From Candidatus Schekmanbacteria bacterium (lineage in GTDB: Bacteria > SZUA-182), in NCBI GenBank assembly GCA_016235675.1, contig JACRJN010000131.1, forward strand, positions 1,779-65,778: a stretch of 64,000 bases of DNA, written 5' to 3'. How positions within the stretch are numbered: the stretch's first letter is position 1; each line of letters begins with the position of its first letter. The notes below the pieces were generated by a model. It had not been told where the DNA came from. It saw nothing but the letters and a program-made list of their open reading frames with translations, and did no database searches. The translations under genes and the position numbers were made by a program. Below are positions 1 to 64,000 of this stretch, one piece after another.

Positions 1-262
1 AAATAATATCCAGGACGCGCCGGATTTGGTGGTGGAGATAATTTCCGAAAGCAGTGTCTACCGGGATTCGGTAAGAAAAAAGAAGCTTTATGCCAAATTC
101 GGGGTCAAAGAATTTTGGCTGGTCGCTCCTGAAGAAAAAATGATTGAGGTTTATAATTTGGACAATCAGAGGTACCGTTTAAGCCAGACTTGTTTTTATA
201 ATGACAGCCTGGAATCTCAGGTTTTGAAAGGCTTCAGGATGGATTCGAAGGATATTTTTTAA
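1..262 (+). CDS. Uma2 family (DUF820) PD-(D/E)XK endonuclease, C-terminal part; 5' end lies outside the window
   Basis: ORF open to the window edge. The block PDLVVEIISES..YRD..KKKLYAKFGVKEFWLVAP is typical of Uma2 and clearly paralogous to 4772..5323. Confidence 0.8.
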   Translation, partial: NNIQDAPDLVVEIISESSVYRDSVRKKKLYAKFGVKEFWLVAPEEKMIEVYNLDNQRYRLSQTCFYNDSLESQVLKGFRMDSKDIF

Positions 263-359
263 ATCAATCACTATTCATTTGTCATGGTTTCGGCTTTTCT
301 CAAGCCAAACATCCTAACATGAGTTTTATACTCTTTTCGAATACTCCGGGGAATAAGTA

Positions 360-590
360 ATGAAAAATTTAACACGAATCACATTTGACCCCAATGTGAT
401 GGGCGGGAAGCCTTGTATCCGCGGATTACGCCTCACTGTTGGAACTATTGTCGGGCTGATTGCTACAGGATATTCCACTTCAGACATTTTGAAAGCATAT
501 CCTTATCTGGAAGAAGACGATATTCGCGAAGCACTTAAATACGCCGCCTGGCGAGTTGAAGAAATCGAATTACCCTTGGTACCCATATGA
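360..590 (+). CDS. DUF433 domain protein (antitoxin-like partner)
   Basis: 76 aa with VMGGKPCIRGLRLTVGTIV and a YP.L..DDI..AL..A signature. ATGA overlap with the next gene. Confidence 0.8.
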   Translation: MKNLTRITFDPNVMGGKPCIRGLRLTVGTIVGLIATGYSTSDILKAYPYLEEDDIREALKYAAWRVEEIELPLVPI

Positions 591-949
591 AACTGCTGGT
601 TGATATGAATCTTTCTCCTATGTGGATTGAATTTTTCGAACAGCAAGGGTGGCAAGCACTTCATTGGTCAACAGTGGGTAACCCTCGTGCAACTGATATT
701 GCAATCATGGATTGGGCGCGGGAAAATGATTATGCGGTATTCACTCACGATCTTGATTTTGGAGCTTTGTTAGCGGCTACCAGCGCTGACAAACCTAGTG
801 TTATTCAGGTACGTACACAAGATATTATGCCCCATAGTTTAGGCCCCAAATTAGTAAAAATATTACGGCAATATGAATCAGTTCTTAATAATGGGGCATT
901 GCTAACTGTGGACGAAAACAAGTCCAGAGTGCGTATTCTACTTTTTTAG
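587..949 (+). CDS. DUF5615 / PIN-like putative toxin
   Basis: 120 aa starting MKLLVDMNLSP, with an acidic FTHDLDFG motif. 4-nt overlap with the DUF433 gene, which is the classic pair arrangement. Confidence 0.7.
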   Translation: MKLLVDMNLSPMWIEFFEQQGWQALHWSTVGNPRATDIAIMDWARENDYAVFTHDLDFGALLAATSADKPSVIQVRTQDIMPHSLGPKLVKILRQYESVLNNGALLTVDENKSRVRILLF

Positions 950-984
950 CAACCAGTAATCACATAATTTCTAGGATTAAACCT

Positions 985-2025
985 ATGATCAACATTTCTT
1001 ACTCCGATTTAAGCTCCGATCCCCGCTATGCCTTTGCAGTCGGGAAAATCAGGGCGCTGGAAACAAACCTGATCACCAATCAGCAGGTCAACCGCCTGCT
1101 GGAGACCAAAGACGCCAACGCTCTTTGGTCGGAATTGGGCAATAACCGGGATTACGAAGCGCATCTGGCCCAATTCTACGATCCCCAGGATTTCGAAGCG
1201 GTTTTAAGCAGCGAATTGAAAAGGGTCTACGCTTTAACCCTGGGGATTTCTGCTGAGCGCACCGCCTTGGAATTACTGGCTTTGCGCCATGATTTCCATA
1301 ACTGCAAGGTTATCTCCAAAGCGTGCTTTTTGGGCGAAGATACGGATAGCAATTTAAGCCCCTTAGGAACGTGTCCCCCCAAAGAATGGGAACAACTCAT
1401 GGTTGCAGAAAAAGAAGCCGGGCTGTGCCGGTTACCTGCCGATTTGATGCAGATTGTCCGTGATGTGCAACAACAGCTTATCGACGAACAAAACTTGCGC
1501 CGGCGGGACATAATCTGGGATCAGGCGCTTTATCAATACCTCTCCCGCCACGCCGAAAAATCGAAAAATCTGTTTGTGCAGACCTGGCTGAAAATTCGCA
1601 TCGACGGCCTCAATTTGCTGACATATGTGCGCTGTATCAGGCAAAAGTCGGATAAGGGATTATTGAAGCTGGCTTTAATTGACAGCGGCACGATAGCTTG
1701 TGAAAAATTGCAAAACGCCTACGAAGGCGGCTTGGAAACGCTGGCCTCCCTGCTCTCCCCTACTCCCTATGCGGGAATGATCCAGGAGGGGCTGGCCTGT
1801 TATAAGCGGGACAACTCCTTTTCCTGTCTGGAAAAACTGTTCGACGATTACGAGATGGAGTTTTTGTCGCAGGCGCGCTATGTCTCTTTGGGGGTGGAGC
1901 CGTTGTTTGCCTATTTATTGGCCAAGGAGACCGAGATCAAGGTCTTGCGCATCCTGCTGGTGGGCAAAATAAACCGCCTGGACAAGACGGAAATCAGTAA
2001 ACGGGTAAGGAGGCTTTATGCCTAA
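985..2025 (+). CDS. ntpC: V-type ATP synthase subunit C (eukaryotic d homolog)
   Basis: 346 aa. YAFAVGKIRALE and LALRHDFHNCKV motifs. Overlaps the start of subunit F, directly upstream of F-A. Confidence 0.8.
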   Translation: MINISYSDLSSDPRYAFAVGKIRALETNLITNQQVNRLLETKDANALWSELGNNRDYEAHLAQFYDPQDFEAVLSSELKRVYALTLGISAERTALELLALRHDFHNCKVISKACFLGEDTDSNLSPLGTCPPKEWEQLMVAEKEAGLCRLPADLMQIVRDVQQQLIDEQNLRRRDIIWDQALYQYLSRHAEKSKNLFVQTWLKIRIDGLNLLTYVRCIRQKSDKGLLKLALIDSGTIACEKLQNAYEGGLETLASLLSPTPYAGMIQEGLACYKRDNSFSCLEKLFDDYEMEFLSQARYVSLGVEPLFAYLLAKETEIKVLRILLVGKINRLDKTEISKRVRRLYA

Positions 2026-2350
2026 GATGGCGATTTTAGGAGAAAGGGACGCGATTTTGGGCTTCAAAGCCGTGGGAGTGAATGTTTTCCCCATCAAAAA
2101 CACCGATGAAGCGGAGGCGGTTTTGCGCAAACTGGCAATGGAAGACTATGCCGCGATCTTTGTCAGCGAGCGTTACGCCCAGGATTTGGAACTGCAAATC
2201 AAGGAGATCGAGCGCTCCGGCGGCATGTTTCCCAGTATCGTAATTATCCCCGGCCCCGGCGTAAATCAAGGGTTGGGAATGAATAAAATCAAAAACATGG
2301 TTGAGAAAGCCCTGGGTATGGCTATTCTTTCCACAGACGAAAAACAATGA
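2018..2350 (+). CDS. ntpF: V-type ATP synthase subunit F
   Basis: 110 aa. MAILGERDAILGFKAVGVNVF N-terminus. Positioned between C and A. Confidence 0.85.
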   Translation: MPKMAILGERDAILGFKAVGVNVFPIKNTDEAEAVLRKLAMEDYAAIFVSERYAQDLELQIKEIERSGGMFPSIVIIPGPGVNQGLGMNKIKNMVEKALGMAILSTDEKQ

Positions 2351-2360
2351 GGTTTGACAT

Positions 2361-4112
2361 ATGCAGGCAGGAAAAATAATCAAAGTGGCTGGCCCTTTGG
2401 TGGTTGCCGACGGCATGGTTGACGCCAAGATGTATGACGTGGTCAAAGTCGGCCTTGAGGAACTGATCGGCGAGATTGTGGAAATCAAAGGCGATAAAGC
2501 CTCGATTCAGGTCTACGAGGAAACGGGAGGCATCGGCCCCGGCGATCCGGTGATCACTACCGGTATGCCGCTTAGCGTCGAGTTAGGCCCCGGATTGCTG
2601 CAAAGCATTTACGACGGTATTCAGCGCCCGCTGGAATTGATCTACGGCAAGGTCGGGGATTTGATCACCCGCGGGGTTAACGTCCCCAGCCTGAATCGGG
2701 AAAAGAAATGGGCGTTTACTCCGACTGGCAAAACGGGTGATAAGGTGCAGGCCGGGGATATTTTGGGCACGCTGCCGGAAACCAGGGTTATTACCCATAA
2801 GGTGCTGGTTCCGCCCGGAATCGAGGGAGAGATCGTTAAGATTGCGGCAGGCGGCGAATACACCATTACCGATACCATCGCCCGCATTAAAACCAAAAAC
2901 GGTGAACAGGATATTTGTATGCTGCAAAAGTGGCCGGTGCGTATCAGCCGTCCCTTAAAGGGTAAGCTTTCGCCCAAAGAGCCGCTTTCCACCGGACAGC
3001 GCATTATCGACACCCTCTTTCCCCTGGCCAAGGGCGGAACGGCTTGTGTTCCCGGCCCCTTCGGTTCAGGCAAGACCGTAGTGCAGCATCAGTTGGCCAA
3101 ATGGGCATCTGCCGAGATTGTGGTTTATATCGGCTGCGGCGAGCGCGGCAACGAGATGACCGACGTTTTGATCGAACTGCCGGAGATCGAAGACCCCAGA
3201 ACCGGTGAATCGCTGATGCAGCGCACCGTTTTGATCGCCAACACCTCAAACATGCCGGTGGCCGCCCGTGAAGCCTCGGTCTATACCGGGATCACCCTGG
3301 CCGAATATTACCGCGATATGGGCTACCATGTGGCGCTGATGGCTGATTCCACCTCCCGCTGGGCGGAAGCCTTGCGCGAGATGTCGGGACGTCTGGAAGA
3401 GATGCCCGGAGAAGAAGGCTATCCGGCTTATCTGGCGACCAAGATCGCCGATTTCTACGAGCGCGCCGGTCGGGTCAACACCCTGGGCAGCAACGGCAGA
3501 GAGGGATCGATCAGCGTTATCGGAGCGGTTTCCCCTCCCGGCGGCGACATGTCCGACCCGGTGGTGCAGGCCACCCTCAAGGTGGTTAAGGTCTTCTGGG
3601 GGCTGGACGCCAATTTAGCCTACCGCCGGCATTTCCCCGCCATCAACTGGCTGCAAAGCTATTCACTGTATATGGACAACCTCAAGGATTACCTGACCGG
3701 AGAAATTGCCCGCGACTGGGTCACCATCCGCCAGAAAGCCATGGCGCTGTTACAGAAAGAGGCGGAACTGGAAGAAATCGTACGACTAATCGGCAAGGAC
3801 TCCCTCTCCCCTACCGATCAGCTAACCCTGGAAATCACCAAGATCATCCGCGAGGATTTTCTGCATCAGAACGCCTTCCACGCCCAGGACTCCTACACCT
3901 CGCTGAACAAGCAATATAACTTGCTGAAGCTGATTCTCACCGCCGAAGAACTGTTCCGCTCCGCAGTCGAAGCCAAAATTCCCTTAAAGCGCATCCTCTC
4001 CATCCCGGCCCTGGAAGAAATCGCCAAAGCCAAGTTTATCACCGAAGACAAACCGGAGGAGATCGAAGCCATCGGGCAGAGATTGAGGGAGCAGGTAGGG
4101 GGGTTGAAGTAA
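2361..4112 (+). CDS. ntpA: V-type ATP synthase catalytic subunit A
   Basis: 583 aa. Walker A GPFGSGKTV, GCGERGNEM and SRWAEALREMSGRLEEMPGEEGYPAYL motifs. Confidence 0.97.
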   Translation: MQAGKIIKVAGPLVVADGMVDAKMYDVVKVGLEELIGEIVEIKGDKASIQVYEETGGIGPGDPVITTGMPLSVELGPGLLQSIYDGIQRPLELIYGKVGDLITRGVNVPSLNREKKWAFTPTGKTGDKVQAGDILGTLPETRVITHKVLVPPGIEGEIVKIAAGGEYTITDTIARIKTKNGEQDICMLQKWPVRISRPLKGKLSPKEPLSTGQRIIDTLFPLAKGGTACVPGPFGSGKTVVQHQLAKWASAEIVVYIGCGERGNEMTDVLIELPEIEDPRTGESLMQRTVLIANTSNMPVAAREASVYTGITLAEYYRDMGYHVALMADSTSRWAEALREMSGRLEEMPGEEGYPAYLATKIADFYERAGRVNTLGSNGREGSISVIGAVSPPGGDMSDPVVQATLKVVKVFWGLDANLAYRRHFPAINWLQSYSLYMDNLKDYLTGEIARDWVTIRQKAMALLQKEAELEEIVRLIGKDSLSPTDQLTLEITKIIREDFLHQNAFHAQDSYTSLNKQYNLLKLILTAEELFRSAVEAKIPLKRILSIPALEEIAKAKFITEDKPEEIEAIGQRLREQVGGLK

Positions 4113-4118
4113 CATAGG

Positions 4119-4165
4119 GTAGGGTGGGCTGCGCCCACCATTTTGATGGGCACAGCCCACCCTAC
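4119..4165. repeat. R-D doublet: GTAGGGTGGGC TGC GCCCACC ... GGGCACAGCCCACCCTAC
   Basis: Two inverted GTAG-anchored hairpins, starting 7 nt after the ntpA stop. Confidence 0.9.
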
Positions 4166-4192
4166 AGGCTACATGAAAAAAAGGGTTGCTTT

Positions 4193-4432
4193 GTGGAGAT
4201 AAATTTTTCTCGTCATGCCAAGAGAAGAGCCAGGTTATACAAAATCCCTGACTCAACAATTCTTAATCTTTTGGAATCGAAAATTTGGAACCAGGGAAAT
4301 CATGAGATTACAAAAATTGTTGCGGGGATTAAATACCCATTGAAAATTGTGTTTAATGTTGAAGACCATATTTTAACTGTAATAACTTGCTATCCTTTAA
4401 AAAAAGGAGCTAAGGGTGAAAGTATATTATGA
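4193..4432 (+). CDS. DUF4258-like small protein (putative toxin)
   Basis: INFSRHAKRRARLY ... ILTVITCYPLKK pattern. In-frame GTG at 4193 chosen because upstream codons translate the R-D repeat. Overlaps the DUF2283 gene. Confidence 0.6.
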   Translation: MEINFSRHAKRRARLYKIPDSTILNLLESKIWNQGNHEITKIVAGIKYPLKIVFNVEDHILTVITCYPLKKGAKGESIL

Positions 4433-4643
4433 CGACGAAGCAGACGCCCTTTATCTAAAATTGGGAGAAGAAACGCCGGAAGGGGTAATAGAGCTAGCCG
4501 AAGGGGTTAATCTGGACACCACTGCTGAAGATAAGATAGTAGGGATAGAAATTTTGAATGCCTCCAAGAAGATTGATTTAAAAACAATATTATCTTATAC
4601 CCTGGAGTTTGAAAAGGATTTAATAACCCAAGAAGCGGCCTGA
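4416..4643 (+). CDS. DUF2283 domain protein (putative antitoxin partner)
   Basis: 75 aa. MKVYYDDEADALYLKLGE and KIVGIEILNASKK are hallmark DUF2283 motifs. Confidence 0.8.
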   Translation: MKVYYDDEADALYLKLGEETPEGVIELAEGVNLDTTAEDKIVGIEILNASKKIDLKTILSYTLEFEKDLITQEAA

Positions 4644-4650
4644 TAGTAAC

Positions 4651-4742
4651 GTAGGGTGGGCTGTGCCCACCAAAGGCTAACCAGGGCAATTTGAACAGCG
4701 ACATATGGGCGAAAAACAAAAGGTTGGCAAAGCCCACCCTAC
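4651..4742. repeat. R-D doublet with about 50-nt spacer
   Basis: GTAGGGTGGGCTGTGCCCACC at the left end and AAGCCCACCCTAC at the right end. Confidence 0.85.
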
Positions 4743-4771
4743 ATAAATAAAACTCAAGGAGGTGAGCACCC

Positions 4772-5323
4772 ATGCAGGGTTTGGCGATAAAGCAAAAAAA
4801 ATATACTTATCAGGACTATTTAAAAACCCCGGACGATATGCGGTATGAACTAATTGAGGGAGATTTAATAATGACACCGGCGCCATATATTCGACACCAA
4901 AGAATTTCCAGTAACTTGTTTTTCAAGATGAGAGATTTCACAAGCACCAATAATTTAGGCGAGGTTTTTTACGCTCCCTGCGATGTCTACTTAGACGATG
5001 AGAATGTTGTTCAGCCGGATATACTCTTCGTTTCCAAGGAGCGTCTGGAAATTATCACGGAAAAGAATATCCAGGGTGCGCCGGATTTGGTAGTGGAAAT
5101 TGTTTCGGAAGGAAATGCTTACCGGGACACCATACAGAAAAAAAGACTATACGCCCGTTTCGGGGTGAAAGAATATTGGATAGTGGCACCGGGGGAAAAG
5201 ATGATCGAACAATATCATTTGAATAAGCAGGGTTACCAATTGATTAGGACTTATTATCATGAGGATCATCTCATATCCCAGGAATTGCAGGATTTCACGA
5301 TTGAATTGAGGGAGGTTTTTTAA
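4772..5323 (+). CDS. Uma2 family (DUF820) endonuclease
   Basis: 183 aa. YELIEGDLIMTPAP, QPDILFV and APDLVVEIVSE..YRD...K..LYARFGVKEYW motifs. Confidence 0.85.
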   Translation: MQGLAIKQKKYTYQDYLKTPDDMRYELIEGDLIMTPAPYIRHQRISSNLFFKMRDFTSTNNLGEVFYAPCDVYLDDENVVQPDILFVSKERLEIITEKNIQGAPDLVVEIVSEGNAYRDTIQKKRLYARFGVKEYWIVAPGEKMIEQYHLNKQGYQLIRTYYHEDHLISQELQDFTIELREVF

Positions 5324-5328
5324 AAAAT

Positions 5329-5386
5329 GTAGTTACCTGATTTATCAGGGAACGGCCTGCTGGTACCCGATAAATCGGGTAACTAC
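5329..5386. repeat. R-H doublet: GTAGTTACCTGATTTATCAGG ... TACCCGATAAATCGGGTAACTAC
   Basis: Inverted GTAG hairpin pair. Second copy at 25117..25172. Confidence 0.9.
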
Positions 5387-5415
5387 AAATGGCAGCATAA
5401 CACAGGAGGAATAAA

Positions 5416-6816
5416 ATGCCGAAAGAATACCGAACTGTGGCCTCGGTTTCCGGACCGTTGATTTTAGTGGACAAGGTAGAAAGCATTAAATACGAAGAAC
5501 TGGTGGAAGTGGAACTGCCCGGCGAACAAATCCGTCTGGGCAAGGTACTGGAGGTCTCAGGAAATACCGCCCTGGTGCAGCTTTTCGGTACATCTACCGG
5601 CATCAATATCTATCAGAGCAAAATTCGCTTTCTGGGCAAGGGGATTGAACTGGGGGTTTCTCCCGATTTATTGGGACGGATTTTCGACGGCCTGGGACGC
5701 CCGATCGACAATGGCCCGCGCATTATCCCGGAAAAACGCCTGAACATCAACGGGAATCCGATCAACCCCTATGCCCGCGATTATCCCTCGGAGTTTATCC
5801 AGACCGGTATTTCCACCATCGACGGCCTAAATACACTGGTGCGCGGACAAAAATTGCCCATCTTCTCAGGTGCCGGTCTCCCGCACTCCCAAATGGCGGC
5901 CCAAATCGCCCGTCAATCCAAGGTTTTGGGCAAGGAAGAAGCCTTTGCCGTGGTCTTTGCCGCCATGGGCATCACCTTTGAGGAATACGAGTTTTTCCGC
6001 CAAGATTTCCAGAAATCCGGTGCGCTGGAACGCTCGGTGCTGTTCGTCAATCTGGCCAATGACCCGGCGGTAGAACGCATCGCCACCCCGCGAATGGCCC
6101 TGACCGCCGCTGAATATCTGGCATTTGAGAAGGATATGCACGTTCTGGTTATCTTAACCGATCTGACCAATTATTGCGAAGCCCTGCGCGAGGTTTCCGC
6201 CGCCCGCAAGGAAATACCCGGTCGCCGCGGTTATCCCGGTTACATGTATACCGACCTGTCCACGATTTATGAACGCGCCGGACGCATCAAGGGCAAAAAG
6301 GGATCGATCACCCAGATTCCCATTCTTACCATGCCGGAAGATGACAAAACCCATCCCATCCCGGATTTGACCGGTTATATTACCGAGGGACAAATTATCC
6401 TGGGACGGGCGATGCACCGCAAAGGCATCTATCCCCCAATCGATGTCTTGCCGTGTCTTTCCCGCTTGCGGGATAAAGGCATCGGCGAGGGCAAGACCAG
6501 GGAAGACCACGCCGGCTGGTCGAATCAATTGTTTGCCGCCTATGCCAGGGGTAAAGAGTCTGAAGAATTGGCGGTTATATTGGGTGAATCGGCTCTATCG
6601 GCAGCCGATAAAACCTTCCTTAAATTCGCCCTGGAATTTGAGCGGCGGTTTGTACAGCAAGGGGCCTATGAAGACCGGGCTATCGAGGAAACTTTGGCTA
6701 TCGGCTGGGAATTAATGGCGGCACTTCCGAAAGCCGAACTCAAACGGGTGAAAGAGGATCATATCGCTAAATATATGCCGGCGGGGAAAGAATTAGGCTT
6801 GAGGCTTGAGGCCTGA
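5416..6816 (+). CDS. ntpB: V-type ATP synthase subunit B
   Basis: 466 aa. [21 protein letters not shown] and [21 protein letters not shown] motifs. The last codons (GLRLEA) are encoded by the GGCTTGAG tandem repeat. Confidence 0.97.
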
Positions 6817-6921
6817 GGCTTGAGTAATGAGATTTGAGGTAAAATCACAGGCAGGATGCCTGTGCTACCGTAGGGCGAATTTGTATTCGCCCTCTTTCCC
6901 TCAAGCCTCAAGTCTCAAGCC
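6796..6921. repeat. Composite palindrome: GGCTTGAG x3-4 arms enclosing an R-E hairpin and a GTAGGGCGAAT hairpin
   Basis: Left arm 6796..6824, right arm 6898..6921. Inner CACAGGCAGGATGCCTGTGCTACC and GTAGGGCGAATTTGTATTCGCCC. Confidence 0.9.
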
Positions 6922-7571
6922 TTTTTATTACAGCGATGAACCAAATTTCGGGCATTAACCCAAATTTGCTCTATCTGGGACTCGGTCAGCCCTGCGCCGA
7001 TGGCTACTTTAATGGCTTGTTCCTGCGAAATGAGGTCATCCGGTTCATGAGAGTCGGTATCAAGTATTAAAGAAGCATCTGATTTTGCGGCCAACTTGGC
7101 CACATGGCCGTTTGTCAGGGAATGTCCCTTACGGCTGGTAATTTCCAGAAAAATATGACGCTTTGCCGCCAAACGGACGTCTTCTTCGCTGATCAAACCC
7201 GGATGCGCCAATATATCGATGTCGGATTTTAAGGCATAATGATTGGTGCCAGGAACAACCGGCTCGGCTATGGTTTCCCCATGGACAACGATAATTTTAG
7301 CGCCCAGGGAGCGGGCACGGTACGCCAGATCGGGGATGAGCTTAGGCGGAACATGCGTTAATTCTATGCCGGGGATAGCGGTTATTTCCCAATGCTGATT
7401 AGCGGTTTGACAGGCTTGAATAATACGCGGGATTACAAATTCCAGGTTGGACGGATCGGCATGATCGGTCAAAGCGATGGCTTTATAGCCTTTAACGACG
7501 GCGTGGCGTATCAATTCCATCGGAAGGAGAACGCCGTCACTGAACAAAGAATGGGTATGAAAATCAAACAT
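6915..7571 (-). CDS. PHP-domain metal-dependent phosphoesterase (histidinol-phosphatase-like)
   Basis: 218 aa. FDFHTHSLFSDG and ALTDHAD motifs. Confidence 0.8.
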   Translation of the reverse strand: MFDFHTHSLFSDGVLLPMELIRHAVVKGYKAIALTDHADPSNLEFVIPRIIQACQTANQHWEITAIPGIELTHVPPKLIPDLAYRARSLGAKIIVVHGETIAEPVVPGTNHYALKSDIDILAHPGLISEEDVRLAAKRHIFLEITSRKGHSLTNGHVAKLAAKSDASLILDTDSHEPDDLISQEQAIKVAIGAGLTESQIEQIWVNARNLVHRCNKKA

Positions 7572-7573
7572 GT

Positions 7574-7933
7574 CTATTGAGCTAACTTAACGGTAACATT
7601 TTCAAAACGAGTCATCAATTCTTTCGCTTCCTGCATAAAACTATTCAATAAAGCGTCGCTGCAACATTGCTTACTTCTCAATTCATCACATAATTTACTG
7701 TTATCTAAATACAAGGTGATATTATTCGCGCCCATCCCCTTAGCCCTTCTTAAGGCAACTAAAAGCGCACAGGAATCCTGAATATCTTTGTTAGCCAAGG
7801 TAGCATTTTCCCGGATAATGCTCAAAAGGTTATCTTCATCATCTTTAACCATTACTTCAACGTAGCCGCGTGAATAGGGTTTTATCTGCTTTTGGCCATT
7901 TACAAATAAAATTAAGTGATTAAATCCCGCCAT
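7574..7933 (-). CDS. Small RNase H-like (RVT_3-type) domain protein, possibly catalytically degenerate
   Basis: Strand-helix pattern LILFVNGQ ... CALLVALRRAKGMG ... ITLYLDNSKL resembles the RNase HI fold, but Asn replaces the first Asp. Start uncertain (GTG at 7942 is possible). Confidence 0.35.
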   Translation of the reverse strand: MAGFNHLILFVNGQKQIKPYSRGYVEVMVKDDEDNLLSIIRENATLANKDIQDSCALLVALRRAKGMGANNITLYLDNSKLCDELRSKQCCSDALLNSFMQEAKELMTRFENVTVKLAQ

Positions 7934-8045
7934 AGCCCTCACCGCCTTTTTAAACCCAATTAAATTATAGCATCTTACTATTTAAAATGCAATTGAAGTA
8001 GTTTGTAAAATGTATCGCAGATAACACAAAGAAAAATAATATTTT

Positions 8046-8182
8046 GGTAGCGTTCTCAATAAGAGACCTAAAGCGTCAAAAGCGAGGCAGCCTTATCGCC
8101 GAAGCAATCTCATGTGCACGCATGGAGATTGCTTCGCTTCGCTCGCAATGACGCTTCAGGTCTGCGGTATTTCTACGCTACC
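8046..8182. repeat. R-C long form: GGTAGCGTTCTCAAT...GAAGCAATCTC...GAGATTGCTTCG...CTCGCAATGAC...CTACGCTACC
   Basis: Nested palindrome of about 137 nt. Copies or cores at 9105, 33199, 34497, 40990, 50099 and 60159. Confidence 0.9.
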
Positions 8183-8250
8183 AATAATTTTACACTAAAC
8201 AGTCATGCTCCTTCAGAACGACACAAAACATGAAAACATTCCCCCCTGCC

Positions 8251-8310
8251 GTAGTGCCGGGGCTTTAGCCCCGGTAGTTCAGCCCTGAAGGGCTGGAACT
8301 ACGAAACTAC
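8251..8310. repeat. R-B type hairpins (GTAGTGCCGGGGCTTTAGCCCCGG; GTAGTTCAGCCCTGAAGGGCTGGAACTAC)
   Basis: Read directly. Ends with a tandem GAAACTAC. Confidence 0.85.
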
Positions 8311-8335
8311 GAAACACAAACAGGCATTTAGCCTT

Positions 8336-9049
8336 TTATTTCTTCGTCTCCCCCTTTGCCGGTTCCATTTTTTTAATCCACTGTTTTATTTCTTCAGCTT
8401 GGGGAGAATTCGGTTCCAACTCTAAAAATTTTTGAAAATAAAAAACCGCTTTTTCCGGCTGGGATAATTTCTTGGCGTAGATTGTCCCCAGGTTAAAATA
8501 GGCATCGGAGGAATCGTACACCTCTAATACTTTTGAGTAATATTCGACGGCTTTTGCATAATCGCCGCTTACGGCTGCAATATTCCCTTGTTTCAGTAGT
8601 TGCATCATTGTATCGAGGGTTTCCTGACTCAAATCGTTTATCATCCGGCTTGTTTTCGCGGATTGAGGGTTATTGGTCGACAAATCATAAATTTTTTCTT
8701 TATCCAGGTATAATTTTATTTCCTTAATCCATTGGCGTACATGAGGAGTATCTGTATCGAAGGGTTTTAACTGGAGAAATTTTTCATAATAAAAAAGTGC
8801 CCTTTTGCGATCCTGGATATTAATCTCATAAGTCACCCCCAAATTAAACACGGCATCGATCGAATTATAACCGACAAAGGCTTTTTCATAGGCAGCGACG
8901 GCCTCCTGATAATTACCCTCTTCGCAAGCTTTATTCCCCTCTAAAACAAGCTGCGTCCCCGGATCATAACTTTCTTGTGCCGAAGCGATAGAATTTATAA
9001 GTAATATCGGGAAAAAGACGATAAATAAAATTGACGCTTTAAATCTCAT
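8336..9049 (-). CDS. Secreted TPR-repeat protein
   Basis: 237 aa. N-terminal signal-like MRFKASILFIVFFPILLINSIASA. Repeated A..YE/Y.KAL/FLEL.P TPR pattern. Paralog of 9291..10016. Confidence 0.75.
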   Translation of the reverse strand: MRFKASILFIVFFPILLINSIASAQESYDPGTQLVLEGNKACEEGNYQEAVAAYEKAFVGYNSIDAVFNLGVTYEINIQDRKRALFYYEKFLQLKPFDTDTPHVRQWIKEIKLYLDKEKIYDLSTNNPQSAKTSRMINDLSQETLDTMMQLLKQGNIAAVSGDYAKAVEYYSKVLEVYDSSDAYFNLGTIYAKKLSQPEKAVFYFQKFLELEPNSPQAEEIKQWIKKMEPAKGETKK

Positions 9050-9104
9050 TGCTAAACTCCACTTAGTACGCGATTTTATAAATAACTAAGATTATTTTTT
9101 AAGT

Positions 9105-9183
9105 GTCATTGCGAGCTTAAGCGAAGCAATCTCTACCCATGCGTCTGAGATTGCTTCGGCGATAAGGCTGCCTCGCTTTTGAC
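9105..9183. repeat. R-C core copy
   Basis: GTCATTGCGAGCTTAAGCGAAGCAATCTC...GAGATTGCTTCGGCGATAAGGCTGCCTCGCTTTTGAC, inside a wider AT-rich inverted repeat (about 9062..9220). Confidence 0.9.
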
Positions 9184-19261: not shown

Positions 19262-20287
19262 ATGGCATATCACTTCAGAAATCTGGTTTTCGAGGGCGGC
19301 GGCGTTAAAGGAATAGCTTATGTGGGGGCAATGAAGGTTTTGGAGAGCAAGGGAATTCTGCCGGACATCGTCAGGGTCGGCGGAGCATCGGCAGGGGCGA
19401 TCAATGCCCTGCTTGCCGGTCTGAATTATACACCGACTGAGGTAAAGCAAATCCTGGGCGATCTTGATTTCAAAAATTTCATGGATGATGATTTCGGGGT
19501 GGTGCGCGATACCGATCGTTTGATCTCCGAATTCGGCTGGTACAAGGGCGATTTCTTCCGCAATTGGGCAGCCCGGCTGATCCGGGACAAGACCGGTGAC
19601 AGCGAATCGACTTTTGACAAGGTAGCATCATTAAAGGAGAGCCGAAGGTTTAAGGATATTTATTTTATGGGCGCCAATTTATCGACTGGTTTTTCGGAGG
19701 TGTTTTCCGCTGAGCATACCCCCAAAAAGCGTGTGGCCGACGCTCTGCGGATTTCCATGTCTATCCCCTTGTTTTTCAAGGCTGTTCGGAGTGACAGAGG
19801 CGATGTCTATGTGGACGGCGGGTTGTTGGACAATTATCCGGTAAAGCTTTTCGACCGCCAGAAATATATCGACCAATTCTCGCTCAACACCGATTACTAT
19901 GACGAACACAACAAGCAATTAAAGGCTCAGGGCAGGCAAATAAGCCCTTACGTTTATAATAAAGAGACCTTGGGTTTTCGCCTGGATACCGCCAAGGAAA
20001 TTGCGATATTTCGGAATCAGGCCGAACCGGAGCATAAGAAAATTAAAGATTTTTTCGATTACGCCTGGGGGTTGGTGGATACCATTATGGAAAGCCAGCA
20101 GAGCCAGCATTTGCATGGCGATGATTGGCAACGCAGCGTTTATATCGATAGCCTGGGGGTCAAGACCACCGACTTTAATCTCAGCGACAAGAAAAAGGCA
20201 GAATTGGAAGATTCCGGGAGGAAAGGGGCGGAGATTTATTTTAAGTGGTATGATGATCCGGACAGTACTCCGGTGAATCGCCCGTAA
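19262..20287 (+). CDS. Patatin-like phospholipase
   Basis: FEGGGVKGIAY oxyanion motif, GASAGA (GxSxG) and YVDGGLLDNYP (catalytic Asp). ATG at 19262 chosen because upstream codons translate the R-G repeat. Confidence 0.85.
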   Translation: MAYHFRNLVFEGGGVKGIAYVGAMKVLESKGILPDIVRVGGASAGAINALLAGLNYTPTEVKQILGDLDFKNFMDDDFGVVRDTDRLISEFGWYKGDFFRNWAARLIRDKTGDSESTFDKVASLKESRRFKDIYFMGANLSTGFSEVFSAEHTPKKRVADALRISMSIPLFFKAVRSDRGDVYVDGGLLDNYPVKLFDRQKYIDQFSLNTDYYDEHNKQLKAQGRQISPYVYNKETLGFRLDTAKEIAIFRNQAEPEHKKIKDFFDYAWGLVDTIMESQQSQHLHGDDWQRSVYIDSLGVKTTDFNLSDKKKAELEDSGRKGAEIYFKWYDDPDSTPVNRP

Positions 20288-20294
20288 GCTAAAA

Positions 20295-20356
20295 CCGAGA
20301 TACGAGGTACGAGATACGTAGAAAAGCATTTTCGTATCTCGTATCTCGTGCCTCGG
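20295..20356. repeat. GAGATACG tandem-unit palindrome (copy 2)
   Basis: CCGAGATACGAGGTACGAGATACG...CGTATCTCGTATCTCGTGCCTCGG. Confidence 0.9.
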
Positions 20357-20484
20357 TAATTGAGGCACTTTTCTTGCAGTAACATTGCTAACTATAAATT
20401 AACGGTACAGGCTTGTAACGGGGGGCTGGTTTTTTTCGAGCCTCGCAAGCCTGGAAACAGCAAATTTCAAACAGGAGGTTCGGA

Positions 20485-21495
20485 ATGGAAGGACAAACAT
20501 TAAGCTTGGCAGCGCATTTGCGGGACGAGCAAAAAAAGAATCCCAAAATCACCAATGGATTGATTAGTTTGTTGGGCGAGATGGCCTCAGCGTCCAAAGC
20601 TATTTCCCGCGACGTTAACCGGGCGGGATTGGTGGGTATTCTGGGACTGGCCAACAAGGTCAATGTCCAGGGGGAGGAAGTAAAAAAACTGGACGAATAC
20701 TCCAATGAGATCGTCAGAGCGCAGATGAGCAAAAGCGGGCAGGTTTGCATCATGGCCTCGGAGGAAGTCGATAACTCCATGCCGGTCGATGAGGGCTGCG
20801 AAGGCCCGTATACCATTGCCTTCGATCCGCTGGACGGCTCATCCAATATCGACGTGAACGTCAGTATCGGCACCATCTTCTCTATCCATCACAAGATCAG
20901 CCCCGGCACAAAGGGAACCGATGATGATTTGCTGCAACCGGGCAATAAGCAGGTCTGCGCAGGCTACGTACTGTACGGCTCAAGCACCATGCTGGTCTAT
21001 ACCGCGGGCTCTGGTGTACACGGCTTTACCCTGGATCAGGGCGTGGGCGAATTCTATCTGTCCCATCCCAACATGCAGATCAAGCCCAAGGGGGATATTT
21101 ACAGCATCAACGAGGGGAACTACCTCTATTGGGACAAAAACACCCAAAAATATATCGACTACCTGAAGGCCGAAGACAAGGCCACCAAGCGGCCCTATAA
21201 GGCGCGCTATGTCGGATCACTGGTGGCCGATTTCCACCGCACCCTGATCTACGGCGGCTTGTTCCTCTACCCCATGGACTACAAAGACCCGCAAAAGCCC
21301 AAGGGCAAGCTGCGCCTTCTATACGAAGCCGCACCCATGGCCTACGTCGTCCAGCAGGCCGGAGGCTACGCCAGCACCGGTTTTGAAGCGATCCTGGATA
21401 TTAAACCGACCGGACTGCATCAACGGGTGCCGCTAATCATCGGCAGCGTGGAGGATGTGAAGCAGGCGGAGAAATTTATTCAGAGGAAGGCGTAA
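20485..21495 (+). CDS. fbp: Fructose-1,6-bisphosphatase class 1
   Basis: 336 aa. FDPLDGSSNIDVN, GYVLYGSSTMLV and LRLLYEAAPMAY motifs. AGGAGG RBS upstream. Confidence 0.93.
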   Translation: MEGQTLSLAAHLRDEQKKNPKITNGLISLLGEMASASKAISRDVNRAGLVGILGLANKVNVQGEEVKKLDEYSNEIVRAQMSKSGQVCIMASEEVDNSMPVDEGCEGPYTIAFDPLDGSSNIDVNVSIGTIFSIHHKISPGTKGTDDDLLQPGNKQVCAGYVLYGSSTMLVYTAGSGVHGFTLDQGVGEFYLSHPNMQIKPKGDIYSINEGNYLYWDKNTQKYIDYLKAEDKATKRPYKARYVGSLVADFHRTLIYGGLFLYPMDYKDPQKPKGKLRLLYEAAPMAYVVQQAGGYASTGFEAILDIKPTGLHQRVPLIIGSVEDVKQAEKFIQRKA

Positions 21496-21540
21496 GAGTT
21501 CATTGTAAATCTATTAAATTTTTGGTAGAATTGTATTTTA

Positions 21541-21575
21541 AAAGGAGGCGTTGATTGACGCCTCCTTTTATTTAT
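21541..21575 (+). terminator. Rho-independent terminator after fbp
   Basis: AAAGGAGGCG TTGATTGA CGCCTCCTTT followed by a T-rich TATTTAT. Confidence 0.7.
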
Positions 21576-21592
21576 AGGGGCGAAAATTCTAT

Positions 21593-21815
21593 TAAGACGT
21601 AGCGCAGGGCTTTAGCCCCAATACTGTTCCCCTAACGTAGCGCAGACCTTTAGGTCTGCTCCGGAGTGCTCACAAAGCCACCCCATAAGCAGGGATAGAA
21701 GCCCTGCGCTACGTCTTAAGTGAACGGTATTGGCTTTAGCCCTGCTTCCGGACACACATCAAACCCGGTAGCCGGTAGCAGACCTAAAGGTCTGCACTAC
21801 GTTAGGGGAACAGTA
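21593..21815. repeat. R-A element whose first hairpin is interrupted by a second R-A element
   Basis: GTAG at 21599. The host hairpin GCAGG GCTTTAGCCC TGC is split. The right end is GCAGACCTAAAGGTCTGCACTAC (to 21800) plus GTTAGGGGAACAG. Confidence 0.85.
21619..21732. mobile_element. 114-nt R-A MITE-like element (TIR CAATACTGTTC.../...GAACGGTATTG) with a 10-bp target duplication
   Basis: GCTTTAGCCC at 21609..21618 and 21733..21742. Removing the element plus one duplicate restores the canonical hairpin GCAGGGCTTTAGCCCTGC. Confidence 0.8.
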
Positions 21816-21826
21816 AAGGGGCGGCT

Positions 21827-22093
21827 ATGACTAAATCAGCTTTATTCTCTTATCTTGAAGGATATAAGCTGGCTGATAAAATCATTAAAAAGGAAAAAAA
21901 ACAGCGGCTTTCTCAAATGACGTTTGAAGAATCCTTGCTTGAGTTTAATAACCTTTGCCTAACCTGGGAATCAGTTTCCAACAAAGAAGGAATGGATAAT
22001 TTGGAAAAGCGAAAAATTACCTTCCTTATCGAACAAAGAGCTCGCTTAGATAAAGCCGGCAGCCGGAAAGTGAAAAATGAATCAATACGCTAA
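21827..22093 (+). CDS. Hypothetical small protein, partner of the downstream nucleotidyltransferase-fold gene
   Basis: 88 aa. 17-nt overlap with the next ORF. No recognisable motif. Confidence 0.45.
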   Translation: MTKSALFSYLEGYKLADKIIKKEKKQRLSQMTFEESLLEFNNLCLTWESVSNKEGMDNLEKRKITFLIEQRARLDKAGSRKVKNESIR

Positions 22094-22652
22094 AGCTATC
22101 GATGAATTGCATGAATTTTTTGACCGGGAGGGAATATCTTATGCCATTATTGGAGGCATTGCTCTACAATATTGGGGAGAGCCTCGTTTTACCAGAGATA
22201 TAGACGTCACCGTTCTGGTTGATTTAGGTAAAGATGAAATAATCCTGCAAAAAATTCTTTCTGTATTCACGCCCCGCATCTCTGATGCCTTGAAATTTGC
22301 CCTGCAAAATCGTGTTTGTTTGGTTAGAAGCCGGGATGGGATCGAAATAGACATTTCTCTGGGTATTCCCGGATACGAAGAGAAAATGATGGGGCGTACG
22401 GTAGAATGTAATCTGGGCGGCAGCTATAATGTTAAGATTTGCTCGGCGGAAGACCTGATCATTCATAAAGCCGTCGCCGGAAGACCGCAGGATTTAGCTG
22501 ATATTGAGAGCATAATAATGCGCCAGGGTGAAAAATTGGATGAAGCATATATCCGTTTTTGGTTGGATGAGTTTTCTCTCTTGCTTGAAACCAAAGAAGT
22601 ATTGGAGCGGTTCGAAAATCCCTGGCGGCGGTTGCTTGGGGAAGATGAATAA
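22077..22652 (+). CDS. Nucleotidyltransferase-fold protein (AbiEii/MNT-like)
   Basis: IIGGIALQYWGEPRFTRDIDVTV matches the G(G/S)..(n)..D.D NTase signature. Confidence 0.5.
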   Translation: MNQYAKAIDELHEFFDREGISYAIIGGIALQYWGEPRFTRDIDVTVLVDLGKDEIILQKILSVFTPRISDALKFALQNRVCLVRSRDGIEIDISLGIPGYEEKMMGRTVECNLGGSYNVKICSAEDLIIHKAVAGRPQDLADIESIIMRQGEKLDEAYIRFWLDEFSLLLETKEVLERFENPWRRLLGEDE

Positions 22653-22697
22653 TTTGACTAACAAAAATTTTAAATAACAACATAGGAAGTAAAACTA

Positions 22698-23798
22698 ATG
22701 GGTTTAAATTGCGGTATCGTGGGCTTGCCGAATGTGGGCAAGTCCACCATTTTTAATGCACTGACCAGAGCCGGGGCGGAAGTTGCCAATTATCCCTTTT
22801 GCACCATTAACCCCAACGTGGGAGTGGTGGAGGTGCCGGACGAGCGCCTGGACACTCTGGCGCGGATGATGCAGCCCTCCAAGGTAACGCCGACCAACAT
22901 GCAATTTGTGGACATCGCCGGTCTGGTCAAGGGAGCCAGTACCGGCGAGGGTTTGGGCAATCAATTTTTGGGGCATATTCGGGAGGTCAACGCCATCGCT
23001 CATGTGGTGCGCTGTTTCGATGACCCGGATGTAGTGGTATCCAACAGTACCACCCTCGATCCCGGCCAGGATATTGACATTATCCACACCGAATTGATTT
23101 TGTCCGATCTGCAAAACCTGGAGAAGCGTTTATACAAGCAGCAAAAGGCCGCCAAATCGGGCGATGAAAAAGAGCGTCAGACTTTAACCACTTGCAGTAA
23201 AATCAAGATCGGTCTGGAAAAGGGCATTCCGGCGCGACAGTTAAGCCTCTCAGCAGAGGAAACGGTTATCCTAAACGAGCTGCAATTGATGACCGGAAAG
23301 CCGGTGCTTTATGTGCTCAATGTGGGCGAAGACCCGTCTCCCAAGGAACAGCAGCATATCCAGACAGTAACCGAACTGGCGCAAAAAGAAAAAGCTGGGG
23401 TGGTAAGAATCAACGGTAAGCTGGAGGCGGAGTTAAACGAGTTGGAGCCGGAAGAGCGCAAAGCCTTTTTAGCTGAACTGGGATTGCAGACCAGCGGTTT
23501 GGAAAATTTGATTCAGGCCAGCTATAGCCTTTTGAATCTGATTACCTTTTTCACCGGCGCCGCCCGATGTGAATTGCGCGCCTGGACGATCAAACAAGGC
23601 ACCAAATTTCCCCAGGCCGCCGGAACGATCCACACCGATTTCGAACGCGGCTTCATCCGCGGCGAGGTCATCCATTATGAGGACTACGTTAAAGTCGGCT
23701 CGGAAGCCGCCGCCCGCGACAAAGGTATGCTCCATGTGGAAGGCAAGGAATATGTGGTGCAGGATGGGGATATTGTGCATATCCGGTTTAATGTGTAG
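22698..23798 (+). CDS. ychF: Redox-regulated ATPase YchF (Obg-family)
   Basis: 366 aa. GIVGLPNVGKST, DIAGLVKGAS and C-terminal TGS-like FERGFIRGEV motifs. Confidence 0.95.
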   Translation: MGLNCGIVGLPNVGKSTIFNALTRAGAEVANYPFCTINPNVGVVEVPDERLDTLARMMQPSKVTPTNMQFVDIAGLVKGASTGEGLGNQFLGHIREVNAIAHVVRCFDDPDVVVSNSTTLDPGQDIDIIHTELILSDLQNLEKRLYKQQKAAKSGDEKERQTLTTCSKIKIGLEKGIPARQLSLSAEETVILNELQLMTGKPVLYVLNVGEDPSPKEQQHIQTVTELAQKEKAGVVRINGKLEAELNELEPEERKAFLAELGLQTSGLENLIQASYSLLNLITFFTGAARCELRAWTIKQGTKFPQAAGTIHTDFERGFIRGEVIHYEDYVKVGSEAAARDKGMLHVEGKEYVVQDGDIVHIRFNV

Positions 23799-23859
23799 CG
23801 TATGTTTTTGTATAGCGCACGGGGTTAGAATCTCTCGTAAGAAACTCGTAATGCTCCCC

Positions 23860-25086
23860 TCACCTGGGACTTAAAGCCATAAGCGCATAGGCCGCATTCA
23901 TGAACGCCCCTGGCATATATGTCTTGTCCGCTATTTGAAGTATGGTACCGCTTTTATCCCAACGGGCAAAACCGGACAGATTATAAATCTCCATCCCATC
24001 TGTTCCGCTGCCGTCGACACGTGCAGCCATCGAAGTATAGTTAGGCGCGCCCACGGCAAAAACCACATCCCGAAAGGTGGCGGCGTATTTTTCCATATCC
24101 TTATCCGGATAATAATCTCCGAATTTTTCCAGAGACATTTCCATCACCATAGTCATGAAATACTCGGCATAATTAATCTTTTGATAACCCTCGTCGTTTC
24201 CCCAGACGTTATGTTTCCAGACAAAAGCCTGCGGTTTGGCAGTATTGGTTTGGACATGCTTTACCAACATATCGGTATAATAGTTGGCTTTTTGTAAATA
24301 TATCTCCTTCCCGGTCATTTTATATAAATAATAGGCGATGCGCGCCAAATTGGAAATCGGATGGGTGAAACGTTTTTCAATCCCGCTCCAGGCCTCGGAA
24401 AGACTCCCTTTTCTCACAGCCCATTTGCCCATAAAATGATTCTGCAAATAATTCAGCCAAAAATCAGCCTGTTGCTGATATTTCGGATTTAAGTGCTTGT
24501 TCAGGTAAAAGGCATAGGTAATCGCCGCTACCCCGCCGTGTGTCATGGCCTCATCCATCGGGTCTTCATCGGTGCAGAAGTAAGGGTAATTGACGTTATA
24601 ACCGCTTTTGGGATAGAATTCCAGTTGCAGCCAGTCTAAAAACCCATCCGTACTGCCGTTGCATTTATCGGCGCCCGGCATGGCGTTGTCCGGCAATCGC
24701 CATTCGTCTTTAAGCAGCGCACGCGCCATATCCATTATCGCCGCCGCTTCATCTAAAAATTTCAAATCCCCGGTCGCCCGCAAGGCCATCATCAGCGCGC
24801 TGACATACTCATTGACCACCCGCATCCGGTAAAGACTGCCGCTTTTGGCATTGTATTCGATATATGATTTTCTATCCGCTATCGATTCCCAAAGGCGGTT
24901 ATACCAAACCCGCATTTGGGGGGATAATTCGTCGGGATTGAATTTGGGATTGCCGTATAAAGGCACAGAGATGACTGTAGCGCTGACCACTTCTTTATTG
25001 GAACTAACCTTGGCTTGCGCCATATTATTGAAGATTAAGATAAAAGTTATAATGTTAAAGAATAATCTTTTTGTCCATGGTTTCAT
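23860..25086 (-). CDS. Secreted protein of unknown function, last gene of the polysaccharide locus (possibly an alpha/alpha-toroid lyase/hydrolase)
   Basis: ATG at 25086 gives the signal-like MKPWTKRLFFNIITFILIFNNMAQA. Upstream track codons translate the R-H repeat. The functional guess rests on context only. Confidence 0.4.
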   Translation of the reverse strand: MKPWTKRLFFNIITFILIFNNMAQAKVSSNKEVVSATVISVPLYGNPKFNPDELSPQMRVWYNRLWESIADRKSYIEYNAKSGSLYRMRVVNEYVSALMMALRATGDLKFLDEAAAIMDMARALLKDEWRLPDNAMPGADKCNGSTDGFLDWLQLEFYPKSGYNVNYPYFCTDEDPMDEAMTHGGVAAITYAFYLNKHLNPKYQQQADFWLNYLQNHFMGKWAVRKGSLSEAWSGIEKRFTHPISNLARIAYYLYKMTGKEIYLQKANYYTDMLVKHVQTNTAKPQAFVWKHNVWGNDEGYQKINYAEYFMTMVMEMSLEKFGDYYPDKDMEKYAATFRDVVFAVGAPNYTSMAARVDGSGTDGMEIYNLSGFARWDKSGTILQIADKTYMPGAFMNAAYALMALSPR

Positions 25087-25116
25087 AATGCCCCCTTTTA
25101 AAGACTGTGCCGCAAT

Positions 25117-25172
25117 GTAGTTACCTGATTTATCAGGTACGACCCGTGGTACCCGATAAATCGGGTAACTAC
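25117..25172. repeat. R-H doublet (copy 2)
   Basis: GTAGTTACCTGATTTATCAGGTAC...GGTACCCGATAAATCGGGTAACTAC. Confidence 0.9.
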
Positions 25173-25181
25173 AATTACCCA

Positions 25182-26936
25182 TCACCCTTTTCTCCAAATA
25201 GCATAATCATTGATGACTAATAAATCAAGCTTTGATTTTAATAAAACGTCAACAGCCTGATCGCTGTTTTCCACAATGGGGTGACCGTGCAAATTAAATG
25301 AGGTATTCAGCACACAGGGAATCCCGGTCTTTTGGTAAAAGCCCTCGACAATCTGATAGAAATCCGGATAGCGCTCTTTGGTCACCGTCTCAGCACGGGC
25401 GGTAAAATCGGACTGATGCAGGGCGCAGGCGATACTCTCCCTTTGGTCTTCCACGGTTTCGAAGGCAAACATCATATACGGCGATCCTTGAGATTTTAAA
25501 GCGTTGGGAATCCTGATCAATTGCCCGGCTTTGTCCCATAACATCGCCGGAGCAAAGGGCATCCAGAAATCCCGGTTCTTTATCGCCCGGTTGATTTTGC
25601 CCACCACATTTAAATTGGAAGGGTTAGCCAGAATGGATCGATTTCCCAGCGCTCTTGCGCCGAATTCCATCGGCCCGGAACAGCGCGCCACAATCTTGCC
25701 GGCAACCAATTGCCCGACAATGTAAGCGTTGATGTCCTTGATTCGCTCGTATTCGATCTGCCCCCGGTATTTTTCTAAAACCGCGGGCAAATCCCCGCCG
25801 ATAACAGACCCCAGGCAATAGGATTTTAAATTGTCCACCTTTTTTTCTATATGGGTGTTGTACAGATAAAACCCGGCGCCGAACACATTGGATTCATCCC
25901 CGCAGGAAGGGAAAACATCGATGTATTCCACCTCCGGCATCTGAGACAAAAGCATATTGGTCTTGACGTTCATAAAAACACCGCCGCTGCACAGAATTTT
26001 CCCGACCCCGTATTTTTTGATCGCCCCCCGAATCCAGGCGCCGAGAATCTCCTCGGTAAAGGCTTGCAGACCGGCAGCCACATTATCAAAACGCGCCCTT
26101 TTCAAATCATTTAACAAATGGCGCATGAAAATTTCATGATATAACAATTTGGAATTTTCAAAGCGGGTATCGTCGTCGGCCAGTTTGAGAAACTGGCTGA
26201 AATACTTTTTATATTTGTCTTGATGTTTTTTGTCAACATAAGGAGCCAAACCCATTAATTTATATTCATGTTCGTGAGGGGTAAAACCCAGATGATGGGT
26301 CACCGCCGAATACATATTCCCGATCGAATAGCAAGGAGAGCTTGACAACAACTGCAAGTTTCCGCCCTGCCCCAGATACAGCGCGCTGGTATAGCGATCC
26401 CCGCCGCCGTCTAAGGTAAACACCAGGTACTTTTCATCCAGATGCCTGGCCAGTCCGTAATAAGCCGCCGAGGCATGGCACAAATGGTGCTCGACGCGCT
26501 CGATTCTGTCCGGCCTAAACCCCAGGTGCGCCAAATAATCCAAATCTTTTTCTTTGCCGCGGTTAATTTGCTGACGCGAGCGCAGATAGACCCCGAACAG
26601 GAAATCGCTGGACTTGATATTTTTTCTTAGCTCATTGCGTACTCTGGTGATATTGATCGGATTGCCGCAAGCCCGCCGATAATGCCGCTCATAGTTATTG
26701 TAAAAGGTGGTGCGGTTCAGCTCCCGATAAATGGCGTTAGCAATACCGACATATTCCACCTCAGATGGCCGGACGATTCCGTTTTTGATGATATAATCCA
26801 GCGCTTTATAGGGGAAGCCCATCCAGTTTTTGGTTCTAATCAGACGCTCCTCTTCCATACAAAACACCGGTTTGCCGTTCTGAAAAACCCCCAGCGAACT
26901 GCCTAACCCCGAATTTATGGTCACTATTGTGCTCAT
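25182..26936 (-). CDS. Carbamoyltransferase (NodU/CmcH family)
   Basis: MSTIVTINSG..S.GVFQNGK N-terminus, HHLCHASAAYY, and a C-terminal NTSFNLHGHPIV motif. ATG at 26936 follows AGGAGAAGG. Confidence 0.88.
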   Translation of the reverse strand: MSTIVTINSGLGSSLGVFQNGKPVFCMEEERLIRTKNWMGFPYKALDYIIKNGIVRPSEVEYVGIANAIYRELNRTTFYNNYERHYRRACGNPINITRVRNELRKNIKSSDFLFGVYLRSRQQINRGKEKDLDYLAHLGFRPDRIERVEHHLCHASAAYYGLARHLDEKYLVFTLDGGGDRYTSALYLGQGGNLQLLSSSPCYSIGNMYSAVTHHLGFTPHEHEYKLMGLAPYVDKKHQDKYKKYFSQFLKLADDDTRFENSKLLYHEIFMRHLLNDLKRARFDNVAAGLQAFTEEILGAWIRGAIKKYGVGKILCSGGVFMNVKTNMLLSQMPEVEYIDVFPSCGDESNVFGAGFYLYNTHIEKKVDNLKSYCLGSVIGGDLPAVLEKYRGQIEYERIKDINAYIVGQLVAGKIVARCSGPMEFGARALGNRSILANPSNLNVVGKINRAIKNRDFWMPFAPAMLWDKAGQLIRIPNALKSQGSPYMMFAFETVEDQRESIACALHQSDFTARAETVTKERYPDFYQIVEGFYQKTGIPCVLNTSFNLHGHPIVENSDQAVDVLLKSKLDLLVINDYAIWRKG

Positions 26937-26971
26937 GCCTTCTCCTGACAATAAACCCCACCTTGAATTTC

Positions 26972-27031
26972 GTAGTCCCAGCCCTTCAGGGCTGATCTTC
27001 CAGGGCTAAAGCCCTGGCACTACGGCTACGG
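26972..27031. repeat. R-B doublet: GTAGTCCCAGCCCTTCAGGGCTG ... CCAGGGCTAAAGCCCTGGCACTAC(GGCTACGG)
   Basis: Lies between two 47-nt direct copies of the gene junction (26899..26945 and 27052..27098). Confidence 0.9.
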
Positions 27032-27085
27032 CAGGAATGTTTGGTGGTATCCTGCCTAACCCCGAATTTATGGCCACTATCGTGC

Positions 27086-28216
27086 TCATGCCTTCTCCAA
27101 TACCTGTATATACAACTCTTGGGTAGTTTTCAGCATCTGCCGCAGGGAAAACCGCTCTTCGATAATTCTTCTCCCGCGCTTTCCAAAAGCCTCCGCCAGA
27201 TTCTTATCCGCTAACACCCGGTTAATCGCCGCAACCAGCGGCTCAGGCTGATTGGAGGGGACTAAAAACCCGCTGACACCGTCTTCAACCAATTCAGAGC
27301 AGCCGCCGACGTTAGTTGCGACTACCGGCTTTCGGGCGGCCATCGCCTCCATGATCGCACCCGGCAGACCCTCGGAGATTGAGGTAAGCACCAGAACATC
27401 GAAAACCTGCAAAATCCGGGGGATGTCATCCCGCGTACCCAGAAAGAAAAAACGATCCCTTAGGGAAAAATCCTTCAGCCAGCCGGCCTTGGCGGTCTGA
27501 TCCAAACCCTGGCCGGCCAGGACAAAACAGAGATGCTCTTTTTGAGCGGCTAAAATTTTGGCGGCCTGAATAAATAAGGGAATGTTCTTGGCCACAGCAT
27601 CCCGGCTGATTATTCCCACTACCTGAGAATCCGACGGCAAGCCCAACTGCGCCTTAATTATTCCCCTGTCTTCGGTCAATTTAAACAGGTCTGGATCGAT
27701 CCCGTTAAAAATAGTTATAATCTTGCTTTCATCCAACCCAAGATTATCGACCAGGTAATCCTTTAAATCCAGGGAATTGACCATGACGATCGCTGCTGAA
27801 TTAAGTGCTAGGGTATCGAAAAATTTTCTTAAAGCCGAGGGACTTTTCCGATAGCCCAGCACCGAGGGGATAAAAGCCTTGATGCCCGCAAGCTTACAGG
27901 CAAAATAGCTGTACACGACAGCAATATACAACAGGGCATGAACGATTTGAATTTTTTCTTTTTTAAAGAGCCAGGCCAGTTTAAATAAGCGGATTAAATC
28001 GAAGTTGGATTTTCTTTTAAAGGTATAGACCTTGATCCCCTGCTTCGTCAGCTTTTCCCCGTAAGGGTAATCCTTCTCCGACAGGCAAAACACTGTGGGA
28101 TTAAACCGGGTGCGATCCAGGCGAATCACCATTTCATATAGCTGCTGCTTTTCCGCCCCGCCCCAGGATAACTGCCCGATGACGAGCGCCAGATTTATCG
28201 GTTGATCTATTTGCAT
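27086..28216 (-). CDS. Glycosyltransferase family 4 (GT-B)
   Basis: 376 aa. C-terminal SISEGLPGAIMEAMAARKPVVATNVGG (EX7E-type) motif. Confidence 0.88.
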   Translation of the reverse strand: MQIDQPINLALVIGQLSWGGAEKQQLYEMVIRLDRTRFNPTVFCLSEKDYPYGEKLTKQGIKVYTFKRKSNFDLIRLFKLAWLFKKEKIQIVHALLYIAVVYSYFACKLAGIKAFIPSVLGYRKSPSALRKFFDTLALNSAAIVMVNSLDLKDYLVDNLGLDESKIITIFNGIDPDLFKLTEDRGIIKAQLGLPSDSQVVGIISRDAVAKNIPLFIQAAKILAAQKEHLCFVLAGQGLDQTAKAGWLKDFSLRDRFFFLGTRDDIPRILQVFDVLVLTSISEGLPGAIMEAMAARKPVVATNVGGCSELVEDGVSGFLVPSNQPEPLVAAINRVLADKNLAEAFGKRGRRIIEERFSLRQMLKTTQELYIQVLEKA

Positions 28217-28224
28217 GTTTATTT

Positions 28225-28428
28225 TTTTGTATTTGGTAGCACAGGCTTCTAGCCTGTGATATCATTTTCTGGTTGTCATTCCCGAATGACTTTATCGGGA
28301 ATCCAGTTCTAAAGTTCTAATTGCTTGAAAAGCCATATCCCCGATAAAGACATTCGGGGATGACAGAGTGCCTTCTCAACCAGAAAATGATATGACCTGT
28401 GATGCACAGGCTAGAAGCCTGTGCTACC
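28225..28428. repeat. Composite palindrome: R-E hairpins at both ends plus ATCATTTTCTGGTT arms, enclosing R-K (28275..28364)
   Basis: GGTAGCACAGGCTTCTAGCCTGTG ... CACAGGCTAGAAGCCTGTGCTACC. The right end supplies the stop codon of 28424..29056. Confidence 0.9.
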
Positions 28429-29056
28429 ATACCACCCTGGCAGGGTTGCCGAATACCGTGGTATTCTCTGCCACATCCTTTAAAACCACCGCTCCGATTC
28501 CAACTTTTGACCAGCGGCCTATAATACGACCGGGAATAATCGCGGCGTTGGCTCCGATGTCGGCGCCTTCCAGAATTTTCACCCGCCCGGTAATATTCGC
28601 TCCGGGAGCGATGGTGCAATAGTCCTCCAACAGGCAATCGTGCCCGATTGTGGCATTCAGGTTGATCGTGATATGATCGCGTATATCGGTTTCACCGGCA
28701 ATGACTACGCCCGCTCCGATAATCACCCCTTTGCCCAATTTTACGCTGGGAGCGATTGTGGCCGCCGGATGCACCGCGTTGATATAATCAATATTGCCGG
28801 CCAATCTTTGTTTGATTTGCTTTTTGACTTCAGGATTGGCGATGGCCAGGATGCAGCTATAAGCTTCCGTTGTCTGATTCAGCCGGTCAATTTTGCCCAA
28901 AACCAGGATTTGGTTGATGATCAGCCCCTGTTTATCGGCCGCGTCATCCACAAACCCCGCCAGTGTAAATTGCGGGTTTAGTTCATTTTGCGCCCGCAAA
29001 ATCTCCCAAACCCCGCGGCCGTGATCCCCTGCGCCGATGATAATTATTTTTTTCAT
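28424..29056 (-). CDS. Sugar N-acetyl/acyltransferase, NeuD/PglD family (left-handed beta-helix)
   Basis: MKKIIIIGAGDHGRGVWEIL Rossmann-like N-terminus followed by hexapeptide repeats (IGANAAIIPG..IG). ATG at 29056 chosen because upstream codons are repeat-derived. Confidence 0.82.
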   Translation of the reverse strand: MKKIIIIGAGDHGRGVWEILRAQNELNPQFTLAGFVDDAADKQGLIINQILVLGKIDRLNQTTEAYSCILAIANPEVKKQIKQRLAGNIDYINAVHPAATIAPSVKLGKGVIIGAGVVIAGETDIRDHITINLNATIGHDCLLEDYCTIAPGANITGRVKILEGADIGANAAIIPGRIIGRWSKVGIGAVVLKDVAENTTVFGNPARVVW

Positions 29057-29068
29057 GTGCATTATCCT

Positions 29069-29248
29069 GTAGGGTGGACACACAGAACGGTAGCACAGGC
29101 ATCTTGCCTGTGATGTGGGCAACGCCCACACAAAAACGGTGCAATGACTGGAAGTTGTTGGGTAAATCGAAAGCTTCCATTCTATGCCGCAACACACAGG
29201 CTGGAAGCCTGTGCTACCCTACCCAATGGTGGGCACAGCCCACCCTAC
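29069..29248. repeat. Composite palindrome: outer R-D halves, inner R-E hairpins and a GTGGGCAACGCCCAC hairpin
   Basis: GTAGGGTGG...GGTAGCACAGGCATCTTGCCTGTG ... CACAGGCTGGAAGCCTGTGCTACC...GGTGGGCACAGCCCACCCTAC. Confidence 0.88.
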
Positions 29249-29850
29249 TTTTTCCAATAATCCGCCTTGGCCAGATCCTCTTCTCTTGATATTAAAGCCG
29301 GAAAAGTCAGCAGCAATATCTTGCAATCCAGAAGAAAGGACAGGTGGCGGATATATTCTATATCGTATTCGATTCTTTTATCCCAATCAATGGATTTCCG
29401 TCCGCTGACCTGAGCCAGACCGCTAATTCCCGGCCTTATAAGCAGCCTTTGCCTTTGATGGGGCGTATATTGATCCACCTGATATTTTAACGTCGGACGC
29501 GGCCCGATGATGCTCATATCGCCGCGCAAGATATTGATCCCCTGGGGCAATTCATCCAACCCGCTGACGCGCAACCATTGGCCGATGCGGGTCACCCTGG
29601 GGTCGTTTTTCTCCACCAGTATCCCCGCTCCCATTTTGGCGGCATTGGGCAGCATGGTGCGGAATTTGTATAAATCAAATAACTTGCCGTCTTTGCCTAC
29701 CCGCTCCTGGCTGAAAAATACCGTCCCTTTAGAATCCAATTTTATCAGCAGGGCGATGATTAGCATGGGAATAAGCATCAGCGACAAAATGACCAGGATG
29801 AAAATTATGTCTAACGCCCGCTTAAAATATTTGGAATAAAGCCCGTTCAT
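29245..29850 (-). CDS. Undecaprenyl-phosphate sugar phosphotransferase (small PglC/WbaP C-terminal type)
   Basis: KRALDIIF, one TM helix, and KFRTM...DELPQ..NILRGDMSIIGPRP motifs. ATG at 29850. Confidence 0.9.
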   Translation of the reverse strand: MNGLYSKYFKRALDIIFILVILSLMLIPMLIIALLIKLDSKGTVFFSQERVGKDGKLFDLYKFRTMLPNAAKMGAGILVEKNDPRVTRIGQWLRVSGLDELPQGINILRGDMSIIGPRPTLKYQVDQYTPHQRQRLLIRPGISGLAQVSGRKSIDWDKRIEYDIEYIRHLSFLLDCKILLLTFPALISREEDLAKADYWKK

Positions 29851-29870
29851 TATTTTCCATTTCCATCTTT

Positions 29871-29947
29871 GGTAGCACAGGCTTCCCATCCTGTGACACA
29901 GGCAAGATGCCTGTGCTACCGGAGGCAGGGATAAAGCCCTGCGCTAC
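29871..29947. repeat. Triple-hairpin element (R-E, R-E, R-A half)
   Basis: GGTAGCACAGGCTTCCCATCCTGTG A CACAGGCAAGATGCCTGTGCTACC GGAG GCAGGGATAAAGCCCTGCGCTAC. Same architecture at 35867..35942. Confidence 0.9.
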
Positions 29948-29950
29948 GAC

Positions 29951-31474
29951 TTATTTCAGCAAATGTTTCTGCACCTTGCCCGATGCGGTCTTGGGCAATT
30001 GAGCCACAAATTCCACCACTTTGGGGACTTTATAGGAGGCCAGATTCCTGGCGCAGAAGATCAGCAGTTCTTCCTTGTTTACGAGTTGTCCATCTTTGCT
30101 GACGATATAGGCTTTGACCGCCTCGCCTAAAATCTCATCCGGCATCCCCACCACCGCCGCTTCATAAACGGCGGGATGGGAGATCAATACCGCCTCGACT
30201 TCTTTGGCGCTGATCTTTTCACCCCTGCAATTGATAATATCACTCTTGCGCCCCTTGATAAAAATAAAACCGTCTTCATCAATTGTGGCCATATCGCCGG
30301 TATGCAGACCGTCCTTTTGGAGCACCCGCCCGGTTTCCACCGGGTTGTTCAAATAACCCTTCATCACGTTGGAGCCGCGGATTACGATTTCCCCCGTTTC
30401 GCCGGGAACTACCTCCCGCCCGTCCGGATTCAGCACCCGCACTTGCACATTAGGGATCGCCTTGCCGATGGAGCCGATCTTCTCCCTGGCGTATTTAAAA
30501 TCCAGATAAGTGGCGCGGGGGGCAACCTCGGAACAGCCGTAATTGTTAATAATCTCCACACCGGGAAAAGCGCTCAGCAACCTTTCGATGATGGCGGGAT
30601 AAATCGGGCCGCCGGCGTTCAGGATATAGCGCAAGCTCGACAAATTATAGGTTGGCAGATTGCCGATGCGCAGTAGAATATTATAGGTTGTCGGAACCCC
30701 GCCGAAGCCGGTCACCCCCTCCTGCCCGACTAAGCTTAGCGCCCGCTGGGGAAAAAGAAAATCGCGCATCAGGGTAATAGTGCCGCCCGCTCTTAAAACG
30801 GTCAGCATTTGCGATAGCGCATAGGAATAGAACAGAGGCAGAAATATCAAGGTGTTATCATCTTCGGTCAGCCTTAAGTAATGGACTATCGAATTTACAT
30901 TGGAGAGGATATTCAAATGGGTTAAGACCACCCCTTTGGGCTGTCCGGTGGTGCCGGAGGTATAGATAATAACCGCCTCATCGGCATCGATTAAGGATAG
31001 GCCGGGATGATCATTCGCCCCCTCCTCCGTTTGCAGGTTCCAAAACTGAATACGCCCGTCTCCGGCTATTTTGGGATCAGTTGTCAGGACGATCGCTTGC
31101 TGAACAGTTGTCAGATGCGGCAGAGTCTGGTTTATAAAGGAATCAGTTGCCAGATTGGTCAGTAACATCCGGGTTTGGCAGTTTTCCAGAATATATTGCA
31201 ACTCCCTTAATTTCAATTGGGTATTGACGGGAACAACGACCGCGCCGATCCTTATCAGCGCAAAATAGGCGATGATAAACTCCGGAGCGTTGGTAATGAA
31301 CAGGGCGGCCTTTTCACCTTTGGCGATCCCCTGCCCGATTAATTTCCGGGCGCATTGATTGATCTTGCGCTCCAACTCCCGGTAGCTATACCTTTGGCCA
31401 TCGAAAATCAGGGCGGTTTTATCCGGGGTTTTCAGGCTGGTCTGAGTTATTATCTCGCCGATGGTGTAGATCAA
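29951..31474 (-). CDS. AMP-dependent synthetase/ligase (acyl-CoA or acyl-carrier-protein ligase)
   Basis: 507 aa. YTSGTTGQPKGV (A3), GEIVIRG, and a TGD...DEDGF...GR.SD motif. Confidence 0.9.
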   Translation of the reverse strand: MIYTIGEIITQTSLKTPDKTALIFDGQRYSYRELERKINQCARKLIGQGIAKGEKAALFITNAPEFIIAYFALIRIGAVVVPVNTQLKLRELQYILENCQTRMLLTNLATDSFINQTLPHLTTVQQAIVLTTDPKIAGDGRIQFWNLQTEEGANDHPGLSLIDADEAVIIYTSGTTGQPKGVVLTHLNILSNVNSIVHYLRLTEDDNTLIFLPLFYSYALSQMLTVLRAGGTITLMRDFLFPQRALSLVGQEGVTGFGGVPTTYNILLRIGNLPTYNLSSLRYILNAGGPIYPAIIERLLSAFPGVEIINNYGCSEVAPRATYLDFKYAREKIGSIGKAIPNVQVRVLNPDGREVVPGETGEIVIRGSNVMKGYLNNPVETGRVLQKDGLHTGDMATIDEDGFIFIKGRKSDIINCRGEKISAKEVEAVLISHPAVYEAAVVGMPDEILGEAVKAYIVSKDGQLVNKEELLIFCARNLASYKVPKVVEFVAQLPKTASGKVQKHLLK

Positions 31475-31488
31475 TTTTATTTCCCTTT

Positions 31489-31700
31489 AACCACGGAAGC
31501 CACGGAAGCCACGGAAAATCAAACTATTCTCCCCCTCTTTGGCAAAGAGGGGTCGGGGGAGATTTTAAAATTGCTTTCAACCATCAAGTATTTTTAATTA
31601 CTTATGGGAAAATGACAATTTGAAAATCCCCCTTTATCCCCCTTTGCTAAAGGGGGAATTATTATTGATACTTTTCCGTGCCTTCCGTGCCTTCCGTGGT
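31489..31700. repeat. R-F composite: CACGGAAG nonamer-triplet arms enclosing an R-I element
   Basis: CCACGGAAGCCACGGAAGCCACGGAA ... CCCTCTTTGGCAAAGAGGG ... CCCCCTTTGCTAAAGGGGG ... TTCCGTGCCTTCCGTGCCTTCCGTGG. Confidence 0.9.
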
Positions 31701-31951
31701 TAACTCTTGTTAGATTTCCTCTCGATATAACCCGCCAAAGACCCCATATCGGCAAAGACTTCCGGGCCGACATCTTCATCCGCCACCCTGATCCCGAATT
31801 CGACCTCCAAGCCGCCGATCAAATCGATCATCCCGATGGAATCGATCCCGATCTCTTTGAGCGCTTGAGCCTCCGATATATCAGAGACTTCCTGATTGGC
31901 GATTCCGGCCACTAATTTTTTCAACCTGATATTTATTTCATTGGTACTCAT
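31700..31951 (-). CDS. Acyl carrier protein
   Basis: 83 aa. GIDSIGMIDLI phosphopantetheine-attachment serine motif. Overlaps the upstream GT gene. Confidence 0.85.
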   Translation of the reverse strand: MSTNEINIRLKKLVAGIANQEVSDISEAQALKEIGIDSIGMIDLIGGLEVEFGIRVADEDVGPEVFADMGSLAGYIERKSNKS

Positions 31952-33185
31952 TTTTCACCCGAACTAAAATGTCGTTCAATTTATCGGCTATGTTTTTGCG
32001 CATAAAATTTTTCAGCACATAATCCCGCCCGGTTTGCCCTTGCCGCTCCCGCTCCTGCCTTGATAAACGGGAATAATTCAAGACCGCATCGGCTAATCCC
32101 CGATCATCCCCCGGAGCAACTACCACTCCCGCCCCCGATGCCTCGATAATCTGCCTGGTATCCCCGCAGGCGCAGGCGATAACCGGCGATCCCGCCGCCA
32201 GATAATCGAAGGTCTTATTTTGCACCATGCCGTGAAAAACCGGCTCATCCCGCAAGGGCAGAAGGCAGACGTCGGCTGTGCCCAAATAGGCGGGCACCGT
32301 TTTCTTAGAGATCGGATCAAGAAAAATCAGGTTTTCCAGTTTCCATTCCTCCCTGGTTTTGAGCAATTCAGGCTTTTCATCCCCGTCGCCGATCAAGAGA
32401 AAGGCGATCTGGGGATATGCCTTTAAACGCCGCGCCGCTTTTAATATTACTTGCAAGTTGTTGACCATCCCGAAAGCGCCGACGTAAATCGCTACGAATT
32501 TATTCTCCAATCCCAATTGGCATTTCAATGCCTCCTGCTTGGGGATGTGATCGAAAATATCCAAATCCACCCCGTGCGGGACTACTTCCACCTTAGAGGC
32601 TTCTATTCCCCTTTGTATGATCTGTTTACGAAACCCGTTAGTTACCGCCACGACACAATCCGCCTGGCGATAAAGAAAATTGGCTAACCCTTGCCCCAGT
32701 CTTGCGATTTTGCTTTCCGGCTTGAACACCCCTAAGGCCACTACCGCCTCCGGCCAGGGATCGCGGATTTCAAAGACAAAGGGAATGCGCTTTAAAAGCC
32801 CCAGGAGCCAGCCGGGAATCCCCACAAATAAAGGGGTGGAGGAAGCCAAAACCAAATCGGCCTTTTCCTGCCATCCGGCGACAAAAGCCATGAGCATAAA
32901 AGAAAGGTGGTTGAGGAGACGTTTTTTGACGTTGATTTTGCCGTCATCCCCGCGGTAATTGGCATAAACGTAGGTTCTTAAAACCCGAACCCCGGCGACT
33001 TGTTCCCCGGTAATTAATTTGCCTTTGTAGCGATCGGGAATCAACCCGGTACGGTAGTTTTGCGAACCGGTGATCACCGTTACCTGATGCCCCCGTTTTT
33101 GCAGTTCCGTAGCCGAAGCAAAGTGCCTCCCGGCTCCGGCTTCCTCAGGCAGATTGAAGTATTGGGCGATGTAAATTATTTTCAT
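31938..33185 (-). CDS. Glycosyltransferase family 4 (WcaI-like)
   Basis: MKIIYIAQYF..PE.GAG start at 33185. The ATG at 33203 lies inside the R-C repeat. GT-B C-terminal domain. Confidence 0.85.
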   Translation of the reverse strand: MKIIYIAQYFNLPEEAGAGRHFASATELQKRGHQVTVITGSQNYRTGLIPDRYKGKLITGEQVAGVRVLRTYVYANYRGDDGKINVKKRLLNHLSFMLMAFVAGWQEKADLVLASSTPLFVGIPGWLLGLLKRIPFVFEIRDPWPEAVVALGVFKPESKIARLGQGLANFLYRQADCVVAVTNGFRKQIIQRGIEASKVEVVPHGVDLDIFDHIPKQEALKCQLGLENKFVAIYVGAFGMVNNLQVILKAARRLKAYPQIAFLLIGDGDEKPELLKTREEWKLENLIFLDPISKKTVPAYLGTADVCLLPLRDEPVFHGMVQNKTFDYLAAGSPVIACACGDTRQIIEASGAGVVVAPGDDRGLADAVLNYSRLSRQERERQGQTGRDYVLKNFMRKNIADKLNDILVRVKNEYQ

Positions 33186-33198
33186 GTTTTGAAATTCT

Positions 33199-33276
33199 GT
33201 CATTGCGAGGCAGCCTTATCGCCGAAGCAATCTCAGACATACGAGATTGCTTCACTCCTTCGTCGTTCGCAATGAC
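33199..33276. repeat. R-C core copy
   Basis: GTCATTGCGAGGCAGCCTTATCGCCGAAGCAATCTC...GAGATTGCTTCACTCCTTCGTCGTTCGCAATGAC. Confidence 0.9.
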
Positions 33277-33288
33277 AATTCTGAAATT

Positions 33289-34467
33289 TTAACCAATTTG
33301 CCCCTTCACCTGTACCCTGTTCTCATAAATCCGCTCAATCGCCTCACAAACCTTGATTACCTTCTCTTCCGGCAAGTGGGTAAACAAGGGCAGGCAGCAA
33401 ATCCTTTTACAAACCCAGGCGGTGGCCGGTAATTGATCCTGATATTGCTGATAATAATCTTTATAGGCGTCCTGCTCATGCACCGGGGGATAAAAATATT
33501 TTCTGGTCATGATATTTTCCGGCTTCAGGGCGGCAGATAGTTGATCGTTATTCAGACCGAATATCTCTTCATCCACCAAAACAGAGAAATAATTGTAAGA
33601 TGTGCGGGCATTGGCCTCAATCTTTTGAAAGCTTATCCCCGGCAATTTCTGCAACCTGGATTTATATAAATCTACCAGTTTATACCTGGTATTAATGCTT
33701 TCCTCTAATTTTGTCAGGCATTTACCGGCCAATAAAGCGTGCATCTCGCTCATACGGGCGTTTAAGCCGATAAACCGGGTGTTGTAGTTTCCCGGATTGC
33801 CGTAATCCCTGGCGATCTTCAGATCGGCAGCCAGTTGATCGTTATTGGTGGCGACGATCCCCCCCTCGCCGGCCACTACCAATTTGGTAGGCGCCAGGCT
33901 GAAGACCTCCGCATCTGCGAAATTCCCGGCAAATTTGCCGTGATATTTTACACCCAAAGCATGTGCCGCATCGGAAATCATTTTGAGATGATGTTTGGCG
34001 GCGATGGAGGTTAAACGATCCAGTTGCGGCGGGTTGCCGAAGATATAAACCAGCATAATGGCGCAGGTCTGCGGCGTGATTTTCTTCTCTACCTCATGCG
34101 GATCGATATTAAAGGTCTCCGGGTCGCAATCCACAAAGACCGGCTTTAAATTATTCCACAGCAGGGCATGAACCGTCGCCGGAAAGGTAAAGCTGGGGAC
34201 AATTACTTCCCCCTTCAAACCCAATAATTTCAAGCTCAACAACAAACCGGAAGTGCAACAGGAAACGGCTACCGCGTTTTTTACCTCAAGATAATCGGCG
34301 CATTCATTTTCAAAGCGTTTGACATAGCGCGCATTGGTCAGCATCCCGGAATTAAATATATCCGTTAATTCAGCGGTCAAGTCATCAACCTTCGGCAAAG
34401 TCGGCTGATTAATCGGTAATAATTGGTCGAAAGCGGGGCTGCCCCCTAAAATAGCCGGTTTTTTCAT
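33289..34467 (-). CDS. DegT/DnrJ/EryC1/StrS family sugar aminotransferase (PLP-dependent)
   Basis: 392 aa. A SLAPTK segment is the likely PLP-lysine site. Typical N-terminus ..P.I..P..P. Confidence 0.88.
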   Translation of the reverse strand: MKKPAILGGSPAFDQLLPINQPTLPKVDDLTAELTDIFNSGMLTNARYVKRFENECADYLEVKNAVAVSCCTSGLLLSLKLLGLKGEVIVPSFTFPATVHALLWNNLKPVFVDCDPETFNIDPHEVEKKITPQTCAIMLVYIFGNPPQLDRLTSIAAKHHLKMISDAAHALGVKYHGKFAGNFADAEVFSLAPTKLVVAGEGGIVATNNDQLAADLKIARDYGNPGNYNTRFIGLNARMSEMHALLAGKCLTKLEESINTRYKLVDLYKSRLQKLPGISFQKIEANARTSYNYFSVLVDEEIFGLNNDQLSAALKPENIMTRKYFYPPVHEQDAYKDYYQQYQDQLPATAWVCKRICCLPLFTHLPEEKVIKVCEAIERIYENRVQVKGQIG

Positions 34468-34496
34468 TATAATTTGTCCCTTCTTGTAAATAAATT

Positions 34497-34594
34497 GGTA
34501 GCGTTTTCAACAGAAGACCAGTAGCGTCATTGCGAGCGGAGCGAAGCAATCTCCATGCGTGCGTAGAGATTGCTTCGCTTAAGCTCGCAATGAC
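34497..34594. repeat. R-C long form, right outer arm missing
   Basis: GGTAGCGTTTTCAACAGAAGACCAGTAGCGTCATTGCGAG...CTCGCAATGAC. Followed by the CCTCAAGCCTCAAGCCT fragment at 34619..34636. Confidence 0.85.
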
Positions 34595-34639
34595 ATTTTT
34601 CAGCCGAAAGAAAATTATCCCTCAAGCCTCAAGCCTAGT

Positions 34640-35851
34640 TTATGCCGTAATCAATTCGGCTAATTGAGCCACATTCTTTCTAATATCAAAAGATTCGCAA
34701 ACCCTTTGCCGCCCGGCTTTTCCTAACCTTTGGCGCAAATCCGGGTCGTGATATAGTTTTTTAATCGCCTCCTTCAAGGCCAAAACATCTGCGGGAGGAA
34801 CGATTAGCCCGGTTTCCATATTATGCACCAATTCGGGAATAGCGGAAATATCGGTTGAGATTACCGGCACTTCCAATGCCAGCGCTTCGATAAATACGTT
34901 GGGAAGGCCATCCTGCCGGTTACCGTTGAGTGTAACGCAAGGCAGGACAAAGACATCAGCCGACTTCATCTTTTCAATTACCTGAGGATGAGGCAAATGA
35001 TTGCTGATTTTCACCCGGTCACCTAATTGATATTTTCGGTGCAAGGCGATTATTTCCTCTTTGGCCGGGCCGTTTCCGCCGATAATCTCCGCACTAAATT
35101 CCATCCCTTCTTTTTTCAGCAGATGAAGCGCTTCGATTAAATATTTGAACCCCTTCTTTTCCACCATCCGCCCAACCGCCAGGATATTGAATTTCCCGTT
35201 GCTTCTACTCCCAAGAGGCTGATAATGATTGGGGTTCAATCCATGATAATTTACCTTAATTTTATCGGCAAAGCCGTTTTCACATAAAGTAATTAAATAT
35301 TTCTGATTAAATTGTGTACAGGTAACCATACATTTGGCTTTTTTAATCTTCTGCCGCAACCCATATGTATCTACAAAAATATCCCAGGCATGACCGGTAA
35401 AGGAAAATCCCAACCCTAAAAGCCGGGCGATTATCATGGCGCTTGCCGTAGAAGTCGTCGCCCAATGGGCATGGATATAGCGAATATTTTGTTCCTCGAT
35501 AAGTTTAGCGTAATAAACAGATTTTGGGAAGATAGCCAACGCCCTAAGGATAAAAGCTAACTCGTTAGAATTGGTAAAAAGTTCTTTTAAGACGGCTAGA
35601 TATTGCTTGGGTTTTTTCGCAAGATAATAAATATGCGCCCATAAAATCTTTAAGGATAACAGGTAGGGGCTGTAATAAACCGGCCTTTTCAGTTGATTTA
35701 ATAACGGATAATTTTTCTCCAAATCAGCCAGTTTTTTCCCCAAGGCAAATATATGTAAATCAATTCCCTGATTGGCTAATTCCAGCATCTCCCGCAGAAT
35801 AAATTCCGATCCCAGAGATGTGTTGATATAAGCTATCTTTTGTTTTGCCAT
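34640..35851 (-). CDS. Glycosyltransferase family 4
   Basis: 403 aa. VFVLPC....NRQDGLPNVFIEALALEVPVISTDISA motif. GAAGGAAG RBS directly next to the repeat. Confidence 0.88.
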   Translation of the reverse strand: MAKQKIAYINTSLGSEFILREMLELANQGIDLHIFALGKKLADLEKNYPLLNQLKRPVYYSPYLLSLKILWAHIYYLAKKPKQYLAVLKELFTNSNELAFILRALAIFPKSVYYAKLIEEQNIRYIHAHWATTSTASAMIIARLLGLGFSFTGHAWDIFVDTYGLRQKIKKAKCMVTCTQFNQKYLITLCENGFADKIKVNYHGLNPNHYQPLGSRSNGKFNILAVGRMVEKKGFKYLIEALHLLKKEGMEFSAEIIGGNGPAKEEIIALHRKYQLGDRVKISNHLPHPQVIEKMKSADVFVLPCVTLNGNRQDGLPNVFIEALALEVPVISTDISAIPELVHNMETGLIVPPADVLALKEAIKKLYHDPDLRQRLGKAGRQRVCESFDIRKNVAQLAELITA

Positions 35852-37412
35852 CTAACTTCCTTCTTTGGTAGCACAGGCTGGAAGCACATGACACAGGCTG
35901 GAAGCCTGTGTTACCGGATGCAGGGCTGAAGCCCTGCGCTACACTTTTTTGCCTCCCGGTTAAAAGCCTCCCTTTAGCTTTAACAGTAATTCCGGCCATG
36001 ATCCAAAAATAAGCCGTTAATTCATTGGAAAAAAAGCGCGCTCCCGATAAATCCAATAAAAACAGGGCGATGACACAACCCAGTAGCCCGCCGGCCAGCG
36101 CCTTAATGTAGGGATCGTCCGTCTGGCGCATTACCTGCCGGGCACTAAAAAAAACAGCCGCCAAAATCCATAAATACAAAATTAACCCGACGATTCCTTC
36201 CTCGACTGCAATCCAAATAAACGAACTATGAGCCGCTTTGGGAAACGGAAGCACCCCACATCTGACCACCACTTCCTGGAATGTTTCAAAACCCGTACCC
36301 AAGATGGGGGCTTCGGCCATCATCCGCGGCAATCCTTTCCACTGGCGTAGCCTCAATTCTGTGGAATTATCGTATTGCTGATTTTCATATTTTCCCTGCA
36401 CCCCTTCTTCCAGAAAGGTATCGTCTACCCGTTCTTCTACCGCCGGCGGCGGATGCACCAAGATCACAACTAAAGCCAACAACATAAATAAAAGCAGGCG
36501 CTTATCTTTAACCAGTCCCAGGAACAAAAGACTGGCCAAACAGGCCAGCCAGGAACCGCGGGATAAGGTGGTAAACAAGGCCAGAAAACATAAACCGGTA
36601 CCCGCTAAAAGCAGGTAATGCCGTTTGGAGGGCAGTTTCAGATATAAAGAGCAAATAAATAGCGGGGTATACATAGCCAGAAAGCCGCCATATAAATTAG
36701 GCTGATCCCCGATTACCCCGCCTCCGTTTCTGTTCCGCTCGATATAATCCGCTATTCGAAAAAAATCTTTTAACGAAAGTATTACGATAATTCCGATCGT
36801 TACTAAAAGAAAAATCAACAAACGGCGGCTATAATGCAAATCGTAAGATTTTAAGGTGATGAAATATAAAGAAACATAAATAAGCCAATTTTTAGCGACA
36901 CTTAAGCGTTCAACATCCGAACAATACGCGGAAGGCATCCTGAAAATGGATAATAAAGTAAAAAATACAAGCAGATAAACAGGTATTTTTAACGGATCGC
37001 ATCTCGAATTTTCTTGCGGCTGCTTTTGGGAAAACACGCCAAGAAATAAAATGGCCACAATAATAGTTTGGGCGTTTATTCCGGTTATGCCGAAAAAATC
37101 AGGGGGAAAGAGGTCTAAAATCGGCATAAAAAAGATAAAAAAACAAACCGCTAAATCGATTCTTACAAAGGCCAAATAAGTCCAAAAAATACCCAGGGAA
37201 AACCCTAAGAAAATCTTTACCGGATAATAAGGCAAAAATATCGCGCAAATTACCGCCGCCACAAGAACCGATAAACTTGTTTTTTCAAACCGATCAACCG
37301 AAGAGACATCAGATTTGCCGGATGTTTCGGTTGGATTTAAATAATTTAATTGATACACAGGTGAAGTGTCCACAACTTTCCTCAGTGCTATGAAATACGA
37401 CAAAACTCCCAT
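35760..37412 (-). CDS. O-antigen ligase/polymerase-like (Wzy/WaaL family) polytopic membrane protein
   Basis: About 10 predicted TM helices with a large loop (SRGSWLA...). Both ends are uncertain: start alternatives at 37496 (GTG) and 37412 (ATG). The 3' end reads through the repeat and 92 nt into the next gene. Confidence 0.65.
   Translation of the reverse strand: MGVLSYFIALRKVVDTSPVYQLNYLNPTETSGKSDVSSVDRFEKTSLSVLVAAVICAIFLPYYPVKIFLGFSLGIFWTYLAFVRIDLAVCFFIFFMPILDLFPPDFFGITGINAQTIIVAILFLGVFSQKQPQENSRCDPLKIPVYLLVFFTLLSIFRMPSAYCSDVERLSVAKNWLIYVSLYFITLKSYDLHYSRRLLIFLLVTIGIIVILSLKDFFRIADYIERNRNGGGVIGDQPNLYGGFLAMYTPLFICSLYLKLPSKRHYLLLAGTGLCFLALFTTLSRGSWLACLASLLFLGLVKDKRLLLFMLLALVVILVHPPPAVEERVDDTFLEEGVQGKYENQQYDNSTELRLRQWKGLPRMMAEAPILGTGFETFQEVVVRCGVLPFPKAAHSSFIWIAVEEGIVGLILYLWILAAVFFSARQVMRQTDDPYIKALAGGLLGCVIALFLLDLSGARFFSNELTAYFWIMAGITVKAKGRLLTGRQKSVAQGFSPASGNTGFQPVSCASSLCYQRRKLDGKTKDSLYQHISGIGIYSAGDAGISQSGN
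35867..35942. repeat. Triple-hairpin element (copy 2 of the 29871 type)
   Basis: GGTAGCACAGGCTGGAAGCACATG A CACAGGCTGGAAGCCTGTGTTACC GGAT GCAGGGCTGAAGCCCTGCGCTAC. Lies inside the 3' end of ORF 35760..37496. Confidence 0.9.
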
Positions 37413-38842
37413 AACCGGTACAAGCGCGCCTTTTCCTGGGCGGCAAAAAAACCGCTCAGCCAAAGTAATACGGGAAACAAAAGAATTAACATGCACTTAT
37501 AAGCGATAGCCACGCTTATTGCTTCAATATTAATCAGTACCCCCGCCAAATATAAAGCTAAGCTAATCGCTATTAATTTGATGATACGACCAAATTCATA
37601 TCTGACAGGATAAAGCTTCATCGAAAGAACGACTATCATAATAAATTGAAAAATATAGGCCAGCAACGTCGCATAAGCCGCCCCCATCATCCCAAAAGAT
37701 GGGATCCAAAGAAAATTCAATCCGACATTCAACAGCGCAGCAATTCCTACAGCCGTGCTGAAATATGAAGTTTTACTCTTCAAATATACACCGACCGCCA
37801 CTACATTGAACAGCCCGTAAAATAACTGGGATAGGGCAATGATCGGAATCACCCGGTAAGCCTCTAAAAATTTAGGCGTGGTGGCTAAAATAATAATTTC
37901 CCTGGCCAATATCGATAAGGACAGGCAGACAAAGGACATTATCGCAAAAAAATAAGTGCTGGTTTTGGAATATAACTCGTTGGCATTTGGCGATTTTTCG
38001 TTGGAAAACACAAATTGCGGCCAGGCCAGTTGAAAAGCCCAGGCCAGAAACCACAGAATTTCCCCGAATCTATAGCCTAATGAATAGATACCCACTTGAT
38101 CCAGCGTACTATACATTTTTAACATGTATCTGTCCGACAGGGTTAAGATTATCCCGCCGATGCCGGAGAAGATTAAGGGAACGCCGAACCGCAGCAGACT
38201 TTTTGCTTCGGTTAAAGAAAACCGAAAAGGCACATCCCTTAAAATCCAGGGGATAAGAATGAGGCAAACTAACAAACCGGCCAGGCATTGACTGATTAAA
38301 ATCCCCCAGAACCCTTTTTTAAATGCCACTACTAAAAAAATAGTCAATAACAAGGTAAAACCGGTATCGGATAAAGTCAGTACGGCATATTTCTTCGATT
38401 CGCCTTGCGCCCGCAGGCAGGAAAAAGGGATTTTGGCCAATTGGGAAAAAACACCGGTTAAAGACACGATGATCACGGCATTGGCATAAACCGGGCTTCC
38501 CAGCAACAATCTGGAAATCCCGGCTGAATTAACAATAATAATGCCCATCACCGGCAGAGAAATCAGCAGCATTATAAATCCGGAGGTGCTTAAAACCAGG
38601 TTTTTCCCCTCCGGTGTCTCGGCCTTAAAATAATTTTTAAATATGGCGCTGCTCATCCCCAGGTTTAAAAATATAAACAAAAAGGAGCCGAACAGGGAAC
38701 ATAAAGACAAGATTCCATAATCCGCGGGCGTCAGATAACGGGTATAAAGCGGAATCAGCAAAAATCCCACTATTTTCCCGGCGGTATTTCCTAAAACATA
38801 GAAAATACTATCGGAAAATAATTTTTTAATTTTGGAAAACAT
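37388..38842 (-). CDS. Polysaccharide flippase (Wzx, MOP superfamily)
   Basis: 484 aa, about 12-14 TM helices. N-terminal GNTAGKIVGFLLIPLYTRYL motif. Confidence 0.85.
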   Translation of the reverse strand: MFSKIKKLFSDSIFYVLGNTAGKIVGFLLIPLYTRYLTPADYGILSLCSLFGSFLFIFLNLGMSSAIFKNYFKAETPEGKNLVLSTSGFIMLLISLPVMGIIIVNSAGISRLLLGSPVYANAVIIVSLTGVFSQLAKIPFSCLRAQGESKKYAVLTLSDTGFTLLLTIFLVVAFKKGFWGILISQCLAGLLVCLILIPWILRDVPFRFSLTEAKSLLRFGVPLIFSGIGGIILTLSDRYMLKMYSTLDQVGIYSLGYRFGEILWFLAWAFQLAWPQFVFSNEKSPNANELYSKTSTYFFAIMSFVCLSLSILAREIIILATTPKFLEAYRVIPIIALSQLFYGLFNVVAVGVYLKSKTSYFSTAVGIAALLNVGLNFLWIPSFGMMGAAYATLLAYIFQFIMIVVLSMKLYPVRYEFGRIIKLIAISLALYLAGVLINIEAISVAIAYKCMLILLFPVLLWLSGFFAAQEKARLYRLWEFCRIS

Positions 38843-40157
38843 ATTTCTTTAATTCTTGATTCAACACACCGGCCAATAAATGGGTTAAATTCCGGCTGTT
38901 GAATTTTTTCCACAATACACTCGGTTGTTCTTTCAATGTTCCATTAATATATTGGAGATAAAATTCCTTGATTGCCTCTTTGATCTGAAGAATATCCTCC
39001 GGATCGACAACCTTTCCGGAAACATTTTCCGACGAAAACAAATCGGCTAAAGCCCCTGGCTCAGCCAGCGCCAATATCGGCTTGCCCGCCGCAAAATATT
39101 CAAATGTTTTAGAGGGAATCTGACAACATCCCAGATAAATATTGGTCAACAAAAGCAAATGGGCTGAATTCATTAATTCTAAAGCTTTTTTATGCTCTAC
39201 CTGCTTTTTCCAGGTTACCAGCTTGCCTAAACCCGACTTTTCAATCAAATCAAAGTATTTATGAAAACCGCTACCCGCAAAAACCAGTTGAATCTTGTCC
39301 TCTAACGTTTTGTCTTCGTTGAGTAATTCCCTTAGTGCAAAAAAGAAATTCGACGGATTGCGGGCGGAATAAAAAGACCCGGTAAAAACTATAGTAAATT
39401 TTTCATAGTGTTGTTTGCTTAATTTAGAAAAATCGGCCTCATCGAATCCGTTATTGATGACGATTACTTTATTTTCCTGAATGTTATGATTTAAAACCAG
39501 TTGTTTCTTTAAAGTTTCGGTGTTAGCGATAACGACATCTGCATTTAAAACCGCCGATTTTTCACAAATCCAGGCCACTTTGTTCAACCAGGGATGACTC
39601 CACATGTTATTATAATCACTAGCCCATGGGTCTCTGAAATCCACCACCAGCGGCTTGCCGCTGATTTTCTTCAACCACACCGCGGTAATAAAGGTGGAAA
39701 AAGGCCCGCCCGTTGCGTAAATAGCGTCGATTTTTTGAGTATAAATCAAATATAGTCCGGCAATAAAGGCAAAAGGAATCCAGCCGACCGCCTCATCAGG
39801 CGTTCTTAATAAATCCGCCGGAATCTTTTTCCAGGAGACTTTGCTTTTGGGGGCCGGATTCTTTCCGCCTTTAATCCCGTCACCGTCCGGCGATTTTTTA
39901 ACAATCTTTCTGACGGCTTTAATTATCTGCGAGTAACGACTATAAAAAAGCCAGGCCGGGGTTCGGTAAATTTTTGCCACCGGGGGCACTTCATTGACTA
40001 AATTGTTATCGATAATCTCATATTTTTTCTCATCCAGCGTCAGAATTATCGGCTGCCAGCCTTCATCAGGCAGGTATTTACTAAAACGCAAAGTTCTATA
40101 TGTGCCCGTTCTGGCAGACGGGGGATAGGCATAGGCCAGCATCAGTAGTTTTTTCAT
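38826..40157 (-). CDS. Glycosyltransferase (GT-B, GT4-like)
   Basis: MKKLLMLAYAYPPS..TG N-terminus. Alternative ATG at 40172. Confidence 0.75.
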   Translation of the reverse strand: MKKLLMLAYAYPPSARTGTYRTLRFSKYLPDEGWQPIILTLDEKKYEIIDNNLVNEVPPVAKIYRTPAWLFYSRYSQIIKAVRKIVKKSPDGDGIKGGKNPAPKSKVSWKKIPADLLRTPDEAVGWIPFAFIAGLYLIYTQKIDAIYATGGPFSTFITAVWLKKISGKPLVVDFRDPWASDYNNMWSHPWLNKVAWICEKSAVLNADVVIANTETLKKQLVLNHNIQENKVIVINNGFDEADFSKLSKQHYEKFTIVFTGSFYSARNPSNFFFALRELLNEDKTLEDKIQLVFAGSGFHKYFDLIEKSGLGKLVTWKKQVEHKKALELMNSAHLLLLTNIYLGCCQIPSKTFEYFAAGKPILALAEPGALADLFSSENVSGKVVDPEDILQIKEAIKEFYLQYINGTLKEQPSVLWKKFNSRNLTHLLAGVLNQELKKYVFQN

Positions 40158-40177
40158 ATCCGTTTTCCCCATATTAT

Positions 40178-40957
40178 TCAGCCTGAGCATTTCAGGTAAA
40201 GCACCCCGATCCAGCTTTTTTGTTTTAAAGGAATCTTTTTTAGAAGCTTCTCAAAAGCCCCGCAAATCATAGTTACTATATTTCTTTGGGTATAAGGAAA
40301 TTCCGTGTTGCCGCAGCGCAGGCAAACCGTATGTTCTTCGGCCTTAAACCAGCGGTTTCCTAATTTTTGTTTGATAATTAAGATTAAATTACTTTTATAT
40401 TCCCTGTTTTCGCCGAAAAAGGCGTATTTAATCGGTTTATACCCGGAAAATAGGTTTTCCAGATCTTTCGTGCCCTTAAAATCACGGATATGCTGCCAGA
40501 CATGAAAGATATTAGCGCATTTTTCGCACTTGATAAAGCCGCTTCTTAAGTTTTGCCGGTATGGTACGGTGACCAGGATGTATTTTTTACTGACATTTTG
40601 AACGTTTCTTACCGTCTCATAAAAGAAATCATCCGTTAAATGCTCTAAAACCTCAGTCAGCATCACTAAATCGAAGCTATTTTCCTTGAAGGCTAATTTT
40701 TTGATTTCCGTGCAGGTTTTAGCGGCTTTTAATTTTTTTAAGGGATGGAAAATAAAATCCGCGCCTACCACCCAATAATCGGAGGCCAATAAATTGGCAA
40801 TCCGCCCATCGCCGCAACCGATGTCTAAAATTGTTTTCACATCTTCCGGGATTAGATTTATGGTGGAACAAATCCGGTCGTGTTCTTTTTCCGTTAAGGA
40901 TTCGTCAGTTTTGTCGAAGATATTTGTATAATATTCTTTTAGGTAAGATGCTTCCAT
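40178..40957 (-). CDS. Class I SAM-dependent methyltransferase with C-terminal CxxC...CxxC segment
   Basis: ILDIGCGDGR motif I. CEKC and CLRCG pairs. Confidence 0.8.
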   Translation of the reverse strand: MEASYLKEYYTNIFDKTDESLTEKEHDRICSTINLIPEDVKTILDIGCGDGRIANLLASDYWVVGADFIFHPLKKLKAAKTCTEIKKLAFKENSFDLVMLTEVLEHLTDDFFYETVRNVQNVSKKYILVTVPYRQNLRSGFIKCEKCANIFHVWQHIRDFKGTKDLENLFSGYKPIKYAFFGENREYKSNLILIIKQKLGNRWFKAEEHTVCLRCGNTEFPYTQRNIVTMICGAFEKLLKKIPLKQKSWIGVLYLKCSG

Positions 40958-40989
40958 ATATTCTTTAAAACTCTAAGAAAGGTAAAAGC

Positions 40990-41067
40990 GTCATTGCGCG
41001 CGAAAGCGAAGCAATCTTCGTTCGTGCGTCTGAGATTGCTTCGGCAATAAAGCCGCCTCGCAATGAC
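40990..41067. repeat. R-C core copy
   Basis: GTCATTGCGCGCGAAAGCGAAGCAATCTTC...GAGATTGCTTCGGCAATAAAGCCGCCTCGCAATGAC. Followed by CATTATCCATTGTCAATTGTCCATTATC. Confidence 0.9.
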
Positions 41068-41098
41068 ATTTGCATTATCCATTGTCAATTGTCCATTA

Positions 41099-41731
41099 TC
41101 AAGGCAGCCAGGGGTCGAGCGCCGGAAGCAATCCCTGGATAAAATCCTCCAGATCAGCCTGGGAGTCGGCGGAGACCCGCACCAAACCGCTGGCGCAATA
41201 GCCGTTGACCAGGCTGGAGCAGATATTGGCCGTCATCTGGCTGAATCTGTCGGTCATTTGCTTTTTGCCCTGGGCAAACCACCAATAGAGAACGGTCGAC
41301 CTTCCCTGGTCAATTTTTTCCACTTCCAGTTTGTTGACCGCTATCCCGGCTTGGGCCAGCTTAACTACTTGCGTATTCAATCCGTCAGCCTTAACAATCG
41401 ACCAGCCTTGCGAGGTGTAGCAAGTCTGCACATCATGGGCGCCCCAGCGGTCGTTTTCATGAAATACCACCACTAACAGTATGCGTGCGCCGGATTCATT
41501 GCCGTATTCCCGGAAGATCAGGGCTTGCGGGCCAAGCGCAGAAAAGCTTTTCTCATCCATCGCGATGTCGGAAATATAGCGCCAGCCGCCGATTTGCCTG
41601 GGGAAGCTTTGGATTTTCTGCGCAAACGCCACCGAGCCGAATTCCCCCTGGCGGGGCTGGTTAAAAAATTCCAGATAGATACAAACGGGGATAAGTAAAG
41701 CGATTATAATCAGGAGGCGCTTATTTGGCAT
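41099..41731 (-). CDS. EpsI-family exosortase-associated protein
   Basis: MPNKRLLIIIALLIPV anchor. Size and position overlapping the exosortase stop. ATG at 41731. Confidence 0.7.
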   Translation of the reverse strand: MPNKRLLIIIALLIPVCIYLEFFNQPRQGEFGSVAFAQKIQSFPRQIGGWRYISDIAMDEKSFSALGPQALIFREYGNESGARILLVVVFHENDRWGAHDVQTCYTSQGWSIVKADGLNTQVVKLAQAGIAVNKLEVEKIDQGRSTVLYWWFAQGKKQMTDRFSQMTANICSSLVNGYCASGLVRVSADSQADLEDFIQGLLPALDPWLP

Positions 41732-42540
41732 TTCATGAGCCTTCCTATAAATAGTAAGCCGACGGCGGTCATGGCTACGATGATCAAACTGATCGCGGTT
41801 TCCCAATTAGTATTGGAAACGCTGATTCCCCAATAGTTGAGCAATAATATCGCGGTAATGATTCTGATACTGTTTCCCAGGATTACCAAGGGAATGGTAA
41901 AGGAAAAAAGTAACATTTTTTTAAAGCCGGTTCCCTGGGCTAAATAGGCGAAAACGGTTCCCATCATTAGAAAGGTAAACAGGGAGCGGATACCGCTGCA
42001 CGGGTCGGCTACTTCCAAAGCGCCCCTGCCGGTAGTGAGGATCACCCCTTCCCGGTAGACGGGGATTCCCAGACTCTGCACGATTTGCGCCGATAAGTAG
42101 CTGGACAACAGTTTCAGCCGGTAACTTACCGGGTCGATCAGGAATTGGGAGACCGGGATCATAAACAATAAAAACAGCAGGGGGAATAAAACCTCTTTGG
42201 TCGCATCAATGCCCCATTGGTATAAGCTTATCCCGATTAGCAAACCGATCAGGGAATAGGCGGTGATGAAATTTACCCCCATCCTCCTTCCGGCCAGCAG
42301 AATCAGCAGTGCGCCGAGGATGATAAACAAACCCAGGCTGGATGAACTTTGGGGGAATTGTTTCAGCTTGCCCTTCTTTTTCCAGATAATCCAGCCGCAG
42401 ATCAGCGGTACGGCGAATCCATGGGAGTAATCTGGATTTTCCCGCCAGCTTGCGATCAGCCAGACCAATATTGGCCGGTAGATGAGGATGATTAGGCCGG
42501 CGATGGTTATGTAGAGTATGTTTTTGTATGTGTTTTTCAT
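41710..42540 (-). CDS. Exosortase (EpsH/Xrt family)
   Basis: 276 aa polytopic. W..NP.YSHGF..P N-terminal signature. ADPCSGIRSL catalytic Cys motif. A conserved Arg (NS.RI) lies downstream. Confidence 0.88.
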   Translation of the reverse strand: MKNTYKNILYITIAGLIILIYRPILVWLIASWRENPDYSHGFAVPLICGWIIWKKKGKLKQFPQSSSSLGLFIILGALLILLAGRRMGVNFITAYSLIGLLIGISLYQWGIDATKEVLFPLLFLLFMIPVSQFLIDPVSYRLKLLSSYLSAQIVQSLGIPVYREGVILTTGRGALEVADPCSGIRSLFTFLMMGTVFAYLAQGTGFKKMLLFSFTIPLVILGNSIRIITAILLLNYWGISVSNTNWETAISLIIVAMTAVGLLFIGRLMKCQISAS

Positions 42541-42544
42541 TTTT

Positions 42545-42602
42545 GTTGTCAGTTGTCAGTTGTCGGTTTTAATTCTTTAACTGACAACCGACAACTGACA
42601 AC
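42545..42602. repeat. GTTGTCA heptamer-triplet palindrome
   Basis: GTTGTCAGTTGTCAGTTGTCGGTT...AACTGACAACCGACAACTGACAAC. Confidence 0.9.
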
Positions 42603-42620
42603 TTTTTTTCATCACCAGCC

Positions 42621-42686
42621 GTAGTCCCAGCCCTTTAGGGCTGAATTTCCGGGGCTAAAGCCCCGGCACTACGGCTACGGCTACGG
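42621..42686. repeat. R-B doublet plus tandem CTACGG x3
   Basis: GTAGTCCCAGCCCTTTAGGGCTG...CCGGGGCTAAAGCCCCGGCACTACGGCTACGGCTACGG. Confidence 0.9.
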
Positions 42687-42705
42687 CTGACAATCGCCTG
42701 TACCG

Positions 42706-43446
42706 TCAGCCGCTTTTCTTCTCCATCACCAGCTTAAAAGCGCTTCTGGTAAAAAATGCACCATACCGGTTGGCTAAAATCTTTTCAAAGCTTTTTAATT
42801 TCGCCGGAACCAACCAATCTACCCGCGGGTTAGTGTAGCCGCATTGCTTCAGCAGTTCGATCCAAAGATCGGGCGTTTGATGCTTATGCCATTCAATCGT
42901 AGAGGATAGAGGGTTTTTCATTCCCAGTGTGTCGAAGAAATTATAGGGAGAACAGTCCAGGATTACAATTTTCCCGCCATTTTTGGTAATGCCGCTTAAT
43001 TTAGTGAAGATGGACAGGTATTTTTCCCGCGCCGCCCGGCTGGTTCTTAATCCGACACAGGCTTTCTCATCTAAATGATTGATGGAACTGTGCGATAAAA
43101 TCAGATCGAACGAAAGCCCGTTGGGTGCAAATTCCTGCAAGGTTTGCGGATAGCAAACGATATTCGCTAATTTAAGGGCCGCGGCCATTTTGTTGAATAC
43201 CGCGGCGGAACTGCTGCTGCTCCCGGCCTCTTCCGGCTCAAGACCGATGACCTGCGCCGCTCCCCGGCAGGCACTGTAAATGCTCATCAATCCCGTCCCG
43301 CAACCGATGTCCAGGATGTTTTTGTCTGCAAGATCGACGCCGTCTAAAAAGCGGTCGATATACCCTTGCGCCAAAGCCGGTGTTTTAAATCCGATTTCCT
43401 GCACCGCTAAAGATAAAAAATGATCTGTTAATGTTTGGCTGGTCAA
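42706..43446 (-). CDS. Class I SAM-dependent methyltransferase
   Basis: ILDIGCGTGL motif I. 246 aa. Confidence 0.8.
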   Translation of the reverse strand: MTSQTLTDHFLSLAVQEIGFKTPALAQGYIDRFLDGVDLADKNILDIGCGTGLMSIYSACRGAAQVIGLEPEEAGSSSSSAAVFNKMAAALKLANIVCYPQTLQEFAPNGLSFDLILSHSSINHLDEKACVGLRTSRAAREKYLSIFTKLSGITKNGGKIVILDCSPYNFFDTLGMKNPLSSTIEWHKHQTPDLWIELLKQCGYTNPRVDWLVPAKLKSFEKILANRYGAFFTRSAFKLVMEKKSG

Positions 43447-43476
43447 TGTTTTCTCAAATTAAAAGCCGGGCAAAAT

Positions 43477-43557
43477 GTAGCGTTGGGGTTTATCCCCAAC
43501 ATTGCGGACGCAGGAGATACCCCTACGTAAAAAGCGGGGGATAAACCCCCGCGCTAC
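43477..43557. repeat. R-G doublet
   Basis: GTAGCGTTGGGGTTTATCCCCAAC...GCGGGGGATAAACCCCCGCGCTAC. Confidence 0.9.
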
Positions 43558-43586
43558 TTTAAAAAATCTTGGTGTGAATTATTTCC

Positions 43587-45500
43587 TCAATTATGCACAG
43601 GCGGATGAAACTCCGGCACTACCTCTTGCAGCTTTTTGATAATCCCCTCGAATTCCATTTTCAAAGATAACACCTGCAATTCTTTAATGTTTTTATACAA
43701 TGAAGTATTATACCTTGTTCCGTTCGGACATACCATCCAAATTTTATTTTGGTTAGTTTTAAGTACGTCCTCTTTTTTCATCGCCAATTCTTCATAAAGT
43801 TTTTCGCCGGGGCGCAGCCCGATGAAATCGATTGCAATATCCTTGCCCGGCTCGAATCCGGCCAGACGGATGGTCTCCTTGGCTAAATCGACGATTTTGA
43901 CCGGCTCTCCCATATCCAGGATGAAAATTTCTCCACCCTTGCCCATCGCACCCGCTTGTATCACCAATTGCGCCGCTTCCGGAATAGTCATGAAAAACCT
44001 GGTGATCTCCGGATGAGTGATGGTAATCGGGCCACCTCTGGCGATTTGCTCTTTGAAAAGCGGGATCACGCTGCCCCGACTGCCCAACACATTGCCGAAC
44101 CGTACCGCCGCGCAAATAGTTTTTTGATTGGGGCGGGACTGCACCAGCAATTCCGTAATCCGCTTGCAACAACCCATAACGCTGGAAGGATTGACCGCCT
44201 TATCCGAAGAAATGCAAACCACCCTCTCCGTCTCGAACTCTTCCGCTATTTCCAGTAAATTCAGGGTGCCGACAATGTTATTCAAAACCGCCTCGTCCGG
44301 ATTGCTCTCCATCAGGGGAACATGTTTATCCGCACCGGCATGAAAAATCACCTGCGGGCGGTATAATTTAAAAACACCCTCCAGCTTGCGTTTATTGATC
44401 ACATCGCCGATTACCTCTTTAAGCTCATATCCGTTGCGCCTGGAATTGCGCAATTCGTTGGCGATACAAAAAATACTGTGCTCACCCCTTCCGAAAAGTA
44501 TCAATTGGCTGGGATGAAATTTCAGGATGTTCCGGCATAGCTCCGAACCTATGGAACCGCCGGCGCCGGTCACTAATACACGTTTACCGGTCAAATAAGG
44601 TAACTGCTCATTGAAATCGAATTCGACCCCTTCCCGGCCTAAAAGGTCTTCCACCTGCACGCCTCTTAAATTATTTATTTCTTTCCCCCTTAAGATTTCC
44701 TCAAGCTGCGGCACCAGCCTGATTTTGCTATACAAAGCCGGATCGGTTTTATCCATCAACTCCCGCAGCTTTTTGCCTTGGAGGGACGGAATAGAGATAA
44801 TAATTTCCTCGATCTTTTTATCCTTTACAATTTTAGCTAAATCCTTGATCGCCCCTAAAACCTCGATGCCGTGGATTCTTAAACCCCGTTTAGCGGGGTC
44901 ATCATCAATAAAACCAATTATGTTATACTTTTGATTTAATTTTTCCCGATTCGTAATCCCCCGCAGCGTCATTTCCCCTAAATCGCCCGCTCCCAATATC
45001 AGCGCCCGTTTTTGCGATTCACCGTAACATGATAAATTATTATGCCCCTCGAAACGGATAGTCTTAATCAGGCTATGATATATTCTGTGGTAAAACCTCA
45101 TAGAACCAATGACAAACATATTTAACAACCAATCGACCACAAAAACCGAACGCGGATACCCTACCGGGTAATGCAGATTAAAATATAACAAGACACTCAA
45201 AGCGATACATAACGAGCTAAAAGAAACGGCTTTGACCAAGGTTATTAAATCATCTATTCCGGCATATTTATAAATTGATTTATAGGTGCCGAAATAAAGC
45301 AGGCTAAAAATTCTGACGACAACGGTTACAATCAGGGAATGAAGGAACAAGGTATAATATTTTGCGGGAATATTCCCATCGAAACGCAGGATAAAGGCCA
45401 GATAATAAGAGCAGATTATAACAATAAAATCAAGAAAACATAATAACATCCTTCTCTTGTTTCTCAGGCTTCTCAATTTTAAAAGCATATTTTGAGACAT
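43587..45500 (-). CDS. Membrane-anchored NDP-sugar 4,6-dehydratase/epimerase (CapD/PglF/WbpM family)
   Basis: 637 aa. Four N-terminal TM helices. LILGAGDLG and VTGAGGSIGSEL Rossmann motifs. Confidence 0.9.
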   Translation of the reverse strand: MSQNMLLKLRSLRNKRRMLLCFLDFIVIICSYYLAFILRFDGNIPAKYYTLFLHSLIVTVVVRIFSLLYFGTYKSIYKYAGIDDLITLVKAVSFSSLCIALSVLLYFNLHYPVGYPRSVFVVDWLLNMFVIGSMRFYHRIYHSLIKTIRFEGHNNLSCYGESQKRALILGAGDLGEMTLRGITNREKLNQKYNIIGFIDDDPAKRGLRIHGIEVLGAIKDLAKIVKDKKIEEIIISIPSLQGKKLRELMDKTDPALYSKIRLVPQLEEILRGKEINNLRGVQVEDLLGREGVEFDFNEQLPYLTGKRVLVTGAGGSIGSELCRNILKFHPSQLILFGRGEHSIFCIANELRNSRRNGYELKEVIGDVINKRKLEGVFKLYRPQVIFHAGADKHVPLMESNPDEAVLNNIVGTLNLLEIAEEFETERVVCISSDKAVNPSSVMGCCKRITELLVQSRPNQKTICAAVRFGNVLGSRGSVIPLFKEQIARGGPITITHPEITRFFMTIPEAAQLVIQAGAMGKGGEIFILDMGEPVKIVDLAKETIRLAGFEPGKDIAIDFIGLRPGEKLYEELAMKKEDVLKTNQNKIWMVCPNGTRYNTSLYKNIKELQVLSLKMEFEGIIKKLQEVVPEFHPPVHN

Positions 45501-45866
45501 AAATCGGTTACCTCTTTGATTTCATAAATCCCCCCCCTCTTTAAAATTGCGTTTTTAAGTTATGAAATCTCAATTAAATAATCCACGATGTTAAAGATAT
45601 TCAAATTCTATATGATGTTTATATATGTGTCAAGAAAAAAAGTAGTCATAACCAACAATTAGTGTAATTTTTTGGTTAATTCGGATATTATTATCATGTT
45701 ATAACTAATTATTATAGTAGTTTTATATAAACTATGTGCAGTAGTTATAATATATTTTATGACATATACTGACGAAAGATTATCTATACTCTGAATAAGG
45801 GATAGGCTATAATGTCTTTTAAAAGGTGCTCCTCTTTTATCCACTCGTTTATTTTGAGGATAAACA

Positions 45867-46103
45867 ATGATTATTAAAAAAAATATTCAAAAGGAAACAT
45901 CGTTGGAATTGCCTTGGCATTTATTAGAAAAAGCCCATCTTAAGGGGAAAATAAATATTATTGTGGAAGAAAATGAAATCCTGATTAAAAAACAAACTAA
46001 AAAATCTAAGGTTGTCGATGAAATGATCGGTCTGGGAAAGGGTATTTTTAGTGAAAACTCGCTAACTCTTCAGAAAAAAATTCGGGAGGATTGGAAACTG
46101 TGA
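45867..46103 (+). CDS. Putative VapB-type antitoxin
   Basis: 78 aa. GAGGA RBS. 13-nt overlap with the PIN gene. An AbrB-like strand pattern is suggested. Confidence 0.55.
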   Translation: MIIKKNIQKETSLELPWHLLEKAHLKGKINIIVEENEILIKKQTKKSKVVDEMIGLGKGIFSENSLTLQKKIREDWKL

Positions 46104-46531
46104 AAAGAATTGGTCTCGATACCAATATTTTTATGAGCGTTTTTTTGGAAGAAAAGGGGAAATTAGAAGCTTGCCTGGCGATTTTACAAAATATTCATGA
46201 CGGTATTCTGGAAGGGATTATCAGTGTAATTACATTAGTAGAAATAGCCGTACTTTTTTACCAAAAAAATGAATATCTAAAAGCTAAGAAAGCCTTATCC
46301 CTTATCAACTCTCTTTCAAATATTGCCATTATTGACATAACTCCACATTTGGCTTTAAAAATAGCTGCTATAAAAACTTCAGATAAATTATCTGTTGCGG
46401 ATGCAATTATTCTTGCCACAGCGGTACACGCATCTGCGGAAGCTTTTTTAACGTATGACCATGACTTTGCCAAAGTAAAAACCATCAGGTGCATTAAACC
46501 GGAAGATTATCTTCAAGAGATGAATATTTGA
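46091..46531 (+). CDS. vapC: PIN-domain ribonuclease toxin (VapC)
   Basis: RIGLDTNIFM (first acidic residue) and a downstream E. The DAIILATA and TYDHDF motifs complete the PIN acidic quartet. Confidence 0.8.
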   Translation: METVKRIGLDTNIFMSVFLEEKGKLEACLAILQNIHDGILEGIISVITLVEIAVLFYQKNEYLKAKKALSLINSLSNIAIIDITPHLALKIAAIKTSDKLSVADAIILATAVHASAEAFLTYDHDFAKVKTIRCIKPEDYLQEMNI

Positions 46532-46564
46532 TCGTTCATTTTATGCCCCTAAAGGACAAACACC

Positions 46565-48328
46565 TTGAAAAATTTCCTGCGCCTGAAAAAATACTTCTAC
46601 CAATACCGCAAGTCGATCTTGGCCGGGGTTATGTGTTTAGTCCTGACTAATCTGGTGAGTTTAACCGCTCCCTGGGTCTTGAAAACCGCCATCGATCAGT
46701 TGCGCCAGTCCCTTACCCATAAGCGTCTGTTCTATTATGCCGCCCTGATTTTGGGAATCAGCATCGTACAGGGAATTTTCCGCTATCTTACCCGCCAGAT
46801 ATTAATCGGCGCCTCCCGCCACATTGAATACCATTTCCGCAACGATATTACACTCCATTTGCAGAAATTGCCCTGGAGCTTTTTTATCAAACACAAGACC
46901 GGCGACATTCTCGCCCGCACCACTGAAGATTTGAATGCGGTACGCATGGCGATTGGCCCCGGCATCATGCACTTTTCCCATACTATTGTGTTGTTCTTCG
47001 TGGTGGCCGGATTGTTGTTCTACATCAATCCGGTCCTGGCTTTCTGGGCCTTGCTGCCGCTACCGGTTTTTTCCCTCTACATCAAAAAGAATACCAAGCG
47101 GGTTTATCAGTCCTTCATGTCGGTGCAGCAAAAACTGTCCGCCCTGACCTCCCATGTGCAGGAAAATTTCTCCGGCATCCGCATCATCCAGGCTTATCAG
47201 CGGGAAGAAGCATCCATCGAAACCTTTCAAAAGCTGGGGAGGGAATACATCCAGGGCAATATGGAACTGGCGCGTTACTGGGGGCTGCTGCTGCCGCTGA
47301 TGATGTTAATTTACGGTCTGGGGCAGATAATCGTACTTATGCTGGGAGGCCGTCAGATTATCCTGGGCCAATTGAGCTTAGGCGAGTTCGTCGCTTTCAA
47401 CGCCTATCTGGCCATGCTGCTTTTCCCGATGATGGCTTTAGGCTGGGTAATGAATCTCTTCCAGCGGGGAGCGGCGGCCATGGAGCGCATCTCGTTGATT
47501 CTGGATGAACCGGAACAAGAAAACCGGGGGCAATTATCGGAAACCCCCGCAAAAGGAGAAATAGAATTCCGCCACTTACATTTTTCCTACGAAACGCAAA
47601 ACAAAAAATGGGCATTGAAAAACATCAATCTGAAAATCCCCGCAGGAACGACATTAGGCATTGTCGGAGCGGTGGGAGCGGGCAAGACCACTTTAGTTAA
47701 TTTACTCCCCCGCTTACTGGAAATCAGTCAGGGGCAGATTTTAATCGACAACCAGGAGATTAGAAACATTCCCTTAAAGGCATTGCGCAGCCTGATTGGA
47801 TATGTCCCTCAGGAAGGCTTCCTCTTTTCCGCCTCCATCAAGGAAAACATCCTCTACGGCTTCGAATGCTTAATTGACAAATGCAACGAGGAAGAAAAAA
47901 TTATTGAGGCTGCGCAAATCTCCCAGATATGGGAGGAAATCCACACCTTACCGGAGCGTTTCGAAACAAAACTGGGGGAACGCGGAATCACCCTGTCCGG
48001 CGGCCAGCGTCAGCGCACGGCTTTGGCCCGCGCCCTGATTCGCGACCCTAAGATATTGATACTGGATGACTCCTTTGCCAGTGTCGATACCTATACGGAA
48101 AGGAAAATCCTGCAACACCTCAAACCATTTATGGCAGGCCGCACCTGTCTGATTATTTCGCACCGCATATCAACGGTGATGGACGCCGACCGGATAATTG
48201 TCCTGGATGAGGGGGAAATCGTTCAGCAGGGGCGGCATGAGGATTTAATCCGGAACCCGGATGGTTTTTACGCCAAAACCTATGCCAAACAATTATTATT
48301 GGATGAGATTACCAGGGGAAACAAATGA
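46565..48328 (+). CDS. ABC exporter, fused permease/ATPase (type I exporter half-transporter)
   Basis: 587 aa. TTG start. GAVGAGKTT Walker A, LSGGQRQR signature, ILILDD Walker B. Confidence 0.9.
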   Translation: MKNFLRLKKYFYQYRKSILAGVMCLVLTNLVSLTAPWVLKTAIDQLRQSLTHKRLFYYAALILGISIVQGIFRYLTRQILIGASRHIEYHFRNDITLHLQKLPWSFFIKHKTGDILARTTEDLNAVRMAIGPGIMHFSHTIVLFFVVAGLLFYINPVLAFWALLPLPVFSLYIKKNTKRVYQSFMSVQQKLSALTSHVQENFSGIRIIQAYQREEASIETFQKLGREYIQGNMELARYWGLLLPLMMLIYGLGQIIVLMLGGRQIILGQLSLGEFVAFNAYLAMLLFPMMALGWVMNLFQRGAAAMERISLILDEPEQENRGQLSETPAKGEIEFRHLHFSYETQNKKWALKNINLKIPAGTTLGIVGAVGAGKTTLVNLLPRLLEISQGQILIDNQEIRNIPLKALRSLIGYVPQEGFLFSASIKENILYGFECLIDKCNEEEKIIEAAQISQIWEEIHTLPERFETKLGERGITLSGGQRQRTALARALIRDPKILILDDSFASVDTYTERKILQHLKPFMAGRTCLIISHRISTVMDADRIIVLDEGEIVQQGRHEDLIRNPDGFYAKTYAKQLLLDEITRGNK

Positions 48329-50094
48329 GCACTGATTATTACCAGGGGGCGGACGGTGATAAGGCTTACGACAGCTATCTGATGAAGCGGCTGTTGACCT
48401 ATTTGCGCTCCTATAAATTACTGGTGGCCTCCGCTTTGGGCTTGCTGTTGCTGGTTTCCGTCCTGGGACTTTCCGGGCCGTATCTTATCAAGATCGCTAT
48501 CGACCGGCATATCCACAATAAAGATATGGCGGGGCTGACCGTTATCGCCGCGGTCTATTTTCTGGTAATGTTTCTGGAATTTATCCTGCGTTACTGGCAA
48601 ATCTATCTGATGCAGCTTACCGGCCAGAAGGTCATGTTTGATTTGCGCCGGCAACTTTTCTCCCATCTTGCGCGGATGCAGGTCGGATTCTTCACCGAGC
48701 AGACCATCGGAGGCTTAATCAGCCGCCTGATCAGCGACATCGAGGTTTTAAACGAAATGTTTTCCGCAGGCTTAGTCGCGGTATTCGGGGATATTGCCAT
48801 GCTGCTGGGGATCATGTTTATGCTGCTGTATATGAACTGGAGGCTGGCCTTGGTGGTCTTTACCGTGATTCCTTTGATATTTTACGTCACTTACCTGTTT
48901 CGCCAAAAGGTACGGGTGTCCTTTCGCGCCATCCGTCAGCATACCGCCCGCATCAGCGCCTTTATGCAGGAAAACCTCACCGGCATGTCGATTATTCAGG
49001 TTTTCAACCGCCAGGAAAAGAATTTTAAGCAATTCGACCGCCTGAATAACGACTACCTGGAGGCTTACAAGCAAACCATCTTCTATTACGCCATGTTCTT
49101 TCCGGTGGTCGAATTCCTGGGCGCGCTTTCCATCGCCCTGATGCTTTGGTACGGCGGGATGCAGGTAATCCAAAAGCTGATCACCTTCGGGGTGCTGGTG
49201 GCTTTCATCGAATATAATCAGCGCTTCTTCCGCCCGATCGATGACTTGATGGAAAAGTACAATATCTTTCAATCCGCCATGGCCGCAGCGGAACGCATTT
49301 TCAAACTTCTGGATACCCCGGCAACCATCCGCGACGCGCCTAATTCCACCCCCTGGCCGGGATTACGACAGGAGATAAGCTTTCAAAATCTCTCCTTTGC
49401 CTATAACGGGGAGGATTTTATTTTGAAGGACATTAATCTGCGGATAAAAAAGGGAGAAAAATTAGCGGTTGTCGGTCTCACCGGTTCGGGAAAAACCACT
49501 TTGGTCGGGCTTTTGCACCGTTTTTATGAGGCACAATCCGGCCGGGTGCTTTTGGATGGAATCGACATCCGGAATATCTCTCTCCATGATTTACGCCAAC
49601 ACACCGCCGTCATTTTGCAGGAGCCTTTTATTTTTTCCGGCAGCGTTTGTGATAATATCCGCTTAGGGCGCACCGATATACCGATGGACAAAATAATCTG
49701 GGCGGCGCATCAGGCCAACGCCCATGACTTTATTCAGCAGTTTGCCGACGGGTACCGGCATGAGTTGAAAGAACGGGGAGCCGATTTATCCGCCGGACAA
49801 AAACAATTGCTCACCTTTGCCCGCGCCTTAGTCTTCGATCCGCAGATATTGATCCTCGACGAAGCCACCTCCAATATCGACTCTCAGACCGAGGGCTTGA
49901 TCCAGGATGCCCTGGATAAGATTTTGCAGGATCGCACCTGCATCGTAATCGCCCACCGCCTGGCCACCATCCAGAAAATGGAACGCATTATCGTAATGGA
50001 CAAGGGACAAATCAAGGAAGAAGGCAATCATCAGCAGTTATTGCAGCAGAACGGGCTATACGCCAAATTGTACCGCTTGCAGTTTACGGTTTGA
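48325..50094 (+). CDS. ABC exporter, fused permease/ATPase, partner of 46565..48328
   Basis: 589 aa. ATGA overlap. GLTGSGKTT Walker A, LSAGQKQL signature, ILILDEATS Walker B. Confidence 0.9.
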   Translation: MSTDYYQGADGDKAYDSYLMKRLLTYLRSYKLLVASALGLLLLVSVLGLSGPYLIKIAIDRHIHNKDMAGLTVIAAVYFLVMFLEFILRYWQIYLMQLTGQKVMFDLRRQLFSHLARMQVGFFTEQTIGGLISRLISDIEVLNEMFSAGLVAVFGDIAMLLGIMFMLLYMNWRLALVVFTVIPLIFYVTYLFRQKVRVSFRAIRQHTARISAFMQENLTGMSIIQVFNRQEKNFKQFDRLNNDYLEAYKQTIFYYAMFFPVVEFLGALSIALMLWYGGMQVIQKLITFGVLVAFIEYNQRFFRPIDDLMEKYNIFQSAMAAAERIFKLLDTPATIRDAPNSTPWPGLRQEISFQNLSFAYNGEDFILKDINLRIKKGEKLAVVGLTGSGKTTLVGLLHRFYEAQSGRVLLDGIDIRNISLHDLRQHTAVILQEPFIFSGSVCDNIRLGRTDIPMDKIIWAAHQANAHDFIQQFADGYRHELKERGADLSAGQKQLLTFARALVFDPQILILDEATSNIDSQTEGLIQDALDKILQDRTCIVIAHRLATIQKMERIIVMDKGQIKEEGNHQQLLQQNGLYAKLYRLQFTV

Positions 50095-50098
50095 TTTT

Positions 50099-50303
50099 GT
50101 CATTGCGAGCGACCGGAGGGAGCGAAGCAATCTCGGCGTCCGTTGCCATAACGAGATTGCTTCGCTCCGCTCGCAATGACTATCGGTTAGATATTTCGGC
50201 GTGTCCCCACGCCGAAATTATCAAGGGGTAACGTTCCCCCTTTACGGTTTCGGTGTGAGGACACACCGAAATATCAAATCACAGGCTGAAAGCCTGTGCT
50301 ACC
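50099..50303. repeat. R-C core (50099..50180), two ATTTCGGYGTG hairpins, R-E hairpin (50280..50303)
   Basis: GTCATTGCGAGCGACCGGAGGGAGCGAAGCAATCTC...CGCAATGAC. ATTTCGGCGTGTCCCCACGCCGAAAT. TTTCGGTGTGAGGACACACCGAAA. CACAGGCTGAAAGCCTGTGCTACC. Confidence 0.88.
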
Positions 50304-50433
50304 GGAAAGAAATTTCGGCATAACAATCTATTTCGGGAATAATTCCCTTGGTAATTTTATCTTTATATTTAAAACAACATGTTGTTGACACCTCGGTCAC
50401 TTATGGTTAGTATAGTAATAGGAGGCTAATATT

Positions 50434-51297
50434 GTGAGTCCGGCAGGGAAAACGAATAACATCCAATTGCGCAGCCTATTGCTGATTCTGATATTCTTTA
50501 CCTTTGTCAGCCTGTTGATTCATGACAGTAAGGATATTGGGATGTTCTGGCATTTGTATATAATTCCTCTATATATCGCGGCGGTCTCTTACGGTTTGGC
50601 GGGAGGATTAATAGTAGGAATCTTAAGCACATGCAGCGTTGTGGGCTGGCTCTATGCCTTACAAATGTTCACGCCCCAGCAAGCGGAAAAGTTATGGGAA
50701 ATCGGTATCGGCATGGCTTTGTTTATCGGGACGGGTATAACCTTGGGACATTCATCCGGTAAGCAAAAGGCGCAAAAGGACATGCTGGAGGGGCTTTCCA
50801 TCCGTGACCGCTTGACCGGTTTATTCAATTACGGTTATTTTCTGGATCATCTGGAAAAAGAGCGCAAGCGTGCTCAGCGTTATCAGAATCCCCTATCCGT
50901 TATTATGATCGATGTGGATTTTTTCAAGCGCTTCAACGATACCTTCGGCCATGAAAAGGGCAATGAGGTTTTAAAGCGGGTGGCTAAGGTATTGGTGGAA
51001 AACACCCGCAATGTGGATACGGTAGCGCGCTACGGAGGAGAAGAATTTGTCGTCACCCTGCCTAATGCCACTGCGGAACAAGCTCAAACCGTGGCGGAAA
51101 GAATCCGCGAAGCCGTAGCCTGCGAAACCTTCGAAGGAAATGATCAGCAACCTATCGTCAACGTCACCATCAGCGGCGGTATCGCCGGCTATCCCACTCA
51201 GGCCGAACAGATCGATAAACTGATCTATAAGGCCGATCAAGCCCTCTATTCGTCCAAAGAGAATGGCCGCAACCAAATCCGTATTTTTTCGGAATAA
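50434..51297 (+). CDS. Membrane-anchored diguanylate cyclase (GGDEF)
   Basis: GTG start after AGGAGG. Three or four TM helices. RYGGEEF active site. Confidence 0.88.
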   Translation: MSPAGKTNNIQLRSLLLILIFFTFVSLLIHDSKDIGMFWHLYIIPLYIAAVSYGLAGGLIVGILSTCSVVGWLYALQMFTPQQAEKLWEIGIGMALFIGTGITLGHSSGKQKAQKDMLEGLSIRDRLTGLFNYGYFLDHLEKERKRAQRYQNPLSVIMIDVDFFKRFNDTFGHEKGNEVLKRVAKVLVENTRNVDTVARYGGEEFVVTLPNATAEQAQTVAERIREAVACETFEGNDQQPIVNVTISGGIAGYPTQAEQIDKLIYKADQALYSSKENGRNQIRIFSE

Positions 51298-51372
51298 ACC
51301 AACCAACATATTCCAATTGACAATGCCGACGGTAAAGATTATATTTTATAATATTTGGCTAATGTTGTTTTT

Positions 51373-51686
51373 TTACCACGAAGGCCACAAAGCACACGAA
51401 GAAAAAATTTCGAGAGTGTTCACCTAAAGATAGATATTTATATATTTAAAAACGTAGTCCCGTGGCTTTAGCCGCGTATTTTCAGCCCCTTAGGGCTGCA
51501 AAAAAAGGTGTGTTCGTATGGAACGCGCCGAAAGTATTGAGAGTCATAATTGCAGGGCTAACGCCCTGAAGTTCAGCCCTGAAGGGCTGGGACTACGATA
51601 TTACTGGGACTACGATATTATATTGATGTTTTGGCCAATCCCCAGGCCGAAAAATTTCTTCGTGCTCTTCGTGTGCTTCGTGGTTG
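51373..51686. repeat. R-F composite: CACGAAG arms enclosing four R-B-type hairpins
   Basis: CCACGAAGGCCACAAAGCACACGAAGAA ... GTAGTCCCGTGGCTTTAGCCGCG, CAGCCCCTTAGGGCTG, GCAGGGCTAACGCCCTGA, CAGCCCTGAAGGGCTGGGACTAC ... TTCTTCGTGCTCTTCGTGTGCTTCGTGG. Confidence 0.88.
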
Positions 51687-51707
51687 GTAATTTCATCTGG
51701 GAGCGAC

Positions 51708-52928
51708 ATGCCTGTTTTCGTTTACAAAGCCTGTGACAGTACCGGGAAAATTATTACCGGCACCATGGAAGTAAAGGATCGGACGGCGGTGACAGCCGGT
51801 CTGCAAGCCTCTAATTACTACCCGTTGCAGATCGATGAACAGCAAAAAGATCAGGGCATATCCGCAACCGCCGGTTTAACTTTAAGCTTTCAGCGGGTAA
51901 AGAAAAGAGATATATTAACCTTTACCAACCAATTGGGAATCCTCATGGAAGCCGGATTGCCGCTGGATCGCAGCTTAGCCATCCTCAAAGACCTGACGGA
52001 TAATAAAAAATTCGCCAGGATTATCGATAACATCCTGCGCAGCATCGAAGGCGGCAGTTCGCTGGCCGACGCCTTGGCGCGTCATCCCCGCGTTTTTTCC
52101 CGCCTCTATGTCAACATGATTAAGGCGGGCGAAACCGGCGGCGTGCTGGAATTGGTCATCAAGCGCCTGAGCGAATTTCTCGGCAACTCCCAGGCATTGC
52201 AGGATGATATTATATCGGCTATGATCTACCCGACTCTTTTGACCCTGGTGGCGGCAAGCGCGGTGGCCACTTTGTTGCTCTTCGTCGTCCCCAAATTTGC
52301 CGCCATGTTCAGCGATATGGGGCAGGCTTTGCCCCTGTCCACCCAAATTTTACTGGGCGTTACCGATATTTTGATTAATTATTGGTGGGCGATTTTAGGC
52401 AGCCTGGTGTTGCTGATTATCGCTTCCCGTTATTTTATCGGAACCGAGTCCGGTAAATATACCTGGGACGGCTGGAAGCTCAAGATTCCTTTATTGGGCG
52501 CACTGATTCAGCAAATCGAAGCCGCCCGTTTTACCCGCACCTTAGGCACATTGATTAAAAGCGGAGTCCCGATCCTGCAAGGGCTGAATATAGTAAAGGA
52601 CATCATCAGCAACAGCGTCATCTCCGCCGCGATGTATAAAGTCAGCAACGGCTTGAAGGAAGGCGGCGGAATAACCACCCCTTTGATGGAAAGCCACGTC
52701 TTCCCCCCCCTGGTAACGCACATGACCGCCATCGGAGAAGAAACCGGGCAATTAGACACTATGCTGATCAAAGTGGCCGATAGTTACGACGAAGAAATAC
52801 GCAACAGTATCAAAAGATTAATATCCTTTATCGAACCGGCGATGATTTTATTGATGGGCATCGTGGTCGGATTTATCGTGGTAGCCATGTTGATGGCGAT
52901 TTTCAGCGTCAATCAGATGCCGTTTTAA
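51708..52928 (+). CDS. Type II secretion / type IV pilus platform protein (GspF/PilC family)
   Basis: MPVFVYKA.D..G N-terminus. Two T2SSF repeats (L...L..GLPL..(S/A)L). Three TM helices. No cognate ATPase or pilin in the window. Confidence 0.85.
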   Translation: MPVFVYKACDSTGKIITGTMEVKDRTAVTAGLQASNYYPLQIDEQQKDQGISATAGLTLSFQRVKKRDILTFTNQLGILMEAGLPLDRSLAILKDLTDNKKFARIIDNILRSIEGGSSLADALARHPRVFSRLYVNMIKAGETGGVLELVIKRLSEFLGNSQALQDDIISAMIYPTLLTLVAASAVATLLLFVVPKFAAMFSDMGQALPLSTQILLGVTDILINYWWAILGSLVLLIIASRYFIGTESGKYTWDGWKLKIPLLGALIQQIEAARFTRTLGTLIKSGVPILQGLNIVKDIISNSVISAAMYKVSNGLKEGGGITTPLMESHVFPPLVTHMTAIGEETGQLDTMLIKVADSYDEEIRNSIKRLISFIEPAMILLMGIVVGFIVVAMLMAIFSVNQMPF

Positions 52929-52933
52929 AAAAT

Positions 52934-52994
52934 CGTTGACGGTTGACGATTGTCGGTTATTATTTTTTTAACTGACAACTGACAACCGTCAACA
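52934..52994. repeat. GTTGACG/GTTGTCA heptamer palindrome with T-rich loop (possible bidirectional terminator)
   Basis: CGTTGACGGTTGACGATTGTCGGTT ATTATTTTTTTA ACTGACAACTGACAACCGTCAACAG. Confidence 0.85.
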
Positions 52995-53005
52995 GAAATA
53001 TTACC

Positions 53006-53530
53006 ATGAACCTCTTATTACATATTTGCTGCGCTCCCTGCACGGTCTATCCGCATCAGCAATTAACCCAGGCCGGGGTTCAGATTAAGGGATTCTTCTT
53101 CAATCCCAATATTCATCCCCTTCAGGAATTTAAAAAACGGCTGCTGGCGGTGCAGCAGTTGCAAACAATCACCGGGCTACCGGTAATCTATCGGGATGAA
53201 TATGGTTTGGAAGAATTTGTGCGCCAGGTGGTTTTTCGGGAGCAACAGCGCTGTAGCTTTTGCTACTTTTGGCGCCTGGAGATGGTGGCTAAAACCGCCA
53301 AGGAACAAAATTGCGCGGCATTTTCCAGCACCCTGCTTTACAGCAAGTATCAAAAGCATGAATTGATCAAAGAAATCGCTGAAGATATAGCTCAAAAGGA
53401 AAAGATTCCCTTCTATTATGAAGATTTCCGCCGCGGCTTTTCGGAAGGCATAAATCTATCCAGGCAAATGCAGCTTTACCGCCAGCCCTATTGCGGCTGC
53501 ATTTACAGCGAGGCGGAAAGGTATAAATAG
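53006..53530 (+). CDS. queH: Epoxyqueuosine reductase QueH (DUF208)
   Basis: 174 aa. LLLHICCAPC, FFNPNIHP and a C-terminal YRQPYCGC motif. Confidence 0.85.
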   Translation: MNLLLHICCAPCTVYPHQQLTQAGVQIKGFFFNPNIHPLQEFKKRLLAVQQLQTITGLPVIYRDEYGLEEFVRQVVFREQQRCSFCYFWRLEMVAKTAKEQNCAAFSSTLLYSKYQKHELIKEIAEDIAQKEKIPFYYEDFRRGFSEGINLSRQMQLYRQPYCGCIYSEAERYK

Positions 53531-53550
53531 GTTTCGGTATCCGATATTAT

Positions 53551-53973
53551 CACCACGAAGAACACGAAGGGCACGAAGAATGGTATGAATAGGATAAAGG
53601 TAAAGAGTGAAGGTAAGGGACTTAGAAGATATTGACATACCCCCCACCCTAACCCTCCCCCGCAAGGGGCATAGGCGCTAACTTAGGCATTTAAAGTTCC
53701 CTCTCCCCCTGGGAGAGGGTTAGGGTGAGGGTACCATAATTTAATTTTTTAAGCTTTTGTACCATCATCCCGACCTTCTCCCAAGGGGAGAAGGAGCCTA
53801 AGTTAGCGCTTATGCCCGCAAGGGGGGAGGGAATTTATCCCCCTCCCCCCTTGATGGGGGAGGGTCGGGGTGGGGGTGATTATCGCGATCCTGAAACGGT
53901 ATGTTTGAAAATTTCAAGTCCCTAAACACCCTTTTCCCTTTTTCCCTTCGTGGCCTTCGTGCTCTTCGTGGTG
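53551..53973. repeat. R-F composite: CACGAAG arms enclosing about 360 nt of nested G/C-run palindromes
   Basis: CACCACGAAGAACACGAAGGGCACGAAGAA ... CCCCCACCCTAACCCTCCCCCGCAAGGGGC, CTCTCCCCCTGGGAGAGGGTTAGGGTGAGGG, CCTTCTCCCAAGGGGAGAAGG, GGGGGAGGGTCGGGGTGGGGG ... CCCTTCGTGGCCTTCGTGCTCTTCGTGGTG. Confidence 0.88.
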
Positions 53974-53997
53974 AATCAAAAAATTGGAATCAGCAAC

Positions 53998-55320
53998 ATG
54001 ACCACTAAAATAATCGATGCGGTCTGCGCCGCCGGGGTAGTCGGAGCGGGCGGAGCCGGATTTCCCGCTCATATCAAGCTGCAAGCCAAAGTCGATCTGA
54101 TCATCGCCAACGGCTGCGAATGCGAACCGCTGCTTTGTACCGATCAATATCTTATGGAAAATCAGGCCGATGCGGTGATAAAGGGATTATCCCTTGCCCT
54201 TCAGACCACCGGAGCGGATAAAGGTATCATCGCCCTGAAGGGAAAATACTCCGCTTCATACCAAGCGTTACAAAAAGCGGCTAAAGGTATCAAGGCAATA
54301 GAATTCAGCTTATTGCCCAATTATTATCCCATGGGGGATGAACAAATCCTGACCTGGCAGGTTTCGGGACGCCTGGTGCCCCTGGGCGGGATTCCCACCC
54401 AGGCCGGGGTTTTAGTGCAAAACGTGACCACACTGTCCCAAATAGCCGCAGCTATTGACGGGCTGCCGGTCACTCATCGAATGGTTGCCGTTTTGGGAGA
54501 AGTCGCCGAACCTAAGGTATTGAAAGTCCCTGTCGGTACCCCGGTTTCCCAGGTCATCGCATGGACGGGCGGCTTTCTGCGTGAGGACGTCGCGATCATT
54601 ACCGGCGGCCCGATGATGGGGCAATTGACGGTCGATCCCGACACCCCGATAACCAAAACCACCAATGCCTTGCTGGTATTGCCTAAAGAACACCATTTAA
54701 TCCTCAACAAAAGAAAAAACCTGCTGCATATGCAGCGCCACAGCCAATCCTACTGCCACGCCTGCTCAGGCTGTCAGATATTGTGCCCGCGCCAGGGTTT
54801 GGGACATCCCATCAGGCCGCAGCGTTCCATGCGTTCTGCCGGTTACCCCTTTACCACCCTCCCCTCCCCTTTACACAATATAACAGCATGCAGCCAATGC
54901 GGAGTTTGCGGATTTTATGCTTGCCCTATGGGATTAAATCCGGCTATAATACATAAAGACTTGCAAAAATATCCAAAAGATCATAAAATAATGATTATTC
55001 CCACATCACGCTCACAAAATCGATCGCTCCCCTTGGGAATTCCCACTGTCCGCCTCATTCAACGTCTGGGGCTGGGACGCTATAACCAACATCCGGCGCT
55101 GGATAACAACCGTTATCAGCCACAGTGGGTCAGATTGCCTTTAAAACAGCATGTAGGCGATGCTTCAATTCCGGTGGTGTCGGAAGGCGCCAAAGTTAAA
55201 GCCGGGGATTTACTGGCAAAGATTCCCGCCGGTAAATTAGGGGCCAGACTACATGCTTCGATAAATGGCAAGGTTAAGAAGATTACGGAGCGGGAAATAA
55301 TTATAACAATGGACAATTGA
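53998..55320 (+). CDS. RnfC/PduS-like electron-transfer protein (NADH-binding-like domain, SLBB, two 4Fe-4S motifs, C-terminal barrel-sandwich hybrid)
   Basis: GVVGAGGAGFPAHIKL. CHACSGCQILCP and CSQCGVCGFYACP. C-terminal VKAGDLLAKIP..KLGARLHASINGKV. ATG at 53998 chosen because upstream codons are repeat-derived. Confidence 0.7.
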   Translation: MTTKIIDAVCAAGVVGAGGAGFPAHIKLQAKVDLIIANGCECEPLLCTDQYLMENQADAVIKGLSLALQTTGADKGIIALKGKYSASYQALQKAAKGIKAIEFSLLPNYYPMGDEQILTWQVSGRLVPLGGIPTQAGVLVQNVTTLSQIAAAIDGLPVTHRMVAVLGEVAEPKVLKVPVGTPVSQVIAWTGGFLREDVAIITGGPMMGQLTVDPDTPITKTTNALLVLPKEHHLILNKRKNLLHMQRHSQSYCHACSGCQILCPRQGLGHPIRPQRSMRSAGYPFTTLPSPLHNITACSQCGVCGFYACPMGLNPAIIHKDLQKYPKDHKIMIIPTSRSQNRSLPLGIPTVRLIQRLGLGRYNQHPALDNNRYQPQWVRLPLKQHVGDASIPVVSEGAKVKAGDLLAKIPAGKLGARLHASINGKVKKITEREIIITMDN

Positions 55321-55382
55321 CAATGGACAATTGACAGTTTTTCGTTATCCATTATCCACTATCCACTATCCACTATCCATTG
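55308..55382. repeat. GGACAATTGACAAT x2 and CCACTAT heptamer x3 tracts
   Basis: CAATGGACAATTGACAATGGACAATTGACAG overlaps the stop of 53998..55320. Followed by CCATTATCCACTATCCACTATCCACTATCCATTG. Confidence 0.85.
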
Positions 55383-55399
55383 AATTAACAACAATATTT

Positions 55400-57136
55400 A
55401 TGTCCATAAACAAACCTAAAAATTGGGATTTTTACCCCCCGAATCCCGAATTGCAAAAGAAACTCCAATCGGAATTAGGGATAAAATCCCGATTGGCCGA
55501 TCTGATGATCAACCGCGGCATCGAAACCGTCGCCGACGCCGGGATTTTTTTATGGGGGACTTTAGCGGAATTACACAGCCCATTTATCATGAAAGGGATG
55601 ACCACCGCCGCCGGAATCATTCTTAACGCCGTCCGGCAAAAAGATAAAATCTGTGTTTACGGGGATTACGACGTCGATGGATTAACCGGTGTGGCTTTGC
55701 TGTTCAAAACCCTGAGTTCGCTCCAGGCCGACGTGATCTTTTACATCCCCCACCGGCTGGAAGAAGGTTACAGCCTGAATTGTCAGGCGCTGGACGAGAT
55801 CAAAAACGCCTCCGTCAATTTAATCGTAACCGTGGACTGCGGCATCACCTCCTGCAACGAAGTCAATTACGCCAATAAATTGGGGATGCAGGTAATTATC
55901 AGCGACCATCATCAATTGGGAAATAATCTGCCTGCCGCCGCGGCCATTCTCAATCCCTTACAACCCGGATGTCCCTATCCTTTTAAAAAACTGTCCGGCG
56001 TAGGTATTGCCTTGAAATTAGCGCAGGCCATATTGGCGCAATCCGGTTTAATCCGCGAGGCGGCTGATCTTTTAAATAATGATTTGGACCTGGTAGCCCT
56101 GGGAACAATAGCCGATATGGTACCTTTAATGGGGGAAAACAGGATTTTAGTAAAATATGGTCTTAAACAATTGACAAATTCCTCCAAATCAGGTATAAAA
56201 GCATTAAAGCAGGTTACAGGTCTGGCTATTGACCAGGAAGTTAGCGTAGTAGACGTAGCATATAAGCTAGCCCCCCGGTTAAATGCCACCGGCAGAATGA
56301 GCGACCCTCAGCAGGGGTTGGAACTGCTGGTATCCAATAACGACACTGAAAGCGCTAATCTGGCTAAGCAAATAGAAGAAAACAATGTTCAGCGCAAAGC
56401 TATCGAAGGGATAATCCTGGAACAAGCCAGGACGCAATTGCAGCAAGCTATCGAGAACAACGCTCCGCCAAAAGCGATTATTTTAGCGGCCGAGGGCTGG
56501 CATATCGGCGTAATCGGAATCGTCGCCTCCCGCATAGTGGAAGAGTATTTCCGCCCGACGATCATTATCGGGCTTACATCGGGTGTCGGCAAAGGTTCAG
56601 GCCGAAGTATCCGTAACTTGCACCTGCAGCAAGTTTTATTGAAATGTCAGGATTTACTGCTGGAGTTCGGCGGCCATGAAATGGCGGCGGGCTTGAGTAT
56701 TCTGGAAGAAAATATACCCCGGTTCAAAGAGCGCATCAATCAACTGGTGGAAGATTCTTTACAGGAAAACGACTTTATACCCAGCTATAATCTGGACGGC
56801 GTGGTGGAATTAAAAGAGCTGACCTTGTCGTTTTGGCAGGAAATACAATTAATGGAGCCGTTCGGCATAGGCAATCCGGCGCCGTTATATTGTGCACGCC
56901 ATTTAGAAATAATGCCGCCGCTGCGCTTAGTGGGCAATAACCATTTAAAATTGAAGCTCAGGCAAAACGACCTGACTATGGAAGCCATCGGTTTTAATAT
57001 GGGAGATTGGCTCTCATTTTTAAATACTCCGGGCAATAAATCGATAGATGTGATTTTCCGCCCCCAGTTGAATGTCTGGCAAGGCAAAGAGCAATTGCAA
57101 TTGTCCCTGCAGGACATAGTGCAGACCAGGGATTAA
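55400..57136 (+). CDS. recJ: Single-stranded-DNA-specific exonuclease RecJ
   Basis: VYGDYDVDGLTG, TVDCGI and ISDHH (DHH) motifs, and GGHEMAAG (DHHA1). ATG at 55400. Confidence 0.93.
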   Translation: MSINKPKNWDFYPPNPELQKKLQSELGIKSRLADLMINRGIETVADAGIFLWGTLAELHSPFIMKGMTTAAGIILNAVRQKDKICVYGDYDVDGLTGVALLFKTLSSLQADVIFYIPHRLEEGYSLNCQALDEIKNASVNLIVTVDCGITSCNEVNYANKLGMQVIISDHHQLGNNLPAAAAILNPLQPGCPYPFKKLSGVGIALKLAQAILAQSGLIREAADLLNNDLDLVALGTIADMVPLMGENRILVKYGLKQLTNSSKSGIKALKQVTGLAIDQEVSVVDVAYKLAPRLNATGRMSDPQQGLELLVSNNDTESANLAKQIEENNVQRKAIEGIILEQARTQLQQAIENNAPPKAIILAAEGWHIGVIGIVASRIVEEYFRPTIIIGLTSGVGKGSGRSIRNLHLQQVLLKCQDLLLEFGGHEMAAGLSILEENIPRFKERINQLVEDSLQENDFIPSYNLDGVVELKELTLSFWQEIQLMEPFGIGNPAPLYCARHLEIMPPLRLVGNNHLKLKLRQNDLTMEAIGFNMGDWLSFLNTPGNKSIDVIFRPQLNVWQGKEQLQLSLQDIVQTRD

Positions 57137-57138
57137 GG

Positions 57139-57265
57139 TTCACTTAAGACGTAGCGCAGGGCTTTAGCCCTGCTTATGGCGGCTTTGGTAGGCACTCCGG
57201 AGCAGACCTAAAGGTCTGCTCTACGTTAAGTGAACAGTCTGCGCTACGTTAAGTGAACAGTATTG
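57139..57265. mobile_element. R-A MITE-like element at the recJ/cytochrome junction (left TIR lacks its first 8 nt; right end partly duplicated)
   Basis: TTCACTTAAGACGTAGCGCAGGGCTTTAGCCCTGC...GCAGACCTAAAGGTCTGCTCTACGTTAAGTGAACAGT CTGCGCTACGTTAAGTGAACAGTATTG. Flanked by GGATTAAGG at 57130..57138 and 57266..57274. Confidence 0.75.
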
Positions 57266-57288
57266 GGATTAAGGAGGGGTTTGGGGGA

Positions 57289-58773
57289 GTGTTAAAAAAG
57301 CAATTATTTTTTAGATTGTCGCTGGTTGTCGTTTTGGGATTTTATTTTATATGGCCGAATATCTTTTCCTGGGCGCAGGAAGAACCTGCTGCGATAAAAA
57401 CAGACAAACCGGAATTTGTGGAACCGGGTATGAATCCCAATGAGAACATACCCACTATCGATCAATTTGTTGTCCCGTCGGATCTGGCGCCTGCCGTAAA
57501 GGATATGGCGCCGCAAAAAAAAGAATCCGAAGCGGGTAAAAAGATAGAATCCGAAGCGCCGACATTACCCTCCGGCCTTCTCCCGGACAAAACACCGGCA
57601 GCCGCTCCTGTGGCACCGGAGATGCAGCCTACTTTAACGGACTGGAATAAAGAAAATTTACTGAAATCATATAGCGATTTTATGAAAATGATGTCTCCGA
57701 AACGGGATGGGATCAAATTGGAAGCGCAAACAACGGAAGCACAAGATAATCCGATTTGGAAATTTCATAGCTGGCTGCAAGACCAACTGGCAATTATGGA
57801 ACAAACCGGCGGAGAAACCGCCGGCGGCAAAGGCGGCCTGGAAGAACTGTGTTTTGTTTGCCATAACGGTAAATTGGTAGTCAACCCTAACTTCTCCGGC
57901 GATTATACCAGTATCAAGGATGTTTTTCAACTCACCAGCCGCCATCCGGTAAGAGCTGCCGATAAATCCAATTTCTACGATCCGCTGAATCCGGATGACC
58001 CGACCAAATCAGACCCGACCTGGGAACGCAAACTACAATGTACTACCTGCCATAATCCGGCGGTAGTTACCGGAAAAACCAAGGACGGCGGTTATCCCTT
58101 AACCCTGCCTACCGATCCCGAAGTCACCTGGACGCAAAAATTAATCGACGGCTGGCCTACTTTGGATAATCCACCCTGGCCTCATGACACCCCGCCCCGT
58201 CCGATAGTCTACGGGCGCCCCTATGCGGATGATCCCAATCCCGATGTGCCGGGGGACGAAAAATTGGGCCCCGATGCCACGGAATTACCTAATTTTACCT
58301 CCTATTGTCAAACCTGCCACCGGCAAATTTCCGGACGTTACGGCGTGAGCAATAACTATTCCCGCTTAAAATACGATCCGATCCGCTATATCAAGGGAGA
58401 TGGCGGCGGCAATGTTTCAACCCATGGTTTAGCGCGCGGCAGGGAAAGCAATACCCCACATTTAAAATTAAGAGAACCATTCTACTCTTTAAGATGCGAC
58501 GCAGAGGGAAATGTAGTTAACAATCTTTATCTGGCCTGCGTCGATTGCCATGAACCTCATGGCTCTTCCAATGCTTTTTTATTAAGAACGAAGGTAAACG
58601 GTGTAGCGGGTGTAAAAGCCGGGTATGACGGTAAATTTTTTACTTTATGTTCTAAATGTCACATTGTCGCCAATCCCTGGCCGGGCGGGTATCCGCACGG
58701 GTCTCCGGGGGATATGGCGGAAAGATCATGTATCCAGTGCCATAACCATTCATCAGGGGGGGGGCGTTTCTAA
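57289..58773 (+). CDS. Secreted or membrane-anchored hexahaem c-type cytochrome
   Basis: GTG start after AAGGAGGGG. Hydrophobic N-terminus. Six CxxCH motifs: CFVCH, CTTCH, CQTCH, CVDCH(EPHGS), CSKCH, CIQCH. About 190 aa Pro/Glu/Ala/Lys-rich linker before the haem domain. Confidence 0.85.
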   Translation: MLKKQLFFRLSLVVVLGFYFIWPNIFSWAQEEPAAIKTDKPEFVEPGMNPNENIPTIDQFVVPSDLAPAVKDMAPQKKESEAGKKIESEAPTLPSGLLPDKTPAAAPVAPEMQPTLTDWNKENLLKSYSDFMKMMSPKRDGIKLEAQTTEAQDNPIWKFHSWLQDQLAIMEQTGGETAGGKGGLEELCFVCHNGKLVVNPNFSGDYTSIKDVFQLTSRHPVRAADKSNFYDPLNPDDPTKSDPTWERKLQCTTCHNPAVVTGKTKDGGYPLTLPTDPEVTWTQKLIDGWPTLDNPPWPHDTPPRPIVYGRPYADDPNPDVPGDEKLGPDATELPNFTSYCQTCHRQISGRYGVSNNYSRLKYDPIRYIKGDGGGNVSTHGLARGRESNTPHLKLREPFYSLRCDAEGNVVNNLYLACVDCHEPHGSSNAFLLRTKVNGVAGVKAGYDGKFFTLCSKCHIVANPWPGGYPHGSPGDMAERSCIQCHNHSSGGGRF

Positions 58774-59774
58774 TGACGAATGAACTTGTGTTCGGCAGTG
58801 GCAGTATCATAGGGAAGAGTAAACCCATCAGGCATCTGTTTGGTCTCATCCCTTATTTGGCTGCCCAGGAAAATCCTGTTTTGATTCAGGGCGAAAGCGG
58901 CACCGGCAAAGAGCTAGTGGCTACCGCCATACATTCTTACAGTCAGCGTTCTCTGTCGCCGCTGATTAAAGTCAACTGTTCCGCCATAGATGAAACCTAT
59001 TTAGATGTCGAGTTATTCGGCGGGGTAAAAGAAACAGGAGAGGGGAAAAAAGAGGTAGCGAAGGGGTTATTCGAAATCGCCGACGGCGGCACAATTCTCC
59101 TGGATTGTATCGATAAATTACCCCCGGCGGGACAGGAAAAGCTCTCCCAGGTAATGAGCGAACATAAAATTCACCCCTTAGGTGTTCCGGAGATTAAGAA
59201 TATTAATGTACGGGTCCTGGCCACCACAGAATCTTCTTTAGCGGAGGCTGTCGGCCAGGGGGCATTTAATGAAGGTTTATACAACCAACTGCAAAATAAT
59301 GTCATCAGTATGCCGGCACTGCGCAAATTCCGGGAAGATATACCCTTGCTTGTCAAGCACTTTGCCACTAAATACAGCAAAAAACATAATAAATCAGTAA
59401 AAGGCATTTCGGCTGAAGCCTTGTCTATCTTGATGGAATACGACTGGCCGGGGAATATCAAAGAATTAGAGGAATGTATCGAGCAGGCTGTGATCATTGA
59501 GGATTTGGAAATCATCCAGGCGCACAGTCTGCCCTATGATTTGTTCCATACGGCGGAAAGCGCCCGTCATCGCCTGGCGGAGGAATATAATCTGCGCCGC
59601 CGCTTGAAGGCATTCGAGCGTCAATTGATCTTGCGCGCTTTAAACGAAACCAAATGGAAGAAGAAAGAAGCCGCTCAGTTAATGGGCATCGATCAGCGCA
59701 ATTTGAGCTATTTCTTAAGAAAGCATCACATTACCGATCCGGCCACCAGGGAAAAAGAGCGCGGGTATCTATAG
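58773..59774 (+). CDS. Sigma54-activator-like AAA+ / Fis-HTH protein with degenerate catalytic and sigma54-contact motifs, no N-terminal sensor domain
   Basis: GESGTGKE Walker A is intact. Walker B is GGTILLDCI (Cys in place of Glu). ELFGGVKETGEGKK replaces ELFGHEKGAFTGA. FNEGLYNQL replaces FRxDLxxRL. WPGNIKELEE and the C-terminal HTH are present. Confidence 0.8.
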   Translation: MTNELVFGSGSIIGKSKPIRHLFGLIPYLAAQENPVLIQGESGTGKELVATAIHSYSQRSLSPLIKVNCSAIDETYLDVELFGGVKETGEGKKEVAKGLFEIADGGTILLDCIDKLPPAGQEKLSQVMSEHKIHPLGVPEIKNINVRVLATTESSLAEAVGQGAFNEGLYNQLQNNVISMPALRKFREDIPLLVKHFATKYSKKHNKSVKGISAEALSILMEYDWPGNIKELEECIEQAVIIEDLEIIQAHSLPYDLFHTAESARHRLAEEYNLRRRLKAFERQLILRALNETKWKKKEAAQLMGIDQRNLSYFLRKHHITDPATREKERGYL

Positions 59775-59829
59775 CAGGACAGGCGTCCCGCCGGAAATTA
59801 TAAAATATTGTAGGGGCGGGGGTTTCCCC

Positions 59830-59966
59830 CAATGCTGTTGACTTAAGACGTAGCGCAGGGCTTTAGCCCTGCTTAAGACGCGGCATTTGACCCCTGTGGC
59901 TGTAGCAGACCTAAAGGTCTGCGCTACATAAACATCAAAACAAAATTCCTTAAGTCAACAGCATTG
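59830..59966. mobile_element. 137-nt R-A MITE-like element (TIR CAATGCTGTTGACTTAAGACGTAGCGCAG / ...CTTAAGTCAACAGCATTG) inserted in the loop of a GTAG hairpin
   Basis: 11-bp direct duplication GGGGTTTCCCC at 59819..59829 and 59967..59977. The host hairpin GTAGGGGCGGGGG TTT CCCCGCCC spans 59810..59981. Confidence 0.8.
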
Positions 59967-59996
59967 GGGGTTTCCCCGCCCTTTAATTAACTTAAG

Positions 59997-60057
59997 CCGT
60001 AGCCGTAGTGCCAGGGCTTTAGCCCTGGAAATTCAGCCCTAAAGGGCTTTAGACTAC
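59997..60057. repeat. R-B doublet with tandem CCGTAG x2
   Basis: CCGTAGCCGTAGTGCCAGGGCTTTAGCCCTGG...CAGCCCTAAAGGGCTTTAGACTAC. Confidence 0.9.
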
Positions 60058-60069
60058 GAAATTTAAGAG

Positions 60070-60410
60070 CTTATCCGTAAATAACCGTTACCTTTGGTTT
60101 CCCCCTTTAGCAAAGGGGGATTAAGGGGGATTTGCAAATTGTAATTTCCATAAAGAATTTGGCAGCGTTCTCAATCAGAGACCCAAAGCGTCATTGCGAG
60201 GCAGCCTTATCGCCGAAGCAATCTCATCCACACGCATGGAGATTGCTTCGCTTCGCTCGCAATGACACTTCGGAGTCTCCCTATTTCTACGCTACCAAGA
60301 ATTTAATCTTTTAACAATATGTCGTGTTCGAATAATTCTTAAGGTTAGATTCAATTTGAAAATCTCCCCAACCCCTCTTTGCCAAAGAGGGAAAAGTTAT
60401 TTACGGATAT
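60070..60410. repeat. R-I element (CTTATCCGTAAATAAC arms, CCCCCTTTAGCAAAGGGGG / CCCTCTTTGCCAAAGAGGG hairpins) interrupted by an R-C long-form copy at 60159..60298
   Basis: An uninterrupted R-I relative lies at about 31540..31660. The R-C copy runs TTGGCAGCGTTCTCAAT...CTACGCTACCAA. Confidence 0.8.
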
Positions 60411-60521
60411 ATTCTAAGTCTTTCTATTTCTACGCGACAATTTTTAAATAAATATTCTCTGTGTCTCAGTGGCTCTGTGTGAAAAATTTCTCCTGAATTT
60501 TAATTTAGCACCTACCCCATT

Positions 60522-61490
60522 ATGAAAATAATCTTTTGTGGCACGCCGGAATTTGCCCTCCCCAGCTTAAATACCCTACTGACGTCCAAACATCAGGTTT
60601 TGGCGGTGATTACCCCACCCGATCGCCCCGCAGGCCGGGGTAAAAAGCTCAAACCCTCTGCAATTAAGGAAGCCGCCTCAACTCATAATTTACCCATCTT
60701 GCAGCCGGGAAAAATCGGATCGGCGGATTCGCTGGAAAGCATGCGGCAATTGAATCCCGACGCCTTGGCAGTTGTCGCCTTCGGACAACTTCTCCCCCCC
60801 CCGGTACTGAATTTACCCCGCTACGGATGCATCAATGTCCATGCCTCCCTGCTTCCCAAATACCGGGGAGCGGCTCCCATCAATTGGGCGATCATCCGGG
60901 GGGAAACCCAAACCGGGGTCTGCACCATGCGGCTGGATAAAGGGATGGACACCGGCGATGTTATCTTATGCAAGGCTGTCGATATTAGGTCGGAGGAAAC
61001 CGCCGGAACATTACACGACAAGCTGGCCCCGCTGGGCGCGCAATTATTAGCGGAAACATTGGATCAGATCGAAGCGAATACCGCGCTTTATCATCCTCAA
61101 GACCATAACTCGGCCACCTATGCGCCGCTCTTGGATAAATCGATTACCATCATCGACTGGAAACAAAGCGCCGAACAAATCGACTGCCTGGTGCGCGGGT
61201 TAAATCCCTATCCCGGAGCAAAAACATTTTTGGACGATCTGCCGCTGAAAATTCTTACGGTGGAAATCAGCAAGCTAGCTAGCCCGGCCCTACCGGGACA
61301 AATAATTCAGCAAAATCGACGGCAGGGAATTTTAGTCGCGACAGGCAGCGCTCCCATTTGGCTGAAAACAATTCAGCCGGCCAACCGCCAGCCTATGACC
61401 AGTGGCGATTTTCTTTCCGGATTGCGTGAGTCTTTAATAAATAAGGAATTCCGTAGTCCCAGCCCTTTAGGGCTGAATCTCCAGGGCTAA
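60522..61490 (+). CDS. fmt: Methionyl-tRNA formyltransferase
   Basis: 322 aa. MKIIFCGTPEFA, INVHASLLPKYRGAAPI (SLLP) motif. The last ~12 codons and the stop lie inside an R-B doublet. Confidence 0.93.
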   Translation: MKIIFCGTPEFALPSLNTLLTSKHQVLAVITPPDRPAGRGKKLKPSAIKEAASTHNLPILQPGKIGSADSLESMRQLNPDALAVVAFGQLLPPPVLNLPRYGCINVHASLLPKYRGAAPINWAIIRGETQTGVCTMRLDKGMDTGDVILCKAVDIRSEETAGTLHDKLAPLGAQLLAETLDQIEANTALYHPQDHNSATYAPLLDKSITIIDWKQSAEQIDCLVRGLNPYPGAKTFLDDLPLKILTVEISKLASPALPGQIIQQNRRQGILVATGSAPIWLKTIQPANRQPMTSGDFLSGLRESLINKEFRSPSPLGLNLQG

Positions 61491-61504
61491 AGCCCTGGCA
61501 CTAC
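61453..61504. repeat. R-B doublet overlapping the fmt 3' end
   Basis: GTAGTCCCAGCCCTTTAGGGCTG AATCT CCAGGGCTAAAGCCCTGGCACTAC. The fmt stop TAA is in the second loop. Confidence 0.9.
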
Positions 61505-61555
61505 GACTGACAATGGACAACGAATTCATTATCCATTCAATAATGGAGAGCCCTC

Positions 61556-62155
61556 ATGAATTACATAGTAGCAATCAGCGGAGCCAGCGGAGCAATCTAC
61601 GCCCAACGATTGCTGCAAGCCCTGGCGCAGGAAGGCGCCCGGATCCAACTTATCATCAGCGATACTGCCCGCCTGGTGATCAAGCACGAACTGGGGATAG
61701 AACTAGCGGCTGACCCCACCGCCCAAAAAGCGATCATTGCTGAACAAATTCTGGGCAAGTCCGATTATCCCCATTTACACATCCACGCCATCGACAACCT
61801 GGCGGCCTCCATCGCCAGCGGCACAGCACCGATAGACGCCATGATCGTTCTTCCCTGCTCCATGGGCACACTCTCCCGCATCGCTCACGGCATTTCCGGC
61901 AACCTGATCGAACGCTCCGCCGACGTCGCCCTGAAAGAAAAACGCCCATTAATCTTAGCCCCCCGCGAAACACCCCTAAACACAATTCACCTGCGCAACA
62001 TGCTGGAATTATCCCAAGCCGGAGCGCAAATCATCCCCTGCATGCCAGCTTTCTACCACTGCCCTAAGCAAATCAACGACTTGATTGATTTTGTAGTCGG
62101 CAAGATTCTGGATGCGTTGAAAATCGATCATCAATTGTTTAAGCGCTGGGAATGA
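61556..62155 (+). CDS. ubiX: Flavin prenyltransferase UbiX
   Basis: 199 aa. VAISGASGAIYAQRLL and PCSMGTLS motifs. Confidence 0.9.
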   Translation: MNYIVAISGASGAIYAQRLLQALAQEGARIQLIISDTARLVIKHELGIELAADPTAQKAIIAEQILGKSDYPHLHIHAIDNLAASIASGTAPIDAMIVLPCSMGTLSRIAHGISGNLIERSADVALKEKRPLILAPRETPLNTIHLRNMLELSQAGAQIIPCMPAFYHCPKQINDLIDFVVGKILDALKIDHQLFKRWE

Positions 62156-62168
62156 TTTCTCGAATAAC

Positions 62169-62222
62169 GTAGTCTAAAGCCCTTTAGGGCTGAACCTCCA
62201 GGGCTAAAGCCCCGGCACTATG
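62169..62222. repeat. R-B doublet (right anchor degenerate: CACTAT)
   Basis: GTAGTCTAAAGCCCTTTAGGGCTG AACCT CCAGGGCTAAAGCCCCGGCACTAT. Confidence 0.85.
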
Positions 62223-62292
62223 GTAGGGGAAATTTTGAAACACTCAAAAATATATACAAACCGACAATATTATGCTATACTTTAAAAATTAT

Positions 62293-62660
62293 GGGGGCGA
62301 CTGGTTTCGACGGGGCTATTGAACCTCCAACTGCATGTCGAGCATTCTACTGACTCGTAAATCCGGTGGAAAAACAATAAACGCAAACTACTATGGCGAA
62401 AGCCAATTAGCTTTAGCCGCCTAATTAGTGCGGCTTCGTCCACCCTGCTTCGCTGATGGAGCGGGATGTGGGCGGCATATACATCAGATAGCGGATCCGC
62501 TTCGCCTAAGGGCGGACGAGCGAAACTACACTTTGGCTGGCCTTTCTTTGATCCTGCCGCCGGGAGCGGAAAGAGGCGAGAAACAATCCAGCGGCTAAAC
62601 ATGTAGAAGTTGCCGGCAAGGTACTCTCGGACGCGGGTTCGATTCCCGCCGCCTCCACCA
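62293..62660 (+). ncRNA. ssrA: tmRNA (SsrA)
   Basis: 5' GGGGGCGACTGGTTTCGACGGGG. 3' GGACGCGGGTTCGATTCCCGCCGCCTCCACCA. Acceptor stem pairs GGGGGCG with CGCCTCC and includes G3:U. Candidate tag ORF GCA AAC TAC TAT GGC GAA AGC CAA TTA GCT TTA GCC GCC TAA at 62383..62424 (ANYYGESQLALAA). Confidence 0.95.

Positions 62661-64000: not shown

Follow-up and report, generated by a model that had tools for sequence, protein, structure and literature searches.

Selfish DNA of two independent kinds seems to have lodged at two permissive junctions (E-C and A-B) of an intact and selected V/A-type ATPase operon in the 64,000-nucleotide stretch of Candidatus Schekmanbacteria DNA analyzed here (the window); we put the probability of this reading at about 0.7. 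Small, horizontally acquired cargo genes would settle at both junctions in the operon's own orientation, each close behind the preceding gene, and would be read through from the ATPase promoter. The cargo would consist of a DUF4258-like toxin with DUF2283, DUF433 with DUF5615, and two solitary Uma2 genes. GTAG REP dimers, which would be non-autonomous elements like those that REP-associated tyrosine transposases move, would have spread separately through co-directional spacers, including the three new ones made by the cargo, and we infer that the cargo came first and the REPs later. The A-B and E-C junctions would then be recurrent hot spots of the clade, with gain, replacement and degradation of cargo. 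The hairpin with a U-tract that follows B would be the real operon terminator, and subunit D would be encoded elsewhere in the genome.

Organization of the ATPase operon and its inserts

The initial annotation had pointed to 1.3 kb between the genes of subunits A and B, holding a DUF4258-like/DUF2283 pair, a Uma2 gene and three hairpin doublets, and to a second Uma2 gene with a DUF433/DUF5615 pair upstream of subunit C, all in the orientation of the operon. All of this was confirmed (Table 1). The spacer between the end of A (4112) and the start of B (5416) is 1,303 bp. Across 154 operons from other lineages, A and B were separated by at most 66 bp (median 17 bp), so they are indeed usually adjacent, with a gap above 66 bp in 0 of 154 outgroup loci; the E-C gap in 85 outgroup loci had a median of 3 bp and a maximum of 167 bp. 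The sequence of subunit B is identical to the NCBI protein [quoted passage not shown] (P0001), as found by protein search.

The operon is less reduced than the order C-F-A-[insert]-B that had been proposed. Contig L001 carries the genes of K (C-terminus) and E immediately before the start of the window, which gives the order ...K-E-[Uma2, DUF433/DUF5615]-C-F-A-[cargo]-B. The full nine-gene cluster G-I-K-E-C-F-A-B-D was not found; K, E, C, F, A and B are present, and G and I fall past the contig end.

Table 1. ATPase genes, cargo genes and hairpins of the operon, by position in the window
Feature	Position	Strand	Description
Uma2, C-terminal part, first E-C cargo gene	26-262	+	PF05685, E = 4.7e-14; begins upstream of the window
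DUF433 (COG2442), predicted antitoxin	360-590	+	PF04255, E = 2e-24; GC3 0.39
DUF5615, PIN-like, predicted toxin	587-949	+	PF18480, E = 2.4e-24; PIN_10, E = 2.6e-4; GC3 0.34
V/A-ATPase subunit C (d/AC39)	985-2025	+	PF01992, E = 1.2e-52
V/A-ATPase subunit F	2018-2350	+	PF01990, E = 6.8e-19
V/A-ATPase catalytic subunit A	2361-4112	+	Four Pfam domains; Walker A GPFGSGKT at residue 232
REP dimer 1	4119-4165		Two GTAG palindromes (GTAGGGTGGGCnnnGCCCACC), inverted, 3 nt apart; starts 7 nt past the A stop
DUF4258-like small protein, 79 aa, putative toxin	4193-4432	+	PF14076 family; predicted RelE/ParE-type fold
DUF2283 small protein, 75 aa, putative antitoxin partner	4416-4643	+	PF10049, E = 2e-16
REP dimer 2	4651-4743		Family of dimer 1, 50-nt spacer; starts 8 nt past the DUF2283 stop
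Uma2, solitary, PD-(D/E)xK nuclease-like	4772-5323	+	PF05685, E = 5.6e-36, profile positions 2-169 of 172
REP dimer 3	5328-5387		Different GTAG family, GTAGTTACCyGATTTATCrGG; starts 5 nt past the Uma2 stop
AGGAGG Shine-Dalgarno site of B	5404-5409	+	Sequence reading
V/A-ATPase subunit B	5416-6816	+	Pfam
Composite hairpin	6802-6930		Inverted heptamer arrays enclosing two GTAG REPs, then TTTTTATT; fold -47.7 kcal/mol, z = -6.3

Cargo genes

The GTG start of the DUF4258-like gene was fixed by alignment to 18 homologues. The window protein alone stays below the PF14076 cut-off (E = 0.025, 15.3 bits against 25, profile positions 1-70 of 71), whereas 19 of 19 close family members match the profile, with a best E-value of 8.7e-8; the DUF4258 label thus appears to stand at the family level and to fit the single protein weakly. 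Its AlphaFold model has a pLDDT of 90.1, and the top Foldseek matches in the PDB are all of RelE/ParE type (YoeB 2a6r, YafQ, RelE 4fxe, ParE and HigB2), with probabilities of 0.9-1.0, TM scores of 0.5-0.6 and weak E-values (0.016-0.1). The model therefore suggests a RelE/ParE (BECR) fold.

The DUF2283 gene overlaps the DUF4258-like gene by 17 nt. In the unrelated genome GCA_040960315.1 and in other assemblies (L172-L174), the same pair, of 75 + 75 aa and overlapping by 4 nt, stands upstream of queA, and judging from these loci the pair is a conserved bicistronic module that also occurs in another genomic context. The target of DUF4258 is given as unknown in PMC11980606. One relative, L087, carries a DUF4258 gene with a 75-aa gene at its E-C junction, but BLASTP detected no relation between this pair and that of the window; we rejected the idea that both loci hold the same toxin-antitoxin pair and assign them to different subfamilies.

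The Uma2 protein of the A-B insert matches the PADLOC candidate defence family PDC-S03 (E = 1.5e-47), and Uma2 has been termed a "likely solo toxin" (Makarova 2009, PMC2701414). The Uma2 gene at the start of the window is complete on L001, where it encodes 183 aa (843-1394). A recent duplication of Uma2 was considered and rejected: the two copies share 61% amino acid and 72% nucleotide identity, and hence offer no strong substrate for recombination. Between this gene and subunit C, the DUF433 gene is directly followed by the PIN-like DUF5615 gene with a 4-nt overlap, which is the arrangement of the PIN-COG2442 pair, a predicted toxin-antitoxin system (Makarova 2009, PMC2701414). DUF433+PIN and HEPN+MNT are both published predicted pairs (PMC2701414; PMC11980606). 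GC3 ranges from 0.29 (the DUF4258-like gene) to 0.47 in the cargo genes, compared with 0.5-0.7 in the ATPase and other housekeeping genes. NCBIfam gave no names for the cargo proteins, and the toxin and antitoxin activities of the cargo are predicted.

Hairpin doublets as GTAG-tagged REP dimers

The three doublets of the insert form very stable RNA folds, of -39.7 kcal/mol (z = -5.5), -41.9 kcal/mol (z = -4.2) and -34.8 kcal/mol (z = -7.9) for dimers 1, 2 and 3, respectively, and 0 of 200 shuffles folded as well. Their units, at 4119, 4165(-), 4651, 4743(-), 5329 and 5386(-), all begin with GTAG and continue with a 7-10-bp stem, and the two units are 3, 50 and 2 nt apart in dimers 1, 2 and 3, respectively. 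The same families recur elsewhere in the window, family 1 at 11952-12024 and 29228-29248 and a second copy of dimer 3 at 25116-25173. Altogether, strict GTAG hairpins number 38 in the 64-kb window, against 0.4 expected from 30 dinucleotide shuffles; they occupy 17 of the 35 intergenic spacers of at least 40 nt, with none in divergent spacers, and some copies are intragenic, one lying in leuS. Their density is 0.59 per kb in the window, 0.52 per kb in the relative L085 and 0.009 per kb in the outgroup, and the other loci of the clade are essentially without REPs, apart from one isolated match in L169.

L085 also has a gene for a REP-associated tyrosine transposase, flanked by GTAGGTTGGG GTAG REPs; its match to NF047646 has an E-value of 1.1e-50 and a score of 171 bits (cut-off 80). 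No such transposase was found by tblastn in the 64 kb of the window, and no Rfam family matched the hairpins, the single Rfam find in the window being a tmRNA. We conclude that the doublets are ordinary GTAG-tagged REP dimers of several families. The earlier proposal that each module is delimited by a hairpin doublet does not hold as a feature of the modules, given the number of copies, the spacers they occupy and their absence from cargo-bearing relatives. In practice, hairpins beside inserted genes should not be taken for cassette boundaries in REP-rich genomes.

Junctions in relatives and outgroups

The clade sample consists of nine operons on metagenome contigs, including that of the window, and B is 81-90% identical among the eight related loci. 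The close relatives were obtained through protein search and contig look-ups, while searches of genome contigs with A (relatives at no more than 66% identity) and of metagenome contigs with B (no more than 77%) served as background.

Unrelated small genes (HEPN/MNT, DUF6036, REP transposase and others) are present upstream of B in six of the eight related loci, and three operons, that of the window among them, hold genes between E and C. L086 carries a DUF6036 gene and a 59-aa gene, and this insert recurs in truncated form in L170. HEPN+MNT genes occupy both A-B and E-C in L169, and L087 has MNT at A-B besides its E-C pair. Upstream of B we found the REP transposase and DUF5677 in L085 and a HEPN-like 230-aa gene in L171; both contigs end before the A gene, and the position between A and B is assumed for these two. 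No insert is present in L083/L084 or L088. The cargo amounts to 21 genes in about 12 modules, and every one of these genes points the same way as the operon.

By this distribution the insertion is not a conserved ancient arrangement, which the initial annotation had named as an alternative, as L083/L084 and L088 are without insert and the remaining relatives carry different cargo. Moreover, remnants of the L086-type insert adjoin the MNT/HEPN genes of L169 and L087, which indicates that cargo has been replaced over time. The dS values against the nearest insert-free relative are saturated (> 1.6), so the gains are not datable, and L083 or L088 may have lost an insert secondarily. The restriction of cargo to two junctions hints that tight coupling is needed for G-I, C-F and F-A, and not for E-C and A-B. 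An operon for a multi-subunit enzyme can bear, and repeatedly take up, selfish toxin-antitoxin or defence genes between catalytic-subunit genes that remain under strong purifying selection.

Subunit D

No subunit D follows B in the window, as had been noted: neither tblastn with the D proteins of relatives nor a profile of 63 D proteins (best E = 2.8) found one there. The explanation offered, that D is missing because the next gene is convergent, is not supported, since seven of the eight clade loci have no D behind B, regardless of which gene comes next (it is present in L171). For the same reason the absence cannot be attributed to the insert. Among metagenome outgroup loci, D is present after B in 66 of 80. 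Using the nearest outgroup D, which is from Sumerlaeota, as query in a protein search gave no match named Schekmanbacteria and led to L171. For annotating the energy metabolism of this lineage, it matters that most of the clade has no D behind B.

Expression of the cargo and alternative explanations

Read-through from the ATPase promoter, with the cargo as a "hitch-hiker", is most likely and fits best with four features: the 27-28 nt from each REP dimer to the next start codon; the strong Shine-Dalgarno sites; promoter-like matches at chance level (11 against 9.8 expected from shuffles, with a consensus that may differ in this phylum); and the cargo genes of REP-free relatives, which begin 5-38 nt past the upstream ATPase stop. 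B seems to retain its ancestral ribosome-binding context, the ACAGGAG before it being common to the window and the insert-free L083. Internal promoters for the cargo or B may exist. The REP of malE-malF in E. coli is an example of an operon REP affecting mRNA stability, and toxin-antitoxin modules usually carry autoregulated promoters. The REP hairpins could be internal terminators or RNA-processing sites that split A and B between two transcripts or make their expression unequal, internal promoters then driving B and the cargo. Such an arrangement would agree with the stability of the hairpins, with weak promoter-like matches at 4998-5025 and 5233-5260, and with the first unit of dimer 1, whose 7-bp GC stem is followed by ATTTTGAT and is terminator-like under a lenient rule; REPs within operons of E. 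coli confer stability on the mRNA segments upstream of them and serve as RNase R and PNPase substrates (PMC12320835). Partial termination or attenuation before B could occur at this first unit. However, apart from this weak tract the internal hairpins, including dimers 2 and 3, have no U-tract; terminator-like matches, like promoter-like ones, are not above shuffles (14 against 10.2); each dimer leaves little room before the next start; B is under strong purifying selection with its ribosome-binding context kept; and a canonical U-tract terminator stands solely after B, where the 6802-6930 hairpin is the probable end of the operon. We regard this alternative as unlikely and think it more likely that the internal hairpins tune the stability of mRNA segments or weakly attenuate than that they terminate.

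The doublets could also be functional ends of mobile cassettes, attC-like or MITE-like, inserted with each module by a site-specific or single-strand mechanism. A doublet stands in each of the three spacers of the insert, a 24-nt inverted repeat of 96% complementarity (4142-4165 / 4651-4674) brackets the toxin-antitoxin pair, integron cassettes often carry such genes, co-oriented and promoterless, and a REP transposase lies upstream of B in L085. Yet the same hairpin families occur throughout the window at cargo-free loci, and with REPs in 17 of 35 spacers, three of three would arise by chance at about p = 0.1. Furthermore, L086, L169 and L170 have cargo at the same junctions without hairpins, no such hairpins bracket the same toxin-antitoxin family in L172, attC cores (RYYYAAC ... 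GTTRRRY) are not readable at the doublet ends, and the spacers within dimers differ in length (3, 25 and 50 nt). The cassette interpretation is therefore largely refuted, and we give it little credence. An assembly or binning artefact, or a decaying second copy of the operon, is the least probable of all. The sequence comes from a metagenome-assembled genome, misassembly can arise at repeats like REPs, and subunit D is missing; but an independent Logan assembly of SRR12113407 reproduces both the A-DUF2283-Uma2-B junction (L082) and the order K-E-Uma2-DUF433-DUF5615-C-F-A (L001), and similar inserts are found in several independent assemblies of relatives. Every ATPase reading frame is intact, as is the Walker A motif, and by their dN/dS ratios against L083 (A, 0.086; B, 0.036) both genes are under strong purifying selection; decay, which the initial annotation had allowed for, is not what we see. 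Finally, E-C and A-B might be true landing pads, to which toxin and defence genes are targeted by a specific mechanism and where they are kept for ATPase-linked expression, the REPs tuning the transcript to B. Energy status or subunit stoichiometry could then be coupled to growth arrest or phage defence, for instance, but we consider this improbable. Independent settlement of cargo and REPs in permissive junctions remains our preferred reading.

Comparison with known systems

The components belong to known kinds; what is new, in a modest way, is the recurrent hot spot. With type II toxin-antitoxin cassettes (RelE/ParE, PIN-COG2442, HEPN-MNT; PMC2701414, PMC11980606) the cargo shares small overlapping bicistronic pairs, atypically low GC, patchy presence among close relatives and, for the DUF4258-like protein, a predicted RelE/ParE-like fold. 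It differs in that the cargo of the window has no recognisable promoter of its own and sits inside an energy-metabolism operon, and in that the DUF4258/DUF2283 pairing is predicted, with the toxin gene first and the window protein below the Pfam threshold.

The hairpins share with the GTAG REPs, BIMEs and REPINs described in Di Nocera 2013 (PMC3733652) and Bertels & Rainey (PMC3337134) the GC-rich palindromes of 20-30 nt with an unpaired terminal GTAG. As reported in PMC3733652, they are mostly inverted dimers of high copy number, with several families per genome, sited between co-directional or convergent genes no more than 20 nt from the upstream stop, and some are intragenic. A REP-associated tyrosine transposase flanked by REPs occurs in the closest relative, L085. 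In contrast, the present copies are from Schekmanbacteria, a phylum absent from the abstract of PMC3733652. The window has no transposase gene, the density is very high (about 0.6 per kb) and mobility is predicted. This very REP-rich genome of a candidate phylum would widen the range in which GTAG REPs and the transposases that go with them are known, beyond Proteobacteria.

Like integron cassettes, the insert has promoterless, co-oriented small genes separated by imperfect palindromes; unlike them, it shows no attC cores at the doublet ends and no cassette array, its palindromes are genome-wide REPs, and there are relatives whose cargo has no palindromes. Hot spots of horizontal transfer are known between conserved core genes, and toxin-antitoxin loci occur in housekeeping operons, such as relA-mazEF. 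The ATPase junctions share with these the varying accessory genes at one position, the remnants of old cargo and the highly conserved flanks. Here, however, the hot spots lie inside one operon, between the subunit genes of one complex, with all cargo co-oriented, and one of them separates the two subunits that alternate 3:3 in the catalytic head.

Gene inserts in the V/A-type ATPase operon

We compared the gene gaps of the operon with those of outgroup loci, mostly from Bacillota together with other lineages, whose subunit B is 60–77% identical and whose gene order is the canonical G-I-K-E-C-F-A-B-D. The A-B gap has a median of 17 bp and a maximum of 66 bp in 154 outgroup loci, against 1,303 bp in the window, so A and B are indeed normally adjacent; the E-C gap has a median of 3 bp and a maximum of 167 bp in 85 loci, against 1,383 bp. 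In several Clostridia-type loci (L008, L009, L015, L016, L018 and others) the A-subunit match span is about 300–440 bp above the usual 1,743 bp, which may reflect a stray extra aligned piece and not an insertion, since their A-B gaps are normal. Gene calls, folding and a second assembly all confirmed the 1.3-kb spacer with its small genes and hairpin doublets, the A-DUF2283-Uma2-B junction being recovered in an independent Logan assembly of SRR12113407 (contig L082).

Features of the window and of Logan contig L001
Feature	Position	Strand
Uma2, C-terminal part	26-262	+
DUF433	360-590	+
DUF5615, PIN-like	587-949	+
Subunit C	985-2025	+
Subunit F	2018-2350	+
Subunit A	2361-4112	+
A-B spacer (1,303 bp)	4113-5415	
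First hairpin doublet	4119-4165	
DUF4258-like small ORF, between first doublet and DUF2283	start GTG 4193	+
DUF2283	4416-4643	+
Second hairpin doublet	4651-4743	
Spacer Uma2	4772-5323	+
Third hairpin doublet	5328-5387	
Subunit B	5416-6816	+
Convergent PHP-domain gene	6915-7571	-
122-aa ORF adjoining PHP gene, RVT_3 (RNase H-like, "reverse transcriptase-like") domain, low GC (0.38)	7574-7942	-
leuS ORF	16335-18923	-
GTAG REP dimer within leuS	16891-16946	
88-aa gene + AbiEii/DUF6036 nucleotidyltransferase	21827-22652	
78-aa gene + PIN-domain protein	45867-46531	
Tandem-heptamer arrays	6802-6922, 9219-9294, 20294-20357, 42545-42602, 52935-52993; L001 745-830	
tmRNA gene (Rfam 194.9 bits; tag peptide ANYYGESQLALAA)	62293-62660	

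The initial annotation took the operon to be reduced to C-F-A-[insert]-B, but Logan contig L001 reaches 1.1 kb upstream of the window and encodes the C-terminal end of K and all of E; a heptamer-repeat palindrome comes next, then a full Uma2 gene (183 aa), DUF433, DUF5615 and C. This gives the order ...K-E-[cargo]-C-F-A-[cargo]-B, where cargo denotes the inserted small toxin-antitoxin-like or nuclease genes. The source MAG is Candidatus Schekmanbacteria according to NCBI (subunit B record P0001). With a profile of 63 D proteins, D was located immediately 3' of B in 66 of 80 metagenome loci and was not detected in the window or in seven clade loci (L083, L085, L086, L087, L088, L169 and L170), while L171 retains the B-D order. 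Lack of D after B, formerly tied to the convergent next gene, thus characterises most of the clade, independently of the insert. The operon is under selection: comparison with L083 gives dN/dS values of 0.086 (A) and 0.036 (B) at saturated dS, and subunit A retains an intact Walker A motif.

Turnover of cargo in the close clade

We then looked up the genomic context of the closest B homologues (81–90% identity).

ATPase junctions in the close clade
Locus	B identity	A-B junction or upstream of B	E-C junction	After B
L083/L084	88%	no insert (64 bp)	no insert	convergent genes
L088	83%	no insert (143 bp)	no insert	AspRS
L086	82%	DUF6036 nucleotidyltransferase + 59-aa gene	no insert	AspRS
L170	82%	truncated copy of L086 insert	no insert (117 bp)	AspRS
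L087	84%	MNT-type nucleotidyltransferase	DUF4258 + 75-aa gene	263-aa ORF
L169	81%	HEPN + MNT	MNT + HEPN	AspRS
L085	90%	151-aa gene, REP transposase, DUF5677; contig ends before A (no A in at least 2.66 kb)		FGE-sulfatase
L171	84%	HEPN-like 230-aa gene; contig ends before A		D

Pairwise comparison of junction DNA revealed one insert common to L086 and L170 (70–79% nucleotide identity) and window cargo unrelated to that of the compared clade loci; short remnants of the shared insert lie beside the own cargo of L169 and L087. Together these indicate that cargo has repeatedly been gained, replaced and degraded at the E-C and A-B junctions. No gene insert was found at any other operon junction in the clade loci examined. 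Co-orientation with the operon, already noted for the window, extends to all 21 cargo genes (about 12 modules) across the clade. In the sub-clade of L086, L088, L169 and L170, AspRS stands directly 3' of B in the place of D, and the contents of the next junction, between AspRS and a NosD-like beta-helix gene, vary as well; they include RelE-like genes in L086 and DUF4325 + PIN in L169, besides other small genes.

GTAG-tagged REP hairpins

The three spacer doublets lie 5–8 nt 3' of stop codons and fold at -35 to -42 kcal/mol (z -4.2 to -7.9), each hairpin unit opening with GTAG followed by a 7–10-bp GC-rich stem. In these properties they agree with the published account of REPs that carry a GTAG tag and of their dimers (PMC3733652), and they are such REP dimers. 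A strict scan of the window yielded 38 GTAG hairpins versus 0.4 in shuffles, belonging to at least five families, mostly inverted dimers, and occupying 17 of 35 intergenic spacers of ≥40 nt; none was in a divergent spacer. Their density is 0.59/kb in the window, 0.52/kb in L085 and 0.009/kb in the outgroup, and the other clade loci have essentially none (a single isolated match in L169). L085, whose B is most similar to that of the window, encodes a REP-associated tyrosine transposase (1141-1635; NF047646, E = 1.1e-50) roughly 1 kb 5' of B, with REPs of its own (GTAGGTTGGG) on its flanks and the DUF5677 gene alongside.

The doublets had been proposed to delimit the inserted modules. This is not supported, because REPs fill half of the window spacers and REP-free relatives carry cargo at the same junctions, beginning 5–38 nt past the upstream ATPase stop codon; the best explanation of the pattern is a coincidence of two processes that are independent of each other. 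At 49% occupancy, the chance of REPs in all three insert spacers is p ~0.1. No attC core sites were found at the doublets.

Tandem-heptamer inverted arrays, with units (AGGCTTG)n, (CGAGATA)n, (GTTGTCA)n and (CGCAGAG)n, form long hairpins and are a second intergenic repeat class distinct from GTAG REPs, reminiscent of cyanobacterial STRR repeats. The REP dimer within leuS falls at about residues 659–677, between the catalytic and anticodon-binding domains of leucyl-tRNA synthetase, and leaves the reading frame open; it is of the same kind as intragenic REPs in tRNA synthetases reported in the same account (PMC3733652).

Nature and probable expression of the cargo

The mechanical ORF start of the DUF4258-like gene (4124) lies within the first hairpin, and alignment with 18 homologues (74–83 aa) moved it to the GTG, giving a protein that begins MEINFSRHAKRRARLY. 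Its DUF4258 label stands for the family, all 19 members of which match Pfam PF14076; taken singly, the window protein falls short of the cut-off (15.3 bits, threshold 25). The AlphaFold model is confident (pLDDT 90), with YoeB, YafQ, RelE, ParE and HigB2 as best matches at weak E-values, and DUF4258 has been assigned to the RelE/ParE superfamily, target unknown (PMC11980606). Since an unrelated genome has a 75+75-aa version in front of queA, the DUF4258-like/DUF2283 pair is a conserved bicistronic module of putative toxin and putative antitoxin. Uma2 has a PADLOC match to PDC-S03, a candidate defence family, and was termed a likely solo toxin by Makarova et al. (PMC2701414). GC3 is 0.29–0.47 in cargo genes versus 0.5–0.7 in ATPase and other housekeeping genes, and is similarly low in the two further toxin-antitoxin-like modules of the window, which fits horizontally acquired mobile genes. 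Both modules point the same way as the host gene that follows and stop 33–45 nt short of it.

Read-through transcription of the cargo is the best-supported model, because promoter-like and terminator-like matches in 1-8000 do not exceed shuffle expectation, REP dimers 1 and 2 lie only 27–28 nt from the next start codon, no U-tract follows dimers 2 and 3, and the composite hairpin 3' of B (6802-6922), followed by TTTTTATT, has the appearance of the operon's terminator. A good Shine-Dalgarno site precedes each gene, and the ACAGGAG context of B is preserved as in insert-free L083. Weak attenuation of transcription could occur at the first REP unit, after which comes ATTTTGAT; the REPs might also affect how stable different segments of the mRNA are.

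We found no description, in the literature searched, of co-oriented genes repeatedly colonising, and being turned over at, two specific junctions of an ATPase operon across a clade, and regard this as a modest, descriptive finding. The components are all of known kinds, namely GTAG REPs, type II toxin-antitoxin-like modules, Uma2 and a V/A-ATPase operon.

Follow-up and report, generated by a model that had tools for sequence, protein, structure and literature searches.

A dense population of GTAG-anchored REP/REPIN hairpins in a contig of Candidatus Schekmanbacteria

What are the short hairpins that follow a GTAG motif in so many gaps of a contig from a metagenome-assembled genome (MAG) of Candidatus Schekmanbacteria, an uncultured phylum, and which enzyme could have dispersed them? 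A first-pass annotation of the window, by which we mean the whole 64-kb stretch analysed here, had read them as REP/REPIN-like repeats, defined by their structure and a GTAG anchor, whose cognate enzyme would be a RAYT, a reading supported by the published grammar of these elements and by the RAYT genes that they flank in other genomes. All twelve units that it quoted are present in the window, and only the CACAGGC unit was misplaced, since it begins at 28236 instead of 28226, a difference of 10 nucleotides.

A strict scan for GTAG, 0–3 nt, a perfect stem of 6–10 bp and a loop of 3–6 nt retrieved 24 units on each strand of the window (48 perfect units), and a relaxed scan, permitting one mismatch or G-T pair, gave 57 hits. 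After subtracting four palindromes scored on both strands and three chance-like hits, about 50 distinct GTAG-anchored hairpins are left; the earlier estimate of about 60 is approached only by adding degenerate copies with a mutated GTAG. The typical unit has a 5' GTAG (usually CGTAG), 0–3 nt, a perfect GC-rich stem of 6–9 bp and a loop of 3–5 nt, mostly TTTA or TTCA. Perfect hairpins number 182 in the window, compared to 83 ± 10 in dinucleotide shuffles (n = 30), and the enrichment of GTAG beside them was borne out: GTAG occurs up to 7 nt 5' of a hairpin 33 times (0.3 in shuffles), CTAC 3' of a hairpin 37 times (0.7), and either motif at the foot of a perfect hairpin 70 times (around 1). For perfect hairpins with a TTYA loop, GTAG is directly 5' of the stem in 25 out of 25 and CGTAG in 18; among the other permutations of these four letters 10 of 11 score 0, and AGTG scores 8, which we attribute to overlapping GTAGTG contexts. 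These results confirm the GTAG-anchored hairpins, whose number greatly exceeds what chance would produce.

The stems also covary, as had been proposed. In sites picked solely by the pattern GTAG N6–11 TTYA, so that pairing was no criterion, Watson-Crick pairs fill 260 of 385 stem cells, against 138 ± 10 (maximum 170) with shuffled 3' arms, and three or four types of pair are seen at most of the seven positions of the stem. We counted at least 14 distinct perfect stems, in keeping with the minimum of ten alleles claimed previously. Most units form inverted doublets (REPINs, or head-to-head dimers; Table 1) with the layout of a REPtron minus its transposase gene: a left-type REP, whose apical stem is ...GGC, is joined by a linker to a right-type REP in inverted orientation, with an apical stem ...ACC or ...CCC. 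Doublets fold as long hairpins or pairs of hairpins, with z from -3.7 to -8.2; the one at 16008–16103 folds as a single long hairpin (-29.4 kcal/mol, z = -7.0).

Table 1. Position and organization of GTAG-anchored repeats in the window (a point marks features without an assigned strand).
Position	Strand	Feature	Details
4119–4165	.	Family C doublet	GTAG-GGTGGGC-TGC-GCCCACC ... CTAC; fold -21 kcal/mol, z = -8.2
4651–4742	.	Family C doublet	Inverted repeats I16, I18, I22
5329–5386	.	Family E doublet	GTAG-T-TACCTGA-TTTA-TCAGG... / TACCCGA; I14
6846–6891	.	Tail-to-tail pair, convergent genes	Family D unit 6846–6868 (-), single GGCGAAT unit 6870–6891 (+); I23
8251–8302	.	Family B doublet	GTAG-TG-CCGGGGC-TTTA-GCCCCGG, then CAGCCC-TGAA-GGGCTG-GAA-CTAC; families D2, D18
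11952–12024	.	Family C doublet	Between inverted CACGAAG-type arrays 11886–11919 / 12059–12092 (I4, I17)
14384–14406	+	Single family D unit	Family D19
14451–14612	.	Long composite, B-like units	GTAG and CTAC as bounds; family D2
16008–16103	.	Family A doublet (REPIN)	GTAG-C-GCAGGGC-TTTA-GCCCTGC, 30-nt linker, GCAGACC-TAAA-GGTCTGC-A-CTAC
16242–16304	.	Family F doublet	ACGGGGG-TTTAT / CGGGAG-TTCAT; in 23-nt inverted repeat 16207–16229 / 16308–16330; I25
16891–16946	.	Family A doublet	In leucyl-tRNA synthetase gene, in frame; fold z = -5.2
19171–19245	.	Family F doublet	Left anchor now GTCG; 5' part of patatin ORF, before domain; families D8, D11
21599–21822	.	Composite: interleaved pair of family A doublets	In order: A1 (truncated), A2...A1', A2; inverted repeats I1, I15
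25117–25172	.	Family E doublet	Fold z = -7.1; I11
26972–27023	.	Family B doublet	B1 CAGCCC + B2 CCAGGGC; family D3; two hairpins on folding, z = -3.7
28236–28427	.	Two family D units	GTAG-CACAGGCT-TCT-AGCCTGTG; 25 nt 100% complementary; bracket another palindromic repeat; I10, I13
29090–29217	.	Two family D units, inverted orientation	5' end of PglD-like ORF; I24
29228–29248	-	Single family C unit	Strict and relaxed scans
29872–29919	.	Family D doublet	Adjacent units; relaxed scan
29925–29947	-	Single family A unit	Adjoins family D pair
35920–35942	-	Single family A unit	TTCA loop; 3' end of Wzy-like ORF; family D7; beside degenerate D unit 35892–35914 (GTAA for GTAG)
42621–42672	.	Family B doublet	Family D3
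43477–43557	.	Family F doublet	GTTGGGG / GCGGGGG, TTTAT loop; fold z = -4.5
50280–50302	-	Single family D unit	Strict and relaxed scans
51454–51596	.	Long composite, B-like units	Between inverted CACGAAG arrays 51375–51404 / 51655–51684 (I12)
57141–57264	.	Family A doublet	Outer flanks and 23-nt tandem duplication of right end; families D9, D14
59819–59977	.	Family A doublet 59850–59927	Nested in larger 29-nt inverted repeat (I9)
60005–60057	.	Family B doublet	Right unit imperfect; family D2
61453–61504	.	Family B doublet	Overlaps 3' end of formyltransferase ORF; family D3
62169–62222	.	Degenerate family B doublet	Right anchor now CTAT; family D3

The units are mostly intergenic and lie in unidirectional or convergent gaps, with none in the two divergent gaps of the window. 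This matches the published distribution of REPs (PMC3733652) and counts in favour of a REP nature. They occupy 18 of the 31 gaps of at least 60 bp, plus one of 47 bp, so that it was too strong to say that almost every gap carries them; gaps devoid of units contain other repeat families. Their density is 0.89 scan hits per kb over the 64 kb, compared to a median of 0.375 per kb for 110 loci, a set already selected for the presence of the repeat. The doublet within the leucyl-tRNA synthetase (LeuRS) gene, read on the minus strand as a stretch of 19 amino acids, is part of a 37-aa insertion (16881–16991) missing from all the closest homologues, and the contigs that bear the nearest relatives of this LeuRS contained none of these hairpins. 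Together with the nested and interleaved copies, these appear to be signs of insertion. A comparable case are the Rickettsia palindromic elements (RPE), which are tolerated in frame within protein genes; the intragenic repeats of R. conorii, counted as CGTC repeats, were equated with RPE-4 and RPE-6 by Di Nocera et al. (PMC3733652), although CGTC repeats, unlike GTAG repeats, are not associated with transposase genes.

The exact 23-mer A1, GTAGCGCAGGGCTTTAGCCCTGC, is shared by more than 110 stretches, whose sources span many phyla (Acidobacteriota, Desulfobacterota, Actinomycetota, Nitrospirota, Brocadiales, Dehalococcoidia, WOR-3 and others) and 34–70% GC; an inverted partner that ends in CTAC usually accompanies it. 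In two unrelated MAGs (L097 and L075) it flanks Y1-HUH (Y1_Tnp) genes, whose products reach 106–111 bits on the model NF047646, "REP-associated tyrosine transposase" (cut-off 80), versus 28 bits with the model for IS200 (cut-off 55). Their best match among solved structures is 4ER8, the E. coli TnpAREP, with the IS200/IS605 TnpA structures ranking behind. In the motif PDHLHLL both H are invariant or nearly so, and a Y lies within the conserved motif LWQxNYYEH. In the A1-linked clade, 72 of 80 metagenomic loci have GTAG hairpins within 300 nt of the RAYT gene, on both sides in 55 cases. Left and right stems are unlike in 45 of 50 REPtrons, with the contrast of GGC versus ACC/CCC also seen in the window doublets. 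The more alike the RAYTs are, the more alike their upstream REPs tend to be (r for identity = 0.35; permutation maximum 0.16), and locus L164 contains the exact A1+A2 doublet immediately after its RAYT gene, which, like two relatives with 77–79% identity, is situated between metF and pmbA. Both the grammar and the A1 allele are thus linked to RAYT genes in other genomes. RAYTs with an identical REP are, however, sometimes just 39–53% identical, so that a shared REP alone does not identify the enzyme, and in the examined loci we saw none of families B to F flanking a RAYT gene, but related stems were found there.

These properties are those of the GTAG superfamily of REPs, including the SMAG families of S. 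maltophilia, described by Di Nocera, De Gregorio and Rocco in 2013 (PMC3733652): a 5' GTAG, stems of 6–13 bp, sub-families with complementary stem changes, several families per genome, head-to-head dimers with 20–100 bp spacers, heterodimers, location in unidirectional or convergent gaps, intragenic copies, also in tRNA synthetase genes, and RAYT genes with repeats on their flanks, as in the loci described above. The window differs in its host, a candidate phylum outside that survey, in its loops, mostly of 4 nt (TTTA/TTCA) versus 2–3 bp in many of those families, and in its higher local density. The coexistence of several families, heterodimers and copies inside genes have all been described before; of the three features that the first-pass annotation considered unusual, density does stand out, whereas coexisting alleles and doublets of two alleles do not, the latter being also the rule in the REPtrons mentioned above.

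In the REPIN-RAYT systems of Pseudomonas and Enterobacteria (Bertels and Rainey; PMC5581495), as would be the case in the window, inverted REP doublets forming a long hairpin are the replicating unit. Their RAYTs are single-copy and housekeeping-like, in line with the constant metF/pmbA position seen here, and in both cases the RAYT-flanking repeats match the dispersed population. Highly abundant flanking 16-mers were restricted to RAYT groups 2 and 3 (Bertels et al. 2017; PMC5581495); the A1-linked clade, with hosts from Desulfobacterota, Planctomycetota, Acidobacteriota, WOR-3 and similar groups, shows a weak match to the group 2 structure (E = 5.5e-11). GTAG also precedes the hairpin in the substrates of the E. 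coli REP/BIME TnpAREP (4ER8) and in the group 3 REPtrons of S. maltophilia and Marinomonas. In agreement with the GTAG dependence previously ascribed to RAYTs, TnpAREP cleavage in vitro requires this motif (Corneloup et al. 2021; PMC8266576), and its substrate is only the single-stranded REP, not the inverted copy (PMC8266576). The REPs of group 3 resemble the window units in being short and perfectly palindromic (PMC8266576), while those of E. coli are longer and need a bulge. IS200/IS605 elements share with the activity proposed here a Y1-HUH TnpA acting on hairpins of single-stranded DNA, and their left and right subterminal hairpins, recognised by TnpA, are similar without being identical, as is also the case in 45 of 50 REPtrons; nevertheless, the window doublets have no transposase gene and the associated proteins score far lower on the IS200 than on the RAYT model.

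We consider it highly probable that the units are REPs of the known GTAG superfamily, mostly arranged as REPINs, with RAYTs presumably encoded elsewhere in the genome. By analogy with what is known from E. coli, S. maltophilia and Marinomonas, each unit would fold into a hairpin on single-stranded DNA, to be bound by a Y1-HUH transposase (RAYT/TnpAREP) present as a single copy outside the window, whose cleavage would require GTAG; cutting and rejoining of the strand would copy or move the doublet in trans into intergenic DNA, different RAYTs would serve different stem families, and transcribed hairpins may secondarily stabilise or end transcripts.

It is unlikely, instead, that we are dealing with a relic population whose cognate RAYTs were lost and whose repeats are decaying or kept for host functions alone. 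As already observed, the window contains no RAYT gene, either by tblastn or with a profile of 95 RAYTs on the six-frame translation, and none of the homologues listed bears a Schekmanbacteria name, which weighs against RAYTs resident in this genome; REPtron loss is documented, as in many E. coli strains (PMC3733652), and many copies have mutated anchors or are truncated or imperfect (19171, 35892, 62169, 21599, 14557). Nonetheless, single-copy genes are expected to be missed in a 64-kb sample, stems are mostly still perfect, several doublets retain 86–93% identity to the reference copy, and density is above that of loci from RAYT-bearing genomes.

Very improbable is the view that the hairpins are solely host-selected structures, such as 3' stabilisers, terminators or protein-binding sites, arising and maintained by selection or gene conversion in the absence of a transposase. 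Such roles are reported for REPs and would suit the location of the units, most of which lie 3' of genes, in unidirectional or convergent gaps and never in divergent ones, but a run of at least four T follows just 6 of 54 units, doublets face both ways relative to genes, some copies are in frame within coding sequence or nested in other repeats, and RAYT genes are tightly linked to this grammar; besides, these roles are compatible with REP/REPIN elements, as secondary to them. Finally, we give almost no credence to miniature inverted-repeat elements of DDE transposons, autonomous IS200/IS605 ends or integron attC sites, because, even though the outer inverted flanks TTCACTTAAC / GTTAAGTGAA of family A, as in the doublet at 16008–16103, resemble RYYYAAC / GTTRRRY and some doublets bracket small gene cassettes (e.g. 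4119–4742, with a small DUF2283 ORF between two family C doublets), those flanks are confined to family A and variable even there, tnpA is absent from the window, the units neighbour housekeeping genes of either orientation, the families have GTAG and a hairpin in common instead of a terminal inverted repeat with duplicated target sites, and the linkage to RAYT genes is direct, as in L164.

In all, this contig carries ordinary REP/REPIN elements at an unusually high density. Part of the population may be inactive, given the many degenerate copies, but this genome probably encodes the corresponding RAYTs, and the elements would still be mobile.

All 12 GTAG-anchored hairpin units quoted in the first-pass annotation occur in the window, at the positions reported there save for the CACAGGC unit, which lies at 28236 and not at 28226. 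A strict scan (GTAG, 0–3 nt, a perfect stem of 6–10 bp and a loop of 3–6 nt) retrieved 24 units on each of the two strands; with one mismatch tolerated, it produced 57 matches, reduced after de-duplication to about 50 distinct units in the 64 kb, nearly all intergenic, with a size of 20–26 nt and stems of 6–9 bp. The proposed enrichment of GTAG beside hairpins was clear in comparisons with dinucleotide shuffles: the window contains 182 perfect hairpins vs 83 ± 10 in the shuffles, with GTAG on the 5′ side in 33 vs 0.3 cases and CTAC on the 3′ side in 37 vs 0.7. Where the loop is TTYA, all 25 perfect hairpins have GTAG just 5′ of the stem, as CGTAG in 18 of them. When the four letters were permuted, ten of the 11 alternatives scored zero; the remaining one, AGTG, scored eight, which we attribute to overlapping GTAGTG contexts. 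Likewise, the claim that the stems covary was confirmed on sites chosen solely by the pattern GTAG N6–11 TTYA: Watson-Crick pairing was seen in 260 of the 385 stem cells, a figure that fell to 138 ± 10 on shuffling of the 3′ arms, and most of the seven stem positions showed three to four types of pair.

Anchor, spacing and loop are common to all the families that we could separate, and the stem is what varies (see table). Most units form inverted doublets with GTAG outermost on each strand, and the window holds about 20 of these doublets, with linkers of 2–150 nt; family C also occurs as a doublet in Scalindua rubra. As single strands, doublets fold either into a pair of hairpins or into a single long one, which has minor internal mismatches at the points of difference between the two stems; the seven that we folded had z-scores of −3.7 to −8.2. 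The density of 0.89 scan matches per kb, which applies to this one 64-kb window and is not extrapolated to the genome, compares with a median of 0.375 per kb in loci chosen for containing the repeat.

We considered other classes of element with a similar appearance. Integron attC sites were suggested by the outer flanks of family A, which look like RYYYAAC and GTTRRRY, yet these flanks are variable and specific to the family, and the neighbours are housekeeping genes on both strands. Intrinsic (Rho-independent) terminators were rejected, because only 6 of 54 units have at least four T within the 12 nt 3′ of the stem, and the units are thus not classical terminators. Autonomous IS200/IS605 elements were discarded, as the window has no Y1 transposase ORF and the doublet linkers span just 2–150 nt. 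The only Rfam family found in the window was tmRNA. A cyanobacterial origin was rejected as well, since there is a single HIP1 site and the leucyl-tRNA synthetase points to Candidatus Schekmanbacteria.

The anchor, the hairpins, the doublets and the linkage to RAYT genes in other genomes (see below) bear out the first reading of these units as REP/REPIN elements, here in an undescribed host phylum. Our full-text literature search found no paper on the unit sequence and none joining Schekmanbacteria with palindromes. GTAG-tagged REPs constitute a superfamily of 24 families and, together with CGTC-tagged REPs, extend over more than 80 species of eight phyla (Di Nocera et al. 2013; PMC3733652). 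The same survey describes complementary changes in the stems of sub-families, genomes that hold several families with a separate REPtron for each, and head-to-head dimers with spacers of 20–100 bp, including heterodimers and hybrid dimers; it left open why REP dimers are often heterodimers. Corneloup et al. (2021; PMC8266576) showed that cleavage depends on GTAG and that the REPs of group 3 are perfect palindromes and short. Three properties had been singled out initially as unusual. High density stands, but coexisting alleles and doublets of two different alleles were already published by Di Nocera et al. and are standard for REPs.

Units occupy 18 of the 31 intergenic gaps of at least 60 bp and neither of the two divergent gaps, so that their initial placement in almost every gap was too strong. 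Both orientations of the doublets relative to genes were seen. REPs have been reported to favour unidirectional and convergent gaps, and also to have intragenic copies, including some in tRNA synthetase genes (PMC3733652). The window contains one such case, in the leucyl-tRNA synthetase (LeuRS) gene, whose product (100% identical to MBI5789077.1, from a 65.9-kb contig of a Candidatus Schekmanbacteria metagenome-assembled genome) carries between its catalytic and anticodon-binding parts an in-frame insertion with a doublet as its core. This insertion is missing from the nearest homologues (67–68% identical), from the more distant ones that we aligned (down to 60%) and from the LeuRS of Escherichia coli, and the contigs of the two nearest LeuRS relatives show no such GTAG hairpins. 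Elsewhere, doublets lie within other inverted repeats or interleave with one another. In particular, an F doublet and an A doublet are each enclosed by inverted repeats of 23–29 nt that are unique, which suggests that doublets often sit in the loops of other hairpin-forming sequences. Together with the observations on LeuRS, such nesting may be a trace of insertion of the elements.

Stem families of the GTAG units, and positions in the window of the repeats and genes mentioned in the text.
Feature	Position (nt)	Details
Family A		A1 GCAGGGC and A2 GCAGACC stems
Family B		B1 CAGCCC and B2 CCRGGGC stems
Family C		GGTGGGC stem, loop TGY
Family D		CACAGGCW stem
Family E		TACCYGA stem
Family F		G-rich stems GCGGGGG, GTTGGGG and ACGGGGG, loop TTTAT
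Unassorted single unit		GGCGAAT
LeuRS gene	16335-18923	minus strand
In-frame insertion in LeuRS	16881-16991	37 aa; A2+A1 doublet
Unique inverted repeat	16207-16229/16308-16330	around F doublet
Unique inverted repeat	59819-59847/59949-59977	around A doublet
Tandem arrays as inverted pairs	11886-11919/12059-12092; 51375-51404/51655-51684; 53550-53578/53946-53974; 31487-31518/31672-31703; 6802-6824/6900-6922	around intergenic segments
Further tandem-array sites	20294-20357; 42545-42602; 52929-53005
Second palindromic family	~8076-8200; 9101-9176; 33199-33290; 34520-34590; 40986-41061; 50098-50180; 60190-60304	no GTAG
Third palindromic family	12881-12981; 28274-28365
V-type ATPase operon segment	4119-5386	between subunits A and B
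Tandem 120-nt repeats	14854-15453	in TPR-repeat protein gene
tmRNA gene	62293-62660	tag peptide ANYYGESQLALAA
Small toxin-antitoxin- or defence-type genes	1-950; 22077-22652; 46091-46531	DUF5615/PIN-like, AbiEii-like nucleotidyltransferase, PIN domain protein

The window also contains other types of repeat. Tandem arrays of three 7–9 nt units (NNCACGAAG, CCACGGAAG, GTTGTCA, GAGATAC, AGGCTTG) occur as inverted pairs around intergenic segments, and several of these pairs hold a nested GTAG doublet; CTTCGTG arrays also adjoin repeats in two loci from Vicinamibacterales (L009 and L069). A second palindromic family of about seven copies, GTCATTGCGAG...GAAGCAATCTC...GAGATTGCTTC...CTCGCAATGAC, is unrelated to the GTAG units, and its motifs appear as well in a few of the loci that we fetched from other phyla. 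One of the two copies of a third family, GTCATTCCCGAATGAC...ATCCCCGATAAAGACATTCGGGGATGAC, is enclosed by two family D units. The gene content is of the housekeeping type, with a V-type ATPase operon, LeuRS, polysaccharide synthesis genes and tmRNA, the last located directly after a degenerate B doublet. Within the ATPase operon, a small cassette containing a DUF2283 ORF lies between two family C doublets, and a gene for a Uma2-family endonuclease and an E doublet come after it; the corresponding operon of Brocadia sinica is broken up by genes for a nucleotidyltransferase, a RAYT, a ParA-like protein and others. The 120-nt repeats are the ordinary structure of a repeat-protein gene.

As noted at the outset, the window encodes no RAYT or other Y1 transposase detectable by tblastn or with a profile of 95 RAYTs run on all six frames, and there was no RAYT named as from Schekmanbacteria among the homologues listed in two RAYT searches. 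The exact 23-mer of the A1 unit, GTAGCGCAGGGCTTTAGCCCTGC, was present in more than 110 stretches among the matches listed from a collection of species-representative genomes. Its hosts are metagenome-assembled genomes of 34–70% GC from Acidobacteriota, Desulfobacterota, Actinomycetota, Nitrospirota, Brocadiales, Dehalococcoidia, WOR-3 and others, and it is mostly paired with an inverted partner ending in CTAC. The 23-mer is also present, in some cases two or three times, in 11 IMG/VR contigs classed as viral (L202–L212), none of which encodes a RAYT; this neither supports nor counts against a horizontal spread by phage.

In two of the genomic stretches, the A1 unit flanks a Y1_Tnp gene. The one from Desulfobacteraceae (L097) has repeats just 5′ of the start codon and one downstream, and that from an Acidobacteriota genome of 70% GC (L075) is preceded by three GCAGGGC units in direct orientation and followed by two GCAGCCC units in inverted orientation. 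The proteins adjoining A1 match PF01797 and score 106–111 bits on the model for REP-associated tyrosine transposases (NF047646, cut-off 80), compared with 28 bits on the IS200 model (cut-off 55); their best match among solved structures is 4ER8, the TnpAREP of E. coli. The motif PDHLHLL has two histidines, both invariant or almost so, and the conserved LWQxNYYEH includes a tyrosine. These proteins thus show the Y1-HUH fold, HUH motif and tyrosine of RAYTs, and score as RAYTs rather than as IS200 TnpA. Several RAYT genes (in L097, at 904-1482, and those for proteins P0006, P0012, P0014 and P0094) have taken up in frame, at one loop, the repeat that belongs to them; the 23-mer translates there as VAQGFSPA, and the protein is lengthened by 12 to about 60 residues.

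We then retrieved 80 metagenome loci containing RAYTs, with an alignment of 35 such RAYTs. GTAG-anchored hairpins were found within 300 nt of the gene in 72 of the 80 loci, on both sides in 55, and they follow the grammar of the window: GTAG, 0–2 nt, a stem of 7–9 bp and a TTTA or TTCA loop. Of 50 loci in which repeats flank the gene on either side, 45 had unlike left and right stems, the left apex being mostly (A/G)GGC and the right one often ACCC, AACC or GACC. This is the same relation as that between A1 and A2, and between B2 and B1, in the window, whose doublets of two alleles thus resemble REPtrons that lack their gene. An exact A1+A2 doublet lies directly 3′ of the RAYT gene in one locus (L164), and this RAYT and two relatives, 77–79% identical to it, are located between metF and pmbA/tldD, a conservation of site that fits the behaviour of single-copy, housekeeping-like RAYTs (PMC5581495, PMC8266576). 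The repeats flanking a RAYT of Brocadia are GTAG-G-GCAAGGC-TTTA and, in inverted orientation, a GCAAAGC unit. Among the loci examined, none had families B to F beside a RAYT, although related stems were seen. Among the loci compared with L164 (L196–L201), the two contigs that we scanned (L196 and L197) have REP-type GTAG hairpins solely around the RAYT gene, so that these genomes carry the REPtron without a dense dispersed population.

RAYT identity tracks the identity of the upstream repeats (r = 0.35; maximum of 0.16 in 500 permutations). Recent transfer might account for identical 23-mers in different phyla, but it is unsupported, because RAYTs with identical upstream repeats can be as little as 39–53% identical. 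Moreover, partner units in the flanks of A1 matches and in RAYT loci owe most of their variation to the three apical base pairs of the stem. Together, these two observations make it simpler to suppose that an old clade permits only a narrow space of sequences, which would explain the recurrence of the 23-mer better than recent transfer. A more ambitious proposal, which we consider rather unlikely as a whole, would be that of a distinct RAYT clade spread over many phyla, with obligate left/right heterodimers acting as miniature REPtrons whose ends are distinguishable like those of IS200/IS605. It would permit few stems, hence identical 23-nt units at 34–70% GC despite RAYTs of about 40–50% identity; it would reach in Schekmanbacteria a density above that of any reported REP-rich genome, and insert preferentially into loops of other hairpin repeats, even in frame in an essential gene.

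Our results leave the picture of what REPs are unchanged. They extend REP/REPIN-RAYT biology to a candidate phylum known solely from metagenomes, with one doublet inside an essential gene, that for LeuRS, and show that many phyla share a single REP grammar and even an identical 23-mer. REP elements are thereby useful markers, and also call for caution in annotation, since they lengthen ORFs and create spurious small ones. The more interesting leads are the nesting of doublets in other hairpin-forming repeats and the left/right asymmetry of REPtron ends, with the regular difference between left and right stems at RAYT genes offering a simple explanation for the frequency of REP heterodimers.

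Follow-up and report, generated by a model that had tools for sequence, protein, structure and literature searches.

A nested pair of MITE copies downstream of fbp

The region between fbp, which encodes fructose-bisphosphatase, and a gene for an 88-aa product was examined as part of a 64-kb stretch of Schekmanbacteria DNA that was analysed as a whole (the window). This region is occupied by two copies of one MITE family, the one lying inside the other (Table 1). The fbp product is 100% identical to a protein from a Candidatus Schekmanbacteria MAG. A hairpin belonging to fbp itself is located at 21539-21570; a simple terminator scan covering 21300-22000 recorded no terminators by its T-run rule. 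Immediately downstream of the nested pair, at 21827-22652, the 88-aa ORF overlaps a gene for an AbiEii-type nucleotidyltransferase toxin, and the two likely constitute a type IV toxin-antitoxin pair; the right end of the host MITE lies directly against the ribosome-binding site that precedes the 88-aa ORF. When the window was searched against Rfam at the gathering threshold, only the tmRNA gene was matched (62293-62660; tag peptide ANYYGESQLALAA).

Table 1. Positions of the MITE copies, their parts and the hairpins related to them (window coordinates, except where a locus outside the window is named)
Feature	Position	Strand	Sequence or remarks
Sister MITE copy, 112 nt	16000..16111	+	AT-rich site; degraded duplication GATCTAATCA vs AATTTAATCA, 8/10
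Hairpin doublet without terminal inverted repeats, REPIN-like unit	16890..16946	+	
Host MITE copy, left part	21581..21618	+	Eroded left terminal repeat, GTAGC head, 5' arm and loop of REP hairpin
Host copy, left terminal repeat, eroded	21581-21598		CGAAAATTCTATTAAGAC; outer part gone
Host copy, GTAGC head	21599-21603		
Target-site duplication, left, 10 bp	21609..21618	.	GCTTTAGCCC
Nested MITE copy	21619..21732	-	114 nt; inverted relative to host copy; intact 18-nt terminal inverted repeats
Nested copy, terminal inverted repeat	21619..21636	+	CAATACTGTTCCCCTAAC; 3 mismatches to pattern CAATACYGTTSACTTAAG
Nested copy, hairpin 2	21642..21659	-	GCAGACCTAAAGGTCTGC on element strand
Nested copy, hairpin 1, variant form	21689..21707	-	GCAGGGCTTCTATCCCTGC on element strand
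Nested copy, terminal inverted repeat	21715..21732	-	CAATACCGTTCACTTAAG; 0 mismatches to pattern CAATACYGTTSACTTAAG
Target-site duplication, right, 10 bp	21733..21742	.	GCTTTAGCCC; followed by TGC
Host MITE copy, right part	21743..21818	+	TGC (last 3 nt of split hairpin), spacer, second hairpin, CTAC head, right terminal repeat
Host copy, second hairpin	21778-21795		GCAGACCTAAAGGTCTGC
Host copy, right terminal repeat	21801-21818		GTTAGGGGAACAGTAAAG
Sister MITE copy	57139..57265	+	Between recJ stop codon and ribosome-binding site of next gene; GGGATTAAGG at 57129-57138 and 57265-57274
Duplication of 59830 copy, 11 bp	59819-59829 and 59967-59977		GGGGTTTCCCC
Sister MITE copy, 137 nt	59830..59966	+	Terminator-like hairpin GGGGCGGGGGTTTCCCCGCCC after sigma-54 activator gene
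Hairpin empty site	L108		AACCCCGCTTAGGCGGGGTTTTTT
Hairpin empty site	L117		AAAAAGCCCCGCACCCGCGGGGCTT
Hairpin empty site	L128, full IS		AAGGCCGCTCGGAGGCGGCC
Hairpin empty site	L133, ISAeme15 in pAZ186_1		AAAGCCCGGTTCAGACCGGGCTTTTTTTT
Hairpin empty site	L134		CCCGCTTCGCGGGG

An earlier note on this DNA had described a hairpin split by a 114-nt unit and flanked by 10-bp repeats. All of its coordinates held when 21400-22000 was re-read and scanned for repeats. The string GCAGG-GCTTTAGCCC ends at 21618, directly before the nested copy, and the direct repeat around this copy is unambiguous over 10 nt and extends to 11 nt (GGCTTTAGCCC) when the final G of the right end is included. Removal of 21619-21742 in silico yielded GCAGGGCTTTAGCCCTGC, the hairpin found in identical form at 16023, 16896, 57156, and 59855, so that the canonical hairpin is restored exactly, as had been claimed. 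The interior of the nested copy holds a GTAG-headed hairpin pair, and the copy as single-stranded DNA was predicted to fold at -24.2 kcal/mol (z = -5.0). The 18-nt end pattern CAATACYGTTSACTTAAG matched the window 7 times, compared with 0.06 matches expected from shuffling; the motifs for hairpins 1 and 2 matched 18 and 12 times, with 0.06 and 0.03 expected, respectively. By our own arithmetic, the prior for an exact 10-nt direct repeat abutting both element ends is about 1e-6. The insertion at 21619-21732 is a genuine element-in-element with a target-site duplication, beyond what chance would produce.

Given that the nested arrangement was seen in one assembly, a join of two separate repeat copies during assembly was also considered. 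The MAG is repeat-rich, and an independent short-read contig (Logan L104) that is 100% identical from 21766 onward breaks at that position, inside the host copy and short of both junctions. Mis-joins fall inside shared repeat sequence, however, and would not yield a complete unit together with an exact 10-bp duplication and a restored canonical hairpin; moreover, 59830 and other genomes show the same signature. We therefore consider an artefact highly improbable.

BLAST and pattern searches recovered 5 MITE copies with terminal repeats in the window, at unrelated loci, with elements of 112-137 nt. All 5 share one architecture: a terminal repeat, (A)CGTAGC, hairpin 1 (GCAGGGCTTTAGCCCTGC), a variable spacer, hairpin 2 (GCAGACCTAAAGGTCTGC), GCTACG, and a terminal repeat. 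The second case that the earlier note had placed near 59810..59981 proved to be real, with the element at 59830-59966, GGGGTTTCCCC on both sides, and the whole lying inside the hairpin GGGGCGGGGGTTTCCCCGCCC. The 57139 copy stands before a gene for a multihaem cytochrome, and the duplicated GGGATTAAGG holds the TAA stop and part of the ribosome-binding site; recJ and the cytochrome gene thus both keep their signals. The outer 8 nt of the left end of this copy are missing, yet its duplication is perfect, and a tandem duplication affects the final ~27 nt of the copy (57220-57265). In a relative (L131; 74% protein identity), the order recJ-cytochrome-sigma-54 activator is kept, recJ and the cytochrome gene lie ~11 nt apart, and neither MITE nor REP was found over 21 kb. 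Because the recJ-cytochrome junction of this relative has no element, insertion of the 57139 copy is supported.

Whether the nested copy is younger than its host, a question that the earlier note had also raised, was answered by aligning the copies and counting substitutions from the consensus. Over 84 conserved positions, the nested copy has ~4 differences from the family consensus and the host copy ~13. Both ends of the nested copy are intact and its duplication is perfect; in the host copy, the left end is eroded and the duplication is 9/10 at best. The right end of the host is 93% identical to the corresponding end of the nested copy over 46 nt. On the grounds of its fewer consensus differences, intact ends, and perfect duplication, the nested copy is the younger of the two. 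Small repeats inserted in one another are likewise known from the pneumococcal MITEs BOX, RUP, and SPRITE (PMC10969869), although the element families and transposases differ from those of the window MITE.

Terminal repeats of the IS4 subgroup

Elements of the IS4 subgroup are characterized by ends of the form '-AATR--------WTW----', direct repeats of 10-13 bp, and a size of 1400-1650 bp (PMC2266710 Table 1). In the intact end CAATACCGTTCACTTAAG of the nested copy, positions 2-4 read AAT, position 5 is R, and positions 14-16 read TTA, in agreement with the IS4-subgroup end signature, and the duplications of 10 bp (21619 copy) and 11 bp (59830 copy) fall within the IS4-subgroup range. When the window MITE end was compared with those of E. 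coli K-12 IS4 (TAATGCCAGTCAGTTAAG / TAATGCCGATCAGTTAAG; 12-bp duplication), 14/18 positions agreed with the right end; agreement with an ISAeme15-like full-length IS was 16-17/18 (16/18 for CAATACCGTTCACTTAAG against its right end).

Searching IMG/VR with the 18-nt end pattern yielded 24 loci, most of which are real elements and not chance matches; at 10 of these 24, inverted end pairs 121-206 bp apart mark MITEs. A full-length IS with these ends was also present (L128:4852-6281, 1430 bp). Its 445-aa product matched NCBIfam transpos_IS4_1 (NF033592, E 9e-82) and the Pfam domains Nterm_IS4 and DDE_Tnp_1, contains the motif YHERWEIELGYRDIK (Y-2-R-3-E-6-K, YREK), and is 38% identical to IS4 InsG. 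This IS shares 99.7% identity with an ISAeme15-family element annotated in E. coli plasmids, and further full-length ISs with these ends were found in E. coli plasmids (L133, which is ISAeme15 in pAZ186_1, and L134). The source sequences of the full-length ISs with matching ends are Proteobacteria-type and not Schekmanbacteria, and tblastn detected no IS4-type transposase gene within the 64-kb window. Judged by its ends, the window MITE is an unnamed repeat family of the candidate phylum Schekmanbacteria that is best placed in the IS4 subgroup of the IS4 family. With IS4 and other members of this subgroup (e.g. ISAeme15) it has in common the end signature, duplications of 10-12 bp, and insertion into hairpins; it differs from these ISs in being 114 nt long and free of a transposase, in its interior of a REP-type hairpin doublet, and in its Schekmanbacteria host. 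Another locus with IS4-type ends (L120:5432-6737) is a 1306-bp cassette whose sole gene encodes a 344-aa CoiA-nuclease-like protein, with no transposase; it is a putative MIC-like passenger cassette of the IS4 subgroup.

The end sequence and a GGG(N)5CCC target had also suggested an IS231-type element, that is, a MIC231-like cassette with the IS231A consensus as its insertion site. GGGGTTTCCCC matches this consensus exactly and GGCTTTAGCCC at 5/6 positions, and for IS231A the palindromic target GGGNNNNNCCC with an 11-bp duplication is on record (PMC2577343 Table 1). The window MITE also resembles MIC231 and other IS231-derived cassettes of the Bacillus cereus group in being non-autonomous, with IS4-family ends and presumably mobilised in trans, and in having duplications of ~10-12 bp and palindromic targets (GGG(N)5CCC for IS231A). 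However, the window MITE ends start with CAAT and lack the 5'-CAT signature of IS231 (CAT-------AA--TAA---), whereas the IS4-subgroup signature fits; the full-length relatives carry Nterm_IS4 and the above-mentioned similarity to InsG; and the duplications GGGATTAAGG, CCGCTTAGGCG, and CGCTCGGAGGCG do not fit GGG(N)5CCC. The window MITE is, in addition, much smaller than MIC231 and has no passenger gene. The idea of an IS231-type element was dropped, and we regard an IS231-subgroup origin as very unlikely.

The split hairpin as a REP module

A palindrome preceded by a GTAG head, as in GTAGCGCAGGGCTTTAGCCCTGC, is the format of REP sequences (PMC2817692 Table 1). In the 64-kb window, 49 GTAG-headed perfect hairpins of at least 6 sequence classes were counted, often as inverted doublets, an unusually rich REP repertoire for one genome (e.g. 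at 4119, 6868, 8251, 26972-27023, 28236, 43477-43557, and 61453-61504). Hairpins 1 and 2 of the MITE are two REP variants in inverted orientation with compensating stem differences, and they pair together in the DNA fold; they thus form a REPIN-like doublet. The doublet at 16890-16946 has no terminal repeats, which shows that the hairpin pair can occur without the MITE ends.

REP sequences are normally lineage-specific. The exact 24-mer CGTAGCGCAGGGCTTTAGCCCTGC, which occurs in the window at 16018-16040, 16891-16913, 57151-57173, and 59850-59872, was found at more than 100 places in representative genomes, usually in similar doublets; the hosts include MAGs labelled Acidobacteriota/Vicinamibacterales, Desulfobacteraceae, Actinomycetota, the PVC group, Nitrospirota, Gemmatimonadaceae, and Brocadiales. 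Over 697 kb of REP-bearing loci in these other phyla, IS4-type ends near the REP were essentially absent, and the IS4-type ends and the REP doublet are therefore separate modules. The split hairpin is a generic REP module carried by the MITE family, and not private to it. A literal literature search for the REP sequence gave no relevant match.

The sharing of an exact REP across phyla is more unusual than the nesting itself, and the same is true of the REP doublet at 16890-16946, which lies in frame within leuS (16335-18923, minus strand), the gene for leucyl-tRNA synthetase. Between its catalytic and anticodon-binding domains, the leuS product contains a stretch of 52 residues; the corresponding stretch in solved LeuRS structures is 16 residues long. 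This arrangement is reminiscent of the in-frame palindromic elements of Rickettsia.

The same REP doublet was also observed between other long inverted arms, TTTGAGTGTAACCTTTTT...AAAAAGGTTACACTCAAA or GAGACCTTTGCATAAGT...ACTTATGCAAAGGTCTC, in Desulfobacteraceae and other deltaproteobacterial MAGs (L009, L040, L041, L045, L059, L069, and L080) as well as at L017, L042, L070, and L091. These sequences suggest that REP doublets may repeatedly end up within other MITE-like shells. Two further loci (L036 and L072) contain tandem direct arrays of REP units with a period of ~37-38 nt.

The GTAG-headed REP doublet in the interior also raised the question of whether a RAYT or an IS200/IS605-type single-strand mechanism had put the unit into the hairpin loop. 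Consistent with such a mechanism, a tblastn search with E. coli RayT identified in L097 a partial Y1_Tnp (RAYT-like) gene (1-402, E 2e-11, HUH motif HVHLLV), and the exact REP 24-mer lies at 431-454, ~30 nt past the end of this gene, together with a BIME-like array of related hairpins. This locus was the sole RAYT link found for the CGTAGCGCAGGGCTTTAGCCCTGC REP. When ORFs near the REP were clustered across 101 loci in search of a shared RAYT, only a TetR family came out. Neither mechanism is known to make a target-site duplication, and a duplication is present here; IS4-type inverted repeats, not REP heads, delimit the inserted unit; and no Y1 transposase or RAYT was found in the 64-kb window. 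Taken together, these findings leave a single-strand mechanism with very little credibility. The window hairpins do resemble REPs and REPIN doublets with RAYTs in the GTAG head and palindrome, inverted pairing, compensatory stem differences, and abundance; what defines the mobile unit in the window, however, are DDE-type inverted repeats and duplications, and REPINs have neither.

Target sites and the origin of the nesting

The empty site was reconstructed for every element with these ends (n = 13 events), and its stability was ranked against the 30-nt windows of its own source. Eight of the 13 empty sites were in the top 2% or better of the stablest windows, and the two hairpin events of the Schekmanbacteria window ranked at 0.5% (21619) and 0% (59830). 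Most of these eight are terminators composed of an A-run, a GC stem-loop, and a T-run, with the duplication centred on the loop. Duplication lengths among elements with these ends were 10, 11, 11, 12, 12, 12, 12, and 11 bp. At L108, L117, L128, L133, and L134, the duplication comprises the loop and 3-4 bp per arm, its centre lying within ~1 nt of the dyad.

The earlier note had spoken of loop-tip insertion, a wording that the data do not support. The duplication spans the loop and ~3 bp of each stem arm, again with its centre within ~1 nt of the dyad, and the cuts were thus staggered, 10-12 bp apart. Such a footprint across the hairpin is the signature of a DDE transposase and not of insertion at a loop tip.

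Because elements and ISs with the same ends lie mostly inside GC-rich hairpins in unrelated genomes, hairpin targeting is a property of the transposase lineage. There are exceptions to this preference: no strong hairpin is found at the 57139, 16000, L102, or K-12 IS4 copies, and only 2 of the 5 window copies are in hairpins. Of the others, one lies at a stop/RBS junction and one in an AT-rich site, and the nature of the last site is unclear. The targeting of REPs by the IS4 family has been published, with 10/10 copies of ISRm22 and 3/11 copies of IS4 (in Shigella) located in REPs (PMC1525189), and a "spectacular" specificity for target arms has been recorded for IS4-subgroup elements (PMC2266710). 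Insertion within REP palindromes is shared by the window MITE with ISRm22, IS1397/ISKpn1, ISPpu9/ISPpu10, ISPa11, and IS621 (PMC1525189). These are full ISs, whereas here it is a MITE that inserts, into a REP carried by another MITE. ISRm22 belongs to the IS4 family, IS1397/ISKpn1 to the IS3 family, and ISPpu9/ISPpu10, ISPa11, and IS621 to the IS110 family. IS3 and IS110 elements use other chemistries, with short or no duplications.

We conclude that 21619-21732 is very probably an IS4-subgroup MITE with a REP-type hairpin doublet, and that its nesting is a by-product of a hairpin-preferring transposase acting on a MITE that carries hairpins. An IS4-type DDE transposase, encoded elsewhere in the genome, would bind the 18-bp terminal inverted repeats CAATRCYGTTSACTTAAG and, as IS4-family biology suggests, excise the element. 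Integration then uses staggered cuts, spaced 10-12 bp, on either side of the dyad of a palindrome rich in GC, and gap repair duplicates the loop and ~3 bp per stem arm; the duplications and the reconstructed empty sites bear this step out. In the present case the captured palindrome was the REP hairpin GCAGGGCTTTAGCCCTGC, which belongs to a copy of this MITE family that is older and partly eroded and lies downstream of fbp. The nesting would hence arise from two things, namely a preference of the lineage for hairpin or terminator-like targets and the circumstance that the MITE family happens to carry such hairpins.

A stronger reading is that the family is adapted to target itself, each member carrying its own transposase's preferred landing pad and nesting beyond the general preference for hairpins. 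The earlier note had read the locus as self-targeting, with the family using its own hairpins as landing sites. One nested event among the 5 copies in 64 kb is indeed real; the invaded hairpin GGGCTTTAGCCC resembles the other hairpin target, GGGGTTTCCCC; and IS4-type ends with a GTAG-headed hairpin pair recur in an unrelated metagenome contig (L102). However, MITEs carry ~10 of the window's 49 REP hairpins, which gives a ~20% chance that an insertion into a REP lands in a MITE, and one nested insertion is thus unremarkable. In other genomes, elements with the same ends enter unrelated terminators. Given that the event is single (only 1/5 copies in the window is nested) and that the REP hairpin is generic, the term self-targeting is an over-reading, and an adaptation of this kind seems unlikely.

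The preferred reading, a hairpin-seeking transposase and a hairpin-carrying MITE, explains the odd split hairpin with its 10-bp repeat as the normal footprint of an IS4-type transposase lineage. The nested insertion is ordinary behaviour of such a transposase, with no new mechanism and no special self-targeting system. Across distant bacteria, both IS4-subgroup elements and their MITEs appear to favour hairpins of terminators and REPs as targets, which is of use in the annotation of such insertions and in the prediction of polar effects on the termination of transcription. MITEs that carry hairpins will also give rise to nested repeat clusters that break short-read assemblies.

A further idea, which we hold to be unlikely, is that an IS4-type MITE captured a REPIN. 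The resulting chimeric element might be moved both by a DDE transposase, through its inverted repeats, and by a RAYT, through its REP heads, and its copies would seed landing pads for the DDE transposase; if so, the landing pads seeded by each copy would lead to self-reinforcing nested growth. The exact end-plus-core pattern had 0 matches in the GTDB representative genomes, and a gapped version of it matched, in JGI metagenomes, only two near-identical contigs (L102 and L103). These contigs (metagenome Ga0163147/Ga0163148), from a high-GC organism, contain a 114-nt MITE (L102:415-528) with the same IS4-type ends, a different GTAG-headed hairpin pair (GTAGCACGGGGGCTCGTCCCCCGTGC / GCAGGGGACAAGCCCCTGCGCTAC), and the duplication GGGTTAAG(G/T)C. 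In these contigs the combination of ends and REP doublet is thus repeated around another REP sequence, and this recurrence hints that the combination has been selected and is not accidental.

Follow-up and report, generated by a model that had tools for sequence, protein, structure and literature searches.

A REP/REPIN-like element flanked by two 47-bp copies of a glycosyltransferase-carbamoyltransferase gene junction in a Candidatus Schekmanbacteria genome

Operons with overlapping stop and start codons are usually held closed to insertions, since any insertion breaks at least one gene. How, then, does a repeat element come to lie between two intact genes whose junction bears the trace of such an overlap? 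This question is raised by an operon for exopolysaccharide in a 64-kb stretch of DNA (the window), which comes from a metagenome-assembled genome (MAG) of Candidatus Schekmanbacteria. The features of the locus are the following.

27086 to 28216, minus strand: GT4-family glycosyltransferase gene, 376 aa (Pfam Glycos_transf_1, 8e-37; Glyco_transf_4, 4e-17).
27052 to 27098, minus strand: upstream junction copy, with GGAGAAGGC, the ATGA overlap and relic carbamoyltransferase codons 1-13.
27006 to 27089, minus strand: relic (decoy) ORF of 27 codons, MSTIVAINSGLGRIPPNIPAVAVVPGL, composed of MSTIVAINSGLG and RIPPNIPAVAVVPGL.
26946 to 27051: inserted DNA of 106 nt, in which a 90-nt hairpin unit has 12 nt of filler on one side and 4 nt (TATC) on the other.
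26958 to 27047: REPIN-like unit, two hairpins within an inner stem (CGTAGT/ACTACG) that is itself enclosed by an outer one (CCACC/GGTGG).
27000 to 27024, minus strand: inverted REP unit b, a GTAG head and the hairpin CCAGGGCTTTAGCCCTGG, followed by a duplication of the hexamer CCGTAG.
26970 to 26994, plus strand: REP unit a, a GTAG head and the hairpin CAGCCCTTCAGGGCTG, laid out as in the REP table of PMC2817692.
26899 to 26945, minus strand: downstream junction copy, in which the working SD (GGAGAAGG) precedes live carbamoyltransferase codons 1-13 (ATG at 26936).
25182 to 26936, minus strand: NodU/CmcH-type carbamoyltransferase gene, 584 aa (Pfam Carbam_trans_N, 7e-32; Carbam_trans_C, 4e-54).

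Both genes are full-length family members with publicly annotated ends. The glycosyltransferase ORF (28216 to 27086) terminates in ..QVLEKA followed by TGA, and in alignments its C-terminus coincides with that of its homologues; a public annotation (P0121, 376 aa) is 100% identical to it and has the same start and stop. The carbamoyltransferase begins with MSTIVTINSGLGSS... and is likewise 100% identical over 584 aa to a public annotation (P0001) sharing its start and stop. It now lies 153 nt away from the glycosyltransferase end, the overlap being gone. Stop/start overlaps are also present elsewhere in the window, at 48325 and at 25182, where the carbamoyltransferase stop shares bases with the ATG of the next gene (TGATG).

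At the junction of the two genes lies a direct repeat of 47 nt (26899-26945 and 27052-27098). A previous reading of this DNA, hereafter the sequence-only reading, had reported a 47-bp repeat with two mismatches and 106 nt between its copies, and we found it at the same coordinates: the copies are identical at 45 of 47 positions, their starts are 153 nt apart and 106 nt lie between them (26946-27051). In an ungapped comparison of the two flanks the repeat scored 41, versus a maximum of 10 in shuffled flanks, and no other local repeat of at least 30 nt in the window is both near-perfect and non-tandem. Each copy had been described as the end of the glycosyltransferase overlapping, in ATGA fashion, the start of the carbamoyltransferase, and the minus strand indeed reads so. 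The glycosyltransferase gene reaches into the upstream copy with its last three codons and its stop, and the ATGA of this copy combines this stop with the relic carbamoyltransferase start. The live start lies in the downstream copy (GGAGAAGGC-ATG, ATG at 26936), as had been proposed, and the first base of this copy is exactly the first G of the SD. The ends of the repeat are sharp: comparison of the insert edges with the native flanks revealed no decayed homology past the 47 bp (p 0.79-0.88). No nuclease motif was visible at the junctions, where the microhomology (a shared GAATTT and a CTGCC/GGCAG pair) is within chance expectation. Both mismatches are transitions in the carbamoyltransferase part, a synonymous one in codon 3 (ACG/ACA) and one in codon 6 (GCC, Ala/ACC, Thr), so that the 2/47 divergence is confined to the segment that is non-functional in the upstream copy. 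The longest exact stretch common to both copies is 22 nt.

The relic start has kept an intact SD together with the ATGA overlap. The peptide MSTIVAINSGLG fits the carbamoyltransferase family pattern MS(L/F)IL(A/S)IN.G, and at position 6 it retains the consensus Ala where the live gene now has Thr. Judged from these residues, the relic is a genuine carbamoyltransferase N-terminus. Its stop codon TAG (27008-27006) falls at the loop of the first hairpin CCAGGGCTTTAGCCCTGG, 69 nt before the real carbamoyltransferase ATG; the ORFs thus agree with the claim that the upstream copy ends the glycosyltransferase and leaves a decoy start with its stop in a hairpin loop. Together, the relic start and the glycosyltransferase form an ATGA pair, with a stop/start overlap and an SD located in the upstream coding sequence. 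As the glycosyltransferase end and the carbamoyltransferase start are contiguous in each copy, a contiguous ancestor is required. NTGA-type overlaps of 4 nt were found at the start of the carbamoyltransferase family in 15 of 70 distant loci; this commonness and the internal logic of the locus suggest that the ancestral junction was of the ATGA type.

The DNA between the two copies is non-coding, the 106 nt holding no gene. The "R-B doublet" that had been placed there corresponds to two inverted hairpins with GTAG heads. The REPIN-like unit has a DNA folding energy of -19.7 kcal/mol (z -2.9), and the core alone (26965-27032) reaches a z of -3.9. By structure the doublet is a REP/REPIN-type element, being an inverted pair with GTAG heads, extragenic and multicopy. 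No terminator-like site was found in the insert, and the single promoter-like match is at chance level. The 12-nt filler contains the heptamer TGACAAT; 17 of the 24 matches to TGACAAY in the window are intergenic. The insert thus includes non-core flanks with an intergenic heptamer, which fits a copied or captured intergenic fragment. Its 19-nt flanks have no second occurrence in the window.

At least 14 REP/REPIN-type copies are present in the 64-kb window. Two hairpin patterns gave 17 and 14 matches (both strands counted) versus 0.07 and 0.02 expected. The copies are dispersed, nearly all of them between ORFs, and all consist of CGTAGT plus a hairpin or GTAGCGC plus a hairpin; GTAG-headed examples are GTAGCGCAGGGCTTTAGCCCTGC, GTAGTCCCAGCCCTTCAGGGCTG and, at 4119 and 4651, GTAGGGTGGGCTGCGCCCACC. 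For comparison, a REP sequence of H. influenzae reads GTAGGGTGGGCTTcAGCCCACC (PMC2817692). In an alignment of eight copies the inverted CGTAGT/ACTACG pair encloses both hairpins, with 92.7% of the cells paired, and covariation is seen at one pair only (A-T/G-C). Identity among the element copies is 91-94%. The only Rfam hit above gathering threshold in the window is tmRNA, the element reaching that threshold for no RNA family. Other peculiarities of these repeats were observed: the LeuRS (leucyl-tRNA synthetase) gene contains an in-frame REP doublet, REP loops supply stop codons, and REP heads carry small tandem duplications of 6-23 nt in which flank sequence is included.

A flanking repeat above the shuffle null was detected at none of the 13 other copies, that is at 1/14 in all (repeats shorter than about 8 nt escape this test). 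The sequence-only reading had suggested a search for further doublets flanked by long duplications; within the window there is none. The REP/REPIN rule of no target-site duplication thus fits the 13 other copies and is broken by 47 bp at the junction copy. The duplication had been thought to exceed an ordinary transposase footprint, a view supported by these 13 copies as well as by the transposases associated with REPs, which are related to IS200/IS605, a family reported without larger target duplications (PMC2817692). With no such repeat at the 13 other copies, the 47 bp do not represent a footprint that the element leaves routinely. In structure the element is a member of the family, but with its 47-bp flanks this insertion was not a typical product of the family mechanism. 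The element does not behave as a MITE, since its outermost pairing CCACC/GGTGG is specific to the junction copy and no above-chance flanking repeats occur at the other copies (again, those below about 8 nt escape). A cognate RAYT (Y1) gene usually has REPs on its flanks; neither it nor any transposase domain was found among the window ORFs of at least 110 aa other than 2036-2488, 60522-61490 and 61556-62155.

We also looked for this junction in other assemblies. A Logan contig (L083) from an independent k-mer assembly of run SRR12113407 matches the window with 0 mismatches over 1281 nt, from the glycosyltransferase through the upstream copy into the insert, of which it includes the first 44 nt. 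This identity indicates that the insertion-defining junction exists in reads; the junction between insert and downstream copy is supported by the MAG assembly alone. A carbamoyltransferase scan of genome contigs gave a best match of 42% identity, none being from the same lineage, and protein searches gave 57% for the nearest carbamoyltransferase and 59% for the nearest glycosyltransferase, on contigs without the gene pair. Metagenomes were scanned for the 47-mer and for the doublet core with 0 matches to either, hence neither population variants nor further copies, and exact-protein look-ups of the carbamoyltransferase and the neighbouring sugar transferase returned no record. The genome, protein and metagenome collections searched yielded neither an empty site nor an orthologous junction, and no precedent for a REP or MITE insertion duplicating an overlapping junction was found in the open-access literature searched.

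We propose, with a probability of roughly 0.6, that the locus is the scar of one rare insertion accompanied by a long duplication at a formerly ATGA-coupled junction, both genes being kept. The ancestor would have had a 4-nt ATGA overlap, with the carbamoyltransferase SD within the last glycosyltransferase codons. A 106-bp piece of typical intergenic DNA, the REP/REPIN double hairpin plus filler, would have entered this junction, leaving on both sides of the insert the 47 bp that run from the SD through carbamoyltransferase codon 13. To give such a product, the two strands may have been broken or nicked about 47 nt apart and then filled in around a fragment that had been captured or copied; a template switch during replication could have had an equivalent outcome. 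In either case the element's normal transposition would not have been the source. The event would have persisted because neither gene was destroyed, unlike ordinary insertions at an overlap. Translation of the carbamoyltransferase would have become uncoupled from glycosyltransferase termination and reliant on its own SD, the hairpins probably lying in an operon mRNA without a terminator. An empty or excised allele would read ..TATTGGAGAAGGCATGAGCAC.. directly joined to ..GGCAGTTCGCTGG... The 2/47 divergence, which is similar to that among element copies (91-94% identity), argues for an old event over a recent artefact. Against this proposal count the junctions, with no nuclease motif and no microhomology beyond chance, and the 64 kb read, which offer no donor locus for the 106 nt. 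Against a single insertion also counts the start of the downstream copy exactly at the SD, a coincidence of about 1 in 35 under random stagger; trimming of a larger duplication by later deletions would account for this exact start more naturally.

The latter consideration leads to a less likely, multi-step history: a larger tandem duplication with a REP at its join, or a 47-bp tandem duplication that was later hit, followed by deletions down to functional limits. The SD at which the downstream copy stops is the minimal functional limit, as expected from such trimming. REP sequences are reportedly join points of tandem duplications in enterobacteria, and the small tandem duplications at REP heads in the window, flank sequence included, point in the same direction. 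REPIN clusters in tandem repeat are also on record, their mechanism being not known (PMC3337134). However, this history needs at least three events, two of them illegitimate deletions that occurred independently, or else an insertion that fell precisely between two tandem copies. Moreover, the upstream copy is untrimmed, with 34 nt of useless carbamoyltransferase sequence still in place, and no further remnants of either gene are detectable in the insert.

A present function would add to these origins without replacing any of them. In that case the relic would serve as a leader peptide, and translation coupled to glycosyltransferase termination would open the hairpins and tune carbamoyltransferase expression or operon mRNA stability. 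The relic start with its SD and ATGA overlap, and the relic stop in the first hairpin loop, are compatible with such a role. In the predicted RNA fold the insert edge pairs with carbamoyltransferase codons 6-12 to make a stem whose loop contains the live SD and AUG, the inverted repeat of this stem (TTTATGGTCA/TGACAATAAA) having an uncorrected p of about 0.02. In E. coli, REPs near stop codons influence translation and mRNA decay. Nevertheless we hold this function to be doubtful, as there is a single locus, the RNA fold of the whole region has a z of only -1.9, and the inverted repeats are marginal. Similarly speculative is the idea that the REP/REPIN elements of this lineage have a second entry route, by wide staggered nicks or template switch over tens of bp, through which they would colonise overlapping, coupled junctions with both genes left intact, the relic ORF being co-opted as a translational relay or regulator.

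It is improbable that the genes never overlapped, the element having settled in an ordinary spacer and the carbamoyltransferase leader plus 13 codons having later been pasted on the glycosyltransferase 3' end with a new EKA-stop tail. The repeat takes in just three glycosyltransferase codons and the stop, C-terminal tails differ by a few residues among glycosyltransferase homologues, and GGAGAAGGC could be the carbamoyltransferase's own SD region. Yet a non-tandem duplication of 47 nt would have to land so as to leave a glycosyltransferase tail of native length, neither an advantage nor a mechanism is on offer, and the glycosyltransferase matches its homologues up to ..ELYIQVL, directly before the repeat. 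Least probable is an assembly artefact in which two strain variants of one junction were stitched via the multicopy element: a MAG origin, copies differing at two sites as strain variants would and a second junction without independent support would suit it, but the SRR12113407 assembly matches through the upstream copy and into the insert, the unique insert flanks offer no repeat for a mis-join, and the 22-nt exact stretch is under usual k-mer sizes.

If a single insertion indeed took place, the locus illustrates one escape from the closure of overlapping operons: a duplication that reaches from the SD over the stop/start overlap into the first codons admits a selfish hairpin element, and turns a coupled gene pair into an uncoupled one. 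Should the pattern be met again in the complete genome or in related ones, it would point to a so far overlooked way for REP-type elements to insert, the mechanism of their mobilisation being still poorly understood, and junction - element - junction would be a simple sequence signature for finding such events. As a single locus in one MAG, it is an instructive curiosity and makes no general rule. The repeats themselves extend GTAG-headed REP/REPIN-like sequences to a candidate phylum.

Several known systems resemble this locus in part. Rickettsia palindromic elements, ERIC, Correia and RUP are small repeats inserted in or abutting coding regions; these palindromes, too, are tolerated in or at genes, giving stops or peptide segments, whereas a duplicated overlapping junction is particular to our locus. 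Phages and islands integrating at tRNA or tmRNA genes have an attachment site that repeats the 3' end of the target gene, and here as there a duplicated gene end on either side keeps the interrupted gene whole. In those cases, however, the element brings the duplicate with it and recombines through it site-specifically, whereas at our locus the host junction was duplicated, an integrase is absent, and a gene start was preserved as well as a gene end. When IS1634 of Mycoplasma mycoides and IS1549 of Mycobacterium smegmatis insert, they become flanked by long direct repeats, which measure tens to hundreds of bp rather than 2-14 bp (titles cited in PMC2266710). They are, however, autonomous DDE-transposase elements with long repeats at every insertion, unlike the gene-free 106 bp described here with such a repeat at 1/14 copies. 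The closest relatives are the REP, BIME and REPIN sequences mobilised with RAYT (Y1 HUH) transposases in E. coli, Pseudomonas, Stenotrophomonas and Haemophilus. Two differences concern the setting: no RAYT gene is present among the scanned ORFs of the 64-kb window, and the host belongs to a candidate phylum for which such elements are undescribed in the open-access literature searched. As in those systems, the repeats are imperfect palindromes of 20-25 nt with a 5' GTAG head, form inverted pairs that make a larger hairpin, occur in many, mostly extragenic copies, and ordinarily lack a flanking duplication; what sets the junction copy apart from them is the 47-bp duplication around it, which is not made by an IS200/IS605-type mechanism.

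The plus-strand sequence CTGCCTAACCCCGAATTTATGG(T/C)CACTAT(T/C)GTGCTCATGCCTTCTCC was found in two copies, identical at 45 of 47 positions, on either side of a 106-nt insert. The copies are named along the minus-strand genes:

25182..26936 (-), NodU/CmcH-type carbamoyltransferase gene (P0001)
26899-26945, downstream copy of the 47-nt repeat
26946-27051, insert
26965-27032, conserved part of the insert
27006..27089 (-), relic ORF, opened by the carbamoyltransferase start left in the upstream copy
27052-27098, upstream copy of the 47-nt repeat
27086..28216 (-), GT4 glycosyltransferase gene (P0121)

The flank-against-flank score at the insert was 41, as compared with at most 10 for shuffled flanks, and in a search of the whole window no second local repeat of this length was both near-perfect and non-tandem. 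Protein matches traced the window to a contig of 65.9 kb in a MAG of Candidatus Schekmanbacteria. Both genes are placed within a long minus-strand polysaccharide cluster (initiating sugar transferase, PglD-like acetyltransferase, DegT-family aminotransferase, Wzy-like and Wzx-like proteins, several GT4 enzymes and exosortase EpsH).

Followed along the minus strand, the upstream copy is GGAGAAGGC-ATGA-GCACG..., where GAG AAG GCA TGA is the end of the 376-aa glycosyltransferase (..QVLEKA). The ATG of ATGA starts the relic ORF of 27 codons (MSTIVAINSGLGRIPPNIPAVAVVPGL), whose TAG stop falls at the loop of a hairpin, CCAGGGCTTTAGCCCTGG. From the downstream copy come GGAGAAGG and the ATG, at 26936, of the 584-aa carbamoyltransferase. 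Both enzymes were confirmed by Pfam, and public annotation gives the same gene ends, P0001 and P0121 each being 100% identical to the window proteins. These results bear out the sequence-only reading, which had described a 47-bp repeat with two mismatches around 106 nt, an upstream copy that ends the glycosyltransferase and leaves a decoy start stopped at a hairpin loop, and a downstream copy carrying the ribosome-binding site and real start of the carbamoyltransferase.

The live carbamoyltransferase start lies 69 nt past the relic ORF stop, and no terminator-like site was detected in the region. Translation of the carbamoyltransferase is now probably uncoupled from glycosyltransferase termination, and the hairpins would be carried within the operon transcript. 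Across the boundaries between insert and duplication lie two inverted repeats of marginal significance, GGCAGGA/TCCTGCC and TTTATGGTCA/TGACAATAAA (each p ~0.02, uncorrected); in the predicted RNA fold the latter forms a hairpin whose loop holds the live Shine-Dalgarno (SD) site and AUG. They may be taken as leads only.

Since the glycosyltransferase end and the carbamoyltransferase start are contiguous in each copy, the simplest ancestor would be a contiguous ATGA junction. This part of the sequence-only reading is a putative history, and the most economical one. The gene pair was absent from the contigs of the nearest relatives of either protein (57-59% identical). Two metagenome scans gave no matches. 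The N-terminus of the relic ORF is a true carbamoyltransferase N-terminus and retains at position 6 the Ala that is consensus in the family, which Thr has replaced in the live gene; the glycosyltransferase can be aligned with homologues as far as the edge of the repeat. With rough automatic start calling, 15 of 70 loci of distant carbamoyltransferase homologues showed an NTGA overlap of 4 nt between the gene and a same-strand ORF upstream of it. Stop/start overlaps are normal in the window (ATGA at 48325, TAATG at 58773, and the TGATG that ends the carbamoyltransferase gene itself). The two copies differ only within 34 nt that serve no purpose in the upstream copy, and they have diverged (4%) about as far as element copies have from one another, indicating that the event is not a recent one.

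Within the insert, the conserved part is a doublet, two units facing each other, each with a GTAG head followed by a 16-18-nt palindrome; an outer stem (CGTAGT/ACTACG) encloses the two hairpins. The window contains five further doublets of the same kind (8248-8306, 42620-42681, 59996-60048, 61446-61505 and 62178-62220), as well as variants and a second family, which comprises singlets and long doublets. Over eight doublet copies, 92.7% of cells were paired, with one compensatory pair (A-T/G-C), and the doublet core gave a fold z-score of -3.9. No transposase was found among the window ORFs scanned. The outer flanks of the insert pair together (CCACC/GGTGG), so that about 90 nt fold as a single hairpin unit, and the 12 nt left at one edge contain the heptamer TGACAAT. 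TGACAAY is strongly intergenic, with 17 of 24 matches within the non-coding 17% of the window. Because its outer 19 + 19 nt have no second copy in the window and its edge has this heptamer, the insert looks like a piece of the genome's generic spacer DNA rather than a bare element.

None of the 13 other element copies in the window had a flanking direct repeat above the shuffle null, and REP-associated transposases (RAYTs) belong to the IS200/IS605-type enzymes, which make no larger target duplications (PMC2817692). The 47-bp duplication was therefore rejected as the element's footprint, in agreement with the earlier view that it is no ordinary transposase product. The repeat ends are sharp, with no decayed homology past them, and no microhomology or shared motif was seen at the insert/repeat junctions.

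We favour a single rare event as the origin of the junction-insert-junction arrangement (probability about 0.6). It would have involved breaks in the two strands, some 47 nt from each other, or a template switch during replication, with fill-in around a 106-nt piece of spacer that had been copied or captured, and the product would have survived because both genes were kept. Awkwardly for a single event, the first G of the SD, which is the minimal functional limit, is precisely where the downstream copy begins, a coincidence of about 1 in 35 under random placement. A larger duplication later trimmed by deletions predicts exactly this start, but it is unlikely, requiring three or more events and leaving unexplained the persistence of the 34 useless nt in the upstream copy. 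Less likely than both, and quite improbable, is a never-overlapping pair in which the carbamoyltransferase leader was transferred onto the glycosyltransferase end. An assembly artefact is the least credible: support for the insert/downstream-copy junction comes from the MAG assembly, no independent contig having been found for it, but an independent Logan contig (L083, 1281 nt, run SRR12113407) reproduces window 28288..27008 with 0 mismatches, running from the glycosyltransferase through the upstream copy to 44 nt into the insert, and the insertion-defining junction is therefore present in reads.

Other repeats in the window were recorded:

4119-4140 and 4651-4672, third GTAG family, GTAGGGTGGGCTGCGCCCACC, direct copies, palindrome GTAGGGTGGGCTG(C/T)GCCCACCA, in the spacer that separates the V-type ATPase A-subunit gene (2361-4112) from a Uma2-family endonuclease gene (4772-5323), itself standing between the ATPase A and B subunit genes
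57140-57262, 59845-59930, 21597-21800 and 16023-16040, second, longer REPIN-like family, ..CACTTAAGAC-GTAGCGCAGGGCTTTAGCCCTGC, spacer, GCAGACCTAAAGGTCTGCGCTAC-GTTAAGTGAAC.., outer flanks inverted
16335-18923, leucyl-tRNA synthetase (LeuRS) gene with a second-family REP doublet, GTAGCGCAGACCTTTAGGTCTGC / GCAGGGCTAAAGCCCTGCGCTAC, in frame and coding inside it (16885-16945, -); 51 residues against 12 in the E. coli LeuRS structure, between catalytic and anticodon-binding parts
35760-37496 (-), Wzy-like ORF running through a REP-type hairpin array (35872-35945) and ending 92 nt into the glycosyltransferase gene that follows (ATG at 35851)
60522-61490, ORF whose TAA stop is the loop of a REP hairpin in doublet 61446-61505
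8297-8315, 42669-42688, 51587-51620, 57214-57261 and 27018-27032, tandem duplications at REP heads (CTACG), units of 6, 8, 17 and 23 nt, adjacent flank included
6795-6839, 9257-9286, 41074-41102, 42545-42603 and 55306-55379, examples of the short tandem heptamer arrays (AGGCTTG, CGTATCT, ATTGTCA/GTTGTCA, TATCCAC, ACAATGG) present in most intergenic spacers
14625-15962, TPR-protein gene with internal 120-nt periodic repeats (14854-15453, 63-71% identity), consistent with tandem TPR modules
62293-62660 (+), tmRNA gene (Rfam RF00023, 194.9 bits), directly downstream of doublet 62178-62220
63661-63779, near the window end, 54-nt unit, 2.2 tandem copies, 89% matches

The Wzy-like gene end looks remodelled by repeat insertion, without duplication. 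REP loops CTAAAG/CTTTAG give stop codons in either orientation, as for the relic ORF. Small tandem duplications occur at several REP heads, and local re-copying beside them therefore seems recurrent in this genome.

The third-family palindrome is nearly identical to the Haemophilus influenzae REP, the in-frame doublet of the LeuRS gene resembles Rickettsia palindromic elements, and the heptamer arrays recall the short heptamer repeats found in tandem in cyanobacteria. The insert's doublet shares the REP/REPIN anatomy: GTAG-headed palindromes of like build are found in the REP table of Nunvar et al. (PMC2817692), and the inverted-pair unit is the REPIN of Bertels and Rainey (PMC3116915, PMC3337134). 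By its structure the element joins the REP/REPIN kind as a new member, from a candidate phylum. No precedent for a junction duplication around such an element was found in the literature searched. Some DDE elements are known to create long direct repeats when they insert, among them IS1634 and IS1549, cited in PMC2266710. These elements are autonomous and do so each time they insert. The 47-bp duplication of the junction around a REP/REPIN-type element is an unusual variant, seen at one locus in one MAG.

Follow-up and report, generated by a model that had tools for sequence, protein, structure and literature searches.

The non-coding element that separates recJ from a multihaem cytochrome gene in Candidatus Schekmanbacteria is very probably a MITE (a non-autonomous miniature inverted-repeat transposable element) with IS4-type ends, which would have been inserted by a DDE 'cut-and-paste' transposase acting in trans into the target GGATTAAGGA, duplicating the junction of stop codon and ribosome-binding site, and which later decayed. 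In the 64-kb window (the whole stretch of 64,000 nucleotides analysed here), a 127-bp element without coding capacity is bracketed by two copies of a 10-bp sequence, GGGATTAAGG, at 57129-57138 and 57265-57274. The original prediction had recognized GGATTAAGG twice, at 57130-57138 and 57266-57274; both occurrences are real and the identity extends even to 10 bp. The recJ stop codon falls within the left copy of the target-site duplication, GGATTAAGG (57130..57138, forward strand). The right copy, GGATTAAGGA (57266..57275, forward strand), repeats the sequence of the left one and gives the first bases of the Shine-Dalgarno sequence, the layout of the junction being ..GTGCAGACCAG GGATTAAGG TTCACTTAAGACGTAGCGCAGGGCTTTAGCCCTGC..GCAGACCTAAAGGTCTGCTCTACGTTAAGTGAACAGTCTGCGCTACGTTAAGTGAACAGTATTG GGATTAAGGA GGGGTTTGGGGGAGTG.. 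in the window. The element between the two copies measures 126-127 bp; the tenth base of the left copy was probably lost along with the tip of the element.

The recJ ORF (single-stranded-DNA exonuclease; 55331..57136, forward strand, start codon uncertain) is closed by the TAA at 57134-57136, inside the first copy, as had been claimed; its product is 100% identical to an NCBI RecJ from a Candidatus Schekmanbacteria MAG and carries the domains DHH, DHHA1 and RecJ_OB. The second copy, said to form the Shine-Dalgarno of the cytochrome gene, does run into a GGAGG (57273..57277, forward strand), which lies 11 nt before the GTG and, judged from the sequence, is the likely Shine-Dalgarno; AGGAG stands at the equivalent place, straight after the recJ stop, in the orthologous locus L015. 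The cytochrome gene (57289..58773, forward strand) starts with the GTG at 57289 and encodes a signal-peptide-like N-terminus: a public gene call has the exact 494-aa product, and the N-terminus aligns with that of the L015 ortholog. A long mechanical ORF opens ahead of this start, at 57253 within the element, and is an artefact.

Examination of the orthologous junction, which had been proposed as a check, showed that relatives free of the element have a tight stop/Shine-Dalgarno junction. The nearest other RecJ sequences are 60% and 57% identical. In the nearer relative (L015, 60%) the gene order RnfC-like gene, recJ, cytochrome gene and sigma-54 activator is conserved, the cytochrome shares 67% identity over its full length with that of the window, and the two genes of interest are separated by 11 bp only (..GGT AGT TGA AGGAG ATC GTG TTG AAA AAA..); in the other (L017) the gap is 24 bp. 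Removal of 57139-57274 from the window gives ..AGG GAT TAA GGAGG GGTTTGGGGGA GTG TTA AAA AAG.. (in-silico empty junction ..GGATTAAGGAGGGG.. / ..CAGACCAGGGATTAAGGAGGGGTTTGG..), which has the architecture of L015. The excised window aligns collinearly with L015 through the junction, the recJ C-terminus having the same length and its stop the same codon position. The absence of the element from the collinear junction of this nearest relative thus supports insertion in the lineage of the window, and the position of the stop shows that it belongs to recJ itself and was not brought in by the element. The expectation that excision would yield a tight junction was therefore borne out as to architecture, but not as to the literal single-copy sequence, since the relatives (≤60%) are too distant. 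An exact-match scan of JGI metagenome contigs returned no match to the exact empty site, ACCAGGGATTAAGGAGGGGTTTG. The sole other public contig, a 1.7-kb Logan contig that encodes the exact cytochrome protein, breaks inside the element and so represents the same allele.

Anatomy of the element and its sister copies

Four copies of the element are present in the 64-kb window, all of them non-coding, with lengths of 112-137 bp and a mean column identity of 76%. Each of the three sister copies begins and ends with the outer inverted repeat, CAATRCTGTTCACTTAA(GA)C, and encloses two hairpins, first a GTAG-tagged one, GTAGCGCAGGGCTTTAGCCCTGC, then an inverted one, GCAGACCTAAAGGTCTGCGCTAC, with a spacer of ~30 nt between them. 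The first of them (16000..16111, 112 bp) is flanked by an old 10-bp duplication, GATCTAATCA / AATTTAATCA, of which 8/10 positions are identical. The second (21619..21732, 114 bp) has a perfect 10-bp duplication, GCTTTAGCCC, and interrupts the loop of a REP hairpin, itself part of an older, decayed copy (about 21592-21825). The third (59830..59966, 137 bp) has an 11-bp duplication, GGGGTTTCCCC, and occupies the loop of a terminator-like hairpin, rich in GC, that follows the sigma-54 activator gene in the same gene cluster. The original prediction had matched a duplication of 9-10 bp at the recJ-cytochrome junction with these two loop insertions; both insertions are real, but their duplications measure 10 and 11 bp. 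Since duplications of 10 to 12 bp occur across the copies considered below, the range of the family is 10-12 bp rather than 9-10 bp.

The recJ-cytochrome copy has the same plan but is damaged. When it is aligned with the three other copies of the window, its left terminal inverted repeat is reduced to a remnant, TTCACTTAAGAC (57139..57150, forward strand): it begins at TTCACTTAAG and lacks the outermost CAATACTG, which agrees with the predicted loss of the first 8 nt (8-9 nt are missing). Two hairpins follow. REP unit 1 (57151..57173, forward strand) combines the GTAG tag with a hairpin, GTAGCG CAGGGC TTTA GCCCTG C, and its hairpin motif has 22 matches in the window against 0.07 expected (both strands, ≤2 mismatches, related variants included). 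REP unit 2 (57202..57224, reverse strand) is inverted, GCAGACC TAAA GGTCTGC TCTAC, with 12 matches (six sites, each strand counted) against 0 expected. The stems of the two units differ at paired positions (GG..CC against AC..GT), so that the pair is a head-to-head heterodimer. At the other end, the right terminal inverted repeat, TTAAGTGAACAGTATTG (57249..57265, forward strand), is intact, and the inner right end carries a 23-bp tandem duplication (57216..57261, forward strand; 57216-57238 and 57239-57261, 22/23 identical) that is an insertion relative to the other copies; the right terminus had accordingly been described as intact and partly duplicated. With the missing 8-nt tip restored and one 23-bp duplicate removed, the element would measure 111 bp, like the sister copies of 112 and 114 bp. 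That this duplication might instead record another insertion, nested in the element, was also considered, an idea dropped because the stretch between the two ACGTTAAGTG copies is without element ends.

If co-transcribed, the element is predicted to fold into a strong hairpin (-65 kcal/mol, z = -3.3). Neither promoter-like nor terminator-like sites were found inside it, and a search of the window against Rfam gave a tmRNA, located elsewhere in the window, as its sole match.

Outer ends, target sites and the IS4 family

On the sequence of its ends, the element is a MITE of the IS4 family, IS4 subgroup. Ends of this subgroup follow the consensus -AATR--------WTW---- and its members generate direct repeats of 10-13 bp (PMC2266710, Table 1). 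The terminus CAATACTGTTCACTTAA has AATA at positions 2-5 and TTA at positions 14-16, and thus agrees with the consensus at every specified position; this applies to the right end of the recJ-cytochrome copy and to both ends of the three sister copies. An origin from the IS231 subgroup (MIC231-type), whose ends read CAT-------AA--TAA--- (PMC2266710), was rejected, because the terminus starts with CAA, not CAT, and has CA, not AA, at positions 11-12.

A scan for the terminus, which covered one genome per species and did not return the source genome among its matches, revealed that the same 17-22 nt terminus also occurs in an IS of Syntrophorhabdales and in other MITEs. In a Syntrophorhabdales MAG it stands at nine contig ends, as is typical of a multi-copy IS that failed to assemble, and two contigs rejoin across the IS with a 10-bp duplication, CCCCTAAAGC. 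A Deltaproteobacteria MAG holds three MITEs of ~150 bp with perfect 10-bp duplications, GGGTTAGGGG, GATTTAGGGG and GCCCTAACCC, and a scan of IMG/VR brought further MITEs with 11-bp and 12-bp duplications. A Terriglobia match (L012) is a 352-bp non-coding copy with a 9/10 duplication. One Pseudomonas match of the terminus scan (L010) has no adjacent IS and was set aside as chance or unrelated. Taken by length, the duplications are of 10 bp in L004, L007, L008, the L003/L001 pair and the 21619 copy of the window, of 11 bp in the L021 group and the 59830 copy, and of 12 bp in L032 and L035; that of the recJ-cytochrome copy is of 9-10 bp.

One of these loci, L035 from IMG/VR, is a complete IS of 1430 bp, with ends CAATGCTGATCAGTTAA...TTAAGTGAACAGCATTG and a 12-bp duplication. 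Its 445-aa ORF matches Nterm_IS4 (7e-27), DDE_Tnp_1 (6e-22) and the NCBIfam model transpos_IS4_1, NF033592 (9e-82), and the protein is 99.6% identical to plasmid proteins annotated as 'IS4-like element ISAeme15 family transposase'. A full-length IS that combines matching ends with an IS4 transposase was seen in other organisms only. A tblastn search with the ISAeme15-like transposase, which covered the 64-kb window and all the other loci, found no copy in the window, where neither a full-length IS nor an IS4 transposase is present. The element of the window thus resembles IS4/ISAeme15 in the consensus of its ends and in the length of its duplications (12 bp for the ISAeme15-like IS), but differs by its size of 112-137 bp, by having REP hairpins instead of a transposase gene, by its presence in an uncultivated phylum and, for the recJ-cytochrome copy, by a damaged left end.

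The target preference of the family was derived from the ten bases that directly adjoin the ..CAGYATTG terminus in 19 independent flanks. All 19 have C or T at position 4, T at position 5 and A or G at position 7, 17/19 have A at position 6, and positions 8 and 9 are mostly G. Strong conservation in the target arms is reported for some members of the IS4 subgroup (PMC2266710). Sites of the Syntrophorhabdales IS include GGCTTAAGGG, TGCTTAAGGC, GACTTAAGGT and CGTTTAAGGT, and the intact relatives show perfect duplications of 10, 11 or 12 bp with a Y-T-A-R centre, which GGATTAAGGA fits; the TAA stop fused to GGAGG therefore matches the preferred core TTAAGG. Other sites lie in the loops of GC-rich hairpins: a REP loop at 21619, a terminator-like loop at 59830, and the sites of L021 and L035. 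They agree with the loop insertions named in the original prediction. The 59830 site, GGGGTTTCCCC, is without a TA core, so that the preference is not absolute. Insertion into a REP hairpin loop, as seen for the 21619 sister copy, recalls the REP-targeting ISs (Tobes and Pareja 2006, PMC1525189), and the 59830 copy is likewise in a loop, of the terminator-like kind; unlike those ISs, the recJ-cytochrome copy lies outside palindromes and its target shares only the central TTAAGG preference.

These data support the central claim of the original prediction, that a repeat was inserted with duplication of its target and so doubled the stop/ribosome-binding-site junction. Three observations speak in its favour: the right copy abuts an intact terminus at the point where the duplications of intact family members begin, the 10-mer GGATTAAGGA matches the family preference nnnYTARGnn, and the nearest relative has no element at the recJ-cytochrome junction.

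The REP dimer core and the boundaries of the mobile unit

REPs of the GTAG-tagged type consist of a GTAG tetranucleotide beside an imperfect palindrome, and their units are paired in inverted orientation (PMC3733652). The core of the element, GTAGCGCAGGGCTTTAGCCCTGC ... GCAGACCTAAAGGTCTGCTCTAC, has this composition, and in the nomenclature of Di Nocera et al. 2013 (PMC3733652) its two hairpins form a head-to-head GTAG-REP heterodimer. A literature search with the hairpin sequences gave no match. The same dimer is found without outer inverted repeats at about 16888-16950 of the window, and >120 metagenome contigs, of 35-70% G+C, contain the 23-nt hairpin, the outer IS4-type terminus accompanying it in 0/128 matches. 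As the hairpin exists without the terminus both in metagenomes and in the window, the outer repeats must be regarded as a separate module.

Both the typical nature of this core and its occurrence on its own could suggest that what moves is the REP dimer inside (a REPIN), carried by a REP-associated tyrosine transposase (RAYT), with the flanking GGATTAAGG repeat and the outer inverted repeats as mere bystanders. We consider this very unlikely. Y1/HUH transposition is not known to make target duplications, yet in every intact copy duplications are found outside the IS4-type inverted repeats. At the recJ-cytochrome junction, too, the right GGATTAAGG copy abuts the IS4-type terminus and not the REP, and no RAYT-like ORF came out of a crude motif search of the window. 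Because duplications of 10-12 bp lie outside IS4-type ends, we have not filed the composite as a REPIN, even though its cargo is one. Close known arrangements are GTAG-15 of Anabaena variabilis and CGTC-1 of Halothiobacillus neapolitanus, in which a GTAG-outward, head-to-head REP heterodimer is likewise contained in a longer inverted repeat, the enclosing repeat not being found without REPs (PMC3733652). What differs here is that an IS family can be named for the enclosing repeat and that target duplications of 10-12 bp accompany it, both of which point to a DDE transposase for the composite. A link between REP-enclosing palindromes and a DDE transposase is absent from that study (PMC3733652).

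At the left boundary one point speaks against the insertion model: the element tip is missing, so that the left duplication copy abuts no recognisable terminus, and a later deletion exactly at the boundary must be assumed. It could be argued instead that no tip was deleted, GATTAAGG (57131-57138) being a diverged left terminus, so that the recJ stop would derive from the element and the identity with the right flank would be a coincidence. Both a search allowing 4 mismatches and the aligner placed the terminus there, GATTAAGG agreeing with CAATACTG at 4/8 positions. However, 4/8 is near random, whereas a 10/10 match to the right flank would arise by chance with a probability of ~1e-6; the recJ stop occupies the same codon position as in the element-free ortholog, with the sequence aligning up to the stop; and with GATTAAGG as terminus the flanks would share only 2 bp, unlike those of every other copy. 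We give this alternative hardly any credence.

That the GGATTAAGG repeat is a chance match, or a common motif of the genome, is the least believable explanation: the 9-mer is mildly enriched (4 occurrences in 64 kb against 1.1 expected, 2/4 being the recJ-cytochrome pair) and a third copy of the 10-mer exists at 60117, but the repeat is placed exactly at the boundaries of a known repeat family and GGATTAAGGA agrees with the target logo of that family, which excludes pure chance. The copy at 60117 is part of an unrelated repeat. High frequency of the 9-mer had been put forward as a possible refutation of the original prediction. When all 63,400 placements of a 126-bp interval over the whole window are considered, a 10-mer repeat abuts both boundaries exactly in one only, the recJ-cytochrome case itself, and with 3 nt of slack at the boundaries in 13/63,400.

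Probable insertion and decay, and meaning for the family

Transposases of the IS4 family (Tn5, Tn10, IS231) move their elements by cut-and-paste, with staggered cleavage of the target about one helical turn apart (PMC2266710). Applied to the present case, the ancestral target GGATTAAGGA would have comprised the end of recJ (..GAT TAA) and the start of the cytochrome ribosome-binding site (TAAGGAGG). The choice of site would follow from the family's preference for targets with a Y-T-A-R centre, often TTAAGG, to which a TAA stop fused to GGAGG corresponds. A transposase, presumably supplied in trans within the source organism, would cut the target strands ~10 bp apart, and repair of the gaps would duplicate the target. 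The left copy would then retain the recJ stop, ..GAT TAA, and the right copy the Shine-Dalgarno, TAAGGA+GG; neither gene would be damaged, the intergenic gap would grow from about 16 to 152 nt, and the event may well have been neutral for expression.

Decay would have come later, with the loss of 8-9 nt at the left tip and the gain of the 23-bp tandem duplication at the right end, an order of events that we infer. As the left copy GGATTAAGG is followed directly by TTCAC, 9 nt (A + CAATACTG) would have been deleted, or 8 nt if the duplication was of 9 bp. A deletion that starts at the boundary of element and flank possibly reflects imprecise repair of a one-sided transposase cut. With its left tip missing, the recJ-cytochrome copy should be immobile.

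Short, non-coding, multicopy and gene-adjacent elements with terminal inverted repeats are familiar among bacterial MITEs such as RUP, Correia/NEMIS, ERIC, Nezha and Bcr1, which the present element resembles in these features and from which it differs by its parent transposase family and its duplication length; these MITEs fold into strong hairpins when transcribed (PMC3733652). MITEs and their target duplications are already known, and so are the properties of the IS4 subgroup (PMC2266710), the ISs targeting REPs (PMC1525189), and the presence of REP dimers in longer palindromes and of REPs inside ORFs (PMC3733652). What is new is a MITE family in an uncultivated phylum, not reported before, and the placing of a palindrome with a REP dimer inside it in one particular transposase family. 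The insertion itself is an event of an ordinary, well-understood type and leaves the current understanding unchallenged. Its importance is mainly for annotation, the recJ-cytochrome gap being the scar of a transposon rather than a regulatory region.

REP dimers in longer palindromes, noted earlier without a mechanism, are now tied to a named transposase family, and the junction studied here is a clear example of how a duplication of one helical turn spares both signals where a stop codon and a Shine-Dalgarno overlap. A broader view, which we regard as possible but doubtful, is that the element combines two systems of mobile DNA in one hybrid, in which a GTAG-REP heterodimer that normally depends on a tyrosine transposase has been packaged in IS4-type ends and is spread by a DDE transposase, with REP and terminator loops and TAA-GGAGG junctions as its targets. 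If this is true, one preference, for Y-T-A-R, would cover REP loops, terminator loops and stop/ribosome-binding-site junctions alike, and, since a 10-bp duplication restores both signals, such an element could colonise tight operon junctions harmlessly.

Insertions of the MITE into hairpins and the recurrence of its target sequence

The MITE copy at 21619-21732 is nested in another copy of this MITE, older and decayed (about 21592-21825), where it lies within the loop of the host's first REP hairpin. The outer ends of this host copy are degraded, its right end reading ..GGGGAACAGTAAAG. The sister copy at 59830-59966 also interrupts a hairpin, in this case a GC-rich, terminator-like one (GGGGCGGGGG TTT CCCCGCCC; 59813-59985 with the insertion) located about 40 bp past the gene for the sigma-54 activator. 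Two insertions of the MITE family are thus present in the recJ-cytochrome-activator cluster. A third copy of GGGATTAAGG, the target sequence duplicated at the recJ/cytochrome junction, is found at 60117-60126 (within 60090-60135), as part of CCCCCTTTAGCAAAGGGGGATTAAGGGGGATTT, a motif unrelated to the MITE. In locus L007, a MITE is flanked by a similar sequence of the GGGGGATTA type.

GTAG-REP dimers in a gene and in a second family

A bare GTAG-REP dimer, devoid of IS4-type ends, is present in frame at 16888-16950 inside the leucyl-tRNA synthetase gene (ORF 16335..18923, minus strand), and the linker which holds it is about 39 residues longer than its counterpart in the E. coli enzyme. REPs within genes are already known in other species (PMC3733652). 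The window contains a second family of GTAG-REP dimers with different stems, GTAGTGCC(A/G)GGGCTTTAGCCC(T/C)GG ... CAGCCCT(A/G)AAGGGCTGGGACTAC, at about 8249-8307, 26975-27035, 42620-42690, 51550-51620, 59990-60065, 61455-61510 and 62170-62225. A REP dimer directly precedes the tmRNA gene (62293-62660; Rfam RF00023, 195 bits).

Related elements and hairpins in other genomes

Among the loci from the terminus scan (L001-L013), nine contigs of the Syntrophorhabdales MAG JBEKJU01 stop 90-120 nt into one and the same IS end, which indicates that this assembly was broken up by a multi-copy IS4-subgroup element; over its last 22 nt, this IS matches the right end of the window element base for base. 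In the complete ISAeme15-like IS of the IMG/VR locus L035, the right terminal repeat (6260-6281) contains the transposase stop codon (CTT AAG TGA within TTAAGTGAACAG).

A literature search for the hairpin strings found no paper containing them. Exact matches to the 23-nt hairpin GCAGACCTAAAGGTCTGC[AGT]CTAC come, among the matches listed, from more than 120 metagenome contigs (L037-L156); these contigs span 35 to 70% G+C, and the hairpin is mostly paired there with GTAG[CT]GCAGGCCTTCAGGCCTGC. Such a distribution is unusually wide for one REP sequence.
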